Below are positions 1-64,000 of a DNA stretch of 64,000 nt, one piece after another. The notes under the pieces were generated by a model. The model had not been told where the DNA came from. It ran no database searches and saw only the letters and a program-made list of their open reading frames with translations. Location of the stretch: positions 1 through 64,000 of IMG/VR virus record IMGVR_UViG_3300025168_000033; one strand, 5' to 3'. The first letter of the stretch is position 1, and each line of letters opens with the position of its first letter. The DNA comes from a virus. The translations under genes and the position numbers were made by a program.

Positions 1-150
1 CAGCAAGTTTTTCAAGTAAGTAAGTTTCAAACTTTTTAGGTTTATACTTACCAAGTTCTTCTTTTTCGTATTCGTGCTTTATGATAAGCATCATTGTTTC
101 TATTTCTGTCATAATTATATTTTAAATTGGTTAAAAACTATTCGTGTCTT

Positions 151-534
151 TCAAAATTTTTTCACCTTTACAATTTCCTTTTTTTCACTTTTCTCAACCC
201 ATTGCTTAGTTCTGCACTCTATAACTTCAATGGCTTGACAGTATTCTGTATAATATCTCATCTCTTCTTCGATATTCACATCTTTGCTAAAAGCGTTACT
301 CATATAATTATATAACTGCTCTTCGTAATCTACATCCGTTCGTCTTATAGGAGTAAACGTTTCCACATTTCTACTTTCTGTAAACAGCATTCTAACAATT
401 TGATGCTTATATTTACCAGCACATGGTAAATCGTTTTGTCTAATCCAGTTTCCTTTTTTGTTTTTAAAGTAGAAACTGTGTGTCCATCTTCTGCCATTTT
501 TTTCTTCTACTACTATTGCTTCTATTGTGTTCAT
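151..534 (-). CDS. hypothetical early protein
   Basis: 127-aa ORF downstream of the early promoter repeat at 700-755. Confidence 0.7.
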   Translation of the reverse strand: MNTIEAIVVEEKNGRRWTHSFYFKNKKGNWIRQNDLPCAGKYKHQIVRMLFTESRNVETFTPIRRTDVDYEEQLYNYMSNAFSKDVNIEEEMRYYTEYCQAIEVIECRTKQWVEKSEKKEIVKVKKF

Positions 535-545
535 TTTGTCGTTTT

Positions 546-677
546 TTAAGTTAATGCAAATTGAATTAATTCTCCTATCTGACTTTGAGCAGGAGTTCCA
601 TTAAGAACTTTTAGTTCTTTAAGAATTGCATTTCCGATTTGAATGATTTCGATTAATAAATTTTTGATTTGTCGCAT
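546..677 (-). CDS. small hypothetical protein, 43 aa (MRQIKNLLIEII...), absent from ORF track
   Basis: ATG at 677 follows the AAATACACAC leader and early promoter; TAA at 546-548. Confidence 0.6.
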   Translation of the reverse strand: MRQIKNLLIEIIQIGNAILKELKVLNGTPAQSQIGELIQFALT

Positions 678-699
678 TGTGTGTGTATTTGGTGTGTCA

Positions 700-755
700 G
701 TTATTAATTATTTATAGTTAAATATAAACAAAAAAATCGACAGTAAAAAATCCTG
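700..755 (-). promoter_or_regulatory. early promoter repeat
   Basis: GGATTTTTTACTGTCGATTTTTTTGTTTATATTTAACTATAAATAATTAATAAC; recurs about 10 times in intergenic DNA. Confidence 0.8.
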
Positions 756-761
756 CGACAC

Positions 762-989
762 TTATTTTTCACTCAATCTTTTATCGACATCCTTGATTAA
801 GTCAGAAATAGCAGATTCTATTTCCGTTCTGAACAGGCTTATGTCTTGTTTAACGACATCAATATCCTGTAATTCTTTTTTGATTTTAATGAGATCTTGT
901 TGTAATTGTTTGCGTTCATTGATATTTTGAATTATCAAATAAAATAAAACGCAAAGGGCAATAGAATATATGCCTAATAGAATTTCCAT
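762..989 (-). CDS. membrane-anchored coiled-coil protein
   Basis: N-terminal hydrophobic helix then heptad-like region; ATG at 989 preferred over track start 998. Confidence 0.6.
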   Translation of the reverse strand: MEILLGIYSIALCVLFYLIIQNINERKQLQQDLIKIKKELQDIDVVKQDISLFRTEIESAISDLIKDVDKRLSEK

Positions 990-994
990 AAGTA

Positions 995-1090
995 TCAATT
1001 TACTTCACCGCAATGAGGGCATACTGTTTGCCATTTCAATTTAGTTTTACCACAATGGGAACATACTATTATCACGTCTTTGGCTGCCAT
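995..1090 (-). CDS. 31-aa zinc-ribbon microprotein, absent from ORF track
   Basis: MAAKDVIIVCSHCGKTKLKWQTVCPHCGEVN has two CxxCG motifs; downstream of the promoter at 1146-1175. Confidence 0.75.
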   Translation of the reverse strand: MAAKDVIIVCSHCGKTKLKWQTVCPHCGEVN

Positions 1091-1145
1091 ATTTATTGTT
1101 TTGATGCTTCTGATCTATCTGAAAGACCCAAGACAAATTATAACT

Positions 1146-1175
1146 ATTATATCCACATCTATGAATGATGTTTCA
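1146..1175 (-). promoter_or_regulatory. putative middle promoter TGAAAC-N18-TATAAT
   Basis: exact motif; same spacing at several other intergenic sites. Confidence 0.7.
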
Positions 1176-1179
1176 TAAT

Positions 1180-1569
1180 TTATTTGATATAATTTGAATC
1201 TATGTCTTTTTCTGCGATAAAGTAAAGTACTGGATTGTCACCTACAGATAATAACATATCACCTTCAAATTCAAATATTTTCCAATTTGAATTGAAGCCT
1301 GTAGATTTGTCTCTAAGAGTTCCACTCATAATTTCTTTACCTCTCATATGCGGTGGAACTGTTAATCCATAATCCATTTGTCGCATTTGATCTACTTTAG
1401 CACCCATGTATTTTTTAACAGCACTTTTTAATGCAGTACCTCTACCATATGCTCTGCTATCATCTGTAAATGTTTCTAAGCCACCATTGTGTGCATGTGG
1501 ATTCCACCAGCCCCTGTATGTAGTTTTAGCTTCATTCAAAAATTCTTTATATGTAGGTACGTTTTTCAT
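1180..1569 (-). CDS. putative capsid-targeted internal protein
   Basis: leader MKNVPTYKEFLNE. Confidence 0.75.
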   Translation of the reverse strand: MKNVPTYKEFLNEAKTTYRGWWNPHAHNGGLETFTDDSRAYGRGTALKSAVKKYMGAKVDQMRQMDYGLTVPPHMRGKEIMSGTLRDKSTGFNSNWKIFEFEGDMLLSVGDNPVLYFIAEKDIDSNYIK

Positions 1570-1589
1570 ATTATCCGAGCTTGTTTTTA

Positions 1590-1919
1590 TTAATCCATTG
1601 CTAAATCTACTCTAACATTTTTGTATTTCTTAAGCAGCTTTTTAATATTGAATCGTTTTTCTAATTGTTTGAAGACGTTAATTTGAATAATTCCAGCCAT
1701 CCAGGTATTACCCCATCCAATATTGTATCTTACAGTTCCCGGCTCATCACTATAAGTCAATTTAAAACCTGTATCTGTAGGTTCTGCAGCTGACTCTGAA
1801 TCCATTTTAAATGCCTCATAACCTAGGTCTTTATTGATTTTATCAAGGAGATTTAGTGTGTCCTTGTTAGTTAGTTTTGATTCGTTTAAAAATTCTTTGT
1901 ATGTACGTATGTTTTTCAT
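1590..1919 (-). CDS. putative capsid-targeted internal protein
   Basis: leader MKNIRTYKEFLNE. Confidence 0.75.
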   Translation of the reverse strand: MKNIRTYKEFLNESKLTNKDTLNLLDKINKDLGYEAFKMDSESAAEPTDTGFKLTYSDEPGTVRYNIGWGNTWMAGIIQINVFKQLEKRFNIKKLLKKYKNVRVDLAMD

Positions 1920-2254
1920 AATGTGTTTATGATTTGATTTGCAATTGTTTTCATATCATCTCCAGAAATATAATTTCCAGTAGCATAACCACCAGTATTA
2001 ACATAGCTTTGCAATAGATTTACAATCCATTGAACATCTGTAGATGATAAATATTCACCGATTTCATTAGCAATTTTTTGAATGTCGGCTTCTGGAATAT
2101 AAAGTCCTTTTTCTGTTCTAAGAGTTGAATATGCATTAGTAGAATAATCACCTAATATGTATCTGACTCTTTTTTTATCTTTATTTTTGCCTTCGTTTAA
2201 TTTACCGTAAGTATTCAAAAATTCTGTGTATGTACTTATTTTTTTTACCTTCAT
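1916..2254 (-). CDS. putative capsid-targeted internal protein
   Basis: leader MKVKKISTYTEFLNTYGKLNE. Confidence 0.7.
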   Translation of the reverse strand: MKVKKISTYTEFLNTYGKLNEGKNKDKKRVRYILGDYSTNAYSTLRTEKGLYIPEADIQKIANEIGEYLSSTDVQWIVNLLQSYVNTGGYATGNYISGDDMKTIANQIINTL

Positions 2255-2279
2255 AGCGTAGCGTGTATTTAAGTTGTCT

Positions 2280-2332
2280 GTTATTAATTATTTATAGTTA
2301 AATATAAACAAAAAAATCGACAGTAAAAAATC
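2280..2332 (-). promoter_or_regulatory. early promoter repeat
   Basis: near-identical to 700-752. Confidence 0.8.
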
Positions 2333-2346
2333 ATAGTGATATTTAT

Positions 2347-2961
2347 TTATAGCTTAGGTATCCATTTTTGTTTTATTAATTTAGCATCCATTTTAATGTT
2401 TGCATGTTTCTTTACTAGGCTTTTTGCAATATCAATATTTTCTTTAGAATCATCAAAGAATTTAAAATCATTAAATCCAAGATCGATTAATTCTTTAAAT
2501 GCCATTTCCTTTTTCTGTGGAACAGTTCCTTTAAATTTATGTATCGGATCGTTTATTGCAAATATGAAATCATCATTGATATCAATTCCGTGATATAAAA
2601 AGAAGTCTTTAATTAATTTCTTTTCACCTCTAGCAGTAATAATTCCTACAGCCTTTCTTTTCTTTAATGTAGCTTTTAAAATATCAAATACCCATTCAAT
2701 AAGTTTACCAGCTTTTAAGATTTCTAATGAATCAAAATCATCATAGTTTGTTTCATGATATGACATCTTTTCATAATCATTAAATTGCTGTGGAGTTAAT
2801 TCAAATCTTTCACCAGTCTTTGTATCATGAACCTTGATTTTTGCTTTAGTCAGGACCAGAGTGTCATCTACATCAAATACATTAATTGAATTACGACGCT
2901 TTGGATCTAGAAATTTATATTTCTTGCGTTCAGTTAAATATTGTTGAAATCTTAAAAACAT
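2347..2961 (-). CDS. HAD-superfamily phosphatase with divergent capsid-targeting leader
   Basis: FDVDDTL (motif I), TAR (II), FFDDS (IV); leader MFLRFQQYLTE. Confidence 0.75.
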   Translation of the reverse strand: MFLRFQQYLTERKKYKFLDPKRRNSINVFDVDDTLVLTKAKIKVHDTKTGERFELTPQQFNDYEKMSYHETNYDDFDSLEILKAGKLIEWVFDILKATLKKRKAVGIITARGEKKLIKDFFLYHGIDINDDFIFAINDPIHKFKGTVPQKKEMAFKELIDLGFNDFKFFDDSKENIDIAKSLVKKHANIKMDAKLIKQKWIPKL

Positions 2962-3203
2962 TACTTTTTTCTTTCTATTGGTTTACCTTTATTTGGCCCA
3001 TGACGATGAATATAACTTGAAGTACCAGTTTTAAGTTGTCTTACTAGTCTTTTACGTTCTTTATCTAATGGAATTATTTTACCTTCCTTTCTATCCATGT
3101 AAATATCATGGATTTCTTTCTCTAGCTCTTTAATTCTTTTAGCAATTTCATCATCGGATTTATCTTCGTTCAAGAATTCGTTAAATGTCGGTATATTTTT
3201 CAT
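2961..3203 (-). CDS. putative capsid-targeted internal protein
   Basis: leader MKNIPTFNEFLNE. Confidence 0.75.
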   Translation of the reverse strand: MKNIPTFNEFLNEDKSDDEIAKRIKELEKEIHDIYMDRKEGKIIPLDKERKRLVRQLKTGTSSYIHRHGPNKGKPIERKK

Positions 3204-3212
3204 ATTATCCTG

Positions 3213-3659
3213 TTATTTATTTCGTTCTGGATTTGATACACTATTTTTCTTAGCATCAATAACCCATTTTGCATTACTAGCTGAAGTTGCATTTGATATT
3301 TGTTTCAAACTTTTCATAACAGCCTTATAGTTGTTTTCATCTTCCCTTCCTTTACCTCTAAAGATTTGAATATGATGTGGATCCATTTGTCTTTCTTTTG
3401 CTGGAATCAAATATCCAACAAAAGAATCAAGATGTTTGTCTTTTTTACTTGTATGCCAAACTTCGTAATGTATTTGTAATTCATCACCAATTTCGACTGT
3501 ATCTGGACTGTCTGGAGCAGCATCATAAAAAGAACTAGTAACTGTATATGTTCCATGAACATCAAAATCATGTTCTTTTTCATTCTTAACTTTAGGCTTA
3601 AAAATATTCTTTACAAAACCTTCGCTTAGAAACTCGTTAAATGTTGGTATATTTTTCAT
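3213..3659 (-). CDS. putative capsid-targeted internal protein
   Basis: leader MKNIPTFNEFLSE. Confidence 0.75.
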   Translation of the reverse strand: MKNIPTFNEFLSEGFVKNIFKPKVKNEKEHDFDVHGTYTVTSSFYDAAPDSPDTVEIGDELQIHYEVWHTSKKDKHLDSFVGYLIPAKERQMDPHHIQIFRGKGREDENNYKAVMKSLKQISNATSASNAKWVIDAKKNSVSNPERNK

Positions 3660-3660
3660 A

Positions 3661-4035
3661 TTATCCTGTTATTGATTTTTTGTCATCCTTGATATACTCT
3701 TTGATTAAATCTAGCAATAAACCTAGATCATCATATCTTCCAGCAAAACCACTATGAATTATTCCAAAGCCGTCTCTACGATAAAGTGTAGTTGAATCGA
3801 TATCAATAACTACATTACCTGTAGCTTTTACATATCCTTTTCTAGTAGCTACATCATACCATAACCAAACCTGATCGTCGTTAATTTCTACAGTATATGA
3901 ATTTTTTGCATTTGATTTGAATTTCTTTTCAATAAAACCAGCAAGATCCTCTATTGATGTTACATCAGCAAATCTAGTATTGTTTGTTATTTTTGCCTCA
4001 TTAACAAATTCATTGTATGATGGTACGTTTTTCAT
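3661..4035 (-). CDS. putative capsid-targeted internal protein
   Basis: leader MKNVPSYNEFVNE. Confidence 0.75.
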   Translation of the reverse strand: MKNVPSYNEFVNEAKITNNTRFADVTSIEDLAGFIEKKFKSNAKNSYTVEINDDQVWLWYDVATRKGYVKATGNVVIDIDSTTLYRRDGFGIIHSGFAGRYDDLGLLLDLIKEYIKDDKKSITG

Positions 4036-4271
4036 TTTATAGTTTTTAATTTTCGTTTTAATACTTTTAATCTTAGCCTTTGGAATCTTGTCAATTCCTT
4101 AGTAAAGATATATTCATCCACCTTGAAAAAAATTAAGGATCCTACAAGATTTGCAATAAATGCAGTTATCCAAAAGTTTGAAATATCATACTTGGATAAT
4201 ATAAATGGGATGATTGCCAAAATAGGCGTGCTCATTTGCCACCTAAACATATATCTAAGTAATTTTCTCAT
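4032..4271 (-). CDS. small two-TM membrane protein
   Basis: two hydrophobic segments and a basic tail; no leader. Confidence 0.6.
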   Translation of the reverse strand: MRKLLRYMFRWQMSTPILAIIPFILSKYDISNFWITAFIANLVGSLIFFKVDEYIFTKELTRFQRLRLKVLKRKLKTIK

Positions 4272-4981
4272 AAATCTTCTAAATCTAAAAATTGTAATGC
4301 TTGTTTGTATGTACGAGCAGATTCTCCAGTTTTAGCTTTAGCTGCTGCTAAAACTATTGCCATTGCTTCTTTACGTTTTGATCCAAATTTTACTTTCTTA
4401 ACAGTTTCTATTGCGGCTAATACTTCTGGATCAGCAGCTTCATTAACCTTAGATTTATTAAACCAAGCATCAAAATTATTATCATCAAAATCATCAGGGA
4501 ATGTAGTAGATATTCCATCTTCATCCTTTAATTCTATTTTATCTAATGCGGCTTTTGTTACAATAAATATATCACCTTCATCATCACGGAATTTATCACC
4601 TTTTTTAATAGGTGTTCCTTTATATGTTATTTTTTCTTTTAATAATTTACCTTCAGCAGCTTCATTAACCTTAGATTTAATTTTTTCAAGATCAGCTTTA
4701 GCCTTTTCAATATCCTTTTTAATAAACTTAATAGTTTTTGGATTTGTTTCTGCTGCTAATTCTTTATTTAAATCGATAAGATACATTGCAAGATTGTTCA
4801 TATCTCTTTGTGCTCCTTCGTTTAGAAATTGTTCGTAGGTTGGTAAATTTTTCATCTTAACGTTATCTGTCCATTTTTTATCAAATGCCCATTTGTATTT
4901 TTCAGGTGCATCTTCCTTAGTTTTATATTTACCTCTAAGAGCATATATCAATTTTAATTGCTGTTTACTTTTAGCTGGCAT
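4268..4981 (-). CDS. multi-module internal protein with an internal leader at Met43
   Basis: MKNLPTYEQFLNE starts at nt 4855; KSKVNEAA occurs twice. Confidence 0.7.
   Translation of the reverse strand: MPAKSKQQLKLIYALRGKYKTKEDAPEKYKWAFDKKWTDNVKMKNLPTYEQFLNEGAQRDMNNLAMYLIDLNKELAAETNPKTIKFIKKDIEKAKADLEKIKSKVNEAAEGKLLKEKITYKGTPIKKGDKFRDDEGDIFIVTKAALDKIELKDEDGISTTFPDDFDDNNFDAWFNKSKVNEAADPEVLAAIETVKKVKFGSKRKEAMAIVLAAAKAKTGESARTYKQALQFLDLEDL
4431..4679. repeat. 27-bp direct repeat at 4431-4457 and 4653-4679
   Basis: tcagcagcttcattaaccttagattta occurs twice and encodes KSKVNEAA. Confidence 0.9.
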
Positions 4982-4983
4982 CT

Positions 4984-5382
4984 TTATACTTTTATTATTT
5001 TTTGATCATAACCTACTCTAAAATCAGCACCTCTATATAAAGTTATAACAACAAATGACAAAGTATTTTTATTTTTCTCCATCACACCAACAATAGTTAA
5101 TCCATCAGATTCTCTTCTTAAGATAAATCTATCTTTATTAACATCCATATTATCGTCAACAAGGTCGTTTATAATTGCTACAGTAGCTTTACTTATTACC
5201 GCGTTAACTTCTTTAAATGTAACAGGCTCATATACTGAATTTCCAGTCTTATCTTTTCTAGTAAGTCTTTCTATTGCATGAGTTGTTGACTCAATATCTA
5301 TATCAAATTTAATCTTTCTAGATACATGCCCTTCAGCCTTTTCATTTAATTTAAATTGATTATATGTTGGAATATTCTTCAT
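4984..5382 (-). CDS. capsid-targeted protein, possible RelE/DUF4258-like RNase fold
   Basis: leader MKNIPTYNQFKLNE; THAIERLTR and VVITLY motifs. Confidence 0.55.
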   Translation of the reverse strand: MKNIPTYNQFKLNEKAEGHVSRKIKFDIDIESTTHAIERLTRKDKTGNSVYEPVTFKEVNAVISKATVAIINDLVDDNMDVNKDRFILRRESDGLTIVGVMEKNKNTLSFVVITLYRGADFRVGYDQKIIKV

Positions 5383-5385
5383 GAT

Positions 5386-5655
5386 TTAAATTACAATTAC
5401 GGATTTAAAATCTGCAGCTAACGCACCATACCATCCAGATGTTCCTCCATGGTAAATATCTTCTAGAACACTTACATCAATTTCAATCGAGTATACTTTC
5501 GTTTTATCAGACCATGAGAAGTCTTTATATAATTCCCAGCCTTCATCCTTAATAAATTTTTTAAATTCTTCATACTCCTTTAGTTTATAAAAAGCCAAAG
5601 TAATTGTATTTTTAGCCTCATTCAAAAATTCGTTATATGATGGTATGTTTTTCAT
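5386..5655 (-). CDS. putative capsid-targeted internal protein
   Basis: leader MKNIPSYNEFLNE. Confidence 0.75.
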   Translation of the reverse strand: MKNIPSYNEFLNEAKNTITLAFYKLKEYEEFKKFIKDEGWELYKDFSWSDKTKVYSIEIDVSVLEDIYHGGTSGWYGALAADFKSVIVI

Positions 5656-5681
5656 TCTATTCTGCTATTTTAGTTTATTTA

Positions 5682-7451
5682 TCATTTTATAGCTATGCTT
5701 ATATTTCTAGAAGTTTTTTGTGTAGACTCGGTTTGCTTATTTTTAAAATGGCTTGCAAATACTGAAGAACCACCAGCCTGATTAAATATTTCTTCTATAG
5801 CAGCATTAGATACTTTATCTCTATCACCTTCATCACCGGGTTTAGTGCTGTTCATTCTACTTGCATCATATTCGGTATATTCAACTTTATATTTAGTTGG
5901 AAGTGTTATTTCAATATCCATGTCGTAATAATCATCATCAATTAATTTTACTGTACCGACATCACTTTTAATAACCTTATTTCCAGCAAATTGATTAAAA
6001 TCCGTCTTTGCCTTTACGTCTTTATATGCAGCAGATATTAACGGATCTTTAATATAATCCATATTATTTAAGCCTAATTCAATTACAAATTTAACCTCAT
6101 TTCTAGTTGAACTTAATATTCTTGTATTTGAAATATATTTTGTAAAGACATTAAAAAGTGGCATTTGCATATTTTGAAATGCTTCAGCATCAGTTATTCT
6201 AGAACCTGGATATTTCTTTTTAAATTCTGCTACAGTAATTTTAGAAACAATCTTAAATTGCATTCTATCATTAATTGATAACGTATCAAACGGAGAATTT
6301 AAGAAATCCATTGCTGAATCTGCTTTAGTAGTTCCCCATGCGCCACCGCCACCTTTAATAGATTTTGTAAATTCTCTAAGTGCATCATCACCTTCTTCAC
6401 CAGGTATCATTACATCGACTTCATAATCTTTAGCTTTAGGTGATACAATAATTTCCTGTTGATTCCAAAAACTATGATCGACTGGTAGATTTCTTAAGTC
6501 TGCTACTACTTGATCTGGATTTACCTTCCATTTTAATAGCATATAATATCCGCCTTTACGATCTTTAATGAAATCCTGATCAGTCATAAAACTTGCTGCA
6601 GTTCCTCGATCTATTGAAAAGCTAGTAGCCTTTCCTTGTGATACTCCTGGCTTTGCACCAGGATACCATTTCTTACTCCATTTTACTAGGTCCTTGATTT
6701 TAGCACCATCATAAAATATTCCTCGATAAACATATTTTGGAAGTTTAGATGAATCTACTGAAAGTTTTTGTAACAAAGGAAATACTTCAGGTTTTAATCT
6801 TTTACGGCTCATGCTTGTCCAGGTAACAACATGTGACATTGCAATTTTTACATCACGTTCGCTCAATCCAACCTTAAGTAACATTTTATCATATTGCTTT
6901 TGACCTAGATTTTTAGCACCATCTAAAGCGGTTGATGTCCATTTAAGAATATCTGTTACTTTATTCCAGTTTTTTTCTAGCCAATCAATAAATTCAATGC
7001 CACCTTCAAGTTCAGTTATTATATCACCAAAGTCCTGACCCGGTAATTTAAACGATGAGCCATACTTTTTTGAAATTTCCTCTTTAAACGTTTTAAATGT
7101 TTTGTGCTTTATTATTTGTTTAGCTAAATCATCATGACCATACCAGCTCCAGTTTTTATTATATCCTGCTATAATCTTAGCATAAGTCCAGTTTGCTTTA
7201 CTAGATGTGCCTTTCAATGTAAATATTGTATCAGAACCCTTGAGTTTTCCGGCTTTAGATAAAGCTTGATTTTTAATTTTTTCTTGAACTTTATATCCTT
7301 CACGGGTATCTATTTGTGGATTCCATTCGTCTTTACCCCAATCAACCCCTTTAGAATAATCCGATAAATATTCCGGATTATTCTTAAAGAATTCTACTGC
7401 TTTATTTTTTTCAGTTATTAGCCAATCGTTATAGTTAGGTAAATTTTGCAT
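5682..7451 (-). CDS. capsid-targeted ADP-ribosyltransferase-like protein (Alt analogue)
   Basis: leader MQNLPNYNDWLITE; VYRG, TSFS and QQE match the R-S-E ART motifs. Confidence 0.65.
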   Translation of the reverse strand: MQNLPNYNDWLITEKNKAVEFFKNNPEYLSDYSKGVDWGKDEWNPQIDTREGYKVQEKIKNQALSKAGKLKGSDTIFTLKGTSSKANWTYAKIIAGYNKNWSWYGHDDLAKQIIKHKTFKTFKEEISKKYGSSFKLPGQDFGDIITELEGGIEFIDWLEKNWNKVTDILKWTSTALDGAKNLGQKQYDKMLLKVGLSERDVKIAMSHVVTWTSMSRKRLKPEVFPLLQKLSVDSSKLPKYVYRGIFYDGAKIKDLVKWSKKWYPGAKPGVSQGKATSFSIDRGTAASFMTDQDFIKDRKGGYYMLLKWKVNPDQVVADLRNLPVDHSFWNQQEIIVSPKAKDYEVDVMIPGEEGDDALREFTKSIKGGGGAWGTTKADSAMDFLNSPFDTLSINDRMQFKIVSKITVAEFKKKYPGSRITDAEAFQNMQMPLFNVFTKYISNTRILSSTRNEVKFVIELGLNNMDYIKDPLISAAYKDVKAKTDFNQFAGNKVIKSDVGTVKLIDDDYYDMDIEITLPTKYKVEYTEYDASRMNSTKPGDEGDRDKVSNAAIEEIFNQAGGSSVFASHFKNKQTESTQKTSRNISIAIK

Positions 7452-7471
7452 CCAGATAATAATTCTTTAAA

Positions 7472-7480
7472 TTATATATC
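7472..7480 (-). promoter_or_regulatory. putative late promoter GATATATAA
   Basis: 21 nt upstream of the first gene of the cargo cluster. Confidence 0.7.
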
Positions 7481-7481
7481 C

Positions 7482-7907
7482 TTAAATGTTATTACTATTC
7501 ATTTCGGCTTGTGATTGTTCTAATAGATATTGATCTATATGAGATTGCTTAAAATGCTTATATAGAAGTGTACCTTCGGTGAATATTTCAAGTACCATGA
7601 ATCTTCCTTCAGTTCCAGTAAATTCTTCAGAAAATACAACATTATGAACTTTCATTGATTTTTCACCTAGATAATTTTTTACTCTTGCAACCAATTGATC
7701 AGTATTTTTTACTTGCATTTCATTTCTTACGTAATGCTCGATCATCATGGTTCTAACTTTATTTGATGAATGAAACGGCAATTCATCAGCGGGTTTTTTA
7801 ACCAGTATTGAATGATGCTTTCTAAATTCAGTAGTATCAAGTATACCGCCATCAATTTCATTATTGTGAGCTTCCTGTGATTTTAATTCTTGATTTTCTG
7901 TAGACAT
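7482..7907 (-). CDS. hypothetical protein
   Basis: 141-aa ORF in the gene run. Confidence 0.65.
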   Translation of the reverse strand: MSTENQELKSQEAHNNEIDGGILDTTEFRKHHSILVKKPADELPFHSSNKVRTMMIEHYVRNEMQVKNTDQLVARVKNYLGEKSMKVHNVVFSEEFTGTEGRFMVLEIFTEGTLLYKHFKQSHIDQYLLEQSQAEMNSNNI

Positions 7908-7929
7908 AAGATTTGATTTTAAATGTTTA

Positions 7930-8259
7930 TTAATATTGATTTTTATTGATTTTTATTTTTAAATTTGTTTGACCTTTTATTATTCTATGAAATTTACCTG
8001 CGGGTATGAATATTTTTTGCTCGGTTATAAACTGTGGTAATTCATTGTCTAGCTGTATTTTCCAGTCAGTATCACCTATTAAAGTTAATTCACGATCTTC
8101 ATCATCCTGATGCCATTTAAGCCAGTCGGAATTAACTTTACAGTTGAATGTTCTAATTACAATAGAATCACTAATAGTTTCCTCGCTATATGGAATTCCT
8201 TCATCAAAAGAATCTTCAAATTCCTTTACTTCTTTACAATTACAATTTTCACATGCCAT
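7930..8259 (-). CDS. cupin-fold protein
   Basis: WHQDDEDRE and IPAGKFHRI cupin-like motifs. Confidence 0.65.
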   Translation of the reverse strand: MACENCNCKEVKEFEDSFDEGIPYSEETISDSIVIRTFNCKVNSDWLKWHQDDEDRELTLIGDTDWKIQLDNELPQFITEQKIFIPAGKFHRIIKGQTNLKIKINKNQY

Positions 8260-8270
8260 TATTTTAGGTT

Positions 8271-8747
8271 TTAAGATTTCTTATTTTTATCGATCCATGC
8301 ACGAAGTATTTTTGCAGCTTCTTTCATTTCAGGAGTTTTATGCTCGTGAGTTTTAGCTTTAGTTTCCATACTTGTAGCTATTGACATTGCGTGACTATGG
8401 TCTTTTTTCTTTAATTTGTCTATCTTTTCAACAGTTCTTTTTGCTGTTGCTGCATCTTTATAACCTACACCTTTTATTGCGTTAGGACCTGCTTCAGCCC
8501 ATTCATCAAGTTCTTCAGTAACATCATCAGCTTTATCTATATTGATATAATCATCAACAGCTCTTAAATAGTTTTTAGCTAATGTAATTTTAGATTGAAT
8601 CCATGCAGGCAATTCAGCTTTACCATCAAGTTTTTTCTGTATAGATATAGCAGTATCACAACATACTTGTAATTGACTCATTGCCATATTGATTTCGTCA
8701 CCTTCATTTAAAGATAAAAATTCTTCGTACGATTTTAAATTGTCCAT
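8271..8747 (-). CDS. putative capsid-targeted two-module protein
   Basis: leader MDNLKSYEEFLSLNE; acidic VTEELDE linker. Confidence 0.7.
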   Translation of the reverse strand: MDNLKSYEEFLSLNEGDEINMAMSQLQVCCDTAISIQKKLDGKAELPAWIQSKITLAKNYLRAVDDYINIDKADDVTEELDEWAEAGPNAIKGVGYKDAATAKRTVEKIDKLKKKDHSHAMSIATSMETKAKTHEHKTPEMKEAAKILRAWIDKNKKS

Positions 8748-8765
8748 TTTTAATATTTGTTTATT

Positions 8766-9368
8766 TTACCAAGGATCATTTGTTTTTAATCCTAATTGTT
8801 TCCAGAACTTATGCACATTACAGCTCCACCAGCCAGATGCATACATGTTAGTTTTTTTGCTACATCCATGACGAGCCAAGAATGCTTTTCTTCTTGAAGG
8901 ATCTTGATGCTTTTGTCTAATATCATCATTGCCCGATCCAGTATCTTCACCAAATCCAATAGCTACAGCTTTAACTAATCCAGTTTCAGGATCCTTCTTG
9001 CCATCTTTATGCGGACGATATACTACAAACAATTTTCCAGGTTCATCCTTTCTTCGAATATGTGGATCATCAAGAGTAACTTCAGTTTTTTTACCTTTGA
9101 TAGTTAATGTTCCTTTCTTCCCAGTTTGTAATTTTTCTACTATAAATGTATCTTCCTCAGATAAATGAATTTTATTAGCTTCGTGTAATTCTCTTAATTC
9201 ATTAACAAAATCTAAATAAGAATCCGAGCCAATTCTAAAAATCGATTCAGATATATCTAGATTGTTTTCTATATGATATTTAATATTCTCGTTTAACGAT
9301 TCAGTATATGAATTGTAAGATTCATTTAAATCGAGACGTGAATATTCAGTAAAATTTAAAAATCTCAT
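8766..9368 (-). CDS. putative virion protein with FG...FxARHxC...WWSC C-terminal domain
   Basis: divergent leader MRFLNFTEY...LNE; C-terminal motif recalled from T4-like phage proteins. Confidence 0.6.
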   Translation of the reverse strand: MRFLNFTEYSRLDLNESYNSYTESLNENIKYHIENNLDISESIFRIGSDSYLDFVNELRELHEANKIHLSEEDTFIVEKLQTGKKGTLTIKGKKTEVTLDDPHIRRKDEPGKLFVVYRPHKDGKKDPETGLVKAVAIGFGEDTGSGNDDIRQKHQDPSRRKAFLARHGCSKKTNMYASGWWSCNVHKFWKQLGLKTNDPW

Positions 9369-9381
9369 AGTATAATTGTGT

Positions 9382-9792
9382 TTAGTTATTTATCCTTAAG
9401 TATTTTAGTAAAACCTTATCTGTTGGATCAACATTTAAATTTCCGTTAACGAATATTTCATATGAATCTTCAGCATATTTACCGATACCATATAATTCAG
9501 ATACGCGTTTAAATGGCTTGTTTAGCCAGTCGTATGAAAATTTAATAATTTGATTTGCTCGCCTATTATAAAATCCTAGTGTTCGAGTTATTTCACGTAT
9601 TTCATTAAAAGATTCTTCAGTTACAGATTCAGGTGATGGAAATCTTGCAAAGAAATTATCTACAACTCGCCATACCTGTTTATTATGTGTTTGATTAAGC
9701 ATTATACAGCCGCATAACATTTGCCATGGATTATGACAATATTTTTCCTGTATTAATTGTCGAGTAAAGTAATCGCCTTCAGAATTTTTCAT
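9382..9792 (-). CDS. MBD4-like HhH-GPD DNA glycosylase
   Basis: PWQMLCGCIMLNQT, LYGIGKYAEDSYEIF (HhH) and PTDKVL. Confidence 0.85.
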   Translation of the reverse strand: MKNSEGDYFTRQLIQEKYCHNPWQMLCGCIMLNQTHNKQVWRVVDNFFARFPSPESVTEESFNEIREITRTLGFYNRRANQIIKFSYDWLNKPFKRVSELYGIGKYAEDSYEIFVNGNLNVDPTDKVLLKYLRINN

Positions 9793-9800
9793 AGTTAAAT

Positions 9801-9830
9801 ATTATATTCAATTAATTGTTAATAGTTTCA
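9801..9830 (-). promoter_or_regulatory. putative middle promoter
   Basis: TGAAAC-N18-TATAAT. Confidence 0.7.
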
Positions 9831-9833
9831 TTG

Positions 9834-10736
9834 TTATGATAACAATAATTCGTAATCCTTTACATATTTTAATACGGCAAGTTCCTTAGCTTTTGCTTCG
9901 ACAACTATATCGATATCGTTGCCATAATCGTTTATTTTTTCGTATACATAATCCGCATGTGCAAGTAGCTTAGAAGTTTCATCTTCGTTTAATTTGCGGG
10001 ATGAAGAGTAATGTGTACATGGACGTGTTTTCCATGTTGATAAGGCTAGTTCTAGGGCTTCCTGTTCGTTTAGTTCGCCTGGATTGCAAAAATGATGTAA
10101 GTAATCGAATGTAATAGGAATTCCGATTTTTTTATGAATGCCGTCGTATAAATCCTGTACAGTATACATATTTGGTTTATCATCGTTTTCGACAACAAGA
10201 CGAGTTTTTGTAGATTCGTTAAGGCGTTTGAAATTTTCGATCCATCGTTTCATTGATGCTTGTTTATCGCCGAATGCAGCGCCTATATGAATATTAATTT
10301 TTGCCATTGTATTATTAGGCATTCCTAGCATATCCATGATTTCTGATGTTTGATTTAGTTCGTATATAGTATTATTTACGACATCGGGATTTAATGATGC
10401 TAGTTGATTGAATGCGCCTGGATGAAATGATAGACGTTGATTATTGTCGAGAGCCATTTTTCCTGTACCGCGTAATATATTGCATATTTTTTGATAATCT
10501 GGCAAATCTTTTAATTCGTATTCCGACATCCACGGGAACATTGCAGATGTCATACGATAAACCTTAATTCCGTTTTGATTATTCCAGCTTACGACACGAG
10601 CAAGATCACGAGCATTTAATAATGCTAAATCCGATGCGCCTTTAATTCCTAGTTTTTTGAATGTTGCTTTTTTCATGCTACGATTAGTTCGAAATTCAGT
10701 TGACAAATTTAAGCATGCGTATCCGTATCTTGACAT
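9834..10736 (-). CDS. uvsE: UV damage endonuclease
   Basis: GYACLN, RLSFHPG, INIHIG, LVVENDD, FDYLHH, HADY and EAKAKE motifs. Confidence 0.95.
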   Translation of the reverse strand: MSRYGYACLNLSTEFRTNRSMKKATFKKLGIKGASDLALLNARDLARVVSWNNQNGIKVYRMTSAMFPWMSEYELKDLPDYQKICNILRGTGKMALDNNQRLSFHPGAFNQLASLNPDVVNNTIYELNQTSEIMDMLGMPNNTMAKINIHIGAAFGDKQASMKRWIENFKRLNESTKTRLVVENDDKPNMYTVQDLYDGIHKKIGIPITFDYLHHFCNPGELNEQEALELALSTWKTRPCTHYSSSRKLNEDETSKLLAHADYVYEKINDYGNDIDIVVEAKAKELAVLKYVKDYELLLS

Positions 10737-10759
10737 ATTGATTGTATTTTTATGATTTA

Positions 10760-10792
10760 TTAAATATAAACAAAATAATCGACAGTAAAAAT
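10760..10792 (-). promoter_or_regulatory. early promoter repeat
   Basis: TTTTTACTGTCGATTATTTTGTTTATATTTA. Confidence 0.75.
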
Positions 10793-11574
10793 TATTTTTG
10801 CAAATCTTTTACCCAATGTGTTGTTCTTTTATCTGGAGTTGTTTCTCTTACAACCTGGAATCCTTGTTCGCATATTTGACGGCCATATACATGTAATTTA
10901 AAAGTGCCGTTTGTGTATTTTGGATTTCCACGATTATATGATGACAATATTACATCTTTAGTATTTGCGTTAAGCTTTGAAAATTCATCATCAGATATTT
11001 CTTTTACTTTACGATACGGAGATATTCCAGATCTATAAAGTACTTCAGCCTTGATATAATTTCCAATTCCGCCAATGAGTCCTTGATTCATAAGTGCTTG
11101 GCATATATAGCTATTTGGCTTTTTCATTAAGCGATCTTTAAATAATTCATCACTTATAATTGAACTAATGTGATTAGGACCTTTAGATGCTATTTTGTCT
11201 TTTATCATTTCTGGATCATCTGTAAATTTTAATGTTCCAAAATTACGAGTATCACAATAATAATAATCGTTTCCGTCGACTGTAAATTTTATTCGTGTTG
11301 ATTTTGTATCTGGATTAGTTGACCATAGACCTGTCATTCCATAAGTATTAATACACCATAATGGCTTATCATTTTGCATCATTTCAAATACAACCATCTT
11401 TCCGTAAAACTTAACACTTAATATTTTTACTGGAAATTGTAATAATTCTAAGCCGGGTATAGTTCCTTTATTTCTGTATCTACCGCTTACTAGTTCTATG
11501 GATTCCAATTGCTTGGATGCTAATCTAGAATTTAATCCGTTTGCTGATCTTGCTACTTCTGGTAACTCTGGCAT
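10792..11574 (-). CDS. mutM: Fpg/Nei DNA glycosylase/AP lyase
   Basis: N-terminal PELPEV, GMTG, DTRNFG and GIGNYIKAEVL (H2TH). Confidence 0.9.
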   Translation of the reverse strand: MPELPEVARSANGLNSRLASKQLESIELVSGRYRNKGTIPGLELLQFPVKILSVKFYGKMVVFEMMQNDKPLWCINTYGMTGLWSTNPDTKSTRIKFTVDGNDYYYCDTRNFGTLKFTDDPEMIKDKIASKGPNHISSIISDELFKDRLMKKPNSYICQALMNQGLIGGIGNYIKAEVLYRSGISPYRKVKEISDDEFSKLNANTKDVILSSYNRGNPKYTNGTFKLHVYGRQICEQGFQVVRETTPDKRTTHWVKDLQK

Positions 11575-11580
11575 ATATTA

Positions 11581-11790
11581 TTAATTTAAGAATATATCGT
11601 TCATTGCAATTACTCGGTAATTTGCTAATCTAATTTTTTGTTTTTCGTATCGTTCTGTTAATTTTGCATCGTTTACGTATAGTCCTACTTCTTTAGCCGC
11701 TTCATAAACATTTATAGATTTGTGACAATTCATTAAGGCGTCTTCTAGTACTGTTAGCGTATTTACGATTGCTTTTGATTGATTTATCAT
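11581..11790 (-). CDS. hypothetical early protein
   Basis: follows a degenerate early promoter at about 11808-11846. Confidence 0.6.
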   Translation of the reverse strand: MINQSKAIVNTLTVLEDALMNCHKSINVYEAAKEVGLYVNDAKLTERYEKQKIRLANYRVIAMNDIFLN

Positions 11791-11846
11791 AGTATATGTA
11801 TTTTAAATTATAGTTAAATATAAACAATTCTGCTGGGATAAAAAAA

Positions 11847-12185
11847 TTATTTCCAAAATAATTGAATACAAATTATACATAAGGATAATCCTAAGCAAAT
11901 AACTTCCTTTAACGTAATTGACTCATTATTAAAAATATAAGACAATATTGCAAATGAAATAATACCTGCACAGAATTGAATAAATTTAGGTCCCCATGTA
12001 GCACCTTCGAATGCAATTACCATTAATTCAGTTCCTTTCAAGAACATCCAAGTTATTGGTATTGCCGCTACATAAATAATCCATTTGTTATTGCTTAGCC
12101 ATTCTATTTTAAGAGGTCCGTAGCACTGGAACCAAACAATAACCTGAGCCATAAACAATATTAAAAATCCGTATATGAAATTCAT
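11847..12185 (-). CDS. four-TM small membrane protein (DMT/SMR-like)
   Basis: four hydrophobic helices; NESITLK before the last helix. Confidence 0.6.
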   Translation of the reverse strand: MNFIYGFLILFMAQVIVWFQCYGPLKIEWLSNNKWIIYVAAIPITWMFLKGTELMVIAFEGATWGPKFIQFCAGIISFAILSYIFNNESITLKEVICLGLSLCIICIQLFWK

Positions 12186-12421
12186 TATATTGTTGCTTTT
12201 GTGTCAGGAGTTATCCAGTTGTTTTGTTTTCTTAATTCAGACAGTAAAACAATTCCAAATGCTCGGATGTCACCTACTATATCAAATCTATGTTTCAGTT
12301 CTTTATATTCTTTTGTCATTGCAGGTTTATTACAATTTCTAATAGTGTTAATGACTTCTCCTGTAATTAATAGATCTTCATTACTATAAGTCTTTCCCCA
12401 TATTACCCATTCAGTTTTCAT
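12185..12421 (-). CDS. hypothetical protein
   Basis: AAATACACA leader upstream of ATG. Confidence 0.6.
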   Translation of the reverse strand: MKTEWVIWGKTYSNEDLLITGEVINTIRNCNKPAMTKEYKELKHRFDIVGDIRAFGIVLLSELRKQNNWITPDTKATI

Positions 12422-12444
12422 ATTGTGTGTATTTAAGTTATTAA

Positions 12445-12825
12445 TTATTTTTTTAAGTAATTAAGCAGATCCATTATTAAGTCATCCGCAACCCATCCAA
12501 AAACTCCTCTACTATCATAAGATCGAATTAATTCTGAATATCTTGGAAAGCTTCTTATCTTTGAACTTTGTTTTGGATTTATACTTGAATAATCTTTTTT
12601 CATCAAAAGTATTTCAAACGATGAATATAATGTATATGATGATAAATTTTGTCTAGGTGTACAATAATGTCCTTTGCTAGCTTGTATACTTAACATATAA
12701 TTTCCAGCCGATATAGCAGATATAGGAAATGATGTAATAATTGATGATTCTTTTTTTCTATGAGAATCTAATAGTTCACCTAAAAGTGAAAATCTTTGTG
12801 TATTGTTGTCAATAATAGCTTTCAT
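12445..12825 (-). CDS. hypothetical early protein
   Basis: follows the early promoter. Confidence 0.65.
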   Translation of the reverse strand: MKAIIDNNTQRFSLLGELLDSHRKKESSIITSFPISAISAGNYMLSIQASKGHYCTPRQNLSSYTLYSSFEILLMKKDYSSINPKQSSKIRSFPRYSELIRSYDSRGVFGWVADDLIMDLLNYLKK

Positions 12826-12848
12826 AGTGTGTGTATTTAATGTATCTG

Positions 12849-12898
12849 TTATTAATTATTATAGTATAAATATAAACAAAATAATCGACAGTAAAAAA
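12849..12898 (-). promoter_or_regulatory. early promoter repeat
   Basis: matches the consensus. Confidence 0.8.
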
Positions 12899-13486
12899 TT
12901 ATTTGACATCTATTTTATATCCTGCAAACAATTTTAAATAGTGCCTGATACTCACATTATTACCATCCTTGATATCTCTTTTACCACGGCTTTTAAGCCA
13001 TCTTTTAGTATTTCTTGCACCAACCAAATGTGCAGCTGCAATAATACCTGACTCGGTAATTCGAATAGAATCTATTAAAGTATTATTATAAGTCTTTATG
13101 TATCTTCTAAGGCTACGTTGATTTTTTTGAATATGTTCTTTAATCAACTTGTCTTGAAGCCATTCAGGGAACACTGATGGATCCTTTTTGAACTCTGCTA
13201 ACGTAAAGCGACCACCATAGCCTAGATCTATAAGTGCAAGTTCACCAAATTGGTATTTACCTAGATAGCCATATTTATTATATGCTGCAGGATTATTACT
13301 AGATTCACGAAATGCAAGGCTATACAAAAAATGTTCAAACGATTTATGTTTGAACATTTTATTTTCCTTTGTAGTTTCAATCTCATCGAGATGTTCTTTA
13401 CGATATTCAATAAATTCATTAGTATGTGTACTTTTATCAAATCCAAATGATAAAGCGATCGTCAATAATATTGTAGTTTTTCTCAT
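12899..13486 (-). CDS. lysozyme-fold muramidase/transglycosylase
   Basis: FRESS, GYLGKYQFG and AAAHLVG motifs; hydrophobic N-terminus. Confidence 0.7.
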   Translation of the reverse strand: MRKTTILLTIALSFGFDKSTHTNEFIEYRKEHLDEIETTKENKMFKHKSFEHFLYSLAFRESSNNPAAYNKYGYLGKYQFGELALIDLGYGGRFTLAEFKKDPSVFPEWLQDKLIKEHIQKNQRSLRRYIKTYNNTLIDSIRITESGIIAAAHLVGARNTKRWLKSRGKRDIKDGNNVSIRHYLKLFAGYKIDVK

Positions 13487-13493
13487 CTATAAT

Positions 13494-13523
13494 ATTATAT
13501 TCAATTTAAATTACTTTGTTTCA
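13494..13523 (-). promoter_or_regulatory. putative middle promoter
   Basis: TGAAAC-N18-TATAAT. Confidence 0.7.
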
Positions 13524-13846
13524 ATTTTTGATAATTGTATAATTCCGTATTCAATAAATGATTTTAATAATTCTGCAACCATAGGGCCAAAATTGTATCC
13601 TATGTCAATTGCTTCAACAATCTTATTTTCAATGCCAATAAAGTCTTTTAAATATAAATGAAGTTTTTTATCATATTCAGCTATAAAAGATTCAATTTCA
13701 AGAAATAATACTTCCACTTCCTTATAGCCAGTAATATGTACAATAAACGATAATTTACCGTAATCAACTATTATTGTTTCAATTATATAATCTGAATTAA
13801 TTAACACTTTTGCATTTTTCTTTTCCATGATGATAGTTTTAGTCAT
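13511..13846 (-). CDS. hypothetical protein
   Basis: ORF track. Confidence 0.55.
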   Translation of the reverse strand: MTKTIIMEKKNAKVLINSDYIIETIIVDYGKLSFIVHITGYKEVEVLFLEIESFIAEYDKKLHLYLKDFIGIENKIVEAIDIGYNFGPMVAELLKSFIEYGIIQLSKIETK

Positions 13847-13861
13847 TCATAGAATATCTAT

Positions 13862-14347
13862 CTACTGACCTGTTTCTATGTCCGTATATGTTATAGAAAC
13901 TTTTCCACCAGCATCAAGTATCTTAGCTACTTTCGGATAAAAATCCTTGTAAGCATTGACACTAGAGCTTCCAGTATAAGTTGCAGCAGATACAGCATCA
14001 TTAACCAAAAGACACCCCATTGTGTGGTCATCGGTATTACCTGTGTGAATAAGTATATACTGAAATTCAATGCCATTGTTTTTAAGTTTCCAATTAGGTG
14101 CATTATGTATGCAAAGCATGCCTTTATGCATTGAACCATATCTTTTAGTATATTTTGCATGGAATCCTCCTTCACGTCTTAAAGATACTTCATAAGTACC
14201 TTCAGGAACACGAGTTTCACCCATTATTTTAGTGCCTGTTATTTGTTGCTGATCTTCTACAGTAAAACATTCAAGAACACCATCAATATATAATGCGCCT
14301 AATGTTGTTTCACCGTTATCACCAAATCGTTTTACTTCTAGTTTCAT
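13862..14347 (-). CDS. DUF5675-like protein
   Basis: TLGALY, RVPEGTY and ILIHTGNTDDHTMGCLLV; start moved to ATG 14347, downstream of the late promoter at 14409-14417. Confidence 0.75.
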   Translation of the reverse strand: MKLEVKRFGDNGETTLGALYIDGVLECFTVEDQQQITGTKIMGETRVPEGTYEVSLRREGGFHAKYTKRYGSMHKGMLCIHNAPNWKLKNNGIEFQYILIHTGNTDDHTMGCLLVNDAVSAATYTGSSSVNAYKDFYPKVAKILDAGGKVSITYTDIETGQ

Positions 14348-14420
14348 AACTGATTGTTTGTATTTTATTTTATATGCATCAAATATGCTATAAAACTGCT
14401 TCAATAATTTATATATCATG

Positions 14421-15452
14421 TTAAACGGATATTGGGACATTTTTCCAGTTATGATGTGCATCATAATTTACTATTTCAAAGTCCTCAAATTTATAATCAA
14501 AAATAGAATTTGCTTTGTTTAAATTTAGCTCGGGTAAAACATCCGTTTTAGATGTTCTTGTTAATTGAGCTTCAACAAAAGAAATATGATTGTTATATAG
14601 ATGAACATCTCCTAAGTTACCAATCAATTCTCCTGGAACCATGTTAACTTGTTGTGCAATCATTTCTAATAACATTCCATAACTTGCAATATTAAAAGGT
14701 AAACCTAAGAAAGTATCTACACTTCTTTGATTCCACATTAAACTGATTTCTCTTTTAGGAATATTTGCATTATCAAAAAGTTCATCATCCGTCATAATAT
14801 CAAGAGTAGGATTTTTTTTATTCCACATATCATATCTTTCTTTATAACTCAATTCTCTAGTCCAAACTTGAAATCCATAATGACAAGGTGGTAAAACCAT
14901 CTGTTCTATTTCACCGGCATTCCAAGCATTAACCATCAATCTTCTTGAATTAGGATTTGTTTTAAGGTCATTAATTAAATTTGAAATTTGATCAGTATTA
15001 GGAGCATCCCAATCTTCATTAGAATATCCTTTCCAACTTCTCCATTGCTTACCATAAACAGGACCTAATTCACCCCAAGTCTTTGCAAAATAATCATCAT
15101 TCTTAATTTTTTCTTTAAACCATTCCATAGATGCATTTTCCTCATTAGCACCTAAATCTTTTTGCTCTTTAAGATAATGTTTCCAAGCGTCACTATTCCA
15201 TATATTACATCCATTATCTACAAGATATTTAATATTTGTATCTCCTCGCAAGAACCATAATAGTTCTACAATAATACCCTTTAAATACATTTTCTTGGTT
15301 GTTAACAATGGGAATCCATTTTTCATATTAAAACGAATTTGTCTTCCAAATACTGAACGAGTTCCTGTTCCTGTACGATCCCCTTTTTGAATTCCATTTT
15401 CCAGAATATCTTTTAAAAGGTCATGATATACTTTATCTGTTTTATTTAGCAT
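14421..15452 (-). CDS. thyA: thymidylate synthase
   Basis: DRTGTGT, ELLWFL, GPVYGKQWR, LPPCH, QRSVD and FNIASY; ATG at 15452. Confidence 0.97.
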   Translation of the reverse strand: MLNKTDKVYHDLLKDILENGIQKGDRTGTGTRSVFGRQIRFNMKNGFPLLTTKKMYLKGIIVELLWFLRGDTNIKYLVDNGCNIWNSDAWKHYLKEQKDLGANEENASMEWFKEKIKNDDYFAKTWGELGPVYGKQWRSWKGYSNEDWDAPNTDQISNLINDLKTNPNSRRLMVNAWNAGEIEQMVLPPCHYGFQVWTRELSYKERYDMWNKKNPTLDIMTDDELFDNANIPKREISLMWNQRSVDTFLGLPFNIASYGMLLEMIAQQVNMVPGELIGNLGDVHLYNNHISFVEAQLTRTSKTDVLPELNLNKANSIFDYKFEDFEIVNYDAHHNWKNVPISV

Positions 15453-15687
15453 CTTTTTTAGATTTATCTTCTTTAGGTTCGTCTTTAATAATTTCAGCTT
15501 TTTCAGCATCCTTAAAGAAAAGCTTAACGGTTTTTGATGTAGCAGTATCTTTAATTAAAATATACAATTCACCAGTTTTATCATCAAATTCTGAAAAGAC
15601 TTGGCTTCGGGTATATGGAATTATCAATTGATCGTTAACTGCAATTGATGCAGTTAGTTTTTTTATTCCTAATTTTTTATTTAGCAT
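15442..15687 (-). CDS. hypothetical protein
   Basis: overlaps its neighbours as in an operon. Confidence 0.6.
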   Translation of the reverse strand: MLNKKLGIKKLTASIAVNDQLIIPYTRSQVFSEFDDKTGELYILIKDTATSKTVKLFFKDAEKAEIIKDEPKEDKSKKDAK

Positions 15688-16873
15688 TATAGTCGAATTT
15701 TAAATTGTTTCTTATTCTTTCAGCTTCACCTGGATTTGTAACTAATCCTTTATGTACTGCAGCCATACATTGATTTATAGCTTTTTTAGATTCAGATTTT
15801 CTATTAGTATACCAAGCAGCAATATTAAGACAGTCGGCAATTTTCCAGGAATATGTCTGCGGATCAAGAAATAATCCTCTTTTTGGATACGGATTTTTCT
15901 TATGAAAGTTTTTAAATGCATATGAAATTAATATGTACATGCTTTCAAATCTTCGTTGTCTTTCATAGAATTTACAAAGTATTACAAAATGTTCAGCTCT
16001 TAATGAATCAAAATCCGAGCACTTCAATAAATCATCTACAATTTCAACATTTGCATATTTGACAGGTTTTTTAGCTGCTGCAAGTTCATTATTAATTCTA
16101 ATCTTTAAATTAGCAATTTGAAATTGCGCCCAATATAATTCTTCTGTATATCCTCCTCCACGTTTAATTCTTTCACCATACCAAAATACAGATTCAATAG
16201 CATTTTCAGTAGTAACTGCATCACGATAAGATTGAGCCAAGTAAAATACCCATCGCGGATCTTTCTTAGGATCGTTCTTTACATAATCTAATAGTATTTT
16301 ACTATCTCTTTCATATTTTTCCTGTTGAGTCATTGAGGTCCAGCTATTACCATCTGGAGTTACGAGTGTATGAATTCCTCTTATAAATCCTGTAGGTTTA
16401 TCTAAAGGTTTATCGGTTTGAAGAAATTCATGAACTGGCCCATACCAGTAATATCCTGCAGTATTAGACCAGATTTGATTACGATTATATCTTGTAGAAC
16501 CATATTCAGTTTCAACAGCTGCACCTGATAATTTATCTAATGCCTGTAAGAATTGTTCTTTTTTAAATGCCGGATCTATAATTAATTGTTCATCGGCATC
16601 AATCCAAAAGCTATGTGAGCATCCTGTTTTTTCAGCCTCAACTCTTGCAAAGTTTCTTGCAGTACAAAAATTTACCCATTCATGATCGACAACTTTACCA
16701 GGAATTCCTTTTTCTTTAAAGAAATCTTCTACAATTTGTTTAGTATTATCTGTCGATCCAGTATCTACTACTATATAATGATCCAGTATAGGCCAAACCG
16801 TTTCTAGCATTCTGCGAATTACTCGTTCTTCATCTTTAACAATGATACTCAAGCATAATTTACTTTGACTCAT
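15677..16873 (-). CDS. GT2 glycosyltransferase with TPR-like C-terminus
   Basis: IVKDEE, VDTGSTD, IDADE, GPVHE and FYLAQSY. Confidence 0.88.
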   Translation of the reverse strand: MSQSKLCLSIIVKDEERVIRRMLETVWPILDHYIVVDTGSTDNTKQIVEDFFKEKGIPGKVVDHEWVNFCTARNFARVEAEKTGCSHSFWIDADEQLIIDPAFKKEQFLQALDKLSGAAVETEYGSTRYNRNQIWSNTAGYYWYGPVHEFLQTDKPLDKPTGFIRGIHTLVTPDGNSWTSMTQQEKYERDSKILLDYVKNDPKKDPRWVFYLAQSYRDAVTTENAIESVFWYGERIKRGGGYTEELYWAQFQIANLKIRINNELAAAKKPVKYANVEIVDDLLKCSDFDSLRAEHFVILCKFYERQRRFESMYILISYAFKNFHKKNPYPKRGLFLDPQTYSWKIADCLNIAAWYTNRKSESKKAINQCMAAVHKGLVTNPGEAERIRNNLKFDYNAK

Positions 16874-16879
16874 ATTTGT

Positions 16880-17956
16880 TTATTTGAAATATCTAAAATC
16901 TTGATTATTTTCAATCTTAAGAAGTGTATTGTAAATTAATTCAATTACATATTCAACATCCTTCTTTTGCGCTGCTTCTACTGTTGTATGCATATATTTC
17001 AACGGTAATGAAATTAATGCTGACGGAACTCCACCATTACTATATGCAAATGCATCTGTATCGGTTCCTGTAGCTCTTGATGCTGCTGCTCTTTGAAATG
17101 GAATTTCTTTTTCAATTGCCGTATCTTTTATTAGCTTTAATAAATTATTATGAACCGCCGGTCCAACTAATAAACAAGGACCTTCACCACCAGTTACAAC
17201 GCCTTGAGCAACTTTATCAATCATTGGTGTTGAAGTATCATGACAAACATCAGTAACTATTGCAACATCAGGTTTAATTGTATGAGCCATCATATGAGCA
17301 CCATTCAATCCAACTTCTTCCTGAACTGAATTTACAATATATAATGCAAATGGTAATTTTGTTTTTCTTTCTTTTAATAATCTTGCAACTTCAGCTATCA
17401 TAAAACCACCTACTCGATTATCAAGTGCACGACCAACATAATACTTATTATTCAATATCATGAATTTATCTTCGTACGTTATTACATCACCTACATTGAT
17501 TCCCATCTTAGCAACTTCCTTTGCATCGTCAGCTCCTACATCTATTGTAATATTTTTCATTGATGGTGATTGTTCATTACCACCATGCCTTGTATGAATT
17601 GCAGGCCATCCAAAAATTCCTTTTATTACACCTTTGTCTGTATGAATATTTACTCTTTTTGATGGTGCAATTTGATGATCAGTTCCACCATTTCTTCTAA
17701 CATAAATAAATCCATCCGGTGTTATATAATGAACATACCAGGATATTTCATCAGCATGAGCTTCAATTACAACCTTGTATTTAGCTTTAGGATTAATTAT
17801 TGCAGCTACACTTCCATAGTTATCTACTATATAATCATCTACATAAGGCTTAATATAATCTAGCCATATTTTTTGTCCTTTAGATTCAAATCCAGTTGGT
17901 GATGGATTATTTATATATTGTTCTAGAAATTCTATTGATTTTTTCTTCTTACTCAT
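16880..17956 (-). CDS. M42 family metallo-aminopeptidase
   Basis: AHADEI, LDNR, QEEVG, DVCH, GTDTD and YMHT. Confidence 0.92.
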   Translation of the reverse strand: MSKKKKSIEFLEQYINNPSPTGFESKGQKIWLDYIKPYVDDYIVDNYGSVAAIINPKAKYKVVIEAHADEISWYVHYITPDGFIYVRRNGGTDHQIAPSKRVNIHTDKGVIKGIFGWPAIHTRHGGNEQSPSMKNITIDVGADDAKEVAKMGINVGDVITYEDKFMILNNKYYVGRALDNRVGGFMIAEVARLLKERKTKLPFALYIVNSVQEEVGLNGAHMMAHTIKPDVAIVTDVCHDTSTPMIDKVAQGVVTGGEGPCLLVGPAVHNNLLKLIKDTAIEKEIPFQRAAASRATGTDTDAFAYSNGGVPSALISLPLKYMHTTVEAAQKKDVEYVIELIYNTLLKIENNQDFRYFK

Positions 17957-18122
17957 TAACTTTATCTTTTATGACATTCTTACGTCCGTTAATACTTCCT
18001 TCTTTAAATGCAAATTTAATTATCTGCATTAATTGCAATTTACGCTCTGGATCTAAATTTAGTTTATTTGAATAAGCGTTAACTATTCGCTCTAGTTTTT
18101 CTGACAATTTTATCTCATCCAT
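17949..18122 (-). CDS. hypothetical protein (MDEIKLSEK...)
   Basis: start moved to ATG 18122 because the promoter at 18142-18171 lies inside the track ORF. Confidence 0.6.
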   Translation of the reverse strand: MDEIKLSEKLERIVNAYSNKLNLDPERKLQLMQIIKFAFKEGSINGRKNVIKDKVNE

Positions 18123-18141
18123 GTAAGTATAGTTTATGATA

Positions 18142-18171
18142 ATTATATCATTGTAGTTTACAAAAGTTTCA
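18142..18171 (-). promoter_or_regulatory. putative middle promoter
   Basis: TGAAAC-N18-TATAAT. Confidence 0.7.
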
Positions 18172-18230
18172 AAAGGTAAACTAATAGTTTCTAAAATAAA
18201 CAAGAAAAGAACCTTTTACAGTTCCTTTCT

Positions 18231-18437
18231 TTAATCTTGATTGAATTTTCTAAATGTTTTATTATTGAACGTCTGATAAGGTGAAGTATCATCTTTAACT
18301 TTACGCTTATGTGGATACTCATAATCTACTTCTTTATAGGGCGTGGTTTTAATATTTCGATCTTGTTCCCAATAATCGATAAAGTCCTGTAAGCTGCCTT
18401 TAAATTGTTGTATTTTACTGAGTTTTTCGTTCTTCAT
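18231..18437 (-). CDS. hypothetical protein
   Basis: ORF track; an imperfect hairpin at about 18202-18231 follows. Confidence 0.6.
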   Translation of the reverse strand: MKNEKLSKIQQFKGSLQDFIDYWEQDRNIKTTPYKEVDYEYPHKRKVKDDTSPYQTFNNKTFRKFNQD

Positions 18438-18442
18438 TTAAA

Positions 18443-18655
18443 TTATTCAGTTTCTTCGACAGCTTCCATTTGTGGAGCTTCTTCAGCACCTTCAGCACCT
18501 TCTGGTTTTTGCTTTAAAAAGTCTAAAGCGCTTTTAATAATTGCTGCATCTTCAAAAGAATATACACCTTTAGATTGTCCGATTTGTACACCTTGTACTA
18601 GTACTTGAACTGCTCCTTGCAAGTCCGTTACTTCCTGATTTACTTGTTTTGCCAT
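18443..18655 (-). CDS. small acidic hypothetical protein
   Basis: QSKGVYSFEDAAII; acidic tail. Confidence 0.65.
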   Translation of the reverse strand: MAKQVNQEVTDLQGAVQVLVQGVQIGQSKGVYSFEDAAIIKSALDFLKQKPEGAEGAEEAPQMEAVEETE

Positions 18656-18662
18656 GATTTAT

Positions 18663-19337
18663 TTATTTAGCGGTTAAAAGATTAATTGTTACTGAGTGAG
18701 TTGTTGATACATTATTTAATTGTAAGTGTTTATGAGTATCACTCGTATTTATCATAAACACATCTTTCATTGGTATTTTTTCTGAGCTTAATGCAGTTGC
18801 ACCTAATGTTGAACTTACAGCAACAGTTGAAAATGTAGCACCAGTTGAAATTGTAGGTGAAAAGGCAACAGTTGTAGTAAGAAGTGTATCAGATGTAATA
18901 TTATTAATTGTTCTTATTTGTCCTCCAGATTCTATTCTATCACCACCTGAATAACTGGTAAATGATGTTGCAACACCGGTAACAACTGTACCAGCAGATC
19001 CTATTGTTCCAGTAGCACCAGTAAAGACATCCACATAATCAAAATCTGATAATTGTAATTCTAATTGTTTTTCTGATTCTAATGCTGTTGACGGCCATGT
19101 AGCATTAATCATGATAAAATTCATATCTTGATTAATTAATGCAGTCGGTCCAGTTCCACCACTAGGTCCTAAAACAAATGACTTAACATCATAGTCAGTT
19201 ATAGCTTGACTAAAATTACTTAGATTTCCTTCAACAAAGGATAAAAGTGTATCCTTGTTTTTTGTTATTGAAGGCGTATTTCCAATAATCTTTACAAATT
19301 TACTTGTACTATCTGTTTTACTTGAACAATTACTCAT
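18663..19337 (-). CDS. putative structural (tail/fibre-like) protein
   Basis: Gly/Thr/Ser-rich; GTVVTGVATSFTS...GD motif. Confidence 0.5.
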   Translation of the reverse strand: MSNCSSKTDSTSKFVKIIGNTPSITKNKDTLLSFVEGNLSNFSQAITDYDVKSFVLGPSGGTGPTALINQDMNFIMINATWPSTALESEKQLELQLSDFDYVDVFTGATGTIGSAGTVVTGVATSFTSYSGGDRIESGGQIRTINNITSDTLLTTTVAFSPTISTGATFSTVAVSSTLGATALSSEKIPMKDVFMINTSDTHKHLQLNNVSTTHSVTINLLTAK

Positions 19338-19969
19338 TAGTGTACTGTACGTTTTTTAATTGCAAGACTTTCATCTATTGATGGCGATAAAGGCTCACCA
19401 AAAGTTTGAATGTCATCTTTAGCTTCTGTATTATATGTATCTTTATTAGATTGTTTAATGTCTTGTGATGTTTCGATAATAGTTTCTACTATAGGATTTT
19501 CAGCAATAATTTCTTCACTAGGCTTAATATAATCAACTAACGATTTAATAAATCCTAATGCAACTAATGGTAAAATACCACCTGAAATAATTGAAAGTAT
19601 TCTTTTTTGATAAATTACTGGCTCTTCATTAATTCCAAATAATTCAGTCCATGCAGTAAAATCATGTAAATGAACAAATGCATAATATGAATTACCCATA
19701 GCCTGCATAAATGTTAATACCGCAAATAACGCATAGACTAAAGTCTTATTCATTTTATCTAGGGTAACTATTGATGCAAGAGATGCAGCAGCACCTATTT
19801 CAAATGCAATTGCTAATGTTACTGCCAGCCATGTATCATTTGATAATGAAAAGAAATCTATTACGTGAATCGTAGATATTAATGAAACTAATACATACAA
19901 TCCTACAAATGTACCTATAATAAAATAGTGAACAGATTTGGATTTCTTATTTAAATTTGTATTCGACAT
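19337..19969 (-). CDS. four-TM membrane protein
   Basis: four hydrophobic segments. Confidence 0.65.
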   Translation of the reverse strand: MSNTNLNKKSKSVHYFIIGTFVGLYVLVSLISTIHVIDFFSLSNDTWLAVTLAIAFEIGAAASLASIVTLDKMNKTLVYALFAVLTFMQAMGNSYYAFVHLHDFTAWTELFGINEEPVIYQKRILSIISGGILPLVALGFIKSLVDYIKPSEEIIAENPIVETIIETSQDIKQSNKDTYNTEAKDDIQTFGEPLSPSIDESLAIKKRTVH

Positions 19970-19988
19970 ATTATTATATATTCAACAC

Positions 19989-20339
19989 TTATTTAAGTGT
20001 TAAAATACTATCTTTTATTGTAGCATGTAATTTCATCATTTGAGGACCTCTATCAATTCTTGATATTTTATCATCAAGATCCAGATATACTGAAAGTTTT
20101 TCATTTCTCATTATTTCTGGAAAGCTATCTAGTCTTGATTGTTGAGATTCTATAACATATTTTATGCTATCAATTAATTCAATTGTAACTATTTCCTGTC
20201 TTTCAAATTTTGAAATAGTTCTTGATTTACTGCAAGATTTTAAAAAGAATATTCCTAAAAGTATTGCTAGAATATAGACTTTATATTTATTGAGTATTTC
20301 TTTAATTTTATCCATGGTAATTACCTTTTTTATTTTCAC
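19989..20339 (-). CDS. membrane-anchored protein
   Basis: single TM followed by KSC; start may be Met9. Confidence 0.55.
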   Translation of the reverse strand: MKIKKVITMDKIKEILNKYKVYILAILLGIFFLKSCSKSRTISKFERQEIVTIELIDSIKYVIESQQSRLDSFPEIMRNEKLSVYLDLDDKISRIDRGPQMMKLHATIKDSILTLK

Positions 20340-20508
20340 CTTTAGGAGTATAATGCTTTAATGTAGCATCAAAATAATCCTCTTCGTCACATACACAATC
20401 CGTTATTGGCAATTCGCATCTTTCACAAATAGGTTCAAGAGAGGAATCTGATTTTTTATCATCAGATTCCTTTATAAATTCATTAAATTTCTTATAGGTC
20501 CTTGACAT
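20308..20508 (-). CDS. small Zn-finger protein with capsid-targeting-like leader
   Basis: MSRTYKKFNEFIKE; CERC...CVC; late promoter at 20522-20530. Confidence 0.6.
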   Translation of the reverse strand: MSRTYKKFNEFIKESDDKKSDSSLEPICERCELPITDCVCDEEDYFDATLKHYTPKGENKKGNYHG

Positions 20509-20537
20509 ATAGAATTTTAATTTATATATCTTGATTT

Positions 20538-21023
20538 TTAACTAGGACCATTAGTTGTATCTTCACCACCTTTTAATAAAGTATCAACATCAACTCCTTG
20601 TTCAGCAGCCTGTAATTCAGTAGCTACATCTTTAAGTTCCTGTAATTCAGTTTGAATTTCCTGCATTGGTTTTGCAAATGCATCACAAAGATCTCTAAAC
20701 ATTACAGCCATTGTAATTCCTTGACCTTCAAAAGTTTTAACAAAATGAAATGTAGCTTCAATATGTTCTCTTTTAACTAATGCTTTTGTCTTAGCTTTAA
20801 AGACACTTGTCATTTCCTTTTCAAGTTCAGCAATTGCATAACACTCATATCCTTTGAATGTAATATTATTTAAGAATCCTTCTGAATAAAATTCCACTAG
20901 ATCCTTAGATAATTCAACCATATATTTTTTATCTTTAAAACCTTGTTCTAAAGATTCAAATTTAGTTGTTAATTCTTTGACTAGATTTGTGTCAACATTA
21001 CTTTTCTTTTCTACGATTTCCAT
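20538..21023 (-). CDS. hypothetical helical protein
   Basis: follows a middle-type promoter at 21048-21077 (TGAAAC-N18-TATAAC). Confidence 0.65.
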   Translation of the reverse strand: MEIVEKKSNVDTNLVKELTTKFESLEQGFKDKKYMVELSKDLVEFYSEGFLNNITFKGYECYAIAELEKEMTSVFKAKTKALVKREHIEATFHFVKTFEGQGITMAVMFRDLCDAFAKPMQEIQTELQELKDVATELQAAEQGVDVDTLLKGGEDTTNGPS

Positions 21024-21074
21024 AAGTTATAGATTTATTTATTTTTAGTTATATACAATTAGATTTATTTTGTT

Positions 21075-21779
21075 TCATTTATTCCATTTATCTGTAAATG
21101 TTTTTTGTTGTCCCATTGTAATTCTTGCTTGATTTTTTGAATCTAATGTAATTCCAGTTTTACCAAGATTTCCATCGTGATGATTTACAACTGAATCGCA
21201 CACTAGAGCATGTTTAATATTGTTTGTTTCTAATGTCAATGCATAATCATTATCACAAAACCAAAATTCAAAGTTTTCATCAAGTTTGCCTCCTGGATAT
21301 GTATCATAAATATCTCGTTGCTGAAATATACACCATCCTGCTAGTTCACCTCTTACTCGATATCCTTCATAAATTTTGCCTTTATGTTGTGAATTATCTC
21401 CTTGTGTTTGAGGGCACCATGGACTTACAGATTTATATATTGGATTAGTTTCCATAAAGTCAATGATAACATTTGCCCAATCCCTTTCAAATGTCAAATC
21501 ATTATTACAAAGTGCAACATATTTTGATTTACCCGCTTTACGACCAATATTTAGATATCGATGATAACCAAAAGGTACTTCAGGATGGATAGTTGTAACT
21601 TTATGCTTCCACTTGAAATCATTATATTCATTGTATGTGATATCTGAATTAGATTCTATCACATAAACATAAAATGTACCATCGGCTTTTGTCAACGAAT
21701 TAATAGCATCTTTAGTTACTTTCTTTAACTCTTCAGTTTTTGCATCACTTATTAATACTACGTCTATTACTCTTTTCAT
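21075..21779 (-). CDS. GT2-like glycosyltransferase
   Basis: CNND (DxD equivalent) and LDENFEFWFCDND. Confidence 0.8.
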   Translation of the reverse strand: MKRVIDVVLISDAKTEELKKVTKDAINSLTKADGTFYVYVIESNSDITYNEYNDFKWKHKVTTIHPEVPFGYHRYLNIGRKAGKSKYVALCNNDLTFERDWANVIIDFMETNPIYKSVSPWCPQTQGDNSQHKGKIYEGYRVRGELAGWCIFQQRDIYDTYPGGKLDENFEFWFCDNDYALTLETNNIKHALVCDSVVNHHDGNLGKTGITLDSKNQARITMGQQKTFTDKWNK

Positions 21780-22230
21780 AATTTATTAAAGTTTTATATT
21801 CAGATATTTTATCGGAGCATATTCCATTGCAATTATCAATATTCCAATTTGTTGTAATTTCTGGCATAACTGCAATAGATTTCGATGTTAATTTCTTACC
21901 TGGATATGTCCATATATATTTCTTAGATGTTAATGTCACATCATCTTCTTGATGCCAAAAGTAATTAAATTCATATCCACACTCAGCCAAGAATACCATA
22001 GATTCTAGATCTTTACAATGAATCCACAGTTTAATCAGTCGATCTTTGAACCATCTAAAGTCAACCTTATATTGAGGTTTGTCATGACCTAGAAATAAAA
22101 CGTTATCAACAAACCAAACGTCAATCTCAACATCATAGCCTTCTTTAATTGCTTTGTCGATATATGTTGGCTCGTTTTCATACGATTCAAATCTACCGTT
22201 TATATTTCCTCTATGTGATATTAATTTCAT
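21745..22230 (-). CDS. GDPD-like phosphodiesterase
   Basis: ISHRGN, EN, DVEIDVW, LGHD, HCK and GICSD. Confidence 0.85.
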   Translation of the reverse strand: MKLISHRGNINGRFESYENEPTYIDKAIKEGYDVEIDVWFVDNVLFLGHDKPQYKVDFRWFKDRLIKLWIHCKDLESMVFLAECGYEFNYFWHQEDDVTLTSKKYIWTYPGKKLTSKSIAVMPEITTNWNIDNCNGICSDKISEYKTLINYEKSNRRSINK

Positions 22231-22964
22231 AAATACCCAGCTAATATAGTTTTTAATTTTTCAGAATTATTAATAACTCTCATGTGTTCTTGACATTTAC
22301 CAGCATAAATATTATCCTCTCGTAGATTAACTTTTATAATATTTGACACATAGTTTGGTATCCAAGTGTGGTATTGATATTTATTTGTATACATTGATAT
22401 AGAATCATATAAATACTTGAATTTATTTGCGTTCGTATGAGACATAACAAAATGAAAGTCACCTCCACAAGAACCATTCCAAGCATTACAATAAATACTA
22501 TTTGTTACATCATACATATCTAAATTCATATCAGCCCATAGTAAAATATCATATCGATACACTATTACTATATCGTATTTTATATTTTGCTCTATTTCAT
22601 AAATATCCTTTAATTCTATAGATTTCTTAATTGATAGTGATCCACTAACACCACCAAAATCAGAAGATTTCACAATGGTTGGTGTTATGACTGTATCATA
22701 TCTTGTATTGTCTTCAAACAAGTGTTTTTTAGGTTCATAAATTCGAGTTAAGTTATATGATAAATCTAGATTCCAGCCATGAAGAAAAAAATCAAATTCA
22801 TAATCTGGATTGACATTAATTATGTGTTTAAATATTGAATTTCTAACTGCAACATAATCAATATATTCACCGACTCTATAAACATCACCTGGAACACAAA
22901 ATCGTACATCATCGGCATCTTTTTTACCAACAGCTCCTTTAATACAGATTGCTACTCTTTTCAT
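22227..22964 (-). CDS. putative glycosyltransferase-like protein
   Basis: VAICIKG, FFLHGW and YDIVIVYRYD; sits in the sugar cluster. Confidence 0.55.
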   Translation of the reverse strand: MKRVAICIKGAVGKKDADDVRFCVPGDVYRVGEYIDYVAVRNSIFKHIINVNPDYEFDFFLHGWNLDLSYNLTRIYEPKKHLFEDNTRYDTVITPTIVKSSDFGGVSGSLSIKKSIELKDIYEIEQNIKYDIVIVYRYDILLWADMNLDMYDVTNSIYCNAWNGSCGGDFHFVMSHTNANKFKYLYDSISMYTNKYQYHTWIPNYVSNIIKVNLREDNIYAGKCQEHMRVINNSEKLKTILAGYL

Positions 22965-22973
22965 ATTATTTTA

Positions 22974-23669
22974 TTATTTAATTATATATGCAGTTGGACA
23001 AAAATAATCTAGATATTTGAGTTCGATGCCTTTCTCTTCTATAAATCTGTCAACTCCGACAGATTCACTCCACTTATGATAGCCATATTCATCGAATATA
23101 ATAATTCCACCTTTACTAACACGATCCCATAAATTACATAACGATTCATAAGTTGGTTCATCCAAGTCTAAATCCATGTATAAAAATGAGATCTTAAATC
23201 CAGGATTTTCTATAACAAATGTTCTAGTAGTTTCTATTATATTACCTTCAATTAGTTCAAAATCGTCAGTAGTAAATCCATCAGATATCAAATTATCTGA
23301 TAATAGTTGTTTGTATGAAGTTCCATAATTAAAGTCTCTACCATTAAATAAAGTGCTCATAGCATTTTTATCGTGATCTGATTTAATAGATGATAACAGA
23401 TCATCAGTATTGAAAAAATCAAATCCAATAACTTTCTTTGATCCGTTAGGGTTCATTAAGGTTTTCAACTTTAAAAATGTATATAATCCACTACCTTTAA
23501 AAACACCGCATTCAACTATATCACCTGGAACATGTTTTACTGTATCATACAATAAAGTTCTTGCAATTAATTTATTGAAAAGTCGTCTATCAGAACTCAT
23601 TATAAATGAATTAAAACTATCATATAGTTCTTGAGTGTTTGATGTAATTTCTAAATTTTCTATTTTCAT
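22974..23669 (-). CDS. TylF/MycF-like O-methyltransferase
   Basis: GDIVECGVFKG, GFDFF, MDLDL and GGIIIFDEY. Confidence 0.85.
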   Translation of the reverse strand: MKIENLEITSNTQELYDSFNSFIMSSDRRLFNKLIARTLLYDTVKHVPGDIVECGVFKGSGLYTFLKLKTLMNPNGSKKVIGFDFFNTDDLLSSIKSDHDKNAMSTLFNGRDFNYGTSYKQLLSDNLISDGFTTDDFELIEGNIIETTRTFVIENPGFKISFLYMDLDLDEPTYESLCNLWDRVSKGGIIIFDEYGYHKWSESVGVDRFIEEKGIELKYLDYFCPTAYIIK

Positions 23670-23705
23670 AATTTCTATTTAGTAAATTTGTTAATTTTTA
23701 TCTTG

Positions 23706-25073
23706 TTATTTTAATTTATTTTTAATATACGTTTTTAAATCTTCTGGGGTTCCTAATCCCCACATTTTAGGTACATCAAAAGTTTTTATTTTTTTATTAT
23801 CTGCAATTGCCTGATTAAATACAGGACAAACATAAAATTCATCATTTACTCTAACATTTTGTTCAATCATTTCTTCTGCATATTTTACAAAATCTGAACC
23901 GTTTTTCCAATAGTAATATCCTACAGTTGCAATATCAGAAATTGGATTTTTCTCGGCAACTTCAGTTACATATCCTTCTTCGTTTATTTTTGCAAAAGAC
24001 CATTTAGGATGCGTAGCTCTGAAAGTAACCATTCCACCATCAACGTTGCTTTCATTCATTTTGTACATGAATTCGTTAGAATCCCATTCTACAAATTGAT
24101 CTGAATTTGCAAAGAATAACGGAGCATCAGAATCAATAAATTCCTTTGCCAATAAAGCGGTACAAGCAGCACCTTCAGTTATGCCATCAGTTTCTACTAT
24201 CGTACAACCTGGAGTAATCAGATTTAATAACGTATCTAAGTTATATTGCTTTCTATGTGATTTCTGTACAACATAAATATAATTAGCTTCGATATTCAAG
24301 TTATCAACAACTACTTGTATCATTGGTTTGTTATCAACTTCTATTAATGGTTTTGGAAATGTGTAACCAGCTTTTACAAATCGACTACCTGCACCAGCCA
24401 TTGGAATAAGTACATTTAATTTATTATCTTTCCATTTAGGTATGTCCATAGTATGACTATTTTTGATGTTATTTGTTATGTTTTCGTATGTTACTTCTTT
24501 AGGATTTTTGACTCTTAAAATATGAGATTTACTACGAGCAGCCGCCAATAAACCTGTTGGAGAATCCTCAACAATAAGAGTTTCTTCTGGTAAATAATTC
24601 ATTTTAGACATTGCAGTCCAATACATCTCTGGATGAGGTTTGCTGTTTTGAACATCCTCATTCGATATAATCAAATCCATATATTCAATTAAACCAATCT
24701 TAGCTAACATTACAATTACTGATCGTCTAATTGAATTAGAACAGCATGCTATTTTATATCCATCGGTTCTCAATTTTATGAAAGTTTCAATTAGATTATG
24801 ATCAAACGTTAAACTTGAAATTGCTTCTATTGTTAACTGTTGTTTCATATCCCAAATAGCTGTATGAAAAGCTGCTCGGAGATTCTTTCGTTCAGTTAAC
24901 ATCTCTAATTTCTGATTAGTTTTTAAGCCATCATATAATGTCAAATGCTCATTTAAGTTAATAGCAAACTCTGAACCTGCAATATGTTCAATTGCAGAAT
25001 TTAGTGTAGTATAGTGAATATCTTTAGCTTCTACTAAGACTCCATCTAGATCAAATATTATTAGTTGTATCAT
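23706..25073 (-). CDS. HAD phosphatase / sugar nucleotidyltransferase fusion
   Basis: FDLDGVL, KPHP and EDS in the N-terminal half; IPMAGAGSRF, PKPLI and GTPEDL in the C-terminal half. Confidence 0.9.
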   Translation of the reverse strand: MIQLIIFDLDGVLVEAKDIHYTTLNSAIEHIAGSEFAINLNEHLTLYDGLKTNQKLEMLTERKNLRAAFHTAIWDMKQQLTIEAISSLTFDHNLIETFIKLRTDGYKIACCSNSIRRSVIVMLAKIGLIEYMDLIISNEDVQNSKPHPEMYWTAMSKMNYLPEETLIVEDSPTGLLAAARSKSHILRVKNPKEVTYENITNNIKNSHTMDIPKWKDNKLNVLIPMAGAGSRFVKAGYTFPKPLIEVDNKPMIQVVVDNLNIEANYIYVVQKSHRKQYNLDTLLNLITPGCTIVETDGITEGAACTALLAKEFIDSDAPLFFANSDQFVEWDSNEFMYKMNESNVDGGMVTFRATHPKWSFAKINEEGYVTEVAEKNPISDIATVGYYYWKNGSDFVKYAEEMIEQNVRVNDEFYVCPVFNQAIADNKKIKTFDVPKMWGLGTPEDLKTYIKNKLK

Positions 25074-25735
25074 TTTCTTTTTATAATGAATTTTGTGAAA
25101 TATTTGTACTTATCATTAATTAGCATTTCAAAATTATAATCACCTTCTAATGAATCTAATGTAATTCCATAAATATCAAACAATATTGCCCAACCTCGTT
25201 CCATTCCCATTTGCTGAATTTTATTGATTGGATATATTAAATGATCAGATTTTATTCGCTTAATATCTTCAACATGAATAGAAAACATAGGACCAAAAAC
25301 ACCTTTATTGTATTTTATCTGTCCGAACGAATTAAAACAAAAATCGACTTGTTCTTGAGAATCATATAAATTAGTATTAAATTGAATTAAATTAACAGCT
25401 GTACCAGGTTTTAATTTTTCATCTATTGCTTTGAAAAAATCACTGCGTTTTATTCTAATTGAATCTTGTATAAAAAAGAATTTATCTGATTTGATGTTAT
25501 TTATCGCATAAATATATGCCCCAGTATCAAAACCCCTATATGGTGTTTTGTGAACATGTATTGTGTAATTATATGGATTTGTTTTTGCTATCGAATCTAA
25601 AAATTCTATAGTATCTAATTCATTTGATTGCGTATCAATAATAGCCACATCGTGACCTAATAAATCAATGTCTTCTAAATTTACAAGAAGCTTGGATAAA
25701 TGTAGCTTTCCGTTATGTGACGCTATTACTATCAT
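25070..25735 (-). CDS. glycosyltransferase-like protein
   Basis: IIDT, GFDTGAY, IQDS and MER. Confidence 0.6.
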   Translation of the reverse strand: MIVIASHNGKLHLSKLLVNLEDIDLLGHDVAIIDTQSNELDTIEFLDSIAKTNPYNYTIHVHKTPYRGFDTGAYIYAINNIKSDKFFFIQDSIRIKRSDFFKAIDEKLKPGTAVNLIQFNTNLYDSQEQVDFCFNSFGQIKYNKGVFGPMFSIHVEDIKRIKSDHLIYPINKIQQMGMERGWAILFDIYGITLDSLEGDYNFEMLINDKYKYFTKFIIKRK

Positions 25736-26461
25736 TTATTTTATTTTTGCATGATAACCTTTAACATAAGATATAAATTTTGTATAGTATTCTTTTAATT
25801 CATCAAGATTCAATTTAAATATCTGTGGCACTTCATTTTGTTCATTACTAATCCAGATTTCTGCGGTCTGTGGCATTATATTATGTCTTTCATAATATGC
25901 AAATGCATAAGCAGAAGCCTGTAAAAAATAGTTTTCAATCCATTCTCGTTTCTTAGGTTTTCCTGAACTTTTAAAATCAATTACTACAAGATTTCCATTA
26001 ATCATTTTTGCTATTAAATCTACTCGACCTGCATAACCACCACCGTTAATACTCCATAGAGCAACTTCCTGAATTACAACATCGTCGATAGTATTAAATA
26101 CGCCATCACGATGCATATTCATAAATAAATTTTTACCGCTAATAAGTTGTTCCCTGCTAAAATCTTTTACTTCTTTATCATCCATTGTTTCTATGAATGT
26201 ATCCTTTAGCATATTTTCTTCAGGCAATTTTTCTTCATATTTTTTACGCAAATAATTTTCACATAATAAATGCATGAATGTTCCTCTATTAGCAGCATTA
26301 GTAGAAATTCTATTTGCTTCTTTTTTACCGACTTTTTTAATCCAGTCATCAATGCCAGATTTATCTGACATTGAACCTAATATAGTTGTGACTGAGGGTA
26401 ATTTTAAATCAGTTCCATCAGGAGTATAGAACCTTCCGTTAGGTGTTGTTACAGTTTTCAA
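25736..26461 (-). CDS. PD-(D/E)xK exonuclease
   Basis: PSVTTIL, RGT..H, E, GRVD, IDFKSS and QASAY. Confidence 0.85.
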   Translation of the reverse strand: MKTVTTPNGRFYTPDGTDLKLPSVTTILGSMSDKSGIDDWIKKVGKKEANRISTNAANRGTFMHLLCENYLRKKYEEKLPEENMLKDTFIETMDDKEVKDFSREQLISGKNLFMNMHRDGVFNTIDDVVIQEVALWSINGGGYAGRVDLIAKMINGNLVVIDFKSSGKPKKREWIENYFLQASAYAFAYYERHNIMPQTAEIWISNEQNEVPQIFKLNLDELKEYYTKFISYVKGYHAKIK

Positions 26462-26973
26462 AATGGTAAATATGAGAAAATGTTACTAAAAAAGTTTGAT
26501 ATTGCACCTAAATAATCAAGACCTAAATAAGTCAATAATATATTATTTAGTGTTCCTATTAATAGCCAGTAAAATAACCATTTAATAATTTCATATGCTA
26601 TTGCCTTTAAATTTAAGTAATCAAATTCAGGAGCTAAAGTAATTAAAAAATTTATGTTATCTATGCGTTCAATTCTAGGATATACAATTTCCGAGCAACC
26701 TATTTTAGCCATTACCGTATCTAACGGCTTTAACTTTTCCATTATTGCTGGCCAGATAGAATTTGGATTTTTAGATAAATCTTCATCTATAGAAATAACA
26801 GTATACATACGACTTATATTGTCTACTCGTATATTACTTTCTTTTAATAATTCCTTAACTTTAGTTTCTTTAACTGCTTTACGTACAATATTCCATTCAT
26901 GAATATCATAATACATATTGTACGGCCATGACCATACATTAAAAATAGATAAAATTTTCAATAGTCTTTTCAT
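26458..26973 (-). CDS. membrane-associated hypothetical protein
   Basis: C-terminal hydrophobic helices; promoter TGAAAC-N18-TATAAA at 26978-27007. Confidence 0.6.
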   Translation of the reverse strand: MKRLLKILSIFNVWSWPYNMYYDIHEWNIVRKAVKETKVKELLKESNIRVDNISRMYTVISIDEDLSKNPNSIWPAIMEKLKPLDTVMAKIGCSEIVYPRIERIDNINFLITLAPEFDYLNLKAIAYEIIKWLFYWLLIGTLNNILLTYLGLDYLGAISNFFSNIFSYLPF

Positions 26974-26991
26974 ATTCTTTATATTATGAAA

Positions 26992-27612
26992 CTAGTTATT
27001 TGTTTCAGCTTCAATTGCGGCATTGATTCTTTGTTTACCGCGAGTTACACGATTTTTAATTGTCATTAACGGAACATCATATTTAGCAGCTAATTCTTTA
27101 TATGATAATTCATTAACAAATCTATCTATCAAAATTTCCTTGAATGAAGGTTTCATTTTTTCAATTACCGCGATTGTTTTATCATACATTTTTTTGATTT
27201 CAGTTTCTTCTTCCATCATGGCTTCATTAATTACATAATCATTTTCAACAGACATTAATGCATCTAATTTACCGCTTAATGTTTTATTACCTGCATCATC
27301 AGTATATTCCATTGCTGAAAATAAAACATGACCATTTCTTTTCTTTTTTCTTAGATATTGTCTTGCTTCGTTAGATGCAATTGTATAAATCCAAGTTGAC
27401 ATATTATACATAGGATCGAATTGATCGATCTTATTGTATACCTTAGTCATTGTCATTGCAACTAGATCTTCAGATATATTGAAGTCTTTTACAAATCCAT
27501 AAATGTGTTTTCTTAAGCCTGGGGTAATTCGATTATAAAGAACCGTGTAATCTTTGTCGGATCTAGTATTATAATAATTCAGTCCGATTTGCTTTAATGT
27601 GATTTTGCGCAT
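26992..27612 (-). CDS. ECF-type sigma-70 factor
   Basis: region 2 (EDLV...STWIYTIASN) and region 4 HTH (LSYKELAAKYDVPLMTIKNRVTRG). Confidence 0.9.
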   Translation of the reverse strand: MRKITLKQIGLNYYNTRSDKDYTVLYNRITPGLRKHIYGFVKDFNISEDLVAMTMTKVYNKIDQFDPMYNMSTWIYTIASNEARQYLRKKKRNGHVLFSAMEYTDDAGNKTLSGKLDALMSVENDYVINEAMMEEETEIKKMYDKTIAVIEKMKPSFKEILIDRFVNELSYKELAAKYDVPLMTIKNRVTRGKQRINAAIEAETNN

Positions 27613-27635
27613 GTGCTATTAGTTTAGTTTATTGT

Positions 27636-27686
27636 TAATTAATTATAGTATAAATATAATCAAAATAATCGACAAAGTAAAATCCT
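27636..27686 (-). promoter_or_regulatory. early promoter repeat upstream of the ECF sigma
   Basis: TGTCGATTATTTTGATTATATTTATACTATAATTAATTAAC. Confidence 0.75.
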
Positions 27687-27704
27687 GGAGCGGTTATTTT
27701 ACAT

Positions 27705-28214
27705 TTATTTTATAAACATATCCATAGTAGCCTGTATAGTTTTTAATTCAACAGGCTTTAATTCCCATTTGTCAATATTACAATTTATATTAATGTGTTT
27801 ATCTTTCATTGTTGTAAGAACCTTTGTTCCGCCATGAACATGAATAGTGTTTTTAGTTCTACCTGCCCAATCAGCTAAAGGCCAATATGATATTACTAGA
27901 TCCTTTGTATCTACATATTGAATTGTATTATCCAGCAATACGTGATTTTCAAATTTTTCGATTGTTTCATAAATAGCACTATCCCATTCACTTGTCATGA
28001 AATTTATGTTACCATTTAATCTATTCATGGCATCTTCAGATGATAACGGATCCCATGCAAAATCACCTAAATGATATACAATATCATTAGGCTTTACAAC
28101 ACTATTCCAGTTTTTTATTAAAGCATTATTCATTTCTTCAGCAGTTTCAAATCCTCTGGATTTTACTGCTTTAGGTCGTGATAGACATAGATTTGATGCA
28201 AAGAATATTTTCAT
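27705..28214 (-). CDS. calcineurin-like phosphoesterase homolog with degenerate active site
   Basis: LIKNWNSVV and YHLGDFA are present; other metal ligands are altered. Confidence 0.75.
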   Translation of the reverse strand: MKIFFASNLCLSRPKAVKSRGFETAEEMNNALIKNWNSVVKPNDIVYHLGDFAWDPLSSEDAMNRLNGNINFMTSEWDSAIYETIEKFENHVLLDNTIQYVDTKDLVISYWPLADWAGRTKNTIHVHGGTKVLTTMKDKHININCNIDKWELKPVELKTIQATMDMFIK

Positions 28215-28234
28215 AATTGTACACTATTATATAA

Positions 28235-28264
28235 ATTATATTCACGTATAATTACTTTGTTTCA
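28235..28264 (-). promoter_or_regulatory. putative middle promoter
   Basis: TGAAAC-N18-TATAAT. Confidence 0.7.
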
Positions 28265-28276
28265 CAAAAATATAAA

Positions 28277-29005
28277 TTATTTTAGTTCTTCTAAATGAGC
28301 CAAGATTTTACCTACTAATTTGTTTCTTACAACATCGGAAACTCCTAATGTAATAGTACCAACACCATCAAAATCTATGAATGTTTTAATCATCCATTCC
28401 AATCCACTAGATCTTTTAGATTTTCTATCTATTTGATCTCTATCACCTAGAAATATCATTCTTGAATCATGTCCTAATCGAGTTAAAATAGTTACAATAT
28501 GATCCTGTGTAAGATTTTGTGCCTCATCAATAATTACAATAGAATTATCTAGGTTGATTCCACGCATATAGGCTATAGGAAGAACATCAATAGTTTTATT
28601 TGCTTTTAATGATTCTGTTAAACTAGGTCCTATTATTTTTTGAATGTTATGAATAAAAGAATAAATAAAAGGTTCCATCTTGTCTTCCATACCACCTTTA
28701 AGAAATCCTATTTCTTCATCTTTCAAAGTAGTTACAGATTTTACTAATATGATTTGTTTATATTTACCTGGATATGCCTTTAATAATTTTAATGCTTGAT
28801 AGCATGCTAAATATGTTTTTCCAGTTCCAGCTAATCCAGAGCATATAGTTACTTCGTTTGTTTTTATTGAATTTACCAATAATTTTTGTCCTTCAGTCTT
28901 ACACTTTAAATTAAGTGCGATATTAGATAGCATATGAGGTTTTGATTTAGATTGATTTGAAGCGATATTAGCTTCATCTTCTTCGGTTAATTTATATTTT
29001 GGCAT
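28277..29005 (-). CDS. phoH: PhoH family ATPase
   Basis: GLAGTGKT, IGFLKG, YMRG, IIDEAQN, TRLG and GDxxQ. Confidence 0.95.
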   Translation of the reverse strand: MPKYKLTEEDEANIASNQSKSKPHMLSNIALNLKCKTEGQKLLVNSIKTNEVTICSGLAGTGKTYLACYQALKLLKAYPGKYKQIILVKSVTTLKDEEIGFLKGGMEDKMEPFIYSFIHNIQKIIGPSLTESLKANKTIDVLPIAYMRGINLDNSIVIIDEAQNLTQDHIVTILTRLGHDSRMIFLGDRDQIDRKSKRSSGLEWMIKTFIDFDGVGTITLGVSDVVRNKLVGKILAHLEELK

Positions 29006-29033
29006 AAGTAAAACGATTTATAGTGTATATATC

Positions 29034-32000
29034 TTACTGTAGTTCATCTATGTTTGAAACAGTTACATTAAGTCCACCCATCATAGAATTTTTAAGTGAT
29101 TGAATTTCTTTTGCAAATGCTGGATCTAATTTAACTACCATTCCATTTGAATCTTCTTCAGAATCGTCATTACCACCCATAAATATTTCACCTAGTCCTT
29201 GTAATTTATCAGTAATACCTGATCCTGATTCTGATGTAGTAGAATTTAATTCTTCTAAAAATTCACCTAATCTACTAAATCCTGCATCTAATGATTCGGA
29301 TATATTAGAACTAAGATTTTCTAAACCTGTATCAATTTCTGCAAGCTTTTGTAAGTTACAAAACATTTGATCCATAATAGTAAGTTTTTCAAGATCAATT
29401 CCATTTATTTCAGTTTTAAATATACCCATAGATTCACTCATATCATATAATGAATCTGCTACACTTTCCATACCACTAGCACTTTCACCAATATTTTTAA
29501 TATCCCAAGCAAAATAACCTAGATATTTCATTTGTTGATCTATATTTTTATTTGCAGATACATCAAATAATTTAAATATAGATCCGAATACCATTTTAAT
29601 AGCATCTTCAGTTTTCTTTAAATCTATAGATTGAAATACTTCTAGACCTTTAGCAATTTTTTCTAATTCCGCACCAGCACCTTTTACCTTGTCAATTCCT
29701 TCTTTAACTGGATTTTCTTCAATAGCAAATAATGTTCCCCAGAATCCGCCTTTCTTAACTTTTTTCTTTCTACCAATAGCAGCAAATGCCTCCTGAACAA
29801 ATCCAATAGATCTTGAAATTGCTCTTCCTAATGCTGACCAATTAATATCTTTCTCTATCATTGCTTGGAATTTTGTAAGGCTAGACGCAATAAGATCTAA
29901 TTCCTTACCAGCACCTGAAACAGATTTTATTCCTTCTTGAACTGCATTTTCTTTAATACCGAGTAATGATCCCCAGAATCCTCCAGCTTCAACCTTTTCA
30001 GCTCCACCAACAGCAGCAAATGCTTCTCTAATAAATCCAATTGTTGTAGATATAGCTTTACCTACTTTATCAAAATCTACTTCAGCTTCGACTAATGCTT
30101 GGAATGCTGTAAGTCCTTTAGCAATTCCTGTAAGTGCATCACCAGCATTCATCACAGAATCTATTCCTTCTTCAACTGCCGACTGTTTAATATCAAATAA
30201 TGATCCAAGGAATCCACCTTGTGCAACTGGTTCACCAGAACCAATTTCAGCAAAGGCTGTATTAATAAATCCAATTGTTGTAGATATAGCTTGTCCAAGT
30301 ACATCAAAATCTACCTCAGCATCAACTAATTCCTGAAATGCAATAAGCCCTTCAGCAATTCCAGTAAGAGCTTCACCCGCATCCATTACGGAATCTATTC
30401 CCTTTTCTGTAGCATTTGGACTAAATGTATTTCCAAATACAGCACCCATTAATCCACCTGGATTAGCAGCTTCACCACCAGCTTGAGCAAATGCAGCAGT
30501 TATAGACGATAATGCTAATGCCATTTTAGCAGAATCTTCTTCAGTAAAATCGACACCTTTAAATGCTTTAAGTCCTTTAGCTACCAGTATTAAAGCACCA
30601 CCGGCTGCAGCATATCCTGCGGCAGTAGCAATCATTTTACCACTGTCTAAAGCACCGCCTATCATTCCTTTAAATCCTTCCCATAATCCACCTTCCTTTT
30701 TTGGCGGACCCATAAATGCGAGCTTAACAGCTCCTAATGCAAATGTTAATTGTTTAGATTCCTCAGGACCAAATTTTACAGATGCAAACTTTTTTAATGC
30801 TTCCGCAATAATATAAATAGCTCCACCGGCTAAAATCATTGCAGCTGCACCGGCAGCAATAAATGGTGCGGCTAATCCAGCTAATCCCATTTCAACTCCA
30901 ATTGCAGCTACCGTAGCAGATACAAATCCTAAGAATTCCCAGCCACCCATTCCAGCGGCTCCTTGAGCAACTGCTAAGGATTCAGCAAATAATTTCATAG
31001 AGAATCCGATAATTCCTACCGCAATTCCAGATAGTATCATGACTAATGCACCTTTAGCTATTGCTTTTGCAAATATACCAGCAATTCCAAATGCAGCACC
31101 TATAACAACTACTGTTAATGCAACTGTAAAAACTTCTGCTACTTTAATATTCATTTTTTGAAATGCATATATTGAACCACCTATAGCTAATATAGAAAGA
31201 CTAGCAAAAATCATGGCTAACGATCCTTTCTTGATTGGCTTGTCAAATTTACCGATAATAGCAAATCCACCACCTATTACAACTACCGCAAGAGCAACTG
31301 AAAAAATAGATCCTATATCAATATTCAGAGCTTGAAATATAAATATTCCTAGTCCGATAGCTGCAACTGCAGCACCAGCAAATACAAATGCTTTTGCTGA
31401 TTCTTGCATTTCTTTACCACCGCCACCGAGTTTATTTAAAAGTATCATTGCACCACCAACTAATGAGATAGCTAAAGTACCTTTTACTATATCTGAAATA
31501 TCAACCATTTTAAATACTAAAAATCCAACTCCTAGAAAAAGCATTGCTTTACCTAGATGCTCTAATCCTTGAGTACCTTCTTGGAATTTTTTAACGTCTA
31601 TTTCTTCAAATAATTTACCTAATAAATATACAGCACCACCAACAAGTAACATTGCAGGAATTCCTATTAATATTAATGGTGTTGCTATTGCAGCAGCAAA
31701 TGCAAACTTAAGAATAGCCATTCCGAGACCGACTATATTTGCATTAAATTCCTTTGCATTTGCATTAAACTCTTTAGATTCATCATTAAGATTTCCTATT
31801 CCTTTTACAATTGAATCTATTACGCTATCGACCTTTTTATTATCAGCACCACCTAAAATCTTAACTAGTTCACCTATCCCAGAAAACATTTGATTGAATT
31901 CTTTACCGGAACCTTTACTTGCAGATATTTTAAGTTTACTACCTGAACTTTTGCCTACTTTTTTATCTATGCTTGTAAGTATTTCTACAGCATCATCTAA

Positions 32001-32075
32001 TAGATTATTATTGTCCTCCATTAAGACAGTAAATCTGTCAAATCCTGATATTAAAGCGCCTAATCCTTTGAACAT
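29034..32075 (-). CDS. tape-measure-like tail protein
   Basis: 1013 aa, Ala/Gly-rich helices and hydrophobic segments, four imperfect repeats (GGFxGxLF...EGIxSV); next to hub genes. Confidence 0.65.
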   Translation of the reverse strand: MFKGLGALISGFDRFTVLMEDNNNLLDDAVEILTSIDKKVGKSSGSKLKISASKGSGKEFNQMFSGIGELVKILGGADNKKVDSVIDSIVKGIGNLNDESKEFNANAKEFNANIVGLGMAILKFAFAAAIATPLILIGIPAMLLVGGAVYLLGKLFEEIDVKKFQEGTQGLEHLGKAMLFLGVGFLVFKMVDISDIVKGTLAISLVGGAMILLNKLGGGGKEMQESAKAFVFAGAAVAAIGLGIFIFQALNIDIGSIFSVALAVVVIGGGFAIIGKFDKPIKKGSLAMIFASLSILAIGGSIYAFQKMNIKVAEVFTVALTVVVIGAAFGIAGIFAKAIAKGALVMILSGIAVGIIGFSMKLFAESLAVAQGAAGMGGWEFLGFVSATVAAIGVEMGLAGLAAPFIAAGAAAMILAGGAIYIIAEALKKFASVKFGPEESKQLTFALGAVKLAFMGPPKKEGGLWEGFKGMIGGALDSGKMIATAAGYAAAGGALILVAKGLKAFKGVDFTEEDSAKMALALSSITAAFAQAGGEAANPGGLMGAVFGNTFSPNATEKGIDSVMDAGEALTGIAEGLIAFQELVDAEVDFDVLGQAISTTIGFINTAFAEIGSGEPVAQGGFLGSLFDIKQSAVEEGIDSVMNAGDALTGIAKGLTAFQALVEAEVDFDKVGKAISTTIGFIREAFAAVGGAEKVEAGGFWGSLLGIKENAVQEGIKSVSGAGKELDLIASSLTKFQAMIEKDINWSALGRAISRSIGFVQEAFAAIGRKKKVKKGGFWGTLFAIEENPVKEGIDKVKGAGAELEKIAKGLEVFQSIDLKKTEDAIKMVFGSIFKLFDVSANKNIDQQMKYLGYFAWDIKNIGESASGMESVADSLYDMSESMGIFKTEINGIDLEKLTIMDQMFCNLQKLAEIDTGLENLSSNISESLDAGFSRLGEFLEELNSTTSESGSGITDKLQGLGEIFMGGNDDSEEDSNGMVVKLDPAFAKEIQSLKNSMMGGLNVTVSNIDELQ

Positions 32076-32082
32076 TCACGTA

Positions 32083-32334
32083 TTATAATTTTATATTGGG
32101 CATGCTTGGAAACTTAGGCATGCTCATACCAGGTAGCTTTGGTGCACCTTTAGTATATTTATTCAACTGTGCCTGCGGATTTTGCATTTTATTTGCATTA
32201 TATCCTTCAGACTGTTCTGATTCAGCATCAGACTTCTTTTTAAGAAGTTCAGTTAAATTTTGAACTATATAATAATATCGCCAATAAGATAGTCTATCGA
32301 CCTCAGACGGTTGAAGTCTGAGGTGATAAAGCAA
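32083..32334 (-). CDS. gp51-like baseplate hub assembly protein, possibly reached by frameshift
   Basis: SEVDRLSYWRYY motif; no ATG start; frame stays open to 32409. Confidence 0.6.
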   Translation of the reverse strand: MLYHLRLQPSEVDRLSYWRYYYIVQNLTELLKKKSDAESEQSEGYNANKMQNPQAQLNKYTKGAPKLPGMSMPKFPSMPNIKL

Positions 32335-32347
32335 ATAGGTTTCAGTT

Positions 32348-33358
32348 TTATACCAATTCGTCAGAGAAATCTGAAATAACGAAAAGAGCTTTGATGCCTC
32401 CGGGAAACGTTATATCCGCTGAGATCTCCACACCACAGCTATTACATTTTGAATACATTTTAGTTTCAATACCCACTCTAGAATCATCACATAATTTTAA
32501 CATTAATGGAAATTTCTTCTTGGACCAGGTTGAATAATCTGCTTCTAATTGCTTAATTTTTTTAGCATTTAATCCTCGCCAATCAAGGCAAATATATGAT
32601 AGTATTTTAGCAAATGTTAAATCTAATTCTACACCTGCTTGACGTTGATCAGCAATATATGTTGAAATAGCTTGCATTATTCCTATTGTTGGCGGCTTAA
32701 TTTTTATTTCGCCGTAGGTTTTTGTCCTTACAACAAATAATTTTTCCTGTCCATCGTAATATTTTTTCATTGTAGAATTGATTTCAACAGACCTAAAATT
32801 ATCATTACTTAATTTCATGTTATTTTCATGTCCGTCACTACAAGATACCTTAAATGTTAATTCATTTTCAGGTTCAGGAAAAGTAAGCTTACGAATTTCT
32901 AAAAGTACATAGATTCTATCTTCTTCAAGAATATCTTTATATGATCCACCTCTGTCACCATAAGTAACTTTAGCACAAGATTTTAACATATTGTTAAAAG
33001 CTTCATCAATAGACATTCCATTAGATTCGTCAATTTCTGACCATTGTCTTACTTCCGGTGTATCACCGGCACGTATCATTAATTTAAATCCTGTATCGTA
33101 AAATAAAAATCCTTTACGAGCACTAGGTAAATTATTAACATCTATAAGTTGCCAACCATATTTATCAACAACATCCATGTGAGTTTCTTGTCTATACTCA
33201 TATTCTTTATTAGGCATTTTTCCAAATGATGTAACAGGTTCTTGTTCTTCAATCACAACTTTATCGGATTCATTATTTACCCCTCCTTGATAAGCATTGC
33301 CTAGTTTAGCTTCTTGCTCTTCAATATGTTTTTTCATTGCTTCGTCTTCTGTACTCAT
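32348..33358 (-). CDS. gp26-like baseplate hub / tail assembly chaperone
   Basis: LPS, DRIYVLLEIR, CxxxH, KPPT and CxxC; between tube and tape-measure genes. Confidence 0.7.
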   Translation of the reverse strand: MSTEDEAMKKHIEEQEAKLGNAYQGGVNNESDKVVIEEQEPVTSFGKMPNKEYEYRQETHMDVVDKYGWQLIDVNNLPSARKGFLFYDTGFKLMIRAGDTPEVRQWSEIDESNGMSIDEAFNNMLKSCAKVTYGDRGGSYKDILEEDRIYVLLEIRKLTFPEPENELTFKVSCSDGHENNMKLSNDNFRSVEINSTMKKYYDGQEKLFVVRTKTYGEIKIKPPTIGIMQAISTYIADQRQAGVELDLTFAKILSYICLDWRGLNAKKIKQLEADYSTWSKKKFPLMLKLCDDSRVGIETKMYSKCNSCGVEISADITFPGGIKALFVISDFSDELV

Positions 33359-33600
33359 TTCTTTGCTTTGTTTATTTTTAATTCTTCTAGATTTCGTATA
33401 AGTCTTTTTGCTTCTTCATCAACAAAAGATTTTTGATCTTCACCTTGATATTCTTTAATATGATTTAAAAGTAATTCTCTTATATATTGTGGTTGTGAAA
33501 TATGGTCTCCTCTAGAATAAGCTACTAAGTGAATTATTCTATTTAGCTTTGTTTCTTCCTCAGCCGATAGCATAGTTTGTAATTTTCTATCTCGTGACAT
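33355..33600 (-). CDS. small putative DNA-binding (RHH-like) protein
   Basis: KLQTMLS...SQPQYIRELL; late promoter at 33616-33624. Confidence 0.5.
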   Translation of the reverse strand: MSRDRKLQTMLSAEEETKLNRIIHLVAYSRGDHISQPQYIRELLLNHIKEYQGEDQKSFVDEEAKRLIRNLEELKINKAKK

Positions 33601-33879
33601 GATCAATTGTTTGAATTATATATCAAGAACAATATGATTATTTGATCAAATGAACATTATTTTATTGAGGCGTTTGAATCTTGTTATCTGATACTAACCT
33701 TTTCACTCATCTGATAACTATTATATACTTACGTGACACGCAATGTTTCAAAAAAATCATCTTTTTTAAAGATAGTTTTAAGGCGAATGATGACACTTCA
33801 AAAATTATTAAATTACCTATTGTCATATTATTTATAAGTCCTTAGAAGCCATCTTATAATACGTCATATATACCAGAAA

Positions 33880-33905
33880 GACCTGTACAAATAAATGTAC
33901 AGGTC
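33880..33905 (-). terminator. intrinsic terminator after the tail tube gene
   Basis: gacctgtaca / tgtacaggtc perfect 10-bp stem. Confidence 0.8.
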
Positions 33906-33928
33906 AAAAAATAAAAGTAAAAAAAATA

Positions 33929-34480
33929 TTATACCATTGATTCTGACCACCAGTCAGCTCTAAAATTCATTTCCATTCCTACAGGCTCAGCTGCATCATA
34001 AGCTAATGCTAATTCAGGAACATCTCCAGTTGGAAAGCATTCATGGAAAGTACGTACCCAAAAAATATCACCGGTTCTAGTATAGCATGTAACTATTATA
34101 GTTCCAATATAATCTTTTTTAAGTGATTGTTCACCCGTTAATGGATTCCAAATTAATCTCTTCCAGTCTCTAATTTTCTTGTATGTGTATACTTCGTTTC
34201 CTGCATTAAGATTTAAACTAAATCCTATTGTTAAATCACAAGTAGTTTTAGTTGGTACACCAGATGCATAACTTCTTGTTGCTTGCTTGTATTTTTGCTC
34301 TGCAACCTCTTGTCCTGGTTCAGTAATCAATCCACCAATTGAAGTAACATGTTCTAGTAAAAAACTTCCGTCTCCTACAGATGCAGGCGGCAAAATATTT
34401 ACTTCGAATAGGTTTCCATAAAATGGTTCATGTGCATTACGTGCAGCATTTGCGTTATTATAGTGTGGTAATCCAGCCAT
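33929..34480 (-). CDS. gp19: tail tube protein
   Basis: follows the sheath; NLFEV, DWKRLI, KKDYIG and FPT motifs; late promoter at 34504-34512. Confidence 0.85.
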   Translation of the reverse strand: MAGLPHYNNANAARNAHEPFYGNLFEVNILPPASVGDGSFLLEHVTSIGGLITEPGQEVAEQKYKQATRSYASGVPTKTTCDLTIGFSLNLNAGNEVYTYKKIRDWKRLIWNPLTGEQSLKKDYIGTIIVTCYTRTGDIFWVRTFHECFPTGDVPELALAYDAAEPVGMEMNFRADWWSESMV

Positions 34481-34560
34481 ATTGTAAGTTTATTTTAATT
34501 AATTTATATATCAAAAACTGGAAGTGATATTTCTATCACCTCCAGAATTTTAAGTATTGT

Positions 34561-37500
34561 TTATATGAAATCTCCAGTTGAGATAGCTCCAGTTTTAAGA
34601 ATAGTAGTTCTGTGAACCAATATTCCCATTCCTCTTGCAGGTTCTATGTAAGTATCAAGAATACCCATATTAGAATCAATTATATCTGCAGTGTTATTTG
34701 TTGAATCCATTATATTTTGGAAGTCATAAACACCAGAATCATTAAGAATCTGTCCAAGGAATCCATCAGCTAAAGTTTTAATCTCTAATCGATTTTGAGC
34801 AGTATTGAATTCCCATCTGTAGTTTTTCAATATAGCTTCAATTCCATCTTGAATGTAAATTATTAATTCTCTTACGTGAGCTTGAGATAAAGCAGATTTA
34901 ACTGATTGTTGTGCAGTTTGATTAGCGTTAATTACAAATCCTAATCCTTTCTTTGCAACAATTGCATTGATTCCAAATGGTTCAATGAAATCTAGATCAG
35001 CTCTATCAAAGTTGTATTCCAATCCAACAACTCCACCACCACCGATGACACCTCTTCTAGGTCCTGCAATGATTGACCAAGGCAGTGCAGAAGTAAATTT
35101 ATCAATGTATAGGTTAGATACCCATGCAGCTTGTGGAACCGAGATATTTTTACCTCTTTCTCTTACTATTAAGTTAGGTCCGTAGAATGCACAGAAGTTA
35201 CCACCTTCAGAATTTGGAGGCAATGAATATTGTACAGTCGGATTCAATGATTGATTTCCACCGTCAGCAATAAATCTAGCATCAAATTTCTTAGTAACAT
35301 CAGCCTTAAATAATGGATCCGTAGAATCTTTAAAGTTCTTAACCGACGGTGTATTTAATATTGCAAATGCGTTTTGTCTGTCTTTTGCAATTTTAGATAA
35401 CTTTGATTTTGAACTTCCTTCAATACCACCATTAAATGTGTCTATGATGTATCTAAAGTTAATTACATCTCTATCAATTAATGCATTTTTAATGTTAGTA
35501 GTATACATAACATTAAGAATTTCATTTTGTCGATCATTTTGTCCATTAGGGATCTGTGCATCTCTCATAGTGAATCCTTTAAGGGATTTCATTTTATAAT
35601 GAGTTGCAAAAGAATCTATTTCTTCATATTTTTCAATTGCGCCTGTAGCAGATGTTCTATAAATCGGTCCAAAAGCAGTAATAGTATAAATGTTCGTAGT
35701 AGAATTATAAGATACCGATTTTACTTTTGTTAATCTTGATTTACCGGTTATAGCATCTATATTAGTTGTTGTCCCAGTTGAAGTTCCACTTACTAAGTAA
35801 TCACCTTTCTTAATAACTCCAGCTGCTAGATTTGTACCAGAAACTCTAGCAACATTTTCAGCATCCGTTGCATTGTCTAGTACTGGACTAATAGTTTGAT
35901 TTAAGTTTCCAGTAAGTGTTTGTATAATCCACGGTCCGTTGGCATCAGTAGCAAATCCTGTTGTCATAGGAGTAGTAAATGCAGCATCAGTATAAGGAAT
36001 TAATTTTACATAATTTACTGGATGAGAAAATACTCCTAATGCTTCTCCGTCAGCTGTGCTTGCATTAGTACCTACAGCTAAAGTATATTGAGTAAATTTA
36101 ATCGGATAATTTACACTTCCAGTTCGATAATTATCACCAGTTGTAATTCCACCATTTGCCCAATCAGTATATAATCCTGAATCTTTAAATGCAATTAATT
36201 CTGTAGAATTGTCATCAACAAAATCTAATTGTGGAATAACATCAGGTAATGCATCTTCTGCAATAAATAGAAAGTTTGAACTAGAGCCAGCAATATAATT
36301 TCCAGCAGCACCTCCAGTAGTAATTTCAATTTGTATCGAGATTTTTTCCGTTGTTGCAGATACTGATTTTACTAATGCATGATTAGGAGCAGTTCCAGTT
36401 GCAGAAGTAGATAATGCAGAACATTCAACATAAGATTTACCAGCTGCTACTGCATTTACAAATGCAGTATATGCTGCAGTCGTTGCAAATGGAGATAAAA
36501 CTGAATTAGCAATAACTTCCGTAGAACCAGGTGCATAAAATGTAACAATATCAAAATGAGCTACAGAAGAATAACCCGCAGCGCCTGCTAAAGTAGTTGA
36601 TGCAGTTAATAAACCACCTTTTAATGAATTTAATGCAGATGAAACCGTTGCACCAGTTACCGCATTTGCAGTAGTATTAATAGCATTTTGTGTAGTATAA
36701 GAATTATCAGCCTTAATAGATCCTGAATAAGATAGGAAATTTAATGTGCTAATAGATCCATTTTCTATTTGATGTCCAATGAAATCAATCTCATCACCAG
36801 AAACATAAGCTCCAGCATCATCAAATTTAGATTTATCAATAGTACATAAAGCACCAGTAATAATTGAATCTGCATTTACCATATCCTCAATAAATAGGTT
36901 TGTACCATTTTTATCAACGAAATCTGGAATTATAGATCCGATATATTTTCCAAGAACTTTAACTTCTGGAAGATTTATAAATGAATCAATACCATCTATT
37001 TTAGTACCAAAATTATCTGTATATGTTTTCTTTAATCCTTTATCATCAAAATAAGGACCAAATACTGGATCATTTTGTAATGCGGCATTATTTGAATAAT
37101 CACCTTCAATAATTAATGTTTCTAGCATGTAATCAGATATTACATCTGCACCATTTAGAAATTCAGGTAATTCAGCAACACCATACCATTCTTTAGCAGT
37201 TATATCAAAACCAGTTACATCTGCCTTTCTTACTAATACCGAAATATTTTTTCTACCAACATTGGCAAAATTAAGTAAATTAGGTGTAGAATCTACTGAT
37301 TTTATATTTGCAAAAGCATCTTCTTCATCCAAGAACCAGAATTTATCACTATTGTAATAACCAGCCAAAGGAGCAGATTGAATTGCTTTATTAGCTGTAT
37401 CCGGTGCAGTAGAAAATGATATAAAATCAGTTTTATCTGTAGCGTCATTTAATGATAATAGGTTTAATACAATGATCGGACCTCTGTCAAGACATTGCAA

Positions 37501-37737
37501 TGCAGTTCTATGGAAGAACGAACCTTTTCTTTCTAATTTTCTATCAATATTTCCAAAAACTGATGTAAAAAATTCTGGGTCTGGAACAAATATTGGAGTA
37601 TTGAAAGGACCTTTCTTTGAGAATCCTACAACTAACCTGATAGTCTCAGCTGGTATACTAGCTGTTTGTGACTTATCAAAAGTTAACCTATATATGCCAG
37701 AGCTTTTAAATTGTTGTAAATTTGCGTCTATAGCCAT
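34561..37737 (-). CDS. gp18: tail sheath protein
   Basis: SSGIY, GFSKKGPFNTP, PWSIIAGPRRG, HVRELI and EFN; late promoter at 37758-37766. Confidence 0.93.
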   Translation of the reverse strand: MAIDANLQQFKSSGIYRLTFDKSQTASIPAETIRLVVGFSKKGPFNTPIFVPDPEFFTSVFGNIDRKLERKGSFFHRTALQCLDRGPIIVLNLLSLNDATDKTDFISFSTAPDTANKAIQSAPLAGYYNSDKFWFLDEEDAFANIKSVDSTPNLLNFANVGRKNISVLVRKADVTGFDITAKEWYGVAELPEFLNGADVISDYMLETLIIEGDYSNNAALQNDPVFGPYFDDKGLKKTYTDNFGTKIDGIDSFINLPEVKVLGKYIGSIIPDFVDKNGTNLFIEDMVNADSIITGALCTIDKSKFDDAGAYVSGDEIDFIGHQIENGSISTLNFLSYSGSIKADNSYTTQNAINTTANAVTGATVSSALNSLKGGLLTASTTLAGAAGYSSVAHFDIVTFYAPGSTEVIANSVLSPFATTAAYTAFVNAVAAGKSYVECSALSTSATGTAPNHALVKSVSATTEKISIQIEITTGGAAGNYIAGSSSNFLFIAEDALPDVIPQLDFVDDNSTELIAFKDSGLYTDWANGGITTGDNYRTGSVNYPIKFTQYTLAVGTNASTADGEALGVFSHPVNYVKLIPYTDAAFTTPMTTGFATDANGPWIIQTLTGNLNQTISPVLDNATDAENVARVSGTNLAAGVIKKGDYLVSGTSTGTTTNIDAITGKSRLTKVKSVSYNSTTNIYTITAFGPIYRTSATGAIEKYEEIDSFATHYKMKSLKGFTMRDAQIPNGQNDRQNEILNVMYTTNIKNALIDRDVINFRYIIDTFNGGIEGSSKSKLSKIAKDRQNAFAILNTPSVKNFKDSTDPLFKADVTKKFDARFIADGGNQSLNPTVQYSLPPNSEGGNFCAFYGPNLIVRERGKNISVPQAAWVSNLYIDKFTSALPWSIIAGPRRGVIGGGGVVGLEYNFDRADLDFIEPFGINAIVAKKGLGFVINANQTAQQSVKSALSQAHVRELIIYIQDGIEAILKNYRWEFNTAQNRLEIKTLADGFLGQILNDSGVYDFQNIMDSTNNTADIIDSNMGILDTYIEPARGMGILVHRTTILKTGAISTGDFI

Positions 37738-37800
37738 AATTTTATTGTTATTTTAGTTTATATATCATTTGTATGATTTGAAACTTTCATGTATGTGCAC

Positions 37801-37828
37801 AAAAAAGGTCGACAAAAATCGACCTTTA
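37801..37828 (-). terminator. intrinsic terminator
   Basis: aaaggtcga / tcgaccttt stem with a U-tract on the minus strand. Confidence 0.8.
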
Positions 37829-37870
37829 ATATTTTATGATTATTTTATTATTTAATATATCTGAGTCTTA

Positions 37871-38515
37871 TCAGTCTTCATTCATCTTTGGTTTTTCATG
37901 AACGTAACCTAATTTACTAAACTTTTCGTGATCTTCTTGAGTTTCTGCTTTATATTCCTTTCCAGACTTAGGACAGTACATCATATGAGGTTCAAAATCT
38001 TTTCCTTCATTAGTTTCATCGTCATCACCATGTTTCTTACCACATGATTCATTTACAAAAACACCTTTAGGTACATCCATTAAAGTAACAGTTTTTCCGT
38101 CCCATGATATTACACCTACAGTATTTTTTTTCTTATCTACAATATAATAAGTATCTTTGTCTTCATCACCACCTTCTAAATTATGATCATCGTTAGATAA
38201 CATATCTTCTAGTTGATTAATGTCACCATCAAATTTGAAACTATTTTTACCTTCGTTAACTGATTCATTTGCTTTATACCATTTTGACAATTTTTTAACG
38301 TCTTTAGGCTTTAATTTGCTTGTTGAATCTGTTAATTCATAAGTAATCTTAGCAATAAAGTCTTTCTCATTATTAGCAACCTTTAAGGTATCTTCTAATG
38401 AAGCTTCTATTTGATCGTAATCTAAGGTTACTGTTTTACCTTCATATTCTGAATCTATTGAAAATTCATGTGAACTTTCATTTAACCATTCTTCGTAGCT
38501 TTGTAAATTTTTCAT
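37871..38515 (-). CDS. capsid-targeted multi-module protein
   Basis: leader MKNLQSYEEWLNE; internal ANESVNE, VNE and TNE; late promoter at 38537-38545. Confidence 0.75.
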   Translation of the reverse strand: MKNLQSYEEWLNESSHEFSIDSEYEGKTVTLDYDQIEASLEDTLKVANNEKDFIAKITYELTDSTSKLKPKDVKKLSKWYKANESVNEGKNSFKFDGDINQLEDMLSNDDHNLEGGDEDKDTYYIVDKKKNTVGVISWDGKTVTLMDVPKGVFVNESCGKKHGDDDETNEGKDFEPHMMYCPKSGKEYKAETQEDHEKFSKLGYVHEKPKMNED

Positions 38516-38545
38516 TTGTATAATGCTTTTGTTTTATTATATATC

Positions 38546-40354
38546 TTAGTCAACTATTTCATATATGTTAAAAGTATCACCTCCGCCATCATGAATTTCT
38601 AATATTTGATTTATTGATTCAGATATTGCCGGATCAATATAATCCAGTAATTCTTCTACCATTTCAGAATAATCTGAAGTATCAAAAATAGAAGTTACAG
38701 TTACACATGTCATTATTGCATCGTCATTTCCAGACTGAGCTGCATAGGATCCATTTTTAGTTCGTGAAAAGGTTGTAGCTTCTTCAATAGTTTTTATTTC
38801 CTGTATTACTAATCTATTCTTTCTAATACTTTCTTTTAATGCTTGACAATAAAGTTTTTTATTTTCACCGTTTAATCTTACACCATGTGAAGTTTTTTTA
38901 GAATTTAATCTGTGTCTATATTTTACAATTATTTCTTCGTCAAATTCATTTCTTGCAGGATAAAGTGTTTGTAGATTTTTAATTAATTCAGATCCGTATG
39001 TATTATATTCCAATACAACTCGTAAATTTTCTGGTTCAAAAATTGATACACATAATTCATAAATAATCTTAGATAAATCTGGGATTGACATTACATTGCA
39101 TCTAAATATTCCAACCTGTTTTAATTGAAAGAATTCATAAATCGATCCTGGATTTGTAATTTCCTTATGATATTTAGGGTCTATAGGAACAACCTTGAAT
39201 ATGTTTAAAATAGAATAATCCAGTCCCACACCCTCAGCTAAATCAATAGACAATACAAAGAAATTTTTATTGTCCTTTAATTCATCATCTACATTAAAAT
39301 CTGGATGCCATTTTAAAAATGAATAATCTAATCCAAGATCGTCCAAATCATCAAATTCATAAAACTTAAAATGAGTTTCATGCTTTTTAAGTTTCTTTAT
39401 TTCATTAGATCCTAATAATAACGAATCCGCATTTATAAATTGACAACCATATTGCTTATTAAATTCTTCTACATCACCACCAAGATTTGAAATTTCTCTT
39501 GCTTTCCAGACTTCATCACGGCCAGGCACATCCCACCAGTCTACTTTAAATCCAACATAATCTGAATCACCATCTAGAGCATCCTGCCATAAACGCTGAA
39601 ATAAATTATAGCCGTTCGGTGTTGATGTAATAATTATTTTTGATATTTCTGATGATGATAAAGTTGGATAAACGTTACCATAAAATTCTTCTGCTATATT
39701 AGCTTCTACGTGAGCAAATTCATCTAAAAATAATAAATGAATAGTAAAACCAATACCGGCATTTTTTGTAGTATTTTGACCCATTATTCTACATTCATTA
39801 TCAAACTTCATAGACATTACATCCTTTTTGATAACTCCTGGTTTCATGAAAAATGGAAGTCCTTCAACTACAGCTCTAATCTTATCTAGAATTTCTCTAG
39901 TAGTTGCGCCTTTATTTGCAAGTAACATTACATTCTTATCAAAGTTAAAAACTAAAAACCAGGTTAAAAATATTGCTGAACAAATAGTTTTACCTACCTG
40001 TCTAGGAGCAAGACAAATATTGAATCTATTTGCCTGAAAAGATCTAAGCATATCCTCCTGATAAGGTCGTAATTCAATTTTTGTATATCCTTCGTCAGTC
40101 ATTACCTGACAATATTTATTTGCAAAATATACAATATCTCTAGCACATTTCTTTAATTCTGACATCTCCATGTCAGTATATTCATATACTATATTTCCTT
40201 TCTTATATGCACTATGCCCCTCATAAAACGGATGTGGTACTTCATATCCATTTTCAATAGCTTCTATAGTTTGTTCAACCTTTTCAGTTGTCCATACTAC
40301 CCTATTGTCCTGTTCTTCTTTTTCTGGTTTAAACTTTGGTATTTTAAAACTCAT
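38546..40354 (-). CDS. gp17: terminase large subunit
   Basis: LRPYQ, PRQVGKT, FLDEFAH, STPNG, IDLAEG and NDD. Confidence 0.97.
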   Translation of the reverse strand: MSFKIPKFKPEKEEQDNRVVWTTEKVEQTIEAIENGYEVPHPFYEGHSAYKKGNIVYEYTDMEMSELKKCARDIVYFANKYCQVMTDEGYTKIELRPYQEDMLRSFQANRFNICLAPRQVGKTICSAIFLTWFLVFNFDKNVMLLANKGATTREILDKIRAVVEGLPFFMKPGVIKKDVMSMKFDNECRIMGQNTTKNAGIGFTIHLLFLDEFAHVEANIAEEFYGNVYPTLSSSEISKIIITSTPNGYNLFQRLWQDALDGDSDYVGFKVDWWDVPGRDEVWKAREISNLGGDVEEFNKQYGCQFINADSLLLGSNEIKKLKKHETHFKFYEFDDLDDLGLDYSFLKWHPDFNVDDELKDNKNFFVLSIDLAEGVGLDYSILNIFKVVPIDPKYHKEITNPGSIYEFFQLKQVGIFRCNVMSIPDLSKIIYELCVSIFEPENLRVVLEYNTYGSELIKNLQTLYPARNEFDEEIIVKYRHRLNSKKTSHGVRLNGENKKLYCQALKESIRKNRLVIQEIKTIEEATTFSRTKNGSYAAQSGNDDAIMTCVTVTSIFDTSDYSEMVEELLDYIDPAISESINQILEIHDGGGDTFNIYEIVD

Positions 40355-40608
40355 TTAGCCTTTTTTAAAGTAATACTATCAACATTGACTTTTGAAACAT
40401 TAACTTTATCCTTCTTTGCGACCTTCTTGATTTCCATTTCGACCTTTTTGAATATCTTGTTTTTAACGCCTTCAAGTTCGCCACCAGGACCTAATAATTT
40501 TCTAGTAGCCTGTCCTTTTACGGCATTAGCTTTACGCTCTTTAGATTTTAATTTTGGTGGTCTTGCTCTTTCATTTAAGAATTCTTCGTATGATTGTAGA
40601 TTTTTCAT
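40351..40608 (-). CDS. capsid-targeted, highly basic protein
   Basis: leader MKNLQSYEEFLNE; Lys/Arg-rich. Confidence 0.75.
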   Translation of the reverse strand: MKNLQSYEEFLNERARPPKLKSKERKANAVKGQATRKLLGPGGELEGVKNKIFKKVEMEIKKVAKKDKVNVSKVNVDSITLKKAK

Positions 40609-40616
40609 ATTATATT

Positions 40617-41207
40617 TTATAGTTCAATTGATTTTATATCATATGCTGACGGACCCCAAAATAATACTTGTTCAACATCGTCACCAAAGTGATAATTTTT
40701 AATTGCATCAGTGGATTTAAATGTAATAGGATAAGATCCCCAATGCTTTGCGCCTTTTTGTAAAGTTCCGTATTTTTCTAACATATCATCATAATCAAGA
40801 CCATAGTTGTATCCAATATCTCTTTTAGGCTTATGTCGTGAAGACCAATTCATACCTAATTTAAGATAATCAGATTCACCGTAAATAAAGCCGTTTTTAA
40901 CAATATTTTGTCGAATTTTTTCTGATGATACAAAATGTACAATTAGTTTATCTGATGGATGATCTTCAGCAGGTGCATCAAAGAAATACATAGTTGGCAG
41001 TTTACTATAGTATTTTCGGTTATTAACTTTTGTAATTAGCTTAGCTGCATCAGACTCAGAATCAAGTTTTTCTTGAGGTAATATATGATCTTTGATCCAT
41101 TTTGCAAGTGACATATTGGTTCTATCAAAATGTTTCTTTAGAACATCAGTCCTTTTTCTACTAGCAGATTCATTCAAAAATTCATCGTATGACTGTAGAT
41201 TTTTCAT
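40617..41207 (-). CDS. capsid-targeted protein, possible H-type ART fold
   Basis: leader MKNLQSYDEFLNE; VHFVS, IVKNGF, YNY and EQV. Confidence 0.6.
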   Translation of the reverse strand: MKNLQSYDEFLNESASRKRTDVLKKHFDRTNMSLAKWIKDHILPQEKLDSESDAAKLITKVNNRKYYSKLPTMYFFDAPAEDHPSDKLIVHFVSSEKIRQNIVKNGFIYGESDYLKLGMNWSSRHKPKRDIGYNYGLDYDDMLEKYGTLQKGAKHWGSYPITFKSTDAIKNYHFGDDVEQVLFWGPSAYDIKSIEL

Positions 41208-41208
41208 G

Positions 41209-41580
41209 TTATTTCTTTTTTATGTCATCATGTTTAGGCTTTGGTCCTTTACCTTTTAACCAATCTGCAATATCTTTATCCGCAGTTTTATATGCAGTTC
41301 CTTTTTCTGTAAATACCGTCATTCTAGCATTACCCCATGCATTAAATGCAGCCGGCTTTCCTAGCTTTTTTATGTGTGGTCTTACAGCACCCCAGTTAGT
41401 AATTGCTGCACCATATCCTCTTAAAAATGCTGCCATTAATGCATATTCTAAATCTTTTGCATTTTTAGCTCCTAATGATTTTTGTAATTTTGGATCTTTT
41501 GAAAGTTTTTCTGCTCTTGATTCTGCTGCACTTTGCTTTGCTTCATTCAAGAATTCATCATACGATTGTAAATTTTTCAT
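41209..41580 (-). CDS. capsid-targeted protein
   Basis: leader MKNLQSYDEFLNE. Confidence 0.75.
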   Translation of the reverse strand: MKNLQSYDEFLNEAKQSAAESRAEKLSKDPKLQKSLGAKNAKDLEYALMAAFLRGYGAAITNWGAVRPHIKKLGKPAAFNAWGNARMTVFTEKGTAYKTADKDIADWLKGKGPKPKHDDIKKK

Positions 41581-42242
41581 ATTGTATATTGTGCTTTTGG
41601 TAGATTTTTTTTAGCAAATGTAATCCAGGTTTTAAGTACCTTATTTCTTTCAGTTTTAGTCATTAATTTTTGATCGATAAAATAATCAAGATATTCATTA
41701 AATACATCATTTAACGGTCGCTTTTCTGTTTTTGCTTGACGATACATTCCGTTTGCCATTGCTGGAACTTCATCCTTTAATAGAAAGTATTTATATAGAT
41801 TTCCTTTATCTCCGCTTATTTTATTTCTAATAATCGATCCAGTTATTTTAACCTTACTTGGACGTCTATTTTCACCGCCTTGAGTTAAATGTTCTATTTC
41901 ATGCCTAGCTGCATCCTGTAAAACTGCATTTAATTTTTGATAGCTTTGCGGTTCTTTAGCCGGATCCAAAGTAACAATAAATTCTATACCATTTACTGAT
42001 GGATAAGCACCAGCATCAACAATAACTCCTCGAGAATTTGATACCGCTTCACGTTTTATAAATAATTGTGCGTCATCAATAAATACCTTATCATTAAATT
42101 CACCTAAATCAAATTGTAACATTTCATGCTCTCCTTTAGGACTTGTTAATTTGATTATTGGCCAAATAGCATCTACTATTTCACCGGCAAGTTTATCATA
42201 ACTTCCTTCATTTAAGAATTGATTGTAATTTTTATATCTCAT
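41577..42242 (-). CDS. capsid-targeted zincin-like metallopeptidase
   Basis: leader MRYKNYNQFLNE; HEIEH plus downstream EVPA. Confidence 0.7.
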   Translation of the reverse strand: MRYKNYNQFLNEGSYDKLAGEIVDAIWPIIKLTSPKGEHEMLQFDLGEFNDKVFIDDAQLFIKREAVSNSRGVIVDAGAYPSVNGIEFIVTLDPAKEPQSYQKLNAVLQDAARHEIEHLTQGGENRRPSKVKITGSIIRNKISGDKGNLYKYFLLKDEVPAMANGMYRQAKTEKRPLNDVFNEYLDYFIDQKLMTKTERNKVLKTWITFAKKNLPKAQYTI

Positions 42243-42246
42243 TTAA

Positions 42247-43026
42247 TTATTTATCTTCATCAGGATCAAAATCTACATCCTGAATATCTGCCTGAATTTG
42301 TTGCATCATATTTCTATTGCCACGATTAATATGACCGTCTGTTGATTTTGCCGGAGCATCACCTGTTTCAATAGCTTCTGATGGCGAATAAATATCTATA
42401 TCATGTTTAAGCTTTTTAGCACCTTCTTCCATTGCATGTAAATGTAATGTTTGATGCTTCATAATATCTAGCATTGTTTTTTGTAATCCTCCCAGAACTT
42501 CAAACATTCTTGGATGTAATTCACCACTATCAATAGTTCTTAATAAGGTTGTAAGTGCATGTTCAGCAGTTTGCATTTGAAACATTAATGATGCTAATGT
42601 CATTTCATCGACATGAGCTTTCATTTTAATATATTCGTTAGTTTCTATGACGTCAGCACTTAAATATAATTTAAGCAATGAGTTCATTAATTTTTTCCCT
42701 TTCTTTGCTGAATTAGATTTTACTTCCAGATAATCCATTTGTGGAAGGTCAATTCTTGCAGGAAGGTCTGAATCATTAGCTGTTTCCACCGGTAATGATG
42801 ATGCTTCAGCCTGATCCAATAAATCTTTAATTGAATCTCTAGCTTCCTGTTTTGCCGGATCAACTTTATTTTCTTCTGGATTTTCCATAAGTTTTTGTTT
42901 TATATGTATTAATGCTAATTCCTGTGATTTGAATTCTATTGTTTCTAGATATGCATTATCAGGCATATCAAATAAATCTACGGCCCAGTCCTTTCCGTCT
43001 TTATATGGCTTAGAATATCTTATCAT
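42247..43026 (-). CDS. gp16: terminase small subunit-like
   Basis: HPRMFEVLGGL resembles the gp16-family HPRAYEV motif; ATG 43026 abuts the gp14 stop. Confidence 0.65.
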   Translation of the reverse strand: MIRYSKPYKDGKDWAVDLFDMPDNAYLETIEFKSQELALIHIKQKLMENPEENKVDPAKQEARDSIKDLLDQAEASSLPVETANDSDLPARIDLPQMDYLEVKSNSAKKGKKLMNSLLKLYLSADVIETNEYIKMKAHVDEMTLASLMFQMQTAEHALTTLLRTIDSGELHPRMFEVLGGLQKTMLDIMKHQTLHLHAMEEGAKKLKHDIDIYSPSEAIETGDAPAKSTDGHINRGNRNMMQQIQADIQDVDFDPDEDK

Positions 43027-43027
43027 T

Positions 43028-44797
43028 TTATCTACGACTATTTCTTGATAATCTAAGAGCTGGTAATGCATTATCTACAAGTGTAGCTTTATGACTATCA
43101 ACAACAACATATTGATTTAATATGAATGGTTGTTTTTCTTCTTCAATGCTTTCAGTAAATACTCTTAAATTTGTAAGTGAAATTTCACCACCATGCAATT
43201 CATAATATGTATTAGCTGGTTTTTGCGCACCTATTGAAATAGATTTTGTTTCACTAAATACTAATTTTAAATCTGTTGTTTGTGCTGTAGTTGGATTATT
43301 TTCATGTAAAGTCGGATTATATTTCATTTCCCATAAATATACAGATCCTTGAGAATATTTATTTGATAGATTTACAACTAACCCATACCACTTATTTGTG
43401 CTTAATGCAGTAAACGGGCCGTATGAATATGATGTAGCACCTATTGTTACATTTATTCCTGTAGTTCCTGTAGCACCAGCTCCTGTAGTATGTGCAAGAT
43501 CGATTGAAATTCCTGTAGTACCGTCAGTTCCATTTATTATTTTTGATGATGTTGCCCCAGTAGCTCCCCATACAGTTTTAGAAATATTGAACCATCCAGT
43601 ATAAGCTCTATTATCTGTAGCTTTTATGTCTACAGCTTTTTTATATTTTACAGCCAATGATCCGGTTGTAACAGTATTTAATTGATATCTGTATTTAGCT
43701 ACAATTGTCCAATAGTTATTGATGTCCTCATTATCAATTTTAAGTAATGTGCTCATCTCGGATCTAATAAAATCATATCCGCCTGTGCTAATAACATTAT
43801 ATTGTAACGGCTTTGTAACTTCTAGAAATTCATCATTGCGTTCAACACCTAATATTTCTTCAAAGTCATTAGTCAGATCTTCTACTATGGTATCAACGGC
43901 ATCTGTTCGTTTTACATTTTTTCTATCCTGCCATTTACGTAATGAAACTTTATAATAGATTCCTTCCTGCATAAAATCTTTAAAAAGATATGCGGAATTT
44001 ATTTCATACATTCTATCGGTCAATGGAAAGTATAAATAATCTCTTTCTTGTGGCCTTGCAACCTGACCGAATACAGTTTCAAATACTTCCTTTACAATAT
44101 GAATTTCAAAGTCCTGTTCAAAATCCATGTCAAGCGGTCCAAAATTTATTGCATTTTCTGGAAATTCATTATCGGGTACAACTATTTTTATTTCTTTTAC
44201 GTCAGTAACATCATATAATGAATATTCTCTAAGAATAACGTCTTTAGATCTTTGTTGTGGATCTACTTTAAAGTACTTTACACAATGTCCAAATAAATCA
44301 GAAATTCCTAATGCTAGCTGTTCCTGAAGACAGGCAGCTTTGGATGCAGTTTCATAAGGATTCCATAGATTTTTATCACATTTTATTCGTACTCCAGCAC
44401 AAAAATTTGGCTGTCCACAAGCTGTACCGACTGGCGGTAATTGAACAGTTTCAGTATTATTTAAAGTTATATTTGTTGTAATAGATTCTACTGAAAGATT
44501 TCCTATTCCAGTTCCTCCACGAGTATATCGATATTCTACCCAGATATCAGTTCCAGCAACACCTGGAATTCCATTAAATGAAGTAGCACCAGTACCAACT
44601 AATGTACTCCAAGCCGAGAATGAAATTGAATCATCCGACCATCTAAATTCTTTAGTAAAAAATTTATCTGAAGTTTCACCGACAATAACATCACTATAAG
44701 AATCTATAGATAGTACATCTAAATATGCACTATCAAATGATATAATTATTACTTCGCCTGTGGTTGTGGTATTTGTAGTACCTGAGATTGTAGGCAT
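43028..44797 (-). CDS. gp14: neck protein gp14-like with extra beta domains (C-terminal LamG-like)
   Basis: FGHCVKYF, DVILREY, PQERDYLYFP and MYEI; late promoter at 44813-44821. Confidence 0.7.
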   Translation of the reverse strand: MPTISGTTNTTTTGEVIIISFDSAYLDVLSIDSYSDVIVGETSDKFFTKEFRWSDDSISFSAWSTLVGTGATSFNGIPGVAGTDIWVEYRYTRGGTGIGNLSVESITTNITLNNTETVQLPPVGTACGQPNFCAGVRIKCDKNLWNPYETASKAACLQEQLALGISDLFGHCVKYFKVDPQQRSKDVILREYSLYDVTDVKEIKIVVPDNEFPENAINFGPLDMDFEQDFEIHIVKEVFETVFGQVARPQERDYLYFPLTDRMYEINSAYLFKDFMQEGIYYKVSLRKWQDRKNVKRTDAVDTIVEDLTNDFEEILGVERNDEFLEVTKPLQYNVISTGGYDFIRSEMSTLLKIDNEDINNYWTIVAKYRYQLNTVTTGSLAVKYKKAVDIKATDNRAYTGWFNISKTVWGATGATSSKIINGTDGTTGISIDLAHTTGAGATGTTGINVTIGATSYSYGPFTALSTNKWYGLVVNLSNKYSQGSVYLWEMKYNPTLHENNPTTAQTTDLKLVFSETKSISIGAQKPANTYYELHGGEISLTNLRVFTESIEEEKQPFILNQYVVVDSHKATLVDNALPALRLSRNSRR

Positions 44798-44838
44798 AGA
44801 TATACTTTTATTTTATATATCTACGCCTATGAATGATG

Positions 44839-45426
44839 TTATTTTTTTTGAGCTAAATAACCTTTAATTGCATCTATTGCATTATCATCGCCCATTGTAT
44901 ATCCAAGGCCAACAAATTTTCCAGTATCAACTTTTTTACCGTTTAATGATAATGTCCACGTTGTGCGTTGACCCATTTCTTTATAGTGGTCACTCCAAGC
45001 CTCACCTCCAGATACTTCAGTATACTTCCATTTATCTCTACCCCATTTAGCTTCAAAATAATAATCAGTATCATCATAATCATCTTTTGTGATTTTGATT
45101 TTATCATGCTTAGGTTTTTCTTTATTAATTTTATCGACTTTACCATATTTTTTCTCTAGGCCTTCAATATATTCAACAAGTTCTTTTTCATATTCTATTG
45201 TTAACTGCATATTAGTATCCCAACGGTTTGGCTCGTTATTCAATAAATTAATACTAAATTCAACACCACGCTGATAATATTTGTAGACTTTAAGAATTTT
45301 ATTTTTTTCTTTTTTAAAAGTAACATAAAGATCCTCATTGTAATTGGCATCTTTTAATGCTGCTAAAACTGAATTTATTTTAACAGCTTCATTTAAAAAT
45401 TCATCGTATGATTGTAGATTCCTCAT
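44839..45426 (-). CDS. capsid-targeted protein
   Basis: leader MRNLQSYDEFLNE. Confidence 0.75.
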   Translation of the reverse strand: MRNLQSYDEFLNEAVKINSVLAALKDANYNEDLYVTFKKEKNKILKVYKYYQRGVEFSINLLNNEPNRWDTNMQLTIEYEKELVEYIEGLEKKYGKVDKINKEKPKHDKIKITKDDYDDTDYYFEAKWGRDKWKYTEVSGGEAWSDHYKEMGQRTTWTLSLNGKKVDTGKFVGLGYTMGDDNAIDAIKGYLAQKK

Positions 45427-45428
45427 AA

Positions 45429-46127
45429 TTATTTTGTTACTTTTCCTACGACTTTATAGATATATCCTTTATGACCATCTCTCATTCGGGCTTCTCCTTC
45501 GTTTTTTCTTTCTGTTATTTTGAATTTTGCACTACCAAAAATATTTTTGAAATATTCCATAGCAAGCTTTACTACATGGAATCCTTCTAATTCAGTTTCT
45601 ATTTCTTTTTCGTTTTTCTTGATTTCTGAACTGGATTGTGTATCACCATGTCCTTTTTCGTAATGTATCCAGGTCAAGACAAAATCACTAATATTAAATA
45701 TATATTCTTCCTTCTTTTCATCATATTTAAACATGACGTCATTACTATTGCCATATTGATATTCCTTGTTTTTGATGCCTTCTATCATTTCAGCAATCTT
45801 TCTATCTAGGTCGATTGATTTGCCTTCTTTACCATCAGGTGACATGAAAAAAACTTTTCTTCCTTTCTTTGCTGCTATTAGCTCACCATGTTCAACCAAT
45901 GAATCCACCCATTCATATCCATATTGAGTACCTCGATTAACCTTGAAATGATTTCTAGGAAGTTCTTTTACTTTACCTGAAAGAATATCTTTTACCGATT
46001 GAATCCAGCCTTCTAAATAAGTTGATCTTTTATGATTGCTTCTTAATGCATTATAATAGTCATCCATACTGGATCTTTTATAATAGCTCTCGTTTAAAAA
46101 TTCGTCGTACGATTTAAAATTTTTCAT
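45429..46127 (-). CDS. capsid-targeted protein
   Basis: leader MKNFKSYDEFLNE. Confidence 0.75.
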   Translation of the reverse strand: MKNFKSYDEFLNESYYKRSSMDDYYNALRSNHKRSTYLEGWIQSVKDILSGKVKELPRNHFKVNRGTQYGYEWVDSLVEHGELIAAKKGRKVFFMSPDGKEGKSIDLDRKIAEMIEGIKNKEYQYGNSNDVMFKYDEKKEEYIFNISDFVLTWIHYEKGHGDTQSSSEIKKNEKEIETELEGFHVVKLAMEYFKNIFGSAKFKITERKNEGEARMRDGHKGYIYKVVGKVTK

Positions 46128-46129
46128 TT

Positions 46130-46564
46130 TTATCTATGTATTTTATTTTCTTCACCTTGAATTAATTTACCTTTTGATGTAAACACCATAGGTCCGTAAA
46201 TATCATAAGATTTGCTTGAATTAAAAACAATCTTCATGTTAGCTACTACTTTACGCATAGCTGATAATGATTCCATGAAAAGAAAGTATTTACCATTTTC
46301 TCTTCTATCATCTAACAAATTAATGTGTCCAAATCGATTTAAATCCATCCCAGCTGTTATTTCTTCTATCATGTTAGATAATTCAAACCCTTTAGGTTTT
46401 TTTACTTTATCATCTTCACTTTGACCAAAATCTTCGCGATCAATAAACACACCATAATAATCAGTAGCATTATTAACATTAAATCCTTCTAACCATGGTG
46501 AATAAATAGATTTAGGTTTTCTTGCTTCGTTTAGAAATTCATCGTATGATTGTAAATTTTTCAT
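46130..46564 (-). CDS. capsid-targeted protein
   Basis: leader MKNLQSYDEFLNE. Confidence 0.75.
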   Translation of the reverse strand: MKNLQSYDEFLNEARKPKSIYSPWLEGFNVNNATDYYGVFIDREDFGQSEDDKVKKPKGFELSNMIEEITAGMDLNRFGHINLLDDRRENGKYFLFMESLSAMRKVVANMKIVFNSSKSYDIYGPMVFTSKGKLIQGEENKIHR

Positions 46565-46573
46565 ATTATATTT

Positions 46574-47041
46574 TTATTTACGCCAGTCCCAAACACTGTC
46601 TTTGTTTTTAATTCTAGAAGAACTACCATAGTCAATTGATGTTCCTCGATTTATAAAAAGTACTTTATTATATAGCAAGGCATCACCAAAGTTAGTTCCA
46701 AAAAAATCAGACACTTGTCCATATTCTTTAGCACCTTTTTCTTTAAGAAACTTAAAAAATTTAGAAATCATTTCTAATTTTATGTTTTTATTAGGTTCAA
46801 GATTTCCTTTACGCGTTGGTTTAGGAACTATTGAATCCATTTCTTTGCTTTTTTTACCATCACCCCTTTTATACCATTGATGTTTTACTTTTTGTTCAGG
46901 AACAATAACGAATCCACTTTCTATATATGAATCATCGCTTTCATCATTAAATTCCATAGAAATAGTATAAGCTACTTTCATTAGTCTTTCTTCGACTTTA
47001 CTTTCATTCAAGAATTCATTATATGAATGTATATTTTTCAT
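46574..47041 (-). CDS. capsid-targeted protein
   Basis: leader MKNIHSYNEFLNE. Confidence 0.75.
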   Translation of the reverse strand: MKNIHSYNEFLNESKVEERLMKVAYTISMEFNDESDDSYIESGFVIVPEQKVKHQWYKRGDGKKSKEMDSIVPKPTRKGNLEPNKNIKLEMISKFFKFLKEKGAKEYGQVSDFFGTNFGDALLYNKVLFINRGTSIDYGSSSRIKNKDSVWDWRK

Positions 47042-47046
47042 GAATA

Positions 47047-47214
47047 TTATTCGATTTTTGTATTGGATTTTTTATTTTTTTTATCATCCAAAAGGCAGGT
47101 CGTCTTATTAAAAATGAAATTTTCGTTATCTCTATAATTTGGATTTCCTCCCATTATAATATACATGTCTTGAAATTTAGGAGGTATTTTTGCTTTGTTT
47201 TTTCTTTTACTCAT
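47047..47214 (-). CDS. small basic protein, 55 aa (MSKRKNKAKIPP...), absent from ORF track
   Basis: ATG 47214 to TAA 47047 fills the gap. Confidence 0.5.
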   Translation of the reverse strand: MSKRKNKAKIPPKFQDMYIIMGGNPNYRDNENFIFNKTTCLLDDKKNKKSNTKIE

Positions 47215-47252
47215 TGCTAAATCATCTCTTTTCCAGTATGTAACGGATGTAA

Positions 47253-47552
47253 TTACGAATTTAATATTTCTTCTGGCGGTTTATTATCTTTAGGTTTTTT
47301 TATTTTTTTATATGCATCAATAAATTTTCCACCGAATACATAACCACCAAATAAGGTCATTGCATATTCCAATGCATTTATTATAATTTTAAATTTGTCG
47401 ACCTGGACTTCAGACTTAAATATTCCTGCATAAAGTAATATTCCTAACGTTAAATAATATGCAGCAACAGACCACAGCAAATATACCCTACCTTGAGAGT
47501 ATTTATTATTTTCTGTTAGCATGTCCTTGAAAATATTCAAAACCTTGTTCAT
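47253..47552 (-). CDS. two-TM holin-like membrane protein
   Basis: KYSQGR then two TM helices and a basic tail; late promoter at 47575-47583. Confidence 0.55.
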   Translation of the reverse strand: MNKVLNIFKDMLTENNKYSQGRVYLLWSVAAYYLTLGILLYAGIFKSEVQVDKFKIIINALEYAMTLFGGYVFGGKFIDAYKKIKKPKDNKPPEEILNS

Positions 47553-47582
47553 TCTTTTTGCTTTAAAGTATAGATTATATAT

Positions 47583-48236
47583 CTATTCTTCTAGCATCAA
47601 AAGTATCTTAGTATTGTCTCTTTCTAGTTTTTCATCAATAACTTCCAGAATTGGAATCATTGTTTCATCGAAGTTTTCTTCAAACATACCTATTTGATCG
47701 TTATCACCAAAAATTGAAAATAATTGATCGACACTTAAGGTAACATAAGGAGTCTTGAAGATTTTAGATTTAGGAATAAAGTTTGATTTTCTTAATAGAT
47801 TTTTAATTATCTCTAGATATTCTGTATCAACGGCTTCAACAAGATTTAATTTTGCATAGCCAACAGTATATTCAAAGTTTATATTCTTTTTATTCTCGTC
47901 CAATCGCGTATAATTTCTTGTATTTGAAATTTTAACCTTGAAATACCGCAATTTAGAAAAATGAGATATCATTTGATTGATATGATAAATTGAACTGGAA
48001 TTATCAAATAATTCATTTTGCGACATGGAATTTAATTCAGCTAATTGAGTGCTAAATTTTGAATCTATTACGTTTGCCATGTCTCGCATAGAAAGATAAT
48101 AAACTGAAGGCGCGCCAGGCAAATTAAACATTGCTGATGAATTTTTAAGAGCCGCTATAAGTTTATTATCACGCCAGTTATGACGATACAAAATTATTTC
48201 TATGACTATTGGATGTACGTGATTAATTTTTATCAT
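47583..48236 (-). CDS. hypothetical protein
   Basis: ORF track. Confidence 0.65.
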   Translation of the reverse strand: MIKINHVHPIVIEIILYRHNWRDNKLIAALKNSSAMFNLPGAPSVYYLSMRDMANVIDSKFSTQLAELNSMSQNELFDNSSSIYHINQMISHFSKLRYFKVKISNTRNYTRLDENKKNINFEYTVGYAKLNLVEAVDTEYLEIIKNLLRKSNFIPKSKIFKTPYVTLSVDQLFSIFGDNDQIGMFEENFDETMIPILEVIDEKLERDNTKILLMLEE

Positions 48237-48660
48237 AAACCGCTAATTGTTGATCGATCATTTTAAGGTAATTATTTATCTCTACAGGAAATAATCTATT
48301 AGCTTCAAGAAATTGATCTTTGGAAATTTGATTTTTTTCAATATAGAATTCTATTGCTGCATCAGTAGGTTTGTATTTTAATTTCTTAACTGTTATTTTA
48401 TCAGCCTTATTCATTTTTGTATACAACCAACCTGGTGAACGTTTTAATTGTTTTGCTATAGTTCGCCAGGTTTCAATAGTGGAAAGTGGATTCATGCCAT
48501 TGACATTCATATATTGAGCCTGAATAGGAAATTGAATAGCCATCATACGATTTAACATAAATGCATGTTTTGACTTATCATGATTTTTATGTGATCGCCA
48601 TTGAATATCCGAGTCAGTAAAAATCTTAGTCATTATGCCATTCTTTCCAAATAAATCCAT
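48223..48660 (-). CDS. gp62: clamp loader small subunit-like
   Basis: FMLNRMMA...MN; near gp44; promoter TGAAAC-N18-TAAAAT at 48665-48694. Confidence 0.55.
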   Translation of the reverse strand: MDLFGKNGIMTKIFTDSDIQWRSHKNHDKSKHAFMLNRMMAIQFPIQAQYMNVNGMNPLSTIETWRTIAKQLKRSPGWLYTKMNKADKITVKKLKYKPTDAAIEFYIEKNQISKDQFLEANRLFPVEINNYLKMIDQQLAVYDKN

Positions 48661-48691
48661 AGTTATTTTATTATTGTAATTCTAATTTGTT

Positions 48692-49153
48692 TCACACATA
48701 TATGTAATGTCTATCATTATATTGTGAAGGTATAGCATTTCTTTCCATATACTCTTTTGTTTTAGTATATAGATATTTGTATCCATCTGATGTTTCTTGC
48801 ATTATAGCATATTCATCAGCATTTAAATAATTCATATTGATTGTAACAGTTTTAGCATCCACACCAATAGTTTTTACATCAATTTTAGTTCCTTCAACAG
48901 TTACAAAATCCCATCCGGGATCTGCATTTTTTGATATAGTTAAATCCGGCTCATTTTCTAGAAATCCTTCATGTAATCTATGGAATGCTACTTCACCGCA
49001 TTTTCCTTGAACAATATTAGATTTTATTTTATCTAGTGTTCTTCCGTTTCGTTGATGATATTTTGCAGTATTTTTTGCAAATTCACAACATTCGTTAATT
49101 TCCGCTTTCGTTAATCTTATTTTCATTTCTTTGTTTTTTAGCTTCAAGGACAA
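48692..49153 (-). CDS. PD-(D/E)xK nuclease-like protein
   Basis: GKCGEVAF, WDF and IDVKT; start uncertain. Confidence 0.65.
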   Translation of the reverse strand: MSLKLKNKEMKIRLTKAEINECCEFAKNTAKYHQRNGRTLDKIKSNIVQGKCGEVAFHRLHEGFLENEPDLTISKNADPGWDFVTVEGTKIDVKTIGVDAKTVTINMNYLNADEYAIMQETSDGYKYLYTKTKEYMERNAIPSQYNDRHYIYV

Positions 49154-49280
49154 TTTTTTTCTCCTCGATTTTAGTATAATTTTCTAATGCTTTGGCTAAT
49201 CGATTGTTAGATTCGATTAACGCGGGTATGTCCTTTTGATAGTACTTTCTACCCATTAATGATTTTTCAAAATCTGCCAT
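49095..49280 (-). CDS. hypothetical protein
   Basis: ORF track. Confidence 0.55.
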   Translation of the reverse strand: MADFEKSLMGRKYYQKDIPALIESNNRLAKALENYTKIEEKKIVLEAKKQRNENKINESGN

Positions 49281-49307
49281 AGTTTATGTTTATGTTTAGT
49301 TTAATTT

Positions 49308-50525
49308 TTAGTCAAGATTGAATGAATTAAAGAATCCACCTGAACTTTGTTTTTTCTTTTCTTTTTCTTCGTAGCTTGTTTCGTCTAGTATATTTTTGAA
49401 ATCTTTAAGTGCATTTAATTCTGATTTATTTATTTCAAGATTTGAAAATACCGCAATATTATTAGTCATTGATTCCATGATAGGAGTTGGTATAGCCTTT
49501 TCATGTAGAATCATAAGATTCCTATTATCTGCATAATTTTTTTCCAGTTGTTTCATTGAAACATCATTATATTTGCAGGTCATTTTAACTAATCCACAGA
49601 TTTCACTTATGATATCTTTATTCCAGAACATTACAGGATTTATAGTATCATATCTTTCATTGAATGTTTTCAATACTTCATTGATTTGTTTATCGCTTGG
49701 AGTTGAAAAATATTCTTGACCCTTTTTCTTACCTGATTTATATACTTTAGGTTGAGCATAAATCGGTGCAACATTATCACCTGAATCTCCTTTGATTATT
49801 TTTTTGAATTGAAATTCCGCTGTATTTACATCCGTAGAATCTAGAGATTTAACAATAGATTTTAATCCGTCTTTAGAATTGTCTGTAATATCTATAGGTT
49901 GATTGAATATATCTATTGCCTGTATTTTAGTTTTAGAGACCCAATCAGTGAATCCTGGGGCTACATATAGGGTCTTTGCAAATTTATTATAGTATATAGT
50001 ATTGGCATTATTAGTATCATCATGATTAACTAATTGGGTTAAATCGCCATCACCTGATATAACTAAAGCGTTACGACCTTTAGCATTTAAAACCGATGAA
50101 TATGCAAATATTAAATCATCGGCTTCACATCCATCTAAACGAACAGTTTTAATTCCTAGCTTTTCAATACCTTTAGCAAATTCCTGATGAGTTTCATAGA
50201 TTAATCCCCAGTCTATATCATTTGATTGTACGCGATTTGCTTTATATTTTATGTTTTCGCCTTGTTCAATATCCGCTTTAGGAAAGTAATGCTTTCGCCA
50301 TGATGAGCCATCAATACAATAAATTACGTTTTCTATTATTGCATCAAACCTTTTTAATTCTGATGCAAAATCCATAGATAGTTTCCATAGCAATAAATTT
50401 TTATCCGCAGCCGGATCTTTAATAAAATCGAATTTTCCGTTTGAAATATGCTTAGCTACATGATAAGTTTTATGTAACAGAAAGTTTCCGTCTATTAAAA
50501 TTGTGTACTTGTCGTTTTTAGTCAT
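49308..50525 (-). CDS. rnh: T4 RNase H-like 5'-3' exonuclease
   Basis: IDGN, SWRK, YKANR, EADD, SGDGDL and GDSGDN. Confidence 0.9.
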   Translation of the reverse strand: MTKNDKYTILIDGNFLLHKTYHVAKHISNGKFDFIKDPAADKNLLLWKLSMDFASELKRFDAIIENVIYCIDGSSWRKHYFPKADIEQGENIKYKANRVQSNDIDWGLIYETHQEFAKGIEKLGIKTVRLDGCEADDLIFAYSSVLNAKGRNALVISGDGDLTQLVNHDDTNNANTIYYNKFAKTLYVAPGFTDWVSKTKIQAIDIFNQPIDITDNSKDGLKSIVKSLDSTDVNTAEFQFKKIIKGDSGDNVAPIYAQPKVYKSGKKKGQEYFSTPSDKQINEVLKTFNERYDTINPVMFWNKDIISEICGLVKMTCKYNDVSMKQLEKNYADNRNLMILHEKAIPTPIMESMTNNIAVFSNLEINKSELNALKDFKNILDETSYEEKEKKKQSSGGFFNSFNLD

Positions 50526-50595
50526 TTGTCTTTATTTTAATTATAGTTAAATATAACAATAATAGTTGAAATAAAAAAATATTTTAACACTTATT

Positions 50596-51546
50596 TTATG
50601 TATTTATAATCGAATTTAATTTGAAAATTAATGAAAGTAAACAAACATAAGGGTCAATTACAAATCTGGATTGATATGAATGTTGATTGACTTCATATGC
50701 AATTAATGGTAATTTAGATGTTGCAGCTGGATATTCAGCCTGAATAAATTCTATAAATTCAGTTCCTAGTGATCCTATTACTTCATCGGTTTTAGATGAA
50801 TATTTACCTAGTTCTTTATAGAAATCTTTAGGTGCTTTTTTGCTAAAGATTAATTGATAAACATCTTTATGAGCTCCATGAAATTTTACAACAGTATCTT
50901 TTGTAATTGATGTTGTGCCTTCCATTTTATAGCCATGCAATGCCTTTATTGTCGATCTTAAATCTGGAAATTTTCTTCTTACTAATTCGACCAATGCATC
51001 ATTTTGAATTGTAAGGCCTTCAACAGAACAAATCTTATGAACACGACGCATATAGGATTTTTCAACCTCTTTGATTTCATCTTCGTTAAAATCAAAATTA
51101 ATACATTCAAATCTTGATTGTACGTTATCTGGTATTTTATTAAAGTAATTACAGGTTGCTATAAATCTTGTTGTCATGTGAAATTGTTCGATTGTTCCAC
51201 GTAATGCTTTAAAATATGCATCGGACACACCATCAAGCTCATCAAGAATTATGATTTTTAATTTGTCGGCACCACCCATAAGTGAATATGAAGATGCAAA
51301 ATCAGTAATTTTATTTCTTACACTATCTACGCCTGTTTCGTTAGAACAGTTGATATAAATGCTATCATGTGATTTTGCTAATACTTTGGCAGCCGATGTT
51401 TTACCTGAACCTGGAGGACCATGTAATAAAAAATGTGTATATGCGCCTTTGCGTATTTTTTCATCCACTCGATCGGGTAAAATTAAATCATCGAATGATT
51501 GAGGGCGATATTTTTCTTCCCAAAGTAATGTTGAAATGTGGTCCAT
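50596..51546 (-). CDS. gp44: clamp loader large subunit
   Basis: WEEKYRP, GPPGSGKT, IILDELD and SRF. Confidence 0.93.
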   Translation of the reverse strand: MDHISTLLWEEKYRPQSFDDLILPDRVDEKIRKGAYTHFLLHGPPGSGKTSAAKVLAKSHDSIYINCSNETGVDSVRNKITDFASSYSLMGGADKLKIIILDELDGVSDAYFKALRGTIEQFHMTTRFIATCNYFNKIPDNVQSRFECINFDFNEDEIKEVEKSYMRRVHKICSVEGLTIQNDALVELVRRKFPDLRSTIKALHGYKMEGTTSITKDTVVKFHGAHKDVYQLIFSKKAPKDFYKELGKYSSKTDEVIGSLGTEFIEFIQAEYPAATSKLPLIAYEVNQHSYQSRFVIDPYVCLLSLIFKLNSIINT

Positions 51547-51590
51547 AAATGTTTATTATTAATATTAAAATCTATTTAATTTGTTTCATT

Positions 51591-51740
51591 TTAGTCAAAG
51601 CTTTTCATCCAAATAGATAATATTTCTCTAGCTTCTTTTTTGCTTATGTCGAATACTCTTTCTAAGTAAGGTGCAGCACCTAACATATTAGTGATTCCTG
51701 AGTCTCTTAATTTATTTAAGTAATTGAAATATTCTATCAT
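51591..51740 (-). CDS. small hypothetical protein, 49 aa, absent from ORF track
   Basis: MIEYFNYLNKLRDSGITNMLGAAPYL... Confidence 0.65.
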   Translation of the reverse strand: MIEYFNYLNKLRDSGITNMLGAAPYLERVFDISKKEAREILSIWMKSFD

Positions 51741-52000
51741 GATTTTTGATTTTTAATGTGTTCGATTATATCTCCTATTGTTTCTATTCCTTGAGCTGAA
51801 TTATCTAATGCAACTACCTCAGTGTCTGGTGGTAACAGATTTGCAAGTTCATTTGTGAAGTGCATTTGAGCTCCGTTTTTTGTACCGACTCTTCTTGCTA
51901 TTTCAACTTTTTCCATAAATGGTGCATTATCAAATGCAGTGTCATCTGTGGTACTTACTATATCATTTCCGATTTTGAATATTCCGAATGTTGTGCTCAT
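51737..52000 (-). CDS. hypothetical protein
   Basis: ATGA-coupled to its neighbours. Confidence 0.65.
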   Translation of the reverse strand: MSTTFGIFKIGNDIVSTTDDTAFDNAPFMEKVEIARRVGTKNGAQMHFTNELANLLPPDTEVVALDNSAQGIETIGDIIEHIKNQKS

Positions 52001-52170
52001 GATTCTTTGTTTTTATGTTTTGGTTTCCGTGTATACGTCTTTTTACTTTTGTGAACCTTGTGAGGAGGTTGACTACCACCTTGTTCTATCTCAATATTTC
52101 TTCGTGCAGCTCTATCCATTTTGTGGATTTGCTCTTTAGTAATTTTGAGTGATTTGATTTTCTTAGCCAT
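51997..52170 (-). CDS. small basic protein
   Basis: HKVHKSKKTYTRKPKHK; likely start MAKK. Confidence 0.6.
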   Translation of the reverse strand: MAKKIKSLKITKEQIHKMDRAARRNIEIEQGGSQPPHKVHKSKKTYTRKPKHKNKES

Positions 52171-52336
52171 TACAATAATCTTTTGCATCTTCTAAAAGAC
52201 CGTTGAAATATCCGAGTAAATCGTATAGTTCCTCTTCGTTAATGAATTCTACGTTTGGAACTGTGAGAGTATCAAGACCGTTAACATCGATAAAATCTTG
52301 AACTTTTGCTGTTGGAATTGTTTTTGCGTTTGTCAT
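52163..52336 (-). CDS. small acidic early protein, 57 aa, absent from ORF track
   Basis: MTNAKTIPTAKV... directly after the early promoter. Confidence 0.6.
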   Translation of the reverse strand: MTNAKTIPTAKVQDFIDVNGLDTLTVPNVEFINEEELYDLLGYFNGLLEDAKDYCNG

Positions 52337-52355
52337 GTGTATGTGTATTTGTGAG

Positions 52356-52412
52356 TTATTAATTAATTTATAGTATAAATATAATCAAAAGGATCGACAG
52401 TAAAAAATCCTG
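52356..52412 (-). promoter_or_regulatory. early promoter repeat
   Basis: matches the consensus. Confidence 0.8.
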
Positions 52413-52429
52413 CCGAACCTTTTTTTTCA

Positions 52430-52519
52430 TTAAAAGTATTTTGATTTGTAATAATCTTCAAGACTTTGACAGCTTACTCCTAGAGCAATTACTGATAGTA
52501 TTATAAATGTTGTCCACAT
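52430..52519 (-). CDS. 29-aa putative lipoprotein/membrane peptide, absent from ORF track
   Basis: MWTTFIILSVIALGVSCQSLEDYYKSKYF. Confidence 0.45.
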   Translation of the reverse strand: MWTTFIILSVIALGVSCQSLEDYYKSKYF

Positions 52520-52546
52520 AGTGCGTATATTTAGTGTTAGTTAAAA

Positions 52547-53011
52547 TTATTTTATTTTGATTCTATTCATGTATGTGATCTTGTGTCCCATCTGTTCGTA
52601 ATGTTTAGTTGGGGTTCCGTCGATAGTAATTTCTTCACCTAACTCAGCAGAGATGTAAAGTTTGATTTTGTTGCCATCGGCAGTTTCAGCTATCACACCT
52701 TCATATTGCGTTTTTGTGATAGTTAATTTTAAATCTTTAATTCGCTTCTTAAGAGTTCCAAAGAATTCGCTTGTAGAATTTTCTTTGTTTCTTTTTGCGA
52801 TTGAATCGAAGTATTCAGAAACCTTTGCTTTTGCAGCACTCAACAAATTTAATTTTTTGTTGATTGTTGCTTGACCAACTCGCCAACCAGATTGAGAGTA
52901 ATATGGATCGTAATTTTTAGTGAACCAGATTAGCCAATTGATATCACTTAATGCGATTTCAGCGATTGTTCTTCCTGTGTGTTTTCCGAATGTAATTGTC
53001 AAATTTTCCAT
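52547..53011 (-). CDS. early protein with FGKH N-domain and OB-like C-domain
   Basis: ITFGKHTGRTIAEI...WLIW. Confidence 0.6.
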   Translation of the reverse strand: MENLTITFGKHTGRTIAEIALSDINWLIWFTKNYDPYYSQSGWRVGQATINKKLNLLSAAKAKVSEYFDSIAKRNKENSTSEFFGTLKKRIKDLKLTITKTQYEGVIAETADGNKIKLYISAELGEEITIDGTPTKHYEQMGHKITYMNRIKIK

Positions 53012-53033
53012 GTGTGTGTATTTATGTGTTATC

Positions 53034-53090
53034 AGTTATTAATTATTTATAGTTAAATATAATCAAAAAAATCGACAGTAAAAAATCCTG
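53034..53090 (-). promoter_or_regulatory. early promoter repeat
   Basis: matches the consensus; near-duplicate of the 53454 copy. Confidence 0.8.
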
Positions 53091-53100
53091 GTGAACTTTT

Positions 53101-53430
53101 TTAAAAATCTTTATTTTTAAGCTCTGCTATTTCGTATTCCCAGTTCTTATCGAGTTGTAGTAATGCAAATACCAGATCCTTTTTGCGTTCATAGCTATTG
53201 TAATCTTCGAAGTATTCATATAGATTTTCATCTACATTATCATCAAGTATTGCAACTTCCCACCAGGTAGTTTCGCAACTATCTTCGTTGAAATTAACTG
53301 TGAAATTTTTTCCTGTGTATGTGTAGTAACCGGGAAGTTTAGTAATTTTGTCGTTAATAAGAAGTTCGGCTTTAGTAACTCTACTTCCGAAATCTCTTAC
53401 TTGTTGTGCAACTGTACGATATTTTTTCAT
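53101..53430 (-). CDS. hypothetical early protein
   Basis: flanked by two early promoter units. Confidence 0.65.
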   Translation of the reverse strand: MKKYRTVAQQVRDFGSRVTKAELLINDKITKLPGYYTYTGKNFTVNFNEDSCETTWWEVAILDDNVDENLYEYFEDYNSYERKKDLVFALLQLDKNWEYEIAELKNKDF

Positions 53431-53453
53431 GATGTGTGTATTTATGTGTTATC

Positions 53454-53510
53454 AGTTATTAATTATTTATAGTTAAATATAAACAAAATAATTGACAATA
53501 AAAAATCCTG
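53454..53510 (-). promoter_or_regulatory. early promoter repeat
   Basis: matches the consensus. Confidence 0.8.
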
Positions 53511-53516
53511 ATGAAC

Positions 53517-54014
53517 TTATTTTTTGGATTTTTTCAAATACTCCATGAATGCCTTCTGGTCTTTACGTAATAAGGCTTTACAGTAATGTGTGAATGCTAA
53601 TGAATCTTCAAGTATTAAATTAGGCACCATTTTTGCATCCTTGACATAACGCTCGTTACATGATTCACACACAAAATTATCAGGCTTAAAATAATCCATC
53701 TGTGATTCTATCGGAATTTTACAGTATGCACAATCCCATTTTACTAGTTTAAGATTTCTATTCATCTCAACCAGATTAGTAATTTCTTTTGTGTGCGGAT
53801 CTACATAAACTTTTCTAAACATTGGATTGTCTAGAATTTGATCCTCCATTTTAAATATGATTTTTAATGCGGCATCATCGGGTGAGATTTCATCCAACAA
53901 TTTATCTTGTGTTAATAGCTTTACGTGCCTAGGCAAAAGAAGGTCCAGAATAATTCTGAACCTTGTTTTTCTTCTTCCTTTATTTTGTCTTTTTATAATA
54001 GACTTTCTAGCCAT
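53517..54014 (-). CDS. Zn-finger hypothetical protein
   Basis: CAYC...CESC. Confidence 0.65.
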   Translation of the reverse strand: MARKSIIKRQNKGRRKTRFRIILDLLLPRHVKLLTQDKLLDEISPDDAALKIIFKMEDQILDNPMFRKVYVDPHTKEITNLVEMNRNLKLVKWDCAYCKIPIESQMDYFKPDNFVCESCNERYVKDAKMVPNLILEDSLAFTHYCKALLRKDQKAFMEYLKKSKK

Positions 54015-54021
54015 TTATTAA

Positions 54022-54903
54022 TTAACCTTTAAGTTCCTTAATTTTTGCTTTAAGCTTTTTAAGAGCCGTTGCAGAAGTTGCAAGTTCCTTTTCAGCTTTA
54101 TTTCTTTCAGAACCAGCTTCTATATCTGCAAGTTCTTTCTTTTGGAAATCTATATCTATCTGAGTTTCGTCAGCTTGATCTTGCAGTTTTTCAATTTTTT
54201 CCTTGTTTTCCTTGTCACCTTCAGATTTCTTTTCATCATCTTCAGATTTCTTACCTTCGTCTTCTTTAGCTTTTTTAGCTTTTTCTGCTTTTGCTAATTT
54301 ATCAAGTTCCGCAGATGCTTCTTCTTCACGTTTTTGTGTTTTATTTATTTGAGCTTTTAAAGATGTTCTTTCTGCATCACTTGCAGATTCTAGATCCGCT
54401 TCTAAAGCAGCTAATGTACCTTTAATTCTTAATTTAGCCGTAAATTTTTTCAAAAACGGCGTCGTAGCCTTTTCATCTGCGACAGATTCTAATTCACTTA
54501 CTTTTGATGAAATAACTTTTTGTTTTTTAGTTACCATGTCATCAATCTTTTTCTTTTGATCAGATCTTGAAGTTCTATCTAGATTTTTATTATCATCAAG
54601 CTTTTGCTTTCTTTTATCACCAGAAGATTCTACTTCAACAGAATCTAGCTTAGCCTTATTAGCTTTTTTCTGAGTCTTTTTAATTTTTCTTGCCTTTAAT
54701 AAAGTACCAACAACCTCATTAAGTTCATCAAAATTTTCCATTGATTCGGTAATACCACCGTCATGGCCATTAAAATAAATTGCCTTTATATAATGTTGCA
54801 ATTCCTTTTCAGTTAATCCTGGATGTTGCATTTTTAACTCATCCAATAAACTATTACTGGTTTCAGTTAATTCTATATGCTCATTTAAGCTATGTAATTT
54901 CAT
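54022..54903 (-). CDS. charged coiled-coil protein with divergent capsid-targeting leader
   Basis: MKLHSLNEHIELTE, plus ITE and LNE sites; K/E-rich. Confidence 0.6.
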   Translation of the reverse strand: MKLHSLNEHIELTETSNSLLDELKMQHPGLTEKELQHYIKAIYFNGHDGGITESMENFDELNEVVGTLLKARKIKKTQKKANKAKLDSVEVESSGDKRKQKLDDNKNLDRTSRSDQKKKIDDMVTKKQKVISSKVSELESVADEKATTPFLKKFTAKLRIKGTLAALEADLESASDAERTSLKAQINKTQKREEEASAELDKLAKAEKAKKAKEDEGKKSEDDEKKSEGDKENKEKIEKLQDQADETQIDIDFQKKELADIEAGSERNKAEKELATSATALKKLKAKIKELKG

Positions 54904-54954
54904 AATATTATTTGTTTTATTTATATATTTCAATTTTTTTAATTATCTATAGAA

Positions 54955-55671
54955 TTAACTAAAACTATCTTCATCCCAGTCGTCTTCGTTATTAATCCAA
55001 CCTTGATCTGGATCGCTTTCAGCAGATGTAGTAAAATCATGACGCTTCCAGTTAAAATTACTTTTAGCTACTAAAGCAGGATATAAAATTTTTCCTCTTG
55101 GTGCTTTTGTTTTTTTCTTACCAAATTCAATATCTATTCCAATTGATCTGTCTGCATCAGGATATCCGTTCATTTTAGCAAGTAATTCATAGTAATCCAT
55201 ACCACCAAATTCACCGTATCCTTCATATTTATTTTCAGCCCATTTATTACCTTCATTATCAAACATAAACATTTTGATTCTATTTCCAGGCATGTTACCT
55301 ATTTGCTGACCTGTGTCCTGAGTAAACCAAGAATATTGTCCTTCGTTTAATTCATTAGATTCATTTACAGGTTCCATACCTGTTCGGCGTTTAACATATT
55401 CCATTATTTCTGTATAAGAAACAGATTCAGGATATTCAGGTTTTCCAGTAGTAGTTAAAGATTTCTTTTTAAAATCTGCAGTTATTGTAAAGCTTCCTGA
55501 TGCTGGTGTAATTTCTAAAATATCACCGCTTACTGAGGCAGTAAATCTTTTAGGCTTTAAAAATGAACTAAAATGTTTAGATTCTTTATTTAAGAAATCT
55601 GCAAGAGTCGATGGAGATTCATCATGTTTAGATTCATTAACGAATTCGTCAAATGACTGTATATTTTTCAT
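54955..55671 (-). CDS. capsid-targeted two-module protein
   Basis: leader MKNIQSFDEFVNE; linker VNESNELNE. Confidence 0.75.
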   Translation of the reverse strand: MKNIQSFDEFVNESKHDESPSTLADFLNKESKHFSSFLKPKRFTASVSGDILEITPASGSFTITADFKKKSLTTTGKPEYPESVSYTEIMEYVKRRTGMEPVNESNELNEGQYSWFTQDTGQQIGNMPGNRIKMFMFDNEGNKWAENKYEGYGEFGGMDYYELLAKMNGYPDADRSIGIDIEFGKKKTKAPRGKILYPALVAKSNFNWKRHDFTTSAESDPDQGWINNEDDWDEDSFS

Positions 55672-55690
55672 GTTATAATATTGTTTTTAA

Positions 55691-56098
55691 TTAGTATGCA
55701 AGTTTAATTTCTAATGCTTGTCTTTTTTTGATAGCTTTTTCTATTTTATCGTCTATGGCATTTAATTCATTACCATATCTATTTGCATCATCATCGGTCC
55801 AATCGTCTCCTTTTTGACCAGCTTCATTTTCCATGTCTGAAAAAATTTCACTTTTGTTAGAATATAATTCTTTGAGGTCTGCAATAATATCATCAAGCTC
55901 ATCTTCAATAGCTTGTCTTTTCTTACCATATACTCTCTTTTTCATTCGTTGCTTATAGTATTGCTTATAGTCTGCCATTTTCTTTTCACGTTCCATTTTA
56001 GCGGCACGAATAGCAATAAGTACTGGATCATTATTTGATATTTCATTTAATTCATAAGATTCATTTATGAAATCATCAAAAGACTCAAAGTTTTTCAT
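55691..56098 (-). CDS. capsid-targeted helical protein
   Basis: leader MKNFESFDDFINESYELNE; late promoter at 56118-56126. Confidence 0.75.
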   Translation of the reverse strand: MKNFESFDDFINESYELNEISNNDPVLIAIRAAKMEREKKMADYKQYYKQRMKKRVYGKKRQAIEDELDDIIADLKELYSNKSEIFSDMENEAGQKGDDWTDDDANRYGNELNAIDDKIEKAIKKRQALEIKLAY

Positions 56099-56140
56099 AT
56101 TGATTTTATTTATTTATTTATATATCTTTTAATAGAGCAC

Positions 56141-56172
56141 AAAAAAAGGTCAGGACAAAGTCCTGACCTTTT
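56141..56172 (-). terminator. intrinsic terminator after the major capsid gene
   Basis: aaaaggtcaggac / gtcctgacctttt stem plus U-tract. Confidence 0.88.
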
Positions 56173-56192
56173 AAATATTAAAAAACTATTGA

Positions 56193-57869
56193 TTAATATA
56201 TTCCGTATTGAGAGAATATACCAAAAGTAATATAGTTTGTTTCTGGGTGATGTCCAGCTTCAACTAATGCGAATCTAGATTTAACCGCAATTTTAGGAGC
56301 CATTGTTCCTTCAGCGATAGTTTCTACTGATTCAGCCATTAAGTAAGGCATGAATACCAATCCAGGTGAATTACCATCTCCTTTTCTTCCAACTAATACT
56401 CTGTTGTCAGACCAAGCCATGTTAGGATCAACATAAACAGCTACACCTCCAATTGTTCCAACTGGGTAAAGTGAACCACCTACTTGATTTAAAGTATTTG
56501 CCATTGGCGCAGCGATAAAACCAGCACTATCTTGTAAAGCAGTAGCGATTTGACCGTTTGTTACCATGAAGTTAGCATTACCTCTTCTTCCTCTGATAGC
56601 AATCATGTTAGCACAAGCAAGAACCTTACTAAAGATCTTTCTTTGTCTTGTATGAATGTTTTCTGAAGTAGATATAGTAGTACCTTCAGTTGCAGGAACA
56701 GGAGTAGTAAAATCACCTACTCTGTTAGCTCCAGTAGAATCAATTGCAGATCCAAAAGAACCAATTGCAGTTGTAGTATTAGATAAGTTCAAGTGGAAAT
56801 GAACATTTTGAGTTTTAGAAATATTTGCATGGTTTTTAACACCTAATTTAAACAATCTTTCTAAGATGTTTTTGTTGATTGATTGAGTCAATTCATTTGC
56901 AAGAACAGCTTCAACCTGAGCAACAGCATCAACACCAAATTGTTTTAAATCTTGAACTTGTTCTCTTGTAACTGCAGCAGCAACTTGGAAAGTTTTAGCT
57001 TCAACAGATTGATTGAACAATGTCAAGTTCATGATATTATCTTGAGTTGTTTCACCAGCATCTCTTGAATAAGGATCATTAGATCCATAAGAATTACCAG
57101 AGAATCCAGTAATATGATCTTCTAGAGATTTTACTAATGAAGCAGCAGAAGTTTGATCAGCTCCGTCTTGAACACCAACTGCGGTTGCAGAAGTAGCAGC
57201 ATAAACAGCCCATGAACCATCAATACAATCAGCAATTGAAGGAGCAGTAGTAGTATTACCTACACTATAAACATTACCAGTAGCAATAGTACCAGTAGAA
57301 ATTACTTCAAAGATACTAAATCCATCAATTCTAGAAGTTCCTAAGAATTTAGAATAAATTGCGTTAGCATTGTTACCAGTTGTTCCAGCAGAAGCTAAGA
57401 AGTGATTATCATTAACAACAAGAGTTGAATCAGTAGTATCAACCTTGATTATAGCAGGATTATTATCAGTTCCTTTAGCATCCAATTTTCCACCTCCGTA
57501 AACGAAGTCTAAATAAGTTAAAACACCCATTGGTCCAGGCATTGGTATAACTGGTACTAGGTCTAAACCTACAGTATTTGCAGCAACTTGCATTGCTAAA
57601 GGTAATAAAGTGTGAGCTTTATCTCCTGATCCTTTTACACCACCGGCAAAACCGTCTTGTGATCCTGGGGGTCCAGGGAATTTTGTTGCTCCCATTCCGT
57701 TTACACCACCTAAAGTTGCGTAAGCGTTGTTTTCGTAAAGCTCATGGTTATGACAGTATTTTGACATCCATTCAACAGTATTACGGTCTTTAATTCCCGT
57801 AGTAGACTCGATGATCGGTGCCCATTTACTCATAACCTCAGCTTCGTTAATCATTTTATGTCCGTACAT
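56193..57869 (-). CDS. gp23: major capsid protein
   Basis: KWAPI, LVPVIPMPGP, VEAKT, QDLK, FMPY and KSRFAL. Confidence 0.95.
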   Translation of the reverse strand: MYGHKMINEAEVMSKWAPIIESTTGIKDRNTVEWMSKYCHNHELYENNAYATLGGVNGMGATKFPGPPGSQDGFAGGVKGSGDKAHTLLPLAMQVAANTVGLDLVPVIPMPGPMGVLTYLDFVYGGGKLDAKGTDNNPAIIKVDTTDSTLVVNDNHFLASAGTTGNNANAIYSKFLGTSRIDGFSIFEVISTGTIATGNVYSVGNTTTAPSIADCIDGSWAVYAATSATAVGVQDGADQTSAASLVKSLEDHITGFSGNSYGSNDPYSRDAGETTQDNIMNLTLFNQSVEAKTFQVAAAVTREQVQDLKQFGVDAVAQVEAVLANELTQSINKNILERLFKLGVKNHANISKTQNVHFHLNLSNTTTAIGSFGSAIDSTGANRVGDFTTPVPATEGTTISTSENIHTRQRKIFSKVLACANMIAIRGRRGNANFMVTNGQIATALQDSAGFIAAPMANTLNQVGGSLYPVGTIGGVAVYVDPNMAWSDNRVLVGRKGDGNSPGLVFMPYLMAESVETIAEGTMAPKIAVKSRFALVEAGHHPETNYITFGIFSQYGIY

Positions 57870-57897
57870 AATATTTTGATTTTTTTAAGTTTGGTTT

Positions 57898-59736
57898 TTA
57901 AATTTTGTTTGTTTTGAATCGTTTTGCTAATCCTTCAGTAACTGCATCCATATAAGAACTTGTAACTTTAACTTCGTTTATCGATTCAGAATTTGCAATT
58001 GCAGATTCATTAATCGGTTGAATTATTTCAGATCTCAAATCTCTTGTCGACCAAAAATGATCGATTTGATATTGTGATTCTAAAACACTAACAGAAGCTT
58101 GTAATTTAATTTCTTCTTGTTTGCTTTCACTTAAAGAATCATAAGACTCTTTATATTTAGCTGGGATATTTTCCAACCAATTTAAAACTTTAGGTTCGGG
58201 TGTTGTTGCTGATTCCCATATTCTTTCAACATCTCTAGTTCCGAAGTATTTGTTATTTTTAAATGCAAGTATCAAGTCACCTTGAGAGCTTTCATTTAAT
58301 TTTGCAAATTCACTTCTCTTAGATTCCGTTACAAAATGTAGGAAATGCAAGTCCTTATCTTCAGTTACTGCTTTTTGCTTCTTAGCAGATTCAAGTAAAG
58401 TATTTATCTTAGTACTGATATCATTCTTAAAGTTATCATTACTTTCTATAATTAAATTTTCTTTAGGTTCCGATTGCTTACTTATTCTACCATTACCTTC
58501 ATTAATTAATTTTGCACCGTTAAGTTCAGCAAAATTTTCATTAATATCGTTAATAGAATGTTCGGTATATGAACCTAGAGTTTCTAGATTTTCTTTAATA
58601 TATTCAGTAAAATTAGCAACATGTTCCATGTTCTCAACAATATAATCGTTATGAGAAATAAGAGTATCTACTGATTCATTAATTGTAGTTTGATATTCAA
58701 ATCTTGAATTAACTTCTTCACTAATGTGTTTAGAATATTCAATTGAATTATCAACTGATTCAGCAACCATTTTACTATATTCGATTGAATTATCAAGGTT
58801 TTCAGCCAATGATTTACTATATTCAATTCCTTGATCGGTCTTAAGAGCAACCAATTCACTATAATCTTTAACTGATTCAAGACCTTCAACAATATAATCA
58901 TTATGTGCAATTAGGTTGTCTGTATTTTCTTCAACCTTATTGATTTTTGAATTCATTGAATTTACTTCCTTAGCAATAGTTTCAACCCACTCTACAATTT
59001 GTGATTGTTCCTTTGTATTATTAGAAGGTATATCAGATTCGTTTATAGATTTGATTGATTCCTGGATCTTATTGAATTGTTCAGTGATATATTTTGAATA
59101 TTTATCGAACTGATCCATTGAGATGAATGATTCACCTTTAGTTTCGTTTATTGCAACTTCTGGTGCGTCAACTTGAGTTAAACCGTTATTTGTGTTATCC
59201 ATTTCAAATATTTGTATTGTATCGTCGTTTTGTAAGCCAAATGATTCATTGACTCTGTTTAATTGTGCATTTTCAAATCCTGGATCTGCAACCAAATCAT
59301 AAGTAAATAATCTTTTAACTTTTACATGATTATTTGATTCAACAACACCAGCTGCTCTAGATGAAATATGTATTGGAACTCCTGCATCAACTAATGCCTT
59401 TGCTTGTTTTCCAGCATCAGTATCAAGTAGCTTAATTCTACCTCTTACTTGTTTTGAAGATTTATCGTAAGATATTTCTTCTATAACATGTGATACATTT
59501 TTTAATGATACTTCGAATTGTTTTGGATGATCCAGTTCTCCTAGAATTTTTCTATCTTTAACTTTTTTAGCTAATTCTTCCACATGAGGAACAAATTCAG
59601 CTTCATCGTAAATTCGATTGTTTTTATTTTTTGTGCCTATTTCCGAAAAAATTCCTTCCAGTATATAATCGCCATTAGCGGTTTTCTGGAATTCTGCCTC
59701 AGAAACTGATCTTTCAAGAATCAGTAAGTTTTTCAT
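57898..59736 (-). CDS. gp21: prohead protease gp21 fused to a gp22-like scaffold
   Basis: NKNNRIY, GELDHP, ISSRAAG and DLVADPG, then a coiled coil with nine [ILV]NE sites; ATG 59736. Confidence 0.88.
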   Translation of the reverse strand: MKNLLILERSVSEAEFQKTANGDYILEGIFSEIGTKNKNNRIYDEAEFVPHVEELAKKVKDRKILGELDHPKQFEVSLKNVSHVIEEISYDKSSKQVRGRIKLLDTDAGKQAKALVDAGVPIHISSRAAGVVESNNHVKVKRLFTYDLVADPGFENAQLNRVNESFGLQNDDTIQIFEMDNTNNGLTQVDAPEVAINETKGESFISMDQFDKYSKYITEQFNKIQESIKSINESDIPSNNTKEQSQIVEWVETIAKEVNSMNSKINKVEENTDNLIAHNDYIVEGLESVKDYSELVALKTDQGIEYSKSLAENLDNSIEYSKMVAESVDNSIEYSKHISEEVNSRFEYQTTINESVDTLISHNDYIVENMEHVANFTEYIKENLETLGSYTEHSINDINENFAELNGAKLINEGNGRISKQSEPKENLIIESNDNFKNDISTKINTLLESAKKQKAVTEDKDLHFLHFVTESKRSEFAKLNESSQGDLILAFKNNKYFGTRDVERIWESATTPEPKVLNWLENIPAKYKESYDSLSESKQEEIKLQASVSVLESQYQIDHFWSTRDLRSEIIQPINESAIANSESINEVKVTSSYMDAVTEGLAKRFKTNKI

Positions 59737-59819
59737 ATTTGTAGGTTTATTTTTAGCTTGGCTATTTGTTATATATATCAAGTTCACATTTACAAATGTG
59801 GTATCATTTTATAATACTT

Positions 59820-61418
59820 TTAAAAACCATCGTCATCCGATGTTAATTTTGCTTTCTCTGCCATTTCTTTCTCCTCTCTCTCTTTTAATTTAGCATTTAA
59901 TTTCAAATCATCCGCGGATAATCCAAGATATTTTCTAACTAAGAATTCAGATGAAAAGAATTTTGATTCATTCATATCAGCATCAGTATCAACTAATCCG
60001 TCTTTCATTGTTTGAATAAAATTGATTTCTTTCTCTAATACTTCCATTTCCTGCATCTTAATAAACATATTATTCTTCTGATATACTATACCTATTTGCT
60101 GTTTAAAATTATCATCATTGGCTAATTCTGGAAAGTCTAAGGCCATTTGTTGCCATAAAGGTTTTACAAGTATTTCTTGGAATTGTGTTCTCATACGATC
60201 AATAAAACGACCAAATTTTAACTCATCTCTAGTAGCACCTTCAGCCTGCATTTCCCATGATGGCGGCGATTCCTGATCAAATCTAGATAAAGGAATCTTA
60301 GTAACTTTATGAAATTCTTCTCTAAAATATCTAATTGCATCCGTATCACTTAAATCAGGACCATCATTTGCAAGTGTTTCAATTTCTGGTTGACCTGCAT
60401 CATTAGATGGTAACCAGTATTCCTTATTGAAAGGCATCATAGGTTTTCCATTTACCTGCAATTCACCAGATTCTACATCAAAATCCATTACTTCACGATA
60501 AGATTGCATTAGTACTCCTAATGATTGTTTTGCTCTAGTTTTTGATTTACCTCCTACTGGAATTATAAATTTAGTTTTAAATGATGAATTTACAACAGAC
60601 CATATAATTCTGGAATGTTCCATGATTCGTAAGATATTAAATGTTCTTACTAATCGTTCTACATAACTTACACGTCCAGGTGAATTAATTTGAGAATAAG
60701 AAAGATAAATTACTTGAGAATCATATAGTTCTCTTTGTTTTCTTACGTCACCTTTAAATTGAGTCCACATTTTCTTACCATCACTGTCTAGACCAGGCTC
60801 AATTGATGAGGGGTCTATTTCTTTGAATCCAATGATGTTTCTCATGTTCTTATCATAAATGATTTCAAACGCAAGATATCCATCAATCAACCATTTTCTA
60901 AAAAAGTTCCATGCAGAAATATCGTTATTGAATCCAAAATATTGATAGATTTTTTTGAAATTAGTTTGTACTGCATCAGAGATTTTCTTGTTAACATCAA
61001 CGGTAATTAATTCATCATCAAATATTTTTGGATATGCAAAGAAATTGGTTGCATCATATACAATAGCTTCATCCGCAAGTACATCCAATACATCTTCAAT
61101 TTTATCCTGAACAGAAAAGCGTCTTAAGTCTTCTCTTTTCTTTACATAGTTTCTATCATAAATAGAAATATTTTTACGAAGATTTATATCTGCCATTGAA
61201 AGATTAGCAAACATTCGATATTCATCATATTCGCCACCCATAAGGTTTGCCTGATCATATCGCCAACCATATTCATCTTCAGTAATACCGATAGATCTGG
61301 AATTTCTTAATACCATATCGTCATACTTCATTCCAAATGAACTAAGCTTCTTAATGAATTTTGTTACTGGATTTTTACTTTCCAAATAACTACCATTCCT
61401 ATTTACAAATCCTGACAT
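59820..61418 (-). CDS. gp20: portal protein
   Basis: FRKWLIDG, SYVE, EYWLP, IETL and RDELKF. Confidence 0.95.
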   Translation of the reverse strand: MSGFVNRNGSYLESKNPVTKFIKKLSSFGMKYDDMVLRNSRSIGITEDEYGWRYDQANLMGGEYDEYRMFANLSMADINLRKNISIYDRNYVKKREDLRRFSVQDKIEDVLDVLADEAIVYDATNFFAYPKIFDDELITVDVNKKISDAVQTNFKKIYQYFGFNNDISAWNFFRKWLIDGYLAFEIIYDKNMRNIIGFKEIDPSSIEPGLDSDGKKMWTQFKGDVRKQRELYDSQVIYLSYSQINSPGRVSYVERLVRTFNILRIMEHSRIIWSVVNSSFKTKFIIPVGGKSKTRAKQSLGVLMQSYREVMDFDVESGELQVNGKPMMPFNKEYWLPSNDAGQPEIETLANDGPDLSDTDAIRYFREEFHKVTKIPLSRFDQESPPSWEMQAEGATRDELKFGRFIDRMRTQFQEILVKPLWQQMALDFPELANDDNFKQQIGIVYQKNNMFIKMQEMEVLEKEINFIQTMKDGLVDTDADMNESKFFSSEFLVRKYLGLSADDLKLNAKLKEREEKEMAEKAKLTSDDDGF

Positions 61419-61420
61419 TA

Positions 61421-62014
61421 TTATCTTGTTTTATTTATATATTCAATAAATAATTTGTCTCTTTCGGCTTCTCCGAGCTTGACAAAATTAGGGTTATTAA
61501 TTAACATTGCGCTTGCCCAAACATCTATATTATTTGAAAAAACGTATGAATTACTTATTCTTTTATTTATGTATTTTCTTGTTGCAAATCCAATACCATA
61601 TTGTTTATATGTCGCCATAAATGATTTAGGTGAAAATTTATTATATGACTGATCTCTTGCTGGGGTGTTTCTTTTGCTGTTATAAGCACTTCCATATCGT
61701 GTCCAGAATGCATCTATAAATTGATACTTTATTTTTTCTGGAAAAAAGTTTAAATTAACACCAATATCCATAAAACCTTCAGCTGACATTAATTCATCAA
61801 TCTTTATTATGAGTGGGTTAGTATTCCAATATGCTAATTTATCTCGAGTCTTTGGGTCATAATAATTAAACGAATATAATCTACCATATTGCATACGACC
61901 ATTAGTTGATCCAATTATTTTACCTCTCGCACCGTCGCCTTTAGCTTTAGATGCCCAACCAGAAGCATCAAATTTTGAGCCTTTAAGATCGTTAATTTTT
62001 CTAGCCATTTCCAT
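61421..62014 (-). CDS. gp2: DNA end protector
   Basis: GRLYSFNYYDPK, LAYW, GVNLNFFP and RKY. Confidence 0.8.
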   Translation of the reverse strand: MEMARKINDLKGSKFDASGWASKAKGDGARGKIIGSTNGRMQYGRLYSFNYYDPKTRDKLAYWNTNPLIIKIDELMSAEGFMDIGVNLNFFPEKIKYQFIDAFWTRYGSAYNSKRNTPARDQSYNKFSPKSFMATYKQYGIGFATRKYINKRISNSYVFSNNIDVWASAMLINNPNFVKLGEAERDKLFIEYINKTR

Positions 62015-62022
62015 ATTATCAA

Positions 62023-62496
62023 CTATTTGAATCCATTAAAAAATCCTTCAGTAACAATCTTAAAAATATATCCGCGACTATCACACCATTTTTTAGCTGC
62101 GGCAAACTTTGCCATATTTAGAATATATTGTTCAGACAAATATTTAAAGTTTTTAATTGTTTTAGGAGTTTTTCTTTTAGGTTGTTTAGGTTTTTTAATT
62201 TGAGCTTCCGGCTTTACTTCTATTACAAGTTTCTTACCATCATCCAATAACATAAAGAAATCTGGATGATATTTAGAATACTTTTCTCTTAGTGGATTCC
62301 AATATTTTATTTCAAACGGTTCAGATGACCATTTAATTACTTTAGCATTTGATTCACAATAAATACAAAATTTTTGTTCCCAGCTACTTCTATAAATAAT
62401 AGGACCGTTACCAATATATTTAGCACATTCATTCAACGGAAAATATCCTTGTTTGAATCTGGATTTTTTGGTTGGCTTATTATTCTTTATGCTCAT
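62023..62496 (-). CDS. gp4: head completion nuclease
   Basis: QGYF, KYIG, YRSSWE, WSSE, YHPDF and EVKP. Confidence 0.93.
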   Translation of the reverse strand: MSIKNNKPTKKSRFKQGYFPLNECAKYIGNGPIIYRSSWEQKFCIYCESNAKVIKWSSEPFEIKYWNPLREKYSKYHPDFFMLLDDGKKLVIEVKPEAQIKKPKQPKRKTPKTIKNFKYLSEQYILNMAKFAAAKKWCDSRGYIFKIVTEGFFNGFK

Positions 62497-63578
62497 ATTT
62501 TAATATCACCTATTGACGCACCAACTCGAGTTTGAGCTGCATCTCCCCATTCAATTTGATTATTAAAATATGTGCTTGTAAATTTGTGTATTTGTTCAAA
62601 ATTTGAATCTTTACAATTTAATGTACACAAATGTTTTCTGTCATTAGTAGTAGTAAATAGCCAATCAAATCTTTCTTCTCTATAATATCCGTCTAAATGA
62701 ATAGCGGTTATAATTGCTTTAAGTTTATTACTTGCCTTTGATGAATTCGCTTCGTTTATGAATACAGTACTAATATAATTTACAGTTGTTTTTGATAATA
62801 ATTCGTTACTAGCGGTATAATTAGATAATGCTACTATAAGTTTTTTAGTAAGGAGCTTTGTTTGATTTATATCTAATTTTTGAATTGTATCTGAAAAAGT
62901 TTTGGCTAAATCAAGTAATGCACCTGGCCCAAATGATTTAGTTTTAGATTTCCAAGAAACACCATGAGGTTTAAATGCCTTCTGTATTTCTGATTCAGAT
63001 TTAGACCAGTTTTTAGTATTTTTTGTTCCGCCAAGACGACCTCTACGTTGCTTAACTTCGATCAATTCATTATTTGGACCTTTTATATCACCACCAGTTG
63101 TAGAATTACTAAAATGTGATAGCATACAATAATATAATTCTGTACGACCGACTACTGGTAATCCAAGCCCTGATAATTCTATTAATTTTTCAAAGAATTT
63201 TTTATCAAATAAATGAGCAAAATGATTTTCTATTTCTGCTAACGGTATATGACCGCCATTAGTTGGATTTAATTTAAATTCATTTTTTGATGGATTAGCT
63301 AACCAATTTAATAAGTCATTATCATTACCAATAAAATGTTTTTCCATAAGATTTAATATAACAGGTATATTAGATTTAGGAATTTTTTTATCATCCAAAA
63401 AATTACCTATTGGTCCTTTTAGATCTGGTATCAGTATATTTTTAATTTGAGTAATCTTATTAGAATCTTTAGTTGTATCTAATTGTCCTAATGTTATTTG
63501 ATCGTTTTTTATTGTATCTAAATTAACATAATTCAATGCCTCGGATAAAAACTCACTATAATTTTTGTATCTTCCCAT
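62493..63578 (-). CDS. capsid-targeted PD-(D/E)xK nuclease-like protein
   Basis: leader MGRYKNYSEFLSE; GRTE, GD and IEVK; late promoter at 63593-63601. Confidence 0.6.
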   Translation of the reverse strand: MGRYKNYSEFLSEALNYVNLDTIKNDQITLGQLDTTKDSNKITQIKNILIPDLKGPIGNFLDDKKIPKSNIPVILNLMEKHFIGNDNDLLNWLANPSKNEFKLNPTNGGHIPLAEIENHFAHLFDKKFFEKLIELSGLGLPVVGRTELYYCMLSHFSNSTTGGDIKGPNNELIEVKQRRGRLGGTKNTKNWSKSESEIQKAFKPHGVSWKSKTKSFGPGALLDLAKTFSDTIQKLDINQTKLLTKKLIVALSNYTASNELLSKTTVNYISTVFINEANSSKASNKLKAIITAIHLDGYYREERFDWLFTTTNDRKHLCTLNCKDSNFEQIHKFTSTYFNNQIEWGDAAQTRVGASIGDIKI

Positions 63579-63599
63579 ATTAAGGATTTATTTTATATA

Positions 63600-63968
63600 T
63601 CAAATTGAATAGATGCCATCACCATTAGAATTACTCAATGATATAGTTCCTTTATATTTCTTTGGATGTAATTTATGCCAGCCTTTTGCATATCCGTTCA
63701 TACACATTGATGTAAAATATGAGAATGCATTTGTAGTTTTTTCTGGCTTAAAACTTCTCCAATATTTCATTAAATCTAAAATAGCAAATGATAAGCAATC
63801 TTCTTGATCCTGTGGATTAGCATATTTTAATTTTCTTTGCGCTCGTTCGGCTAACATTGTTAACATTTTAACTGCTGTTCGAGTTAATTCATCCTGCTCT
63901 TTTGATAAAACAATTTGATCATATAAATCTCTATTGTTTAAATAATTCTTTGATTTTCTTCGTGCCAT
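63600..63968 (-). CDS. gp55: late sigma factor gp55-like
   Basis: NYLNNRDL, ED, YWRSFKPEK and NAFSYFT. Confidence 0.8.
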   Translation of the reverse strand: MARRKSKNYLNNRDLYDQIVLSKEQDELTRTAVKMLTMLAERAQRKLKYANPQDQEDCLSFAILDLMKYWRSFKPEKTTNAFSYFTSMCMNGYAKGWHKLHPKKYKGTISLSNSNGDGIYSI

Positions 63969-64000
63969 AATAATTGTTATCTTTGATTTGTTTATACTTC

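Follow-up and report, generated by a model that had tools for sequence, protein, structure and literature searches.

Why should 23 genes of one virus, coding for otherwise unrelated proteins, begin with the same short peptide? The question is raised by a window of 64,000 nucleotides (positions 1 to 64,000 of IMG/VR record IMGVR_UViG_3300025168_000033), the source of which is an uncultured T4-like phage with Bacteroidota as its probable hosts. The whole record is 166,532 bp long with a CheckV completeness of ~59%, about 40% of the genome lying outside it. In the ORF list and six-frame motif scans of the window, MKN[ILV]x[ST][YF]x[EDQ]F[LV]NE or a near variant opens 23 genes, and further divergent copies are plausible at two starts, 2254 (MKVKKISTYTEFLN...LNE) and 9368 (MRFLNFTEY...LNE). 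An earlier note on this DNA had claimed about 27 such starts; the 23 were borne out, and of the four leaders which that note called divergent (2961, 9368, 20508 and 54903) those at 2961 and 54903 are not credible. The start at 2961 (MFLRFQQYLTE, with a HAD-like body) and that at 54903 (MKLHSLNEHIELTE) are without the aromatic-x-acidic-Phe core and were dropped. The leader is 13 residues long, hydrophilic and acidic, unlike a signal peptide, and its best-kept columns are Y/F7, F10, L/V11 and E13. The leader-bearing genes of the window, all on the minus strand, are listed below as candidate cargo genes; each starts at its higher coordinate, and a slash marks the predicted cut.

1180..1569, minus strand: tagged gene, 129 aa, MKNVPTYKEFLNE/A (ORF list, PSSM, N-terminal pattern)
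1590..1919, minus strand: tagged gene, 109 aa, MKNIRTYKEFLNE/S (ORF list, PSSM, N-terminal pattern)
1916..2254, minus strand: variant leader, 112 aa, MKVKKISTYTEFLN..KLNE/G (ORF list)
2961..3203, minus strand: tagged gene, 80 aa, MKNIPTFNEFLNE/D (ORF list, PSSM, N-terminal pattern)
3213..3659, minus strand: tagged gene, 148 aa, MKNIPTFNEFLSE/G (ORF list, PSSM, N-terminal pattern)
3661..4035, minus strand: tagged gene, 124 aa, MKNVPSYNEFVNE/A (ORF list, PSSM, N-terminal pattern)
4268..4855, minus strand: tagged gene, 195 aa from the ATG at 4855, which is the true start or else residue 43 of an ORF from 4981 (the tag then being internal); two internal KSKVNE/AA sites (ORF list, PSSM)
4984..5382, minus strand: tagged gene, 132 aa, MKNIPTYNQFKLNE/K (ORF list, PSSM, N-terminal pattern)
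5386..5655, minus strand: tagged gene, 89 aa, MKNIPSYNEFLNE/A (ORF list, PSSM, N-terminal pattern)
5682..7451, minus strand: tagged gene, 589 aa, MQNLPNYNDWLITE/K, predicted central ADP-ribosyltransferase-like domain; GATATATAA 29 nt upstream
8271..8747, minus strand: tagged gene, 158 aa, MDNLKSYEEFLSLNE/G; tagged homologues in two related contigs
8766..9368, minus strand: divergent leader, 200 aa, MRFLNFTEYSRLDLNE/S; three cleavage-type motifs
20308..20508, minus strand: tagged gene, 66 aa, MSRTYKKFNEFIKE/S; GATATATAA 22 nt upstream
37871..38515, minus strand: tagged gene, 214 aa, MKNLQSYEEWLNE/S; GATATATAA 30 nt upstream; internal VNE/G and VNE/S sites
40351..40608, minus strand: tagged gene, 85 aa, very basic (pI 10.6)
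40617..41207, minus strand: tagged gene, 196 aa
41209..41580, minus strand: tagged gene, 123 aa; homologues in related contigs
41577..42242, minus strand: tagged gene, 221 aa, short form MRYKNYNQFLNE/G
44839..45426, minus strand: tagged gene, 195 aa
45429..46127, minus strand: tagged gene, 232 aa
46130..46564, minus strand: tagged gene, 144 aa
46574..47041, minus strand: tagged gene, 155 aa
54955..55671, minus strand: tagged gene, 238 aa, downstream of the capsid gene; internal VNE/S and LNE/G; tagged homologue in a related contig
55691..56098, minus strand: tagged gene, 135 aa, directly after the capsid gene; GATATATAA 28 nt upstream
62493..63578, minus strand: tagged gene, 361 aa, MGRYKNYSEFLSE/A, upstream of the portal block; GATATATAA 23 nt upstream

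Over the whole 166,532-bp record a PSSM yielded 29 matches at or above 12 bits, as against 0-1 in five shuffled proteomes, and a relaxed N-terminal pattern yielded 34 true matches on the coding strand and 0 on the opposite strand. The record thus counted holds 34 tagged genes, which take up ~13% of its bases. Among IMG/VR contigs, 95 stretches contain the exact pattern; 43 tagged genes are present in a related 294-kb contig and 26 in a 246-kb one, and the tag runs through the whole lineage. No cultured phage with the same leader was found. Literature searches on capsid targeting and Bacteroidota phages, and on prohead protease and propeptides, returned no paper on the present leader, and two genome papers on T4 relatives do not discuss internal proteins.

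Pairwise nucleotide identity averages 75% within the leader and 34-36% in the flank on either side. Within the leader, codon positions 1 and 2 are 84% identical and position 3 is 58% identical; serine is encoded by both TCN and AGC, and synonymous codons are free to vary. Since synonymous sites vary while the residues are kept, the repeat is a selected peptide and not repeated DNA. BLASTP between the mature regions of tagged proteins gave no pair at E<0.01, which, with the flank identities, upholds the earlier observation that similarity stops after the Glu. An element acting at the DNA or RNA level and devoid of peptide function (a recombination cassette, a translation-initiation region or recent duplications of gene starts) would have a precedent in the short conserved regulatory cassettes (PeSLs) by which T4-type phages shuffle genes (PMC2839356, PMC4122927). 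It is barely credible here, however, as the amino acids are kept across variable synonymous sites and two serine codon families, both flanks are at background identity, and contigs with other codon choices keep the peptide.

A peptide of similar build is found in T4 (NC_000866), where ipII and ipIII start MKTYQEFIAE/A and ipI starts MKTFKEF...ITE/A. Residues 4 and 7 of IPIII serve in targeting and residues 8 and 10 in processing (PMC9026906). The T4 residues Y4, F7, I8 and E10 are the four best-kept positions of the present leader, with the same Y-x-x-F-[IL]-x-E spacing. This T4 capsid targeting sequence (CTS) on IPI, IPII and IPIII and the propeptide of Alt are cut off by gp21 (Mullaney and Black 1996, as cited in PMC5694885 and PMC9026906). 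The former statement that T4 has only three internal proteins plus Alt needs amendment, as the T4 record has four MKT[YF][QK]EF starts because gp61.1 also carries one. Common to both systems are a short N-terminal propeptide shared by unrelated, often basic proteins, an aromatic-x-acidic-Phe-[ILV]-x-Glu core spaced as the residues mapped experimentally in T4, and a hydrophobic-x-Glu cut site at the end. The present leader differs in its three additional residues (MKN-[ILV]-x-[ST] before the aromatic) and in ending LNE, not IAE. By analogy, the 13-residue leader is probably a T4-type capsid targeting sequence, and the proteins that bear it would be packaged, cleaved and ejected.

As in T4, genes for a gp21-type S77 protease, gp20, gp23 and a T4-type terminase are all encoded.

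38546..40354, minus strand: T4-type large terminase, with tagged genes on both flanks
56193..57869, minus strand: gp23-type major capsid protein, N-terminal ...KWAPIIE/STTGIK
57898..59787, minus strand: S77 prohead protease of gp21 type (N-terminal ~175 aa), with a fused scaffold region that contains 11-14 [LIV][NST]E/[SAGN] motifs
59820..61418, minus strand: gp20-type portal protein

The protease matches Pfam PF03420 (6e-11) and PHROG 207 'head maturation protease' (1e-37), and is adjoined by the gp23- and gp20-type head genes (PF07068, 6e-36; PF07230, 2e-68). Its fusion to the scaffold is a difference from T4, and the protease-scaffold gene was present in 4 of 4 near-complete relatives tested. 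The motif [LIV][NST]E/[SAGN] occurs 11 times in this ORF, or 18 per 1000 aa as against 1.9 per 1000 proteome-wide; no other ORF of the genome is so dense in it, the next in rank being one of 741 aa outside the window. Orthologues keep 4-15 cut-type sites, with a conserved RVNE/S junction after the protease domain, and the IIE/S of the capsid protein aligns with ITE/S in PTm1 and KLNE/S in phage PAU. Untagged proteins contain the strict form [LIV]NE/[SAG] about as often as chance would give (0.23 per 1000 aa), and in tagged bodies it shows an 8-fold enrichment (P about 2e-7); the terminal motif of the leader is also found in a polyprotein-like ORF. The protease-scaffold protein is likely the enzyme that takes off the leader. 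A co-fold of this protein with the 89-aa tagged protein (score 0.00) spoke neither for nor against their interaction.

Late structural operons contain tagged genes. The genes for tail sheath, tail tube, neck and protease, and 8 tagged genes as well, have GATATATAA at 22-32 nt ahead of their starts, and some of the remaining tagged genes are placed between the neck, terminase and sheath genes. The tagged genes are scattered over late operons, whereas T4 has few ip loci. Counts of sigma-70 promoters and terminators were at or below shuffle expectation and are therefore uninformative on operon limits. No tRNA genes were found in the window. A shared N-terminus could also be the recognition peptide of some other machine (a modifying enzyme of the RiPP/radical-SAM kind, an export system or a chaperone), as such systems typically have shared leaders on unrelated bodies too, and a partner enzyme could lie in the part of the genome outside the record. 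We regard this as quite improbable, given that the 166 kb of the record hold no radical-SAM gene, that the leader's composition is not that of a signal peptide, that its last three residues are the motif which fills the scaffold and marks the capsid propeptide site, that it agrees with the T4 CTS at the positions which experiments have defined, and that head and tail operons house the tagged genes.

Cultured phage PAU is named a Sphingomonas phage, although we take it to be really a phage of Sphingobacterium. Its gp23-type capsid protein falls in the same branch as the present one (36% identity), and its genome (GenBank JQ362498) has a leader of its own, MKT[LI]xxLYE[AS]KLNE, ending KLNE/[AS] on at least 14 genes around the head module; among them are, by the depositor's annotation, the scaffold gene and two 'internal capsid protein' genes. 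The PAU capsid protein has the KLNE/S site too. In contrast to the present leader that of PAU (MKTLxxLYEAKLNE) is without the Phe, the tagged genes are fewer, and protease and scaffold are separate genes. No paper describing the PAU leader was found.

The mature tagged proteins have a median pI of 8.4, as against 6.1 for other genes. Homologues were found in two related genomes for only 9 of the 34, as against 102 of 159 untagged genes (Fisher P=9e-5), and the homologues, where present, are mostly tagged as well. In Pfam, only one of all tagged proteins rose above the cut-off, the product of a cytidylyltransferase-like gene outside the window; the ten largest tagged proteins of the window had nothing above threshold and no named function in PHROGs. 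In the protein atlas, the 361-aa protein matched only viral hypothetical clusters and the 232-aa protein nothing usable. Weak atlas leads for the former as restriction-endonuclease-like (0.80-0.81) are in the range of chance matches and were set aside.

The 589-aa protein has a predicted ADP-ribosyltransferase (ART)-like domain at about residues 196-365, in which Y242-R243-G244, S277 and Q331-x-E333 are invariant in 23 aligned homologues (24-49% identity). The catalytic Arg, the Ser-x-Ser region and the Q/E-x-E motif of R-S-E ADP-ribosyltransferases are conserved. It had no match in Pfam or PHROG, in a sequence search of the PDB or by tblastn against GenBank phages, and Foldseek with the whole model gave nothing significant. 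T4 Alt is an ADP-ribosyltransferase that is packaged in the head and acts on host targets. The signature suggests an ADP-ribosyltransferase-like analogue of Alt, which it resembles in its predicted cleavable N-terminal propeptide and its R-S-E type signature; an ART-like fold, centrally placed in a large multidomain protein, may be a further likeness. It differs in that no sequence similarity to Alt is detectable (best BLASTP E 0.05 over 14 residues), and homology was not found. An ADP-ribosyltransferase-like enzyme among the cargo and a cargo set highly variable among relatives are further points of likeness to T4. Every sequence-level test came out as the earlier reading of the leader, a capsid-targeting peptide cut by the prohead protease, had predicted: the residues agree with the T4 CTS, an S77 protease is encoded, the cut motif fills the scaffold, marks the capsid propeptide site and is at chance level in untagged proteins, the genes lie in late structural operons, and an Alt-like ART is among the putative cargo.

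Internal cut sites in some tagged proteins are a difference from T4, and because several contain such motifs they may be degraded core or polyprotein material and not be delivered intact. T4 gp67, gp68 and gp22 are prohead-core or scaffold proteins that are cut into peptides. Most tagged proteins could likewise be directed into the prohead and cut there as core or scaffold accessories, chopped and expelled or inert, and not act as effectors; the 8-fold enrichment of the cut motif in tagged bodies (several with 2-3 internal sites), the PAU leader on the annotated PAU scaffold gene and the 7-8 sites in the 741-aa ORF, which is tagged, all agree with this. It is nevertheless unlikely, for internal sites are missing from about two thirds of the tagged bodies, and the 589-aa protein, which is conserved and enzyme-like, has its catalytic signature intact. 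Turnover of the set is also much more rapid than that of structural genes, an unusual trait in assembly parts, and the bodies are basic, as are the DNA-associated internal proteins of T4. The cargo may serve as anti-defence or host-takeover effectors, the direct evidence for which goes no further than the ART-like protein and the high turnover of the set.

Returning to the capsid-targeting reading, we infer from the T4 system that the tagged proteins would be packaged, relieved of the leader and injected. They would be made late, and the leader, by its aromatic position 7 and Phe 10, would confer affinity for the prohead core during its assembly, a core that here would consist of the scaffold half of the protease-scaffold protein. 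They would be enclosed as the gp23-type shell forms, and the S77 gp21-type protease would then cut after the Glu of [LV]-N-E, freeing mature, often basic proteins that remain in the head with the DNA. At infection at least part of the set would exit with the DNA, and the ADP-ribosyltransferase-like protein may then act on host targets, like T4 Alt. The mechanism so proposed is the known one of T4; its scale and lineage are new. Since a tag close to the T4 loading tag stands on ~34 otherwise unrelated proteins, the phage very likely carries in its capsid a protein cargo of unusual size and variability: 34 tagged genes are present in 166 kb (26-43 in relatives), as against 4 such N-termini in T4. 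A further difference from T4 is that the hosts are probably Bacteroidota and the present system is known from sequence alone. In phiKZ, 201phi2-1 and SPN3US, ejection or inner-body proteins are cut after Glu by a gp21-related protease (PMC5694885, PMC7411985, PMC9026906). Many head-internal proteins cut after Glu and a large protein cargo delivered with the DNA are the points of likeness to these phages; however, their propeptides are long (often >100 residues) with no common short tag, and their N-termini are common to paralogue pairs only.

That the CTS lets T4-like phages pack varied proteins has already been proposed in T4 reviews (PMC9026906). A wider proposition, for and against which we find the balance about even, is that the T4 CTS is an address label of great age, legible in sequences throughout the T4 superfamily, those of uncultured large phages of Bacteroidota included. 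In the present lineage its use would have grown to 26-43 tagged genes in each genome (5-13% of the bases), the head serving as the carrier of a large and fast-changing payload of ADP-ribosyltransferase and nucleotidyltransferase-like enzymes and modular polyproteins cut at xNE, and the injected proteome of uncultured phages would be predictable from their sequences alone. A second natural targeting tag may be of use for loading foreign proteins into phage capsids. Should the tag act as it does in T4, the lineage would pack roughly ten times T4's number of different proteins. A 13-residue motif would then suffice to list candidate injected proteins of uncultured phages, so that proteins which have no Pfam family and are otherwise dark matter could be catalogued as candidates for host takeover and counter-defence, and the CTS would be old and common to phages of Proteobacteria and Bacteroidota.

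The leader is an N-terminal peptide of the form MKN[ILV]x[ST][YF]x[EDQ]F[LV]NE or a close variant, and tagged genes are named here by their start coordinates. ORF listing and motif scanning recovered it at the positions claimed for it in the earlier note; among the starts named there, 23 are clear, two (2254 and 9368) are plausible variants, and 2961 and 54903 are not convincing. At 4855 the leader may instead lie within an ORF whose start is 4981. In the whole record a PSSM made from 21 canonical copies gave 29 sites at a cut-off of 12 bits or more, every one of them at an ORF start on the coding strand; shuffled proteomes gave 0-1. By a relaxed N-terminal pattern, after removal of an internal-Met false match at 24710, the whole record carries 34 true tagged genes, which make up about 13% of its bases; the opposite strand gave 0 matches. 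Similarity had also been said to stop after the Glu, and it does: no pair of bodies matched by BLASTP at E<0.01, and at the nucleotide level the leaders are 75% identical but both flanks only 34-36%. Codon positions 1 and 2 of the leader are 84% identical, whereas position 3 is only 58% identical, and alternative codons are used for Tyr, Leu, Asn, Phe and Ser, with Ser written both as TCN and as AGC. The leader repeat is therefore a selected peptide and not repeated DNA; the codon analysis excludes the rival reading of a DNA-level element.

In the T4 record (NC_000866), ipII and ipIII start with MKTYQEFIAE|A and ipI with MKTFKEF...ITE|A, the vertical bar marking the presumed cut position. Packaging is reported to need no more than the first 10 residues of IPIII, of which 4 and 7 matter in targeting and 8 and 10 in processing (PMC9026906). 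These T4 residues (Y, F, I and E) coincide, in spacing as well, with the four best-kept columns of the leader, Y/F7, F10, L/V11 and E13. A scan of T4 with a like pattern found four N-termini, those of the three ip genes and of gp61.1 (18966-19130), a hypothetical protein of 54 aa whose gene adjoins the primase gene and which starts with MKTFKEF as IPI does.

The record is 166,532 bp long with a G+C content of 30.7%, and the window is its first 64 kb. CheckV puts the completeness of the whole record at ~59%, so that it probably represents only part of a phage genome of some 280 kb. A simple gene call places 192 of the record's 194 genes on the minus strand; the one-strand bias is also seen in two related contigs. 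A morphogenesis block of the T4 superfamily is present in the window.

Morphogenesis genes of the window
38546-40354, T4-type large terminase
56193-57869, gp23-type capsid protein
57898-59787 (minus strand), S77 gp21-type prohead protease with a long C-terminal extension
59820-61418, gp20-type portal
also in the window, tail sheath, tail tube, neck and DNA-end-protector genes

Prohead protease and scaffold form a single gene (57898-59787), as annotated in Tenacibaculum phage PTm1; the protease domain takes up about residues 1-180 of the product. In its capsid protein the phage is closest to an uncultured phage of 462 kb (56%), followed by Lak Prevotella megaphages (40%), the cultured phage PAU (36%) and Tenacibaculum jumbo phages (33-35%). 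The host of PAU, strain HER1398, is actually a Sphingobacterium (PMC3738902), and the characterised relatives therefore all infect Bacteroidota. A TnsA-like endonuclease gene (62023-62496; PF08722, 2e-18) is inserted within the head module, with a tagged gene on one side and the DNA-end-protector and portal genes on the other, and looks like a mobile nuclease. The window also holds a fused HAD phosphatase/sugar-nucleotidyltransferase gene (23706-25073), which may have a role in DNA or surface modification, and a PhoH-like gene (28277-29005).

The last three leader residues are [LV]-N-E, and the residue after them is in most cases S, A or G. Across the proteome the motif [LIV][NST]E|[SAGN] has a mean density of 1.9 per 1000 aa, and the protease-scaffold ORF, with 11 copies (18 per 1000 aa), has the top density in the genome. 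Its orthologues have 4-10 such sites in four relatives and 15 in PTm1, and a (K/N)RVNE|[SA] site directly behind the protease domain, at the protease/scaffold junction, is common to them all; it is presumably the self-cleavage point. The capsid protein start ...KWAPIIE|STTGIK aligns with ...ITE|STGIK in PTm1 and ...KLNE|SFESIK in PAU. The end of the leader and the capsid site both read KLNE in PAU, and read xNE and IIE in this phage, a hint that the two may vary together across clades. That the leader is instead a recognition peptide for another enzyme finds no support here, as its end is the cut motif of scaffold and capsid, and a radical-SAM gene is absent from the 166-kb record.

The strict motif [LIV]NE|[SAG] stands at the level expected from composition in untagged proteins (0.23 per 1000 aa) but reaches 1.85 per 1000 aa within tagged bodies, an 8-fold enrichment (P about 2e-7); the 4855 protein, for instance, has two identical KSKVNE|AA sites. 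The motif is thus specific to proteins associated with the head, and probably some of the cargos are cleaved into modules. A tagged ORF of 741 aa outside the window (82488-84713 of the record) contains 7-8 cleavage-type motifs, a density exceeded only by that of the protease-scaffold ORF, and looks like a polyprotein or core protein. A serious partial rival accepts that the tag loads the prohead, but takes many tagged proteins to be core or scaffold accessories that are degraded and not delivered. In keeping with this, about a third of the tagged set has internal cut sites.

The element GATATATA is strongly enriched upstream of genes, with 21 of its 28 coding-strand copies in the whole record in upstream regions. 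The sheath, tube, neck and protease genes start 22-32 nt downstream of GATATATAA, as do the tagged genes 7451, 20508, 38515, 56098, 63578, 89384, 96829 and 97960.

Examples of GATATATAA in the window
7472-7480, minus strand
37758-37766, minus strand
59771-59779, minus strand
63593-63601, minus strand

The GATATATAA/GATATATA element resembles the T4 late promoter TATAAATA, and GATATATAA is likely a late-promoter element. The remaining tagged genes of the 37.8-47 kb cluster sit between neck, terminase and sheath genes. From this placement and that of GATATATAA, the tagged genes are therefore likely co-expressed late with head assembly.

No tagged protein of the window had a Pfam match above cut-off, and PHROGs named no function for the ten largest window cargos. 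The mature bodies are basic overall (median pI 8.4, versus 6.1 for other genes). Compared with two related contigs over their full length, only 9 of 34 tagged genes had a homologue, but 102 of 159 untagged ones did (Fisher P=9e-5); homologues of tagged cargos are mostly tagged too. The tagged cargos turn over fast. The largest (5682-7451, 589 aa) has 57 full-length homologues that keep a leader, with the consensus MRNLxxYExWLILE|K and an invariant E14. Y242-R243-G244, S277 and Q331-x-E333, invariant among these homologues, are the residues of the R-S-E signature that marks ADP-ribosyltransferases. The protein shows no sequence similarity to T4 Alt and is a putative analogue of Alt, not a member of the Alt family. 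Outside the window, a tagged protein (84731-85585 of the record) has a cytidylyltransferase-like nucleotidyltransferase domain (PF01467, 7e-6) and tagged homologues in both related contigs. The 361-aa tagged cargo (62493-63578) falls in virus-only hypothetical clusters of a protein atlas. Its restriction-endonuclease-like leads are weak (0.80-0.81); structurally, it matches the N-terminal part of viral proteins bearing an RNA-ligase domain.

The exact leader pattern was found in 95 stretches on some 65 IMG/VR contigs, and 244 of 257 loose matches in those loci are at ORF starts. Contigs of 294, 246, 288 and 462 kb have 30, 19, 7 and 10 copies of the strict core pattern, respectively, against 0-1 for the same pattern read backwards; PTm1 has none. 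A full census of the 294-kb contig counted 43 tagged genes, and that of the 246-kb contig 26. PAU differs in its leader sequence, MKT[LI]xxLYE[AS]KLNE|[AS], which is carried by at least 14 genes, including the annotated scaffold and two labelled 'internal capsid protein' by the depositors.

T-even internal proteins are a diverse set in which only the capsid targeting sequence is conserved (PMC3012670), and this sequence may be a general route for T4-like phages to pack varied proteins (PMC9026906). No description of this leader, of its scale or of PAU's leader turned up in a search of an incomplete literature library. The proposed mechanism is already known from T4 and is not itself new. Under the same address label as in T4, this phage differs in its lineage, in a tagged set about ten times as large, in the fusion of protease and scaffold, and in having some cargos that are probably modular.

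What the first reader, a model, noticed from the sequence alone, without database searches (positions are those of the whole stretch)
37871..47041. Cargo array 2 has its own leader variant, conserved at DNA level
Nine tagged genes lie here, mostly MKNLQSY(D/E)EFLNE. The 39-nt leaders at 40570-40608, 41169-41207, 41542-41580, 45388-45426 and 46526-46564 are close copies of one another and differ from the array-1 variant. Inference: leaders spread by local duplication or recombination, and the leader DNA may itself be the homology that captures or shuffles cargo genes.
Basis: partly seen in the sequence, partly recalled or inferred. Interest (0 to 1): 0.7.

Follow-up and report, generated by a model that had tools for sequence, protein, structure and literature searches.

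The report
Capsid-tag leaders as cargo-shuffling junctions
Nine genes around the DNA-packaging gene of an uncultured T4-like jumbo phage start with the same 13-residue "load me into the head" tag, and comparison with related phages shows that whole cargo genes are inserted, deleted and swapped at this tag, which would let the phage exchange its probably injected proteins.

Summary
Nine minus-strand genes at 37871-47041 carry the tag, six as M(K/R)NLQSY(D/E)E(F/W)LNE. They lie in three slots between core genes (terminase, two neck-region genes), not in one array.

The five flagged 39-nt leaders are 82-90% identical. That is what their peptide plus the genome's codon bias predicts (simulated mean 83%; 6% of simulations reach the observed 87%). 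Leaders cluster by locus at amino-acid level (p<0.001), but synonymous sites carry no locus signal.

The tag reads as a T4-type capsid targeting sequence. It shares (S/T)YxEF(L/I)xE with T4's tag and ends in the (L/I/V)NE motif that occurs 9 times in the scaffold fused to the S77 prohead protease.

- A 94%-identical contig lacks exactly one leader-plus-cargo unit (599 nt, 40609-41207) and keeps a single hybrid leader.
- That cargo (89% nt) sits in a foreign context elsewhere, behind a leader matching its new neighbour.
- A 75%-terminase relative has two cargos in swapped order behind 38/39-identical leaders.
- One leader type sits on three unrelated cargo families.

It is a coding-sequence variant of T-even internal-protein and PeSL cassette shuffling. 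The scan had already noted the tag on this genome. Packaging, cleavage and the recombination mechanism are inferred.

The parts
37871..38515 (-). Tagged cargo gene (214 aa), alone in the slot between terminase and tail sheath. Leader at 38477-38515. It has 4 (L/I/V/M/F)NE sites.
   Evidence: The slot is empty in L035 and L034 and holds two other tagged genes plus a MUG113/T5orf172 ORF in L038.
38546..40354 (-). Large terminase, a core gene that splits the 'array'.
   Evidence: Pfam Terminase_6N on the identical product in L061.
40351..40608 (-). Tagged cargo S (85 aa). Leader at 40570-40608.
   Evidence: Orthologues in L040 (55% aa) and L055 carry different leader variants.
40609..41207 (-). 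Cassette X: one leader (41169-41207), a 196-aa cargo (gene 40617-41207) and an 8-nt spacer, 599 nt in all. This is the unit present or absent between close relatives.
   Evidence: Repeat spacing of 599 nt. Absent from L055, which keeps one hybrid leader. Absent from L040. Present at 89% nt in a foreign context in L058. Present in two further assemblies that are 99.99-100% identical.
41209..41580 (-). Tagged cargo C (123 aa). Leader at 41542-41580.
   Evidence: Orthologues at 58-92% aa identity carry at least four different leader types. dS against L040 is 0.73, versus 1.2-1.8 for the flanking genes.
41577..42242 (-). Tagged cargo H (221 aa) with an invariant HExxH motif. It has a degenerate 12-residue leader at 42207-42242.
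   Evidence: In 17 homologues conservation restarts exactly after the leader's Glu. AF2 model pLDDT is 81, with residues 1-12 below 50. No significant fold match.
42247..44797 (-). Two core genes (274 aa and 589 aa, the latter weakly T4 neck-like) separating two cargo slots.
   Evidence: Syntenic orthologues in L035, L040 and L055. Pfam T4_neck-protein E=0.005, below the cut-off.
44839..47041 (-). Slot of four tagged cargo genes: 44839-45426, 45429-46127, 46130-46564 and 46574-47041. Leaders at 45388-45426, 46089-46127, 46526-46564 and 47003-47041.
   Evidence: The slot is empty in L035, where the membrane protein is followed directly by the 644-aa orthologue. No family hits.
57898..59787 (-). 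Prohead protease (S77, gp21 family) fused to a scaffold-like tail with 9 (L/I/V)NE sites. This is the presumed enzyme that removes the leader.
   Evidence: PF03420 at E=7e-13 and 6e-11. Site density is 5 times the genome mean and all sites lie after residue 160.
56193..57869 (-). Gp23-type major capsid protein. Its first 9 residues end in INE followed by A.
   Evidence: PF07068 at E=6e-36. N-terminus read.
59820..61418 (-). T4-type portal protein.
   Evidence: PF07230 at E=2e-68.

Best explanation
The leader is a T4-type capsid targeting sequence. It is a short N-terminal propeptide that docks otherwise unrelated proteins onto the scaffold core of the prohead. The S77 prohead protease then cuts it off after the Glu of (L/I/V)-N-E, so the mature cargo stays in the head and is probably ejected into the host with the DNA.

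Because every cargo gene begins with the same roughly 39 nt, the leader also serves as the junction at which cargo cassettes are gained, lost and exchanged. Recombination within or between leaders deletes or inserts exactly one leader-plus-cargo unit, keeps the reading frame, and gives an incoming cargo the resident leader. The agent is most likely the phage's own general (UvsX-type) recombination acting on short homology.

That is why leader variants follow the locus rather than the cargo. In this window the events are old. Synonymous sites have since randomised, and what is left is a locus-specific peptide variant kept by selection on the tag.

Shown: the tag, its locus clustering, the protease, capsid and portal families, and the indel, swap and leader-copy patterns in relatives. 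Inferred: packaging, cleavage, ejection, and homology as the cause of the crossover position.
For: CTS reading:
- The tag aligns with T4's MKTYQEFIAE (PMC8442874) as (S/T)-Y-x-E-F-(L/I)-x-E.
- S77 protease, Gp23 capsid and T4 portal lie in the same window.
- The scaffold tail has 9 (L/I/V)NE sites, 5 times the genome density.
- The capsid protein has INE|A at residues 7-10.
- In the H and X cargo families conservation restarts right after the leader's Glu, while leaders vary in type and length.
- The leader of H is disordered in the AF2 model.
- Third codon positions vary while the peptide is kept.
- The mature parts of 36 tagged proteins show no BLASTP similarity to each other.

Shuffling at leaders:
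- L055 indel of 599 nt with one hybrid leader.
- X cargo at 89% nt in a foreign context, with its leader matching the new neighbour.
- L040 gene-order swap with 38/39-identical leaders, simulated P about 0.001-0.002.
- C has half the dS of its flanks.
- Leader type B sits on the KTSC, C and DPP cargo families.
- Slots are filled differently or are empty in L035, L034 and L038.
- Distance decay: peptide differences of 4.4, 4.9 and 5.7, and same-residue codon identity of 0.67, 0.63 and 0.58, for pairs at <=1.5 kb, 1.5-5 kb and >5 kb on one contig.
- Pairs sharing >=36/39 nt: 5 of 131 neighbour pairs versus 8 of 4495 pairs from different contigs, Fisher p=2e-5.
- A RecA/UvsX-like gene is present and no tyrosine integrase was found in the 166.5-kb fragment.
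- T4 ipII and ipIII share an identical 30-nt tag-coding stretch plus about 17 nt upstream, before unrelated cargo.
Against: - No proteomic or cleavage data exist for this uncultured phage.
- Within the window the leaders are no more alike in DNA than their peptides require. The longest exact run between the two leaders flanking cassette X is only 14 nt (read), which is poor substrate for classical homologous recombination.
- In an array where every gene begins with a leader, any whole-gene indel will look leader-flanked. Selection for intact frames could therefore place junctions there without help from homology.
- The near-identical leader pairs are few, and their per-pair P values (0.001-0.02) are modest given about 130 neighbour pairs.
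- Pairs in the distance-decay test are not independent.
- The relatives are metagenomic contigs, although a k=99 assembly cannot collapse an imperfect 39-nt repeat.
Confidence: 0.65

Rival explanations
1. Peptide selection only. The genes in each slot descend from old tandem duplications of one tagged gene. The cargos diverged beyond recognition while the tag was kept. Leader DNA plays no part in recombination, and indels look leader-flanked only because every gene starts with a leader.
For: Synonymous sites in the window's leaders are randomised and DNA identity equals the peptide-based expectation. Leaders cluster by locus as duplication would predict.
Against: - Orthologous cargos keep 54-92% identity between phages, yet their leaders match their own neighbours rather than each other.
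- One leader type occurs on three cargo families.
- Cargo X occurs in unrelated contexts at 89% nt.
- Cargos in a slot show no similarity at all.
- Leader pairs at 38/39 nt have identity confined to the leader.
Confidence: 0.2
2. Co-evolution with the receptor. All leaders of a phage drift together because they must fit that phage's scaffold or core binding site, which gives lineage-specific variants without any DNA exchange.
For: L040 and the window use different variants on orthologous cargos. The protease-scaffold gene also diverges between relatives.
Against: Two or more variants coexist in one genome, and similarity falls with distance along the same contig. The model does not explain the 599-nt indel, the order swap or the near-identical synonymous sites in some neighbour pairs.
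Confidence: 0.08
3. The conserved 5' end is not a packaging tag. It is some other signal, such as an export signal or an RNA-level element controlling translation of a gene set.
For: No direct evidence of packaging. The same genome uses repeated promoter and 5'-leader cassettes elsewhere.
Against: The peptide is acidic and amphipathic, not a hydrophobic signal peptide (read). Third codon positions vary freely, so the constraint is on the peptide. The end of the motif matches the sites repeated in the scaffold next to an S77 protease, and the motif matches the T4 tag.
Confidence: 0.05

Closest known systems
Phage T4 internal proteins IPI-IPIII and their capsid targeting sequence (Mullaney & Black 1996; Repoila et al. 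1994, as cited in PMC3012670 and PMC12373910)
   Same: Both have a short N-terminal tag on otherwise unrelated small proteins, ending in a hydrophobic-x-Glu site for the gp21-family protease. The cargo genes sit in polymorphic loci. In T4 the adjacent genes ipII and ipIII share identical tag-coding DNA. The known T4 cargos inhibit host restriction systems.
   Different: The tag here is 13 residues, with three extra residues after Met-Lys, and has Asn at P2. There are about 36 tagged genes in 166 kb against three in T4. They are inserted between structural and packaging core genes. Most leader copies have diverged at synonymous sites, and several locus-specific variants coexist. The protease is fused to the scaffold. 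Nothing has been tested experimentally.
PeSL (promoter-early stem-loop) modular shuffling in T4-type phages RB49 and phi1 (Arbiol et al. 2010, PMC2839356; Comeau et al. 2014, PMC4122927)
   Same: A short repeated element flanks each accessory gene. In a close relative the cassette is replaced by a single chimeric element. No dedicated recombinase is known. This is exactly the pattern of window versus L055.
   Different: The repeated element here is protein-coding (the tag itself), not an intergenic promoter-terminator. A crossover must therefore keep the frame and automatically re-tags the incoming cargo. Mini-circles have not been looked for.
Propeptide-bearing head and ejection proteins of giant phages phiKZ, 201phi2-1 and SPN3US (PMC5694885)
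   Same: Many head-internal proteins are processed after Glu in an x-X-E motif by a gp21-related protease.
   Different: Those propeptides are long (often over 100 residues), and that paper describes no common short leader among them. Here one short portable leader is reused.
Integron gene cassettes
   Same: Arrays of promoterless, unrelated cargo genes, each bounded by a copy of a short recombination element. Cassettes move between arrays.
   Different: No integrase was found in the fragment. The element is translated, and the analogy is functional only.

Membership tests
T4-type capsid targeting sequence / internal proteins | Shared N-terminal leader of about 10-20 residues on otherwise unrelated proteins | tested here: met
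   Nine genes here and about 36 in the genome. Mature parts show no BLASTP hit to each other. The leader shares (S/T)YxEF(L/I)xE with the T4 tag quoted in PMC8442874.
T4-type capsid targeting sequence / internal proteins | Leader ends in the cleavage motif of a gp21-family (S77) prohead protease encoded by the same phage | tested here: met
   PF03420 at 57898-59787. The (L/I/V)NE motif occurs 9 times in its scaffold tail and once at the capsid protein N-terminus. Actual cleavage was not tested.
T4-type capsid targeting sequence / internal proteins | Proteins are physically packaged in the head, trimmed, and ejected into the host | not testable with these tools
   Uncultured phage. This needs virion proteomics.
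T4-type capsid targeting sequence / internal proteins | Neighbouring leader copies identical in DNA, including the ribosome-binding region, as in T4 ipII/ipIII | tested here: not met
   Array-2 leaders are 82-90% identical, no more than the peptide predicts, and the upstream DNA is unrelated. The feature is met only for the 88943/89384 pair elsewhere in this genome and for L040 C/H, both 38/39.
PeSL-type modular shuffling cassettes | Cassette flanked by two copies of a short repeat, replaced in a close relative by one chimeric copy | tested here: met
   Window 40609-41207 versus L055 2786-2824. The two gapless alignments overlap by exactly the 39-nt leader.
PeSL-type modular shuffling cassettes | The repeat is an intergenic early promoter plus a stem-loop terminator | tested here: not met
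   The repeat is the first 13 codons of each gene. Separate promoter cassettes do exist elsewhere in the window.
PeSL-type modular shuffling cassettes | Excised cassette mini-circles detectable during infection | not testable with these tools
   Needs inverse PCR or long reads from an infected culture or a virome.
Integron | Tyrosine integrase adjacent to the array | tested here: not met
   PF00589 was not found in the 166.5-kb fragment, which CheckV estimates at 59% complete.

The most novel reading that the evidence does not exclude
In a widespread clade of uncultured marine jumbo T4-like phages, the DNA encoding the capsid-targeting peptide doubles as a portable recombination site. This would be a translated analogue of attC or PeSL that needs no integrase. 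Any cargo recombined behind it is automatically tagged for packaging and injection, so these phages would draw on a shared, rapidly shuffled pool of dozens of injected effectors.
Probability: 0.45. Interest if true: 0.75.

Novelty: new variant of a known kind. Interest (0 to 1): 0.6.

Why it matters
Injected internal proteins are the first phage products to meet host defences. In T4 all three are specific inhibitors of GmrSD-type restriction enzymes (PMC12373910). A phage with about 36 tagged genes, able to swap them at the tag itself, would have a plug-and-play counter-defence arsenal. The tag gives a simple sequence handle for listing candidate injected effectors in metagenomes. The leader-bounded cassettes give a concrete, testable mechanism for how such arsenals turn over. 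It also extends the T-even internal-protein and PeSL shuffling ideas to a distant jumbo-phage lineage, with the recombining element inside the coding sequence.

Tried and rejected
- Megablast of the region against GenBank phages found nothing.
- Terminase tblastn places the phage only near uncultured huge phages, Sphingomonas phage PAU and Tenacibaculum phages, at 44% identity or less.
- Pfam, PHROGs and NCBIfam on the nine cargos gave no hit above any cut-off.
- The Atlas search for H gave only unnamed viral clusters, plus weak LPD23 and SprT-like leads.
- The AF2 model of X was poor (pLDDT 64) and was not searched.
- The AF2 model of H was good (pLDDT 81), but Foldseek against PDB found nothing at E<=0.001. 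Scattered HExxH peptidases appear among the chance-level rows.
- Excess C-ending codons in the leaders (TAC, AAC) were considered as a sign of shared DNA ancestry. This was rejected because the capsid gene shows the same preference, so it looks like expression-linked codon choice.
- An exact T4 late-promoter motif (TATAAATA) precedes some head-module genes but not the array-2 slots, so no conclusion on timing was drawn.
- L043 diverges from the window inside gene H and continues into an unrelated reverse-strand ORF that I read by eye as polymerase-like. I treated it as a probable low-coverage chimera.
- L061, L062 and L063 are 99.99-100% identical to the window and so give no information on indels.
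- No nucleotide tree was built. 39-nt sequences resolve poorly, so distance-based permutation tests were used instead.
- No complex prediction was attempted.
Full report
**Setting.** The window is the first 64 kb of a 166.5-kb IMG/VR virus record (GC 31%, 201 of 207 called genes on the minus strand). Terminase similarity places it among uncultured huge phages and near Sphingomonas phage PAU and Tenacibaculum phages, at 44% identity or less. Megablast against GenBank phages finds nothing. The head module in the window is of T4 type:
- portal at 59820-61418 (PF07230, 2e-68);
- an S77/gp21 protease domain at the N-terminus of a 629-aa ORF at 57898-59787 (PF03420, 6e-11);
- Gp23 capsid protein at 56193-57869 (6e-36).

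**The observation.**
- Nine minus-strand ORFs between 37871 and 47041 begin with the tag. Six read M(K/R)NLQSY(D/E)E(F/W)LNE, two are close variants, and the one at 42242 is a degenerate version one residue shorter.
- The repeat finder recovers the leaders as an 8-copy family at the stated coordinates.
- Genome-wide about 36 ORFs carry the tag.
- Array 1 (1180-5655) has its own variant. Leader peptides differ on average at 2.6 positions within and 4.4 between arrays 1 and 2 (p=0.0006). Over four loci the figures are 2.9 versus 5.0, and none of 20,000 permutations reached that difference. The locus-specific variant is therefore real.
- The 'array', however, is three slots of 1, 4 and 4 tagged genes, separated by the terminase gene and two neck-region core genes.

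**Is it conserved at the DNA level?** Not beyond what the peptide dictates.
- The five flagged leaders share 32-35 of 39 nt (87.2%). Redrawing codons for the same peptides from the genome's codon usage gives 83% (95% range 78-88%), and 6% of simulations reach the observed value.
- At positions where two leaders encode the same residue, the codon is identical in 65% (array 2), 58% (array 1) and 61% (between arrays) of cases. The expectation is 63-67%.
- The within-versus-between difference at synonymous sites is not significant (p=0.22).
- Variation is concentrated at third codon positions, so selection acts on the peptide.
- The leaders' liking for C-ending codons is shared with the capsid gene and looks expression-linked.

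**What the tag is.**
- T4's capsid targeting sequence is MKTYQEFIAE, cut once by the prohead protease (PMC8442874; PMC5694885). The tag here aligns with it as (S/T)-Y-x-E-F-(L/I)-x-E and has three extra residues near the N-terminus.
- It ends in (L/I/V)-N-E. The same motif occurs 9 times in the scaffold-like tail of the protease ORF, all after residue 160. That is 5 times the genome density.
- The capsid protein has I-N-E followed by A at residues 7-10.
- In the two cargo families for which I collected homologues (H, 17 sequences; X, 12), conservation restarts exactly after the leader's Glu. The leaders themselves differ in type and length, from 10 to about 30 residues.
- The AF2 model of H (pLDDT 81) leaves residues 1-12 disordered.
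- The mature parts of the 36 tagged proteins show no BLASTP similarity to one another. The nine cargos here match no Pfam, PHROG or NCBIfam family above a cut-off.
- I read the tag as a capsid targeting propeptide. Packaging, cleavage and ejection are inferred from the T4 system.

**Relatives: the slots are hyperplastic.**
- L035 (terminase 46% aa) has the same core order: clamp loader, exonuclease, two small genes, membrane protein, 644-aa, 214-aa, terminase, sheath, tube. It has no tagged gene in any of the three slots.
- L038 (sheath 81% aa) has two different tagged genes plus a MUG113/T5orf172 ORF between terminase and sheath.
- L034 (terminase about 60% aa) has nothing there, but has two tagged genes between sheath and tube.

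**Relatives: junctions at the leader.**
1. L055 aligns gaplessly to window 43991-41169 (93.7% over 2823 nt) and to 40608-39746 (94.3%).
   - The two alignments overlap in L055 by exactly its 39-nt leader at 2786-2824.
   - The window has an extra 599 nt (40609-41207), which is one leader, the 196-aa cargo X and an 8-nt spacer.
   - L055's single leader is 36/39 to each flanking window leader and mixes their diagnostic bases.
   - This is the pattern described for PeSL cassettes in RB49 and phi1 (PMC2839356).
2. The closest homologue of X elsewhere (L058) is 89% nt identical over 595 nt.
   - Homology starts at the ATG and ends at the stop. The flanks are unrelated, and one neighbour is a homologue of an array-1 gene of this genome.
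   - The leader's first 27 nt differ at 8 positions against 10% in the cargo.
   - Its first 15 nt are identical to the start of the next gene's leader in L058.
3. L040 (terminase 75% aa) has the order C, H, S, where the window and L055 have H, C, (X), S.
   - Its C and H leaders are 38/39 identical, rare codons included. The identity stops at both leader ends (flanks 14-16 of 60). The simulated P is 0.001-0.002.
   - The window uses ...LQSY(D/E)E... on these cargos and L040 uses ...L(I/T)TYD(D/E)....
   - C is 92% identical in its mature part, yet its leader differs at 3 of 13 residues.
   - C's dS (0.73) is about half that of its flanks (1.2-1.8), which suggests more recent exchange.
4. A conserved trio of cargos (C, a 'DPP' module, a KTSC-domain protein) occurs in L051, L013, L022, L030 and L006.
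   - A second leader type, with F-L at positions 4-5 and L/F at P2, sits on KTSC in three contigs, on C in L013 and on DPP in L030.
   - The MKN-type leader sits on the other members.
   - In this genome C and the DPP-containing gene (8271-8747) lie in different arrays.
5. Across 101 canonical leaders from 30 contigs, similarity falls with distance along a contig.
   - Peptide differences rise from 4.4 (<=1.5 kb) to 4.9 (1.5-5 kb) to 5.7 (>5 kb, same contig).
   - Same-residue codon identity falls from 0.67 to 0.63 to 0.58.
   - Pairs with at least 36/39 nt are 5 of 131 among neighbours and 8 of 4495 between contigs (p=2e-5). One such pair is in this genome at 88943/89384.

**Mechanism.** The simplest account is recombination within or between leaders: unequal exchange, excision and reinsertion, or exchange between co-infecting phages. 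Each event removes or adds one leader-plus-cargo unit, stays in frame, and leaves the incoming cargo behind the resident leader. That makes leader variants track the locus. The fragment encodes a RecA/UvsX-like protein and no tyrosine integrase. T4 itself shows the young state of such a pair: ipII and ipIII share 30 nt of tag-coding DNA plus about 17 nt upstream, identical, before unrelated cargo. In this window the copies are old, so only the peptide-level signature remains.

**Caveats.**
- Leader-flanked indels are partly expected in any array of leader-first genes.
- Exact runs between window leaders are short (14 nt at most between the two leaders flanking cassette X, read).
- Near-identical pairs are few.
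- All relatives are metagenomic contigs, although the window's own arrangement is reproduced at 99.99-100% in two other samples.

**Comparison and novelty.** The tag system had already been noted by this scan on the same genome. What is added here is the test of the DNA-level claim, which is negative for the flagged copies, and comparative evidence that the leader is the cassette junction. The closest known cases are the polymorphic T-even internal-protein loci and PeSL-mediated shuffling. The difference is that the repeated element is the coding tag itself, in a distant jumbo-phage lineage, at a scale of dozens of cargos. I rate it a new variant of a known kind.

Noticed in passing
window 660-775, 2255-2360, 52995-53110, 53415-53530 (minus strand): Four copies of an intergenic cassette of about 100 nt. 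A block of about 55 nt is nearly invariant and contains TTGTTT...TATAAAT, followed by a CA-repeat leader. It looks like a PeSL-like promoter cassette.
   Followed up: partly
window 57898-59787: The S77 protease domain and a scaffold-like tail are a single 629-aa ORF. In T4, gp21 and gp22 are separate genes. The first (L/I/V)NE site, at residue 162, would release the protease domain.
   Followed up: partly
window 37871-38515: This tagged cargo has four (L/I/V/M/F)NE sites, so it may be cut into several pieces after packaging.
   Followed up: no
genome 88005-88943 and 88953-89384 (outside the window): Adjacent tagged genes whose 39-nt leaders are 38/39 identical, with unrelated cargo after residue 14. 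This is the youngest leader copy in this genome.
   Followed up: partly
L038 875-1186; contig of P0029: A MUG113/T5orf172 (GIY-YIG-like) ORF sits between two tagged genes in L038. A GIY-YIG gene follows the X homologue P0029. Homing endonucleases may help move cassettes.
   Followed up: no
L034 393-896 and 1012-2886: The terminase of this relative is split into two ORFs with a 115-nt gap. This could be an intron, an insertion or a frameshift.
   Followed up: no
window 41577-42242 and 17 homologues: Cargo H has an invariant R-H-E-x-E-H block (an HExxH motif) and belongs to a large virus-only family of unnamed proteins. It may be a metallopeptidase, but no significant fold match was found.
   Followed up: partly
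T4 NC_000866 18966-19130 (gene 61.1): T4 gp61.1, a hypothetical 54-aa protein, begins M-K-T-F-K-E-F-I-K-E. That is a near match to the capsid targeting sequence outside the known ip genes.
   Followed up: no
L043 1-287: A contig 97% identical to window 41195-41699 switches, inside gene H, to an unrelated reverse-strand ORF that I read by eye as polymerase-like. It is probably a low-coverage chimera, but a real rearrangement is not excluded.
   Followed up: partly
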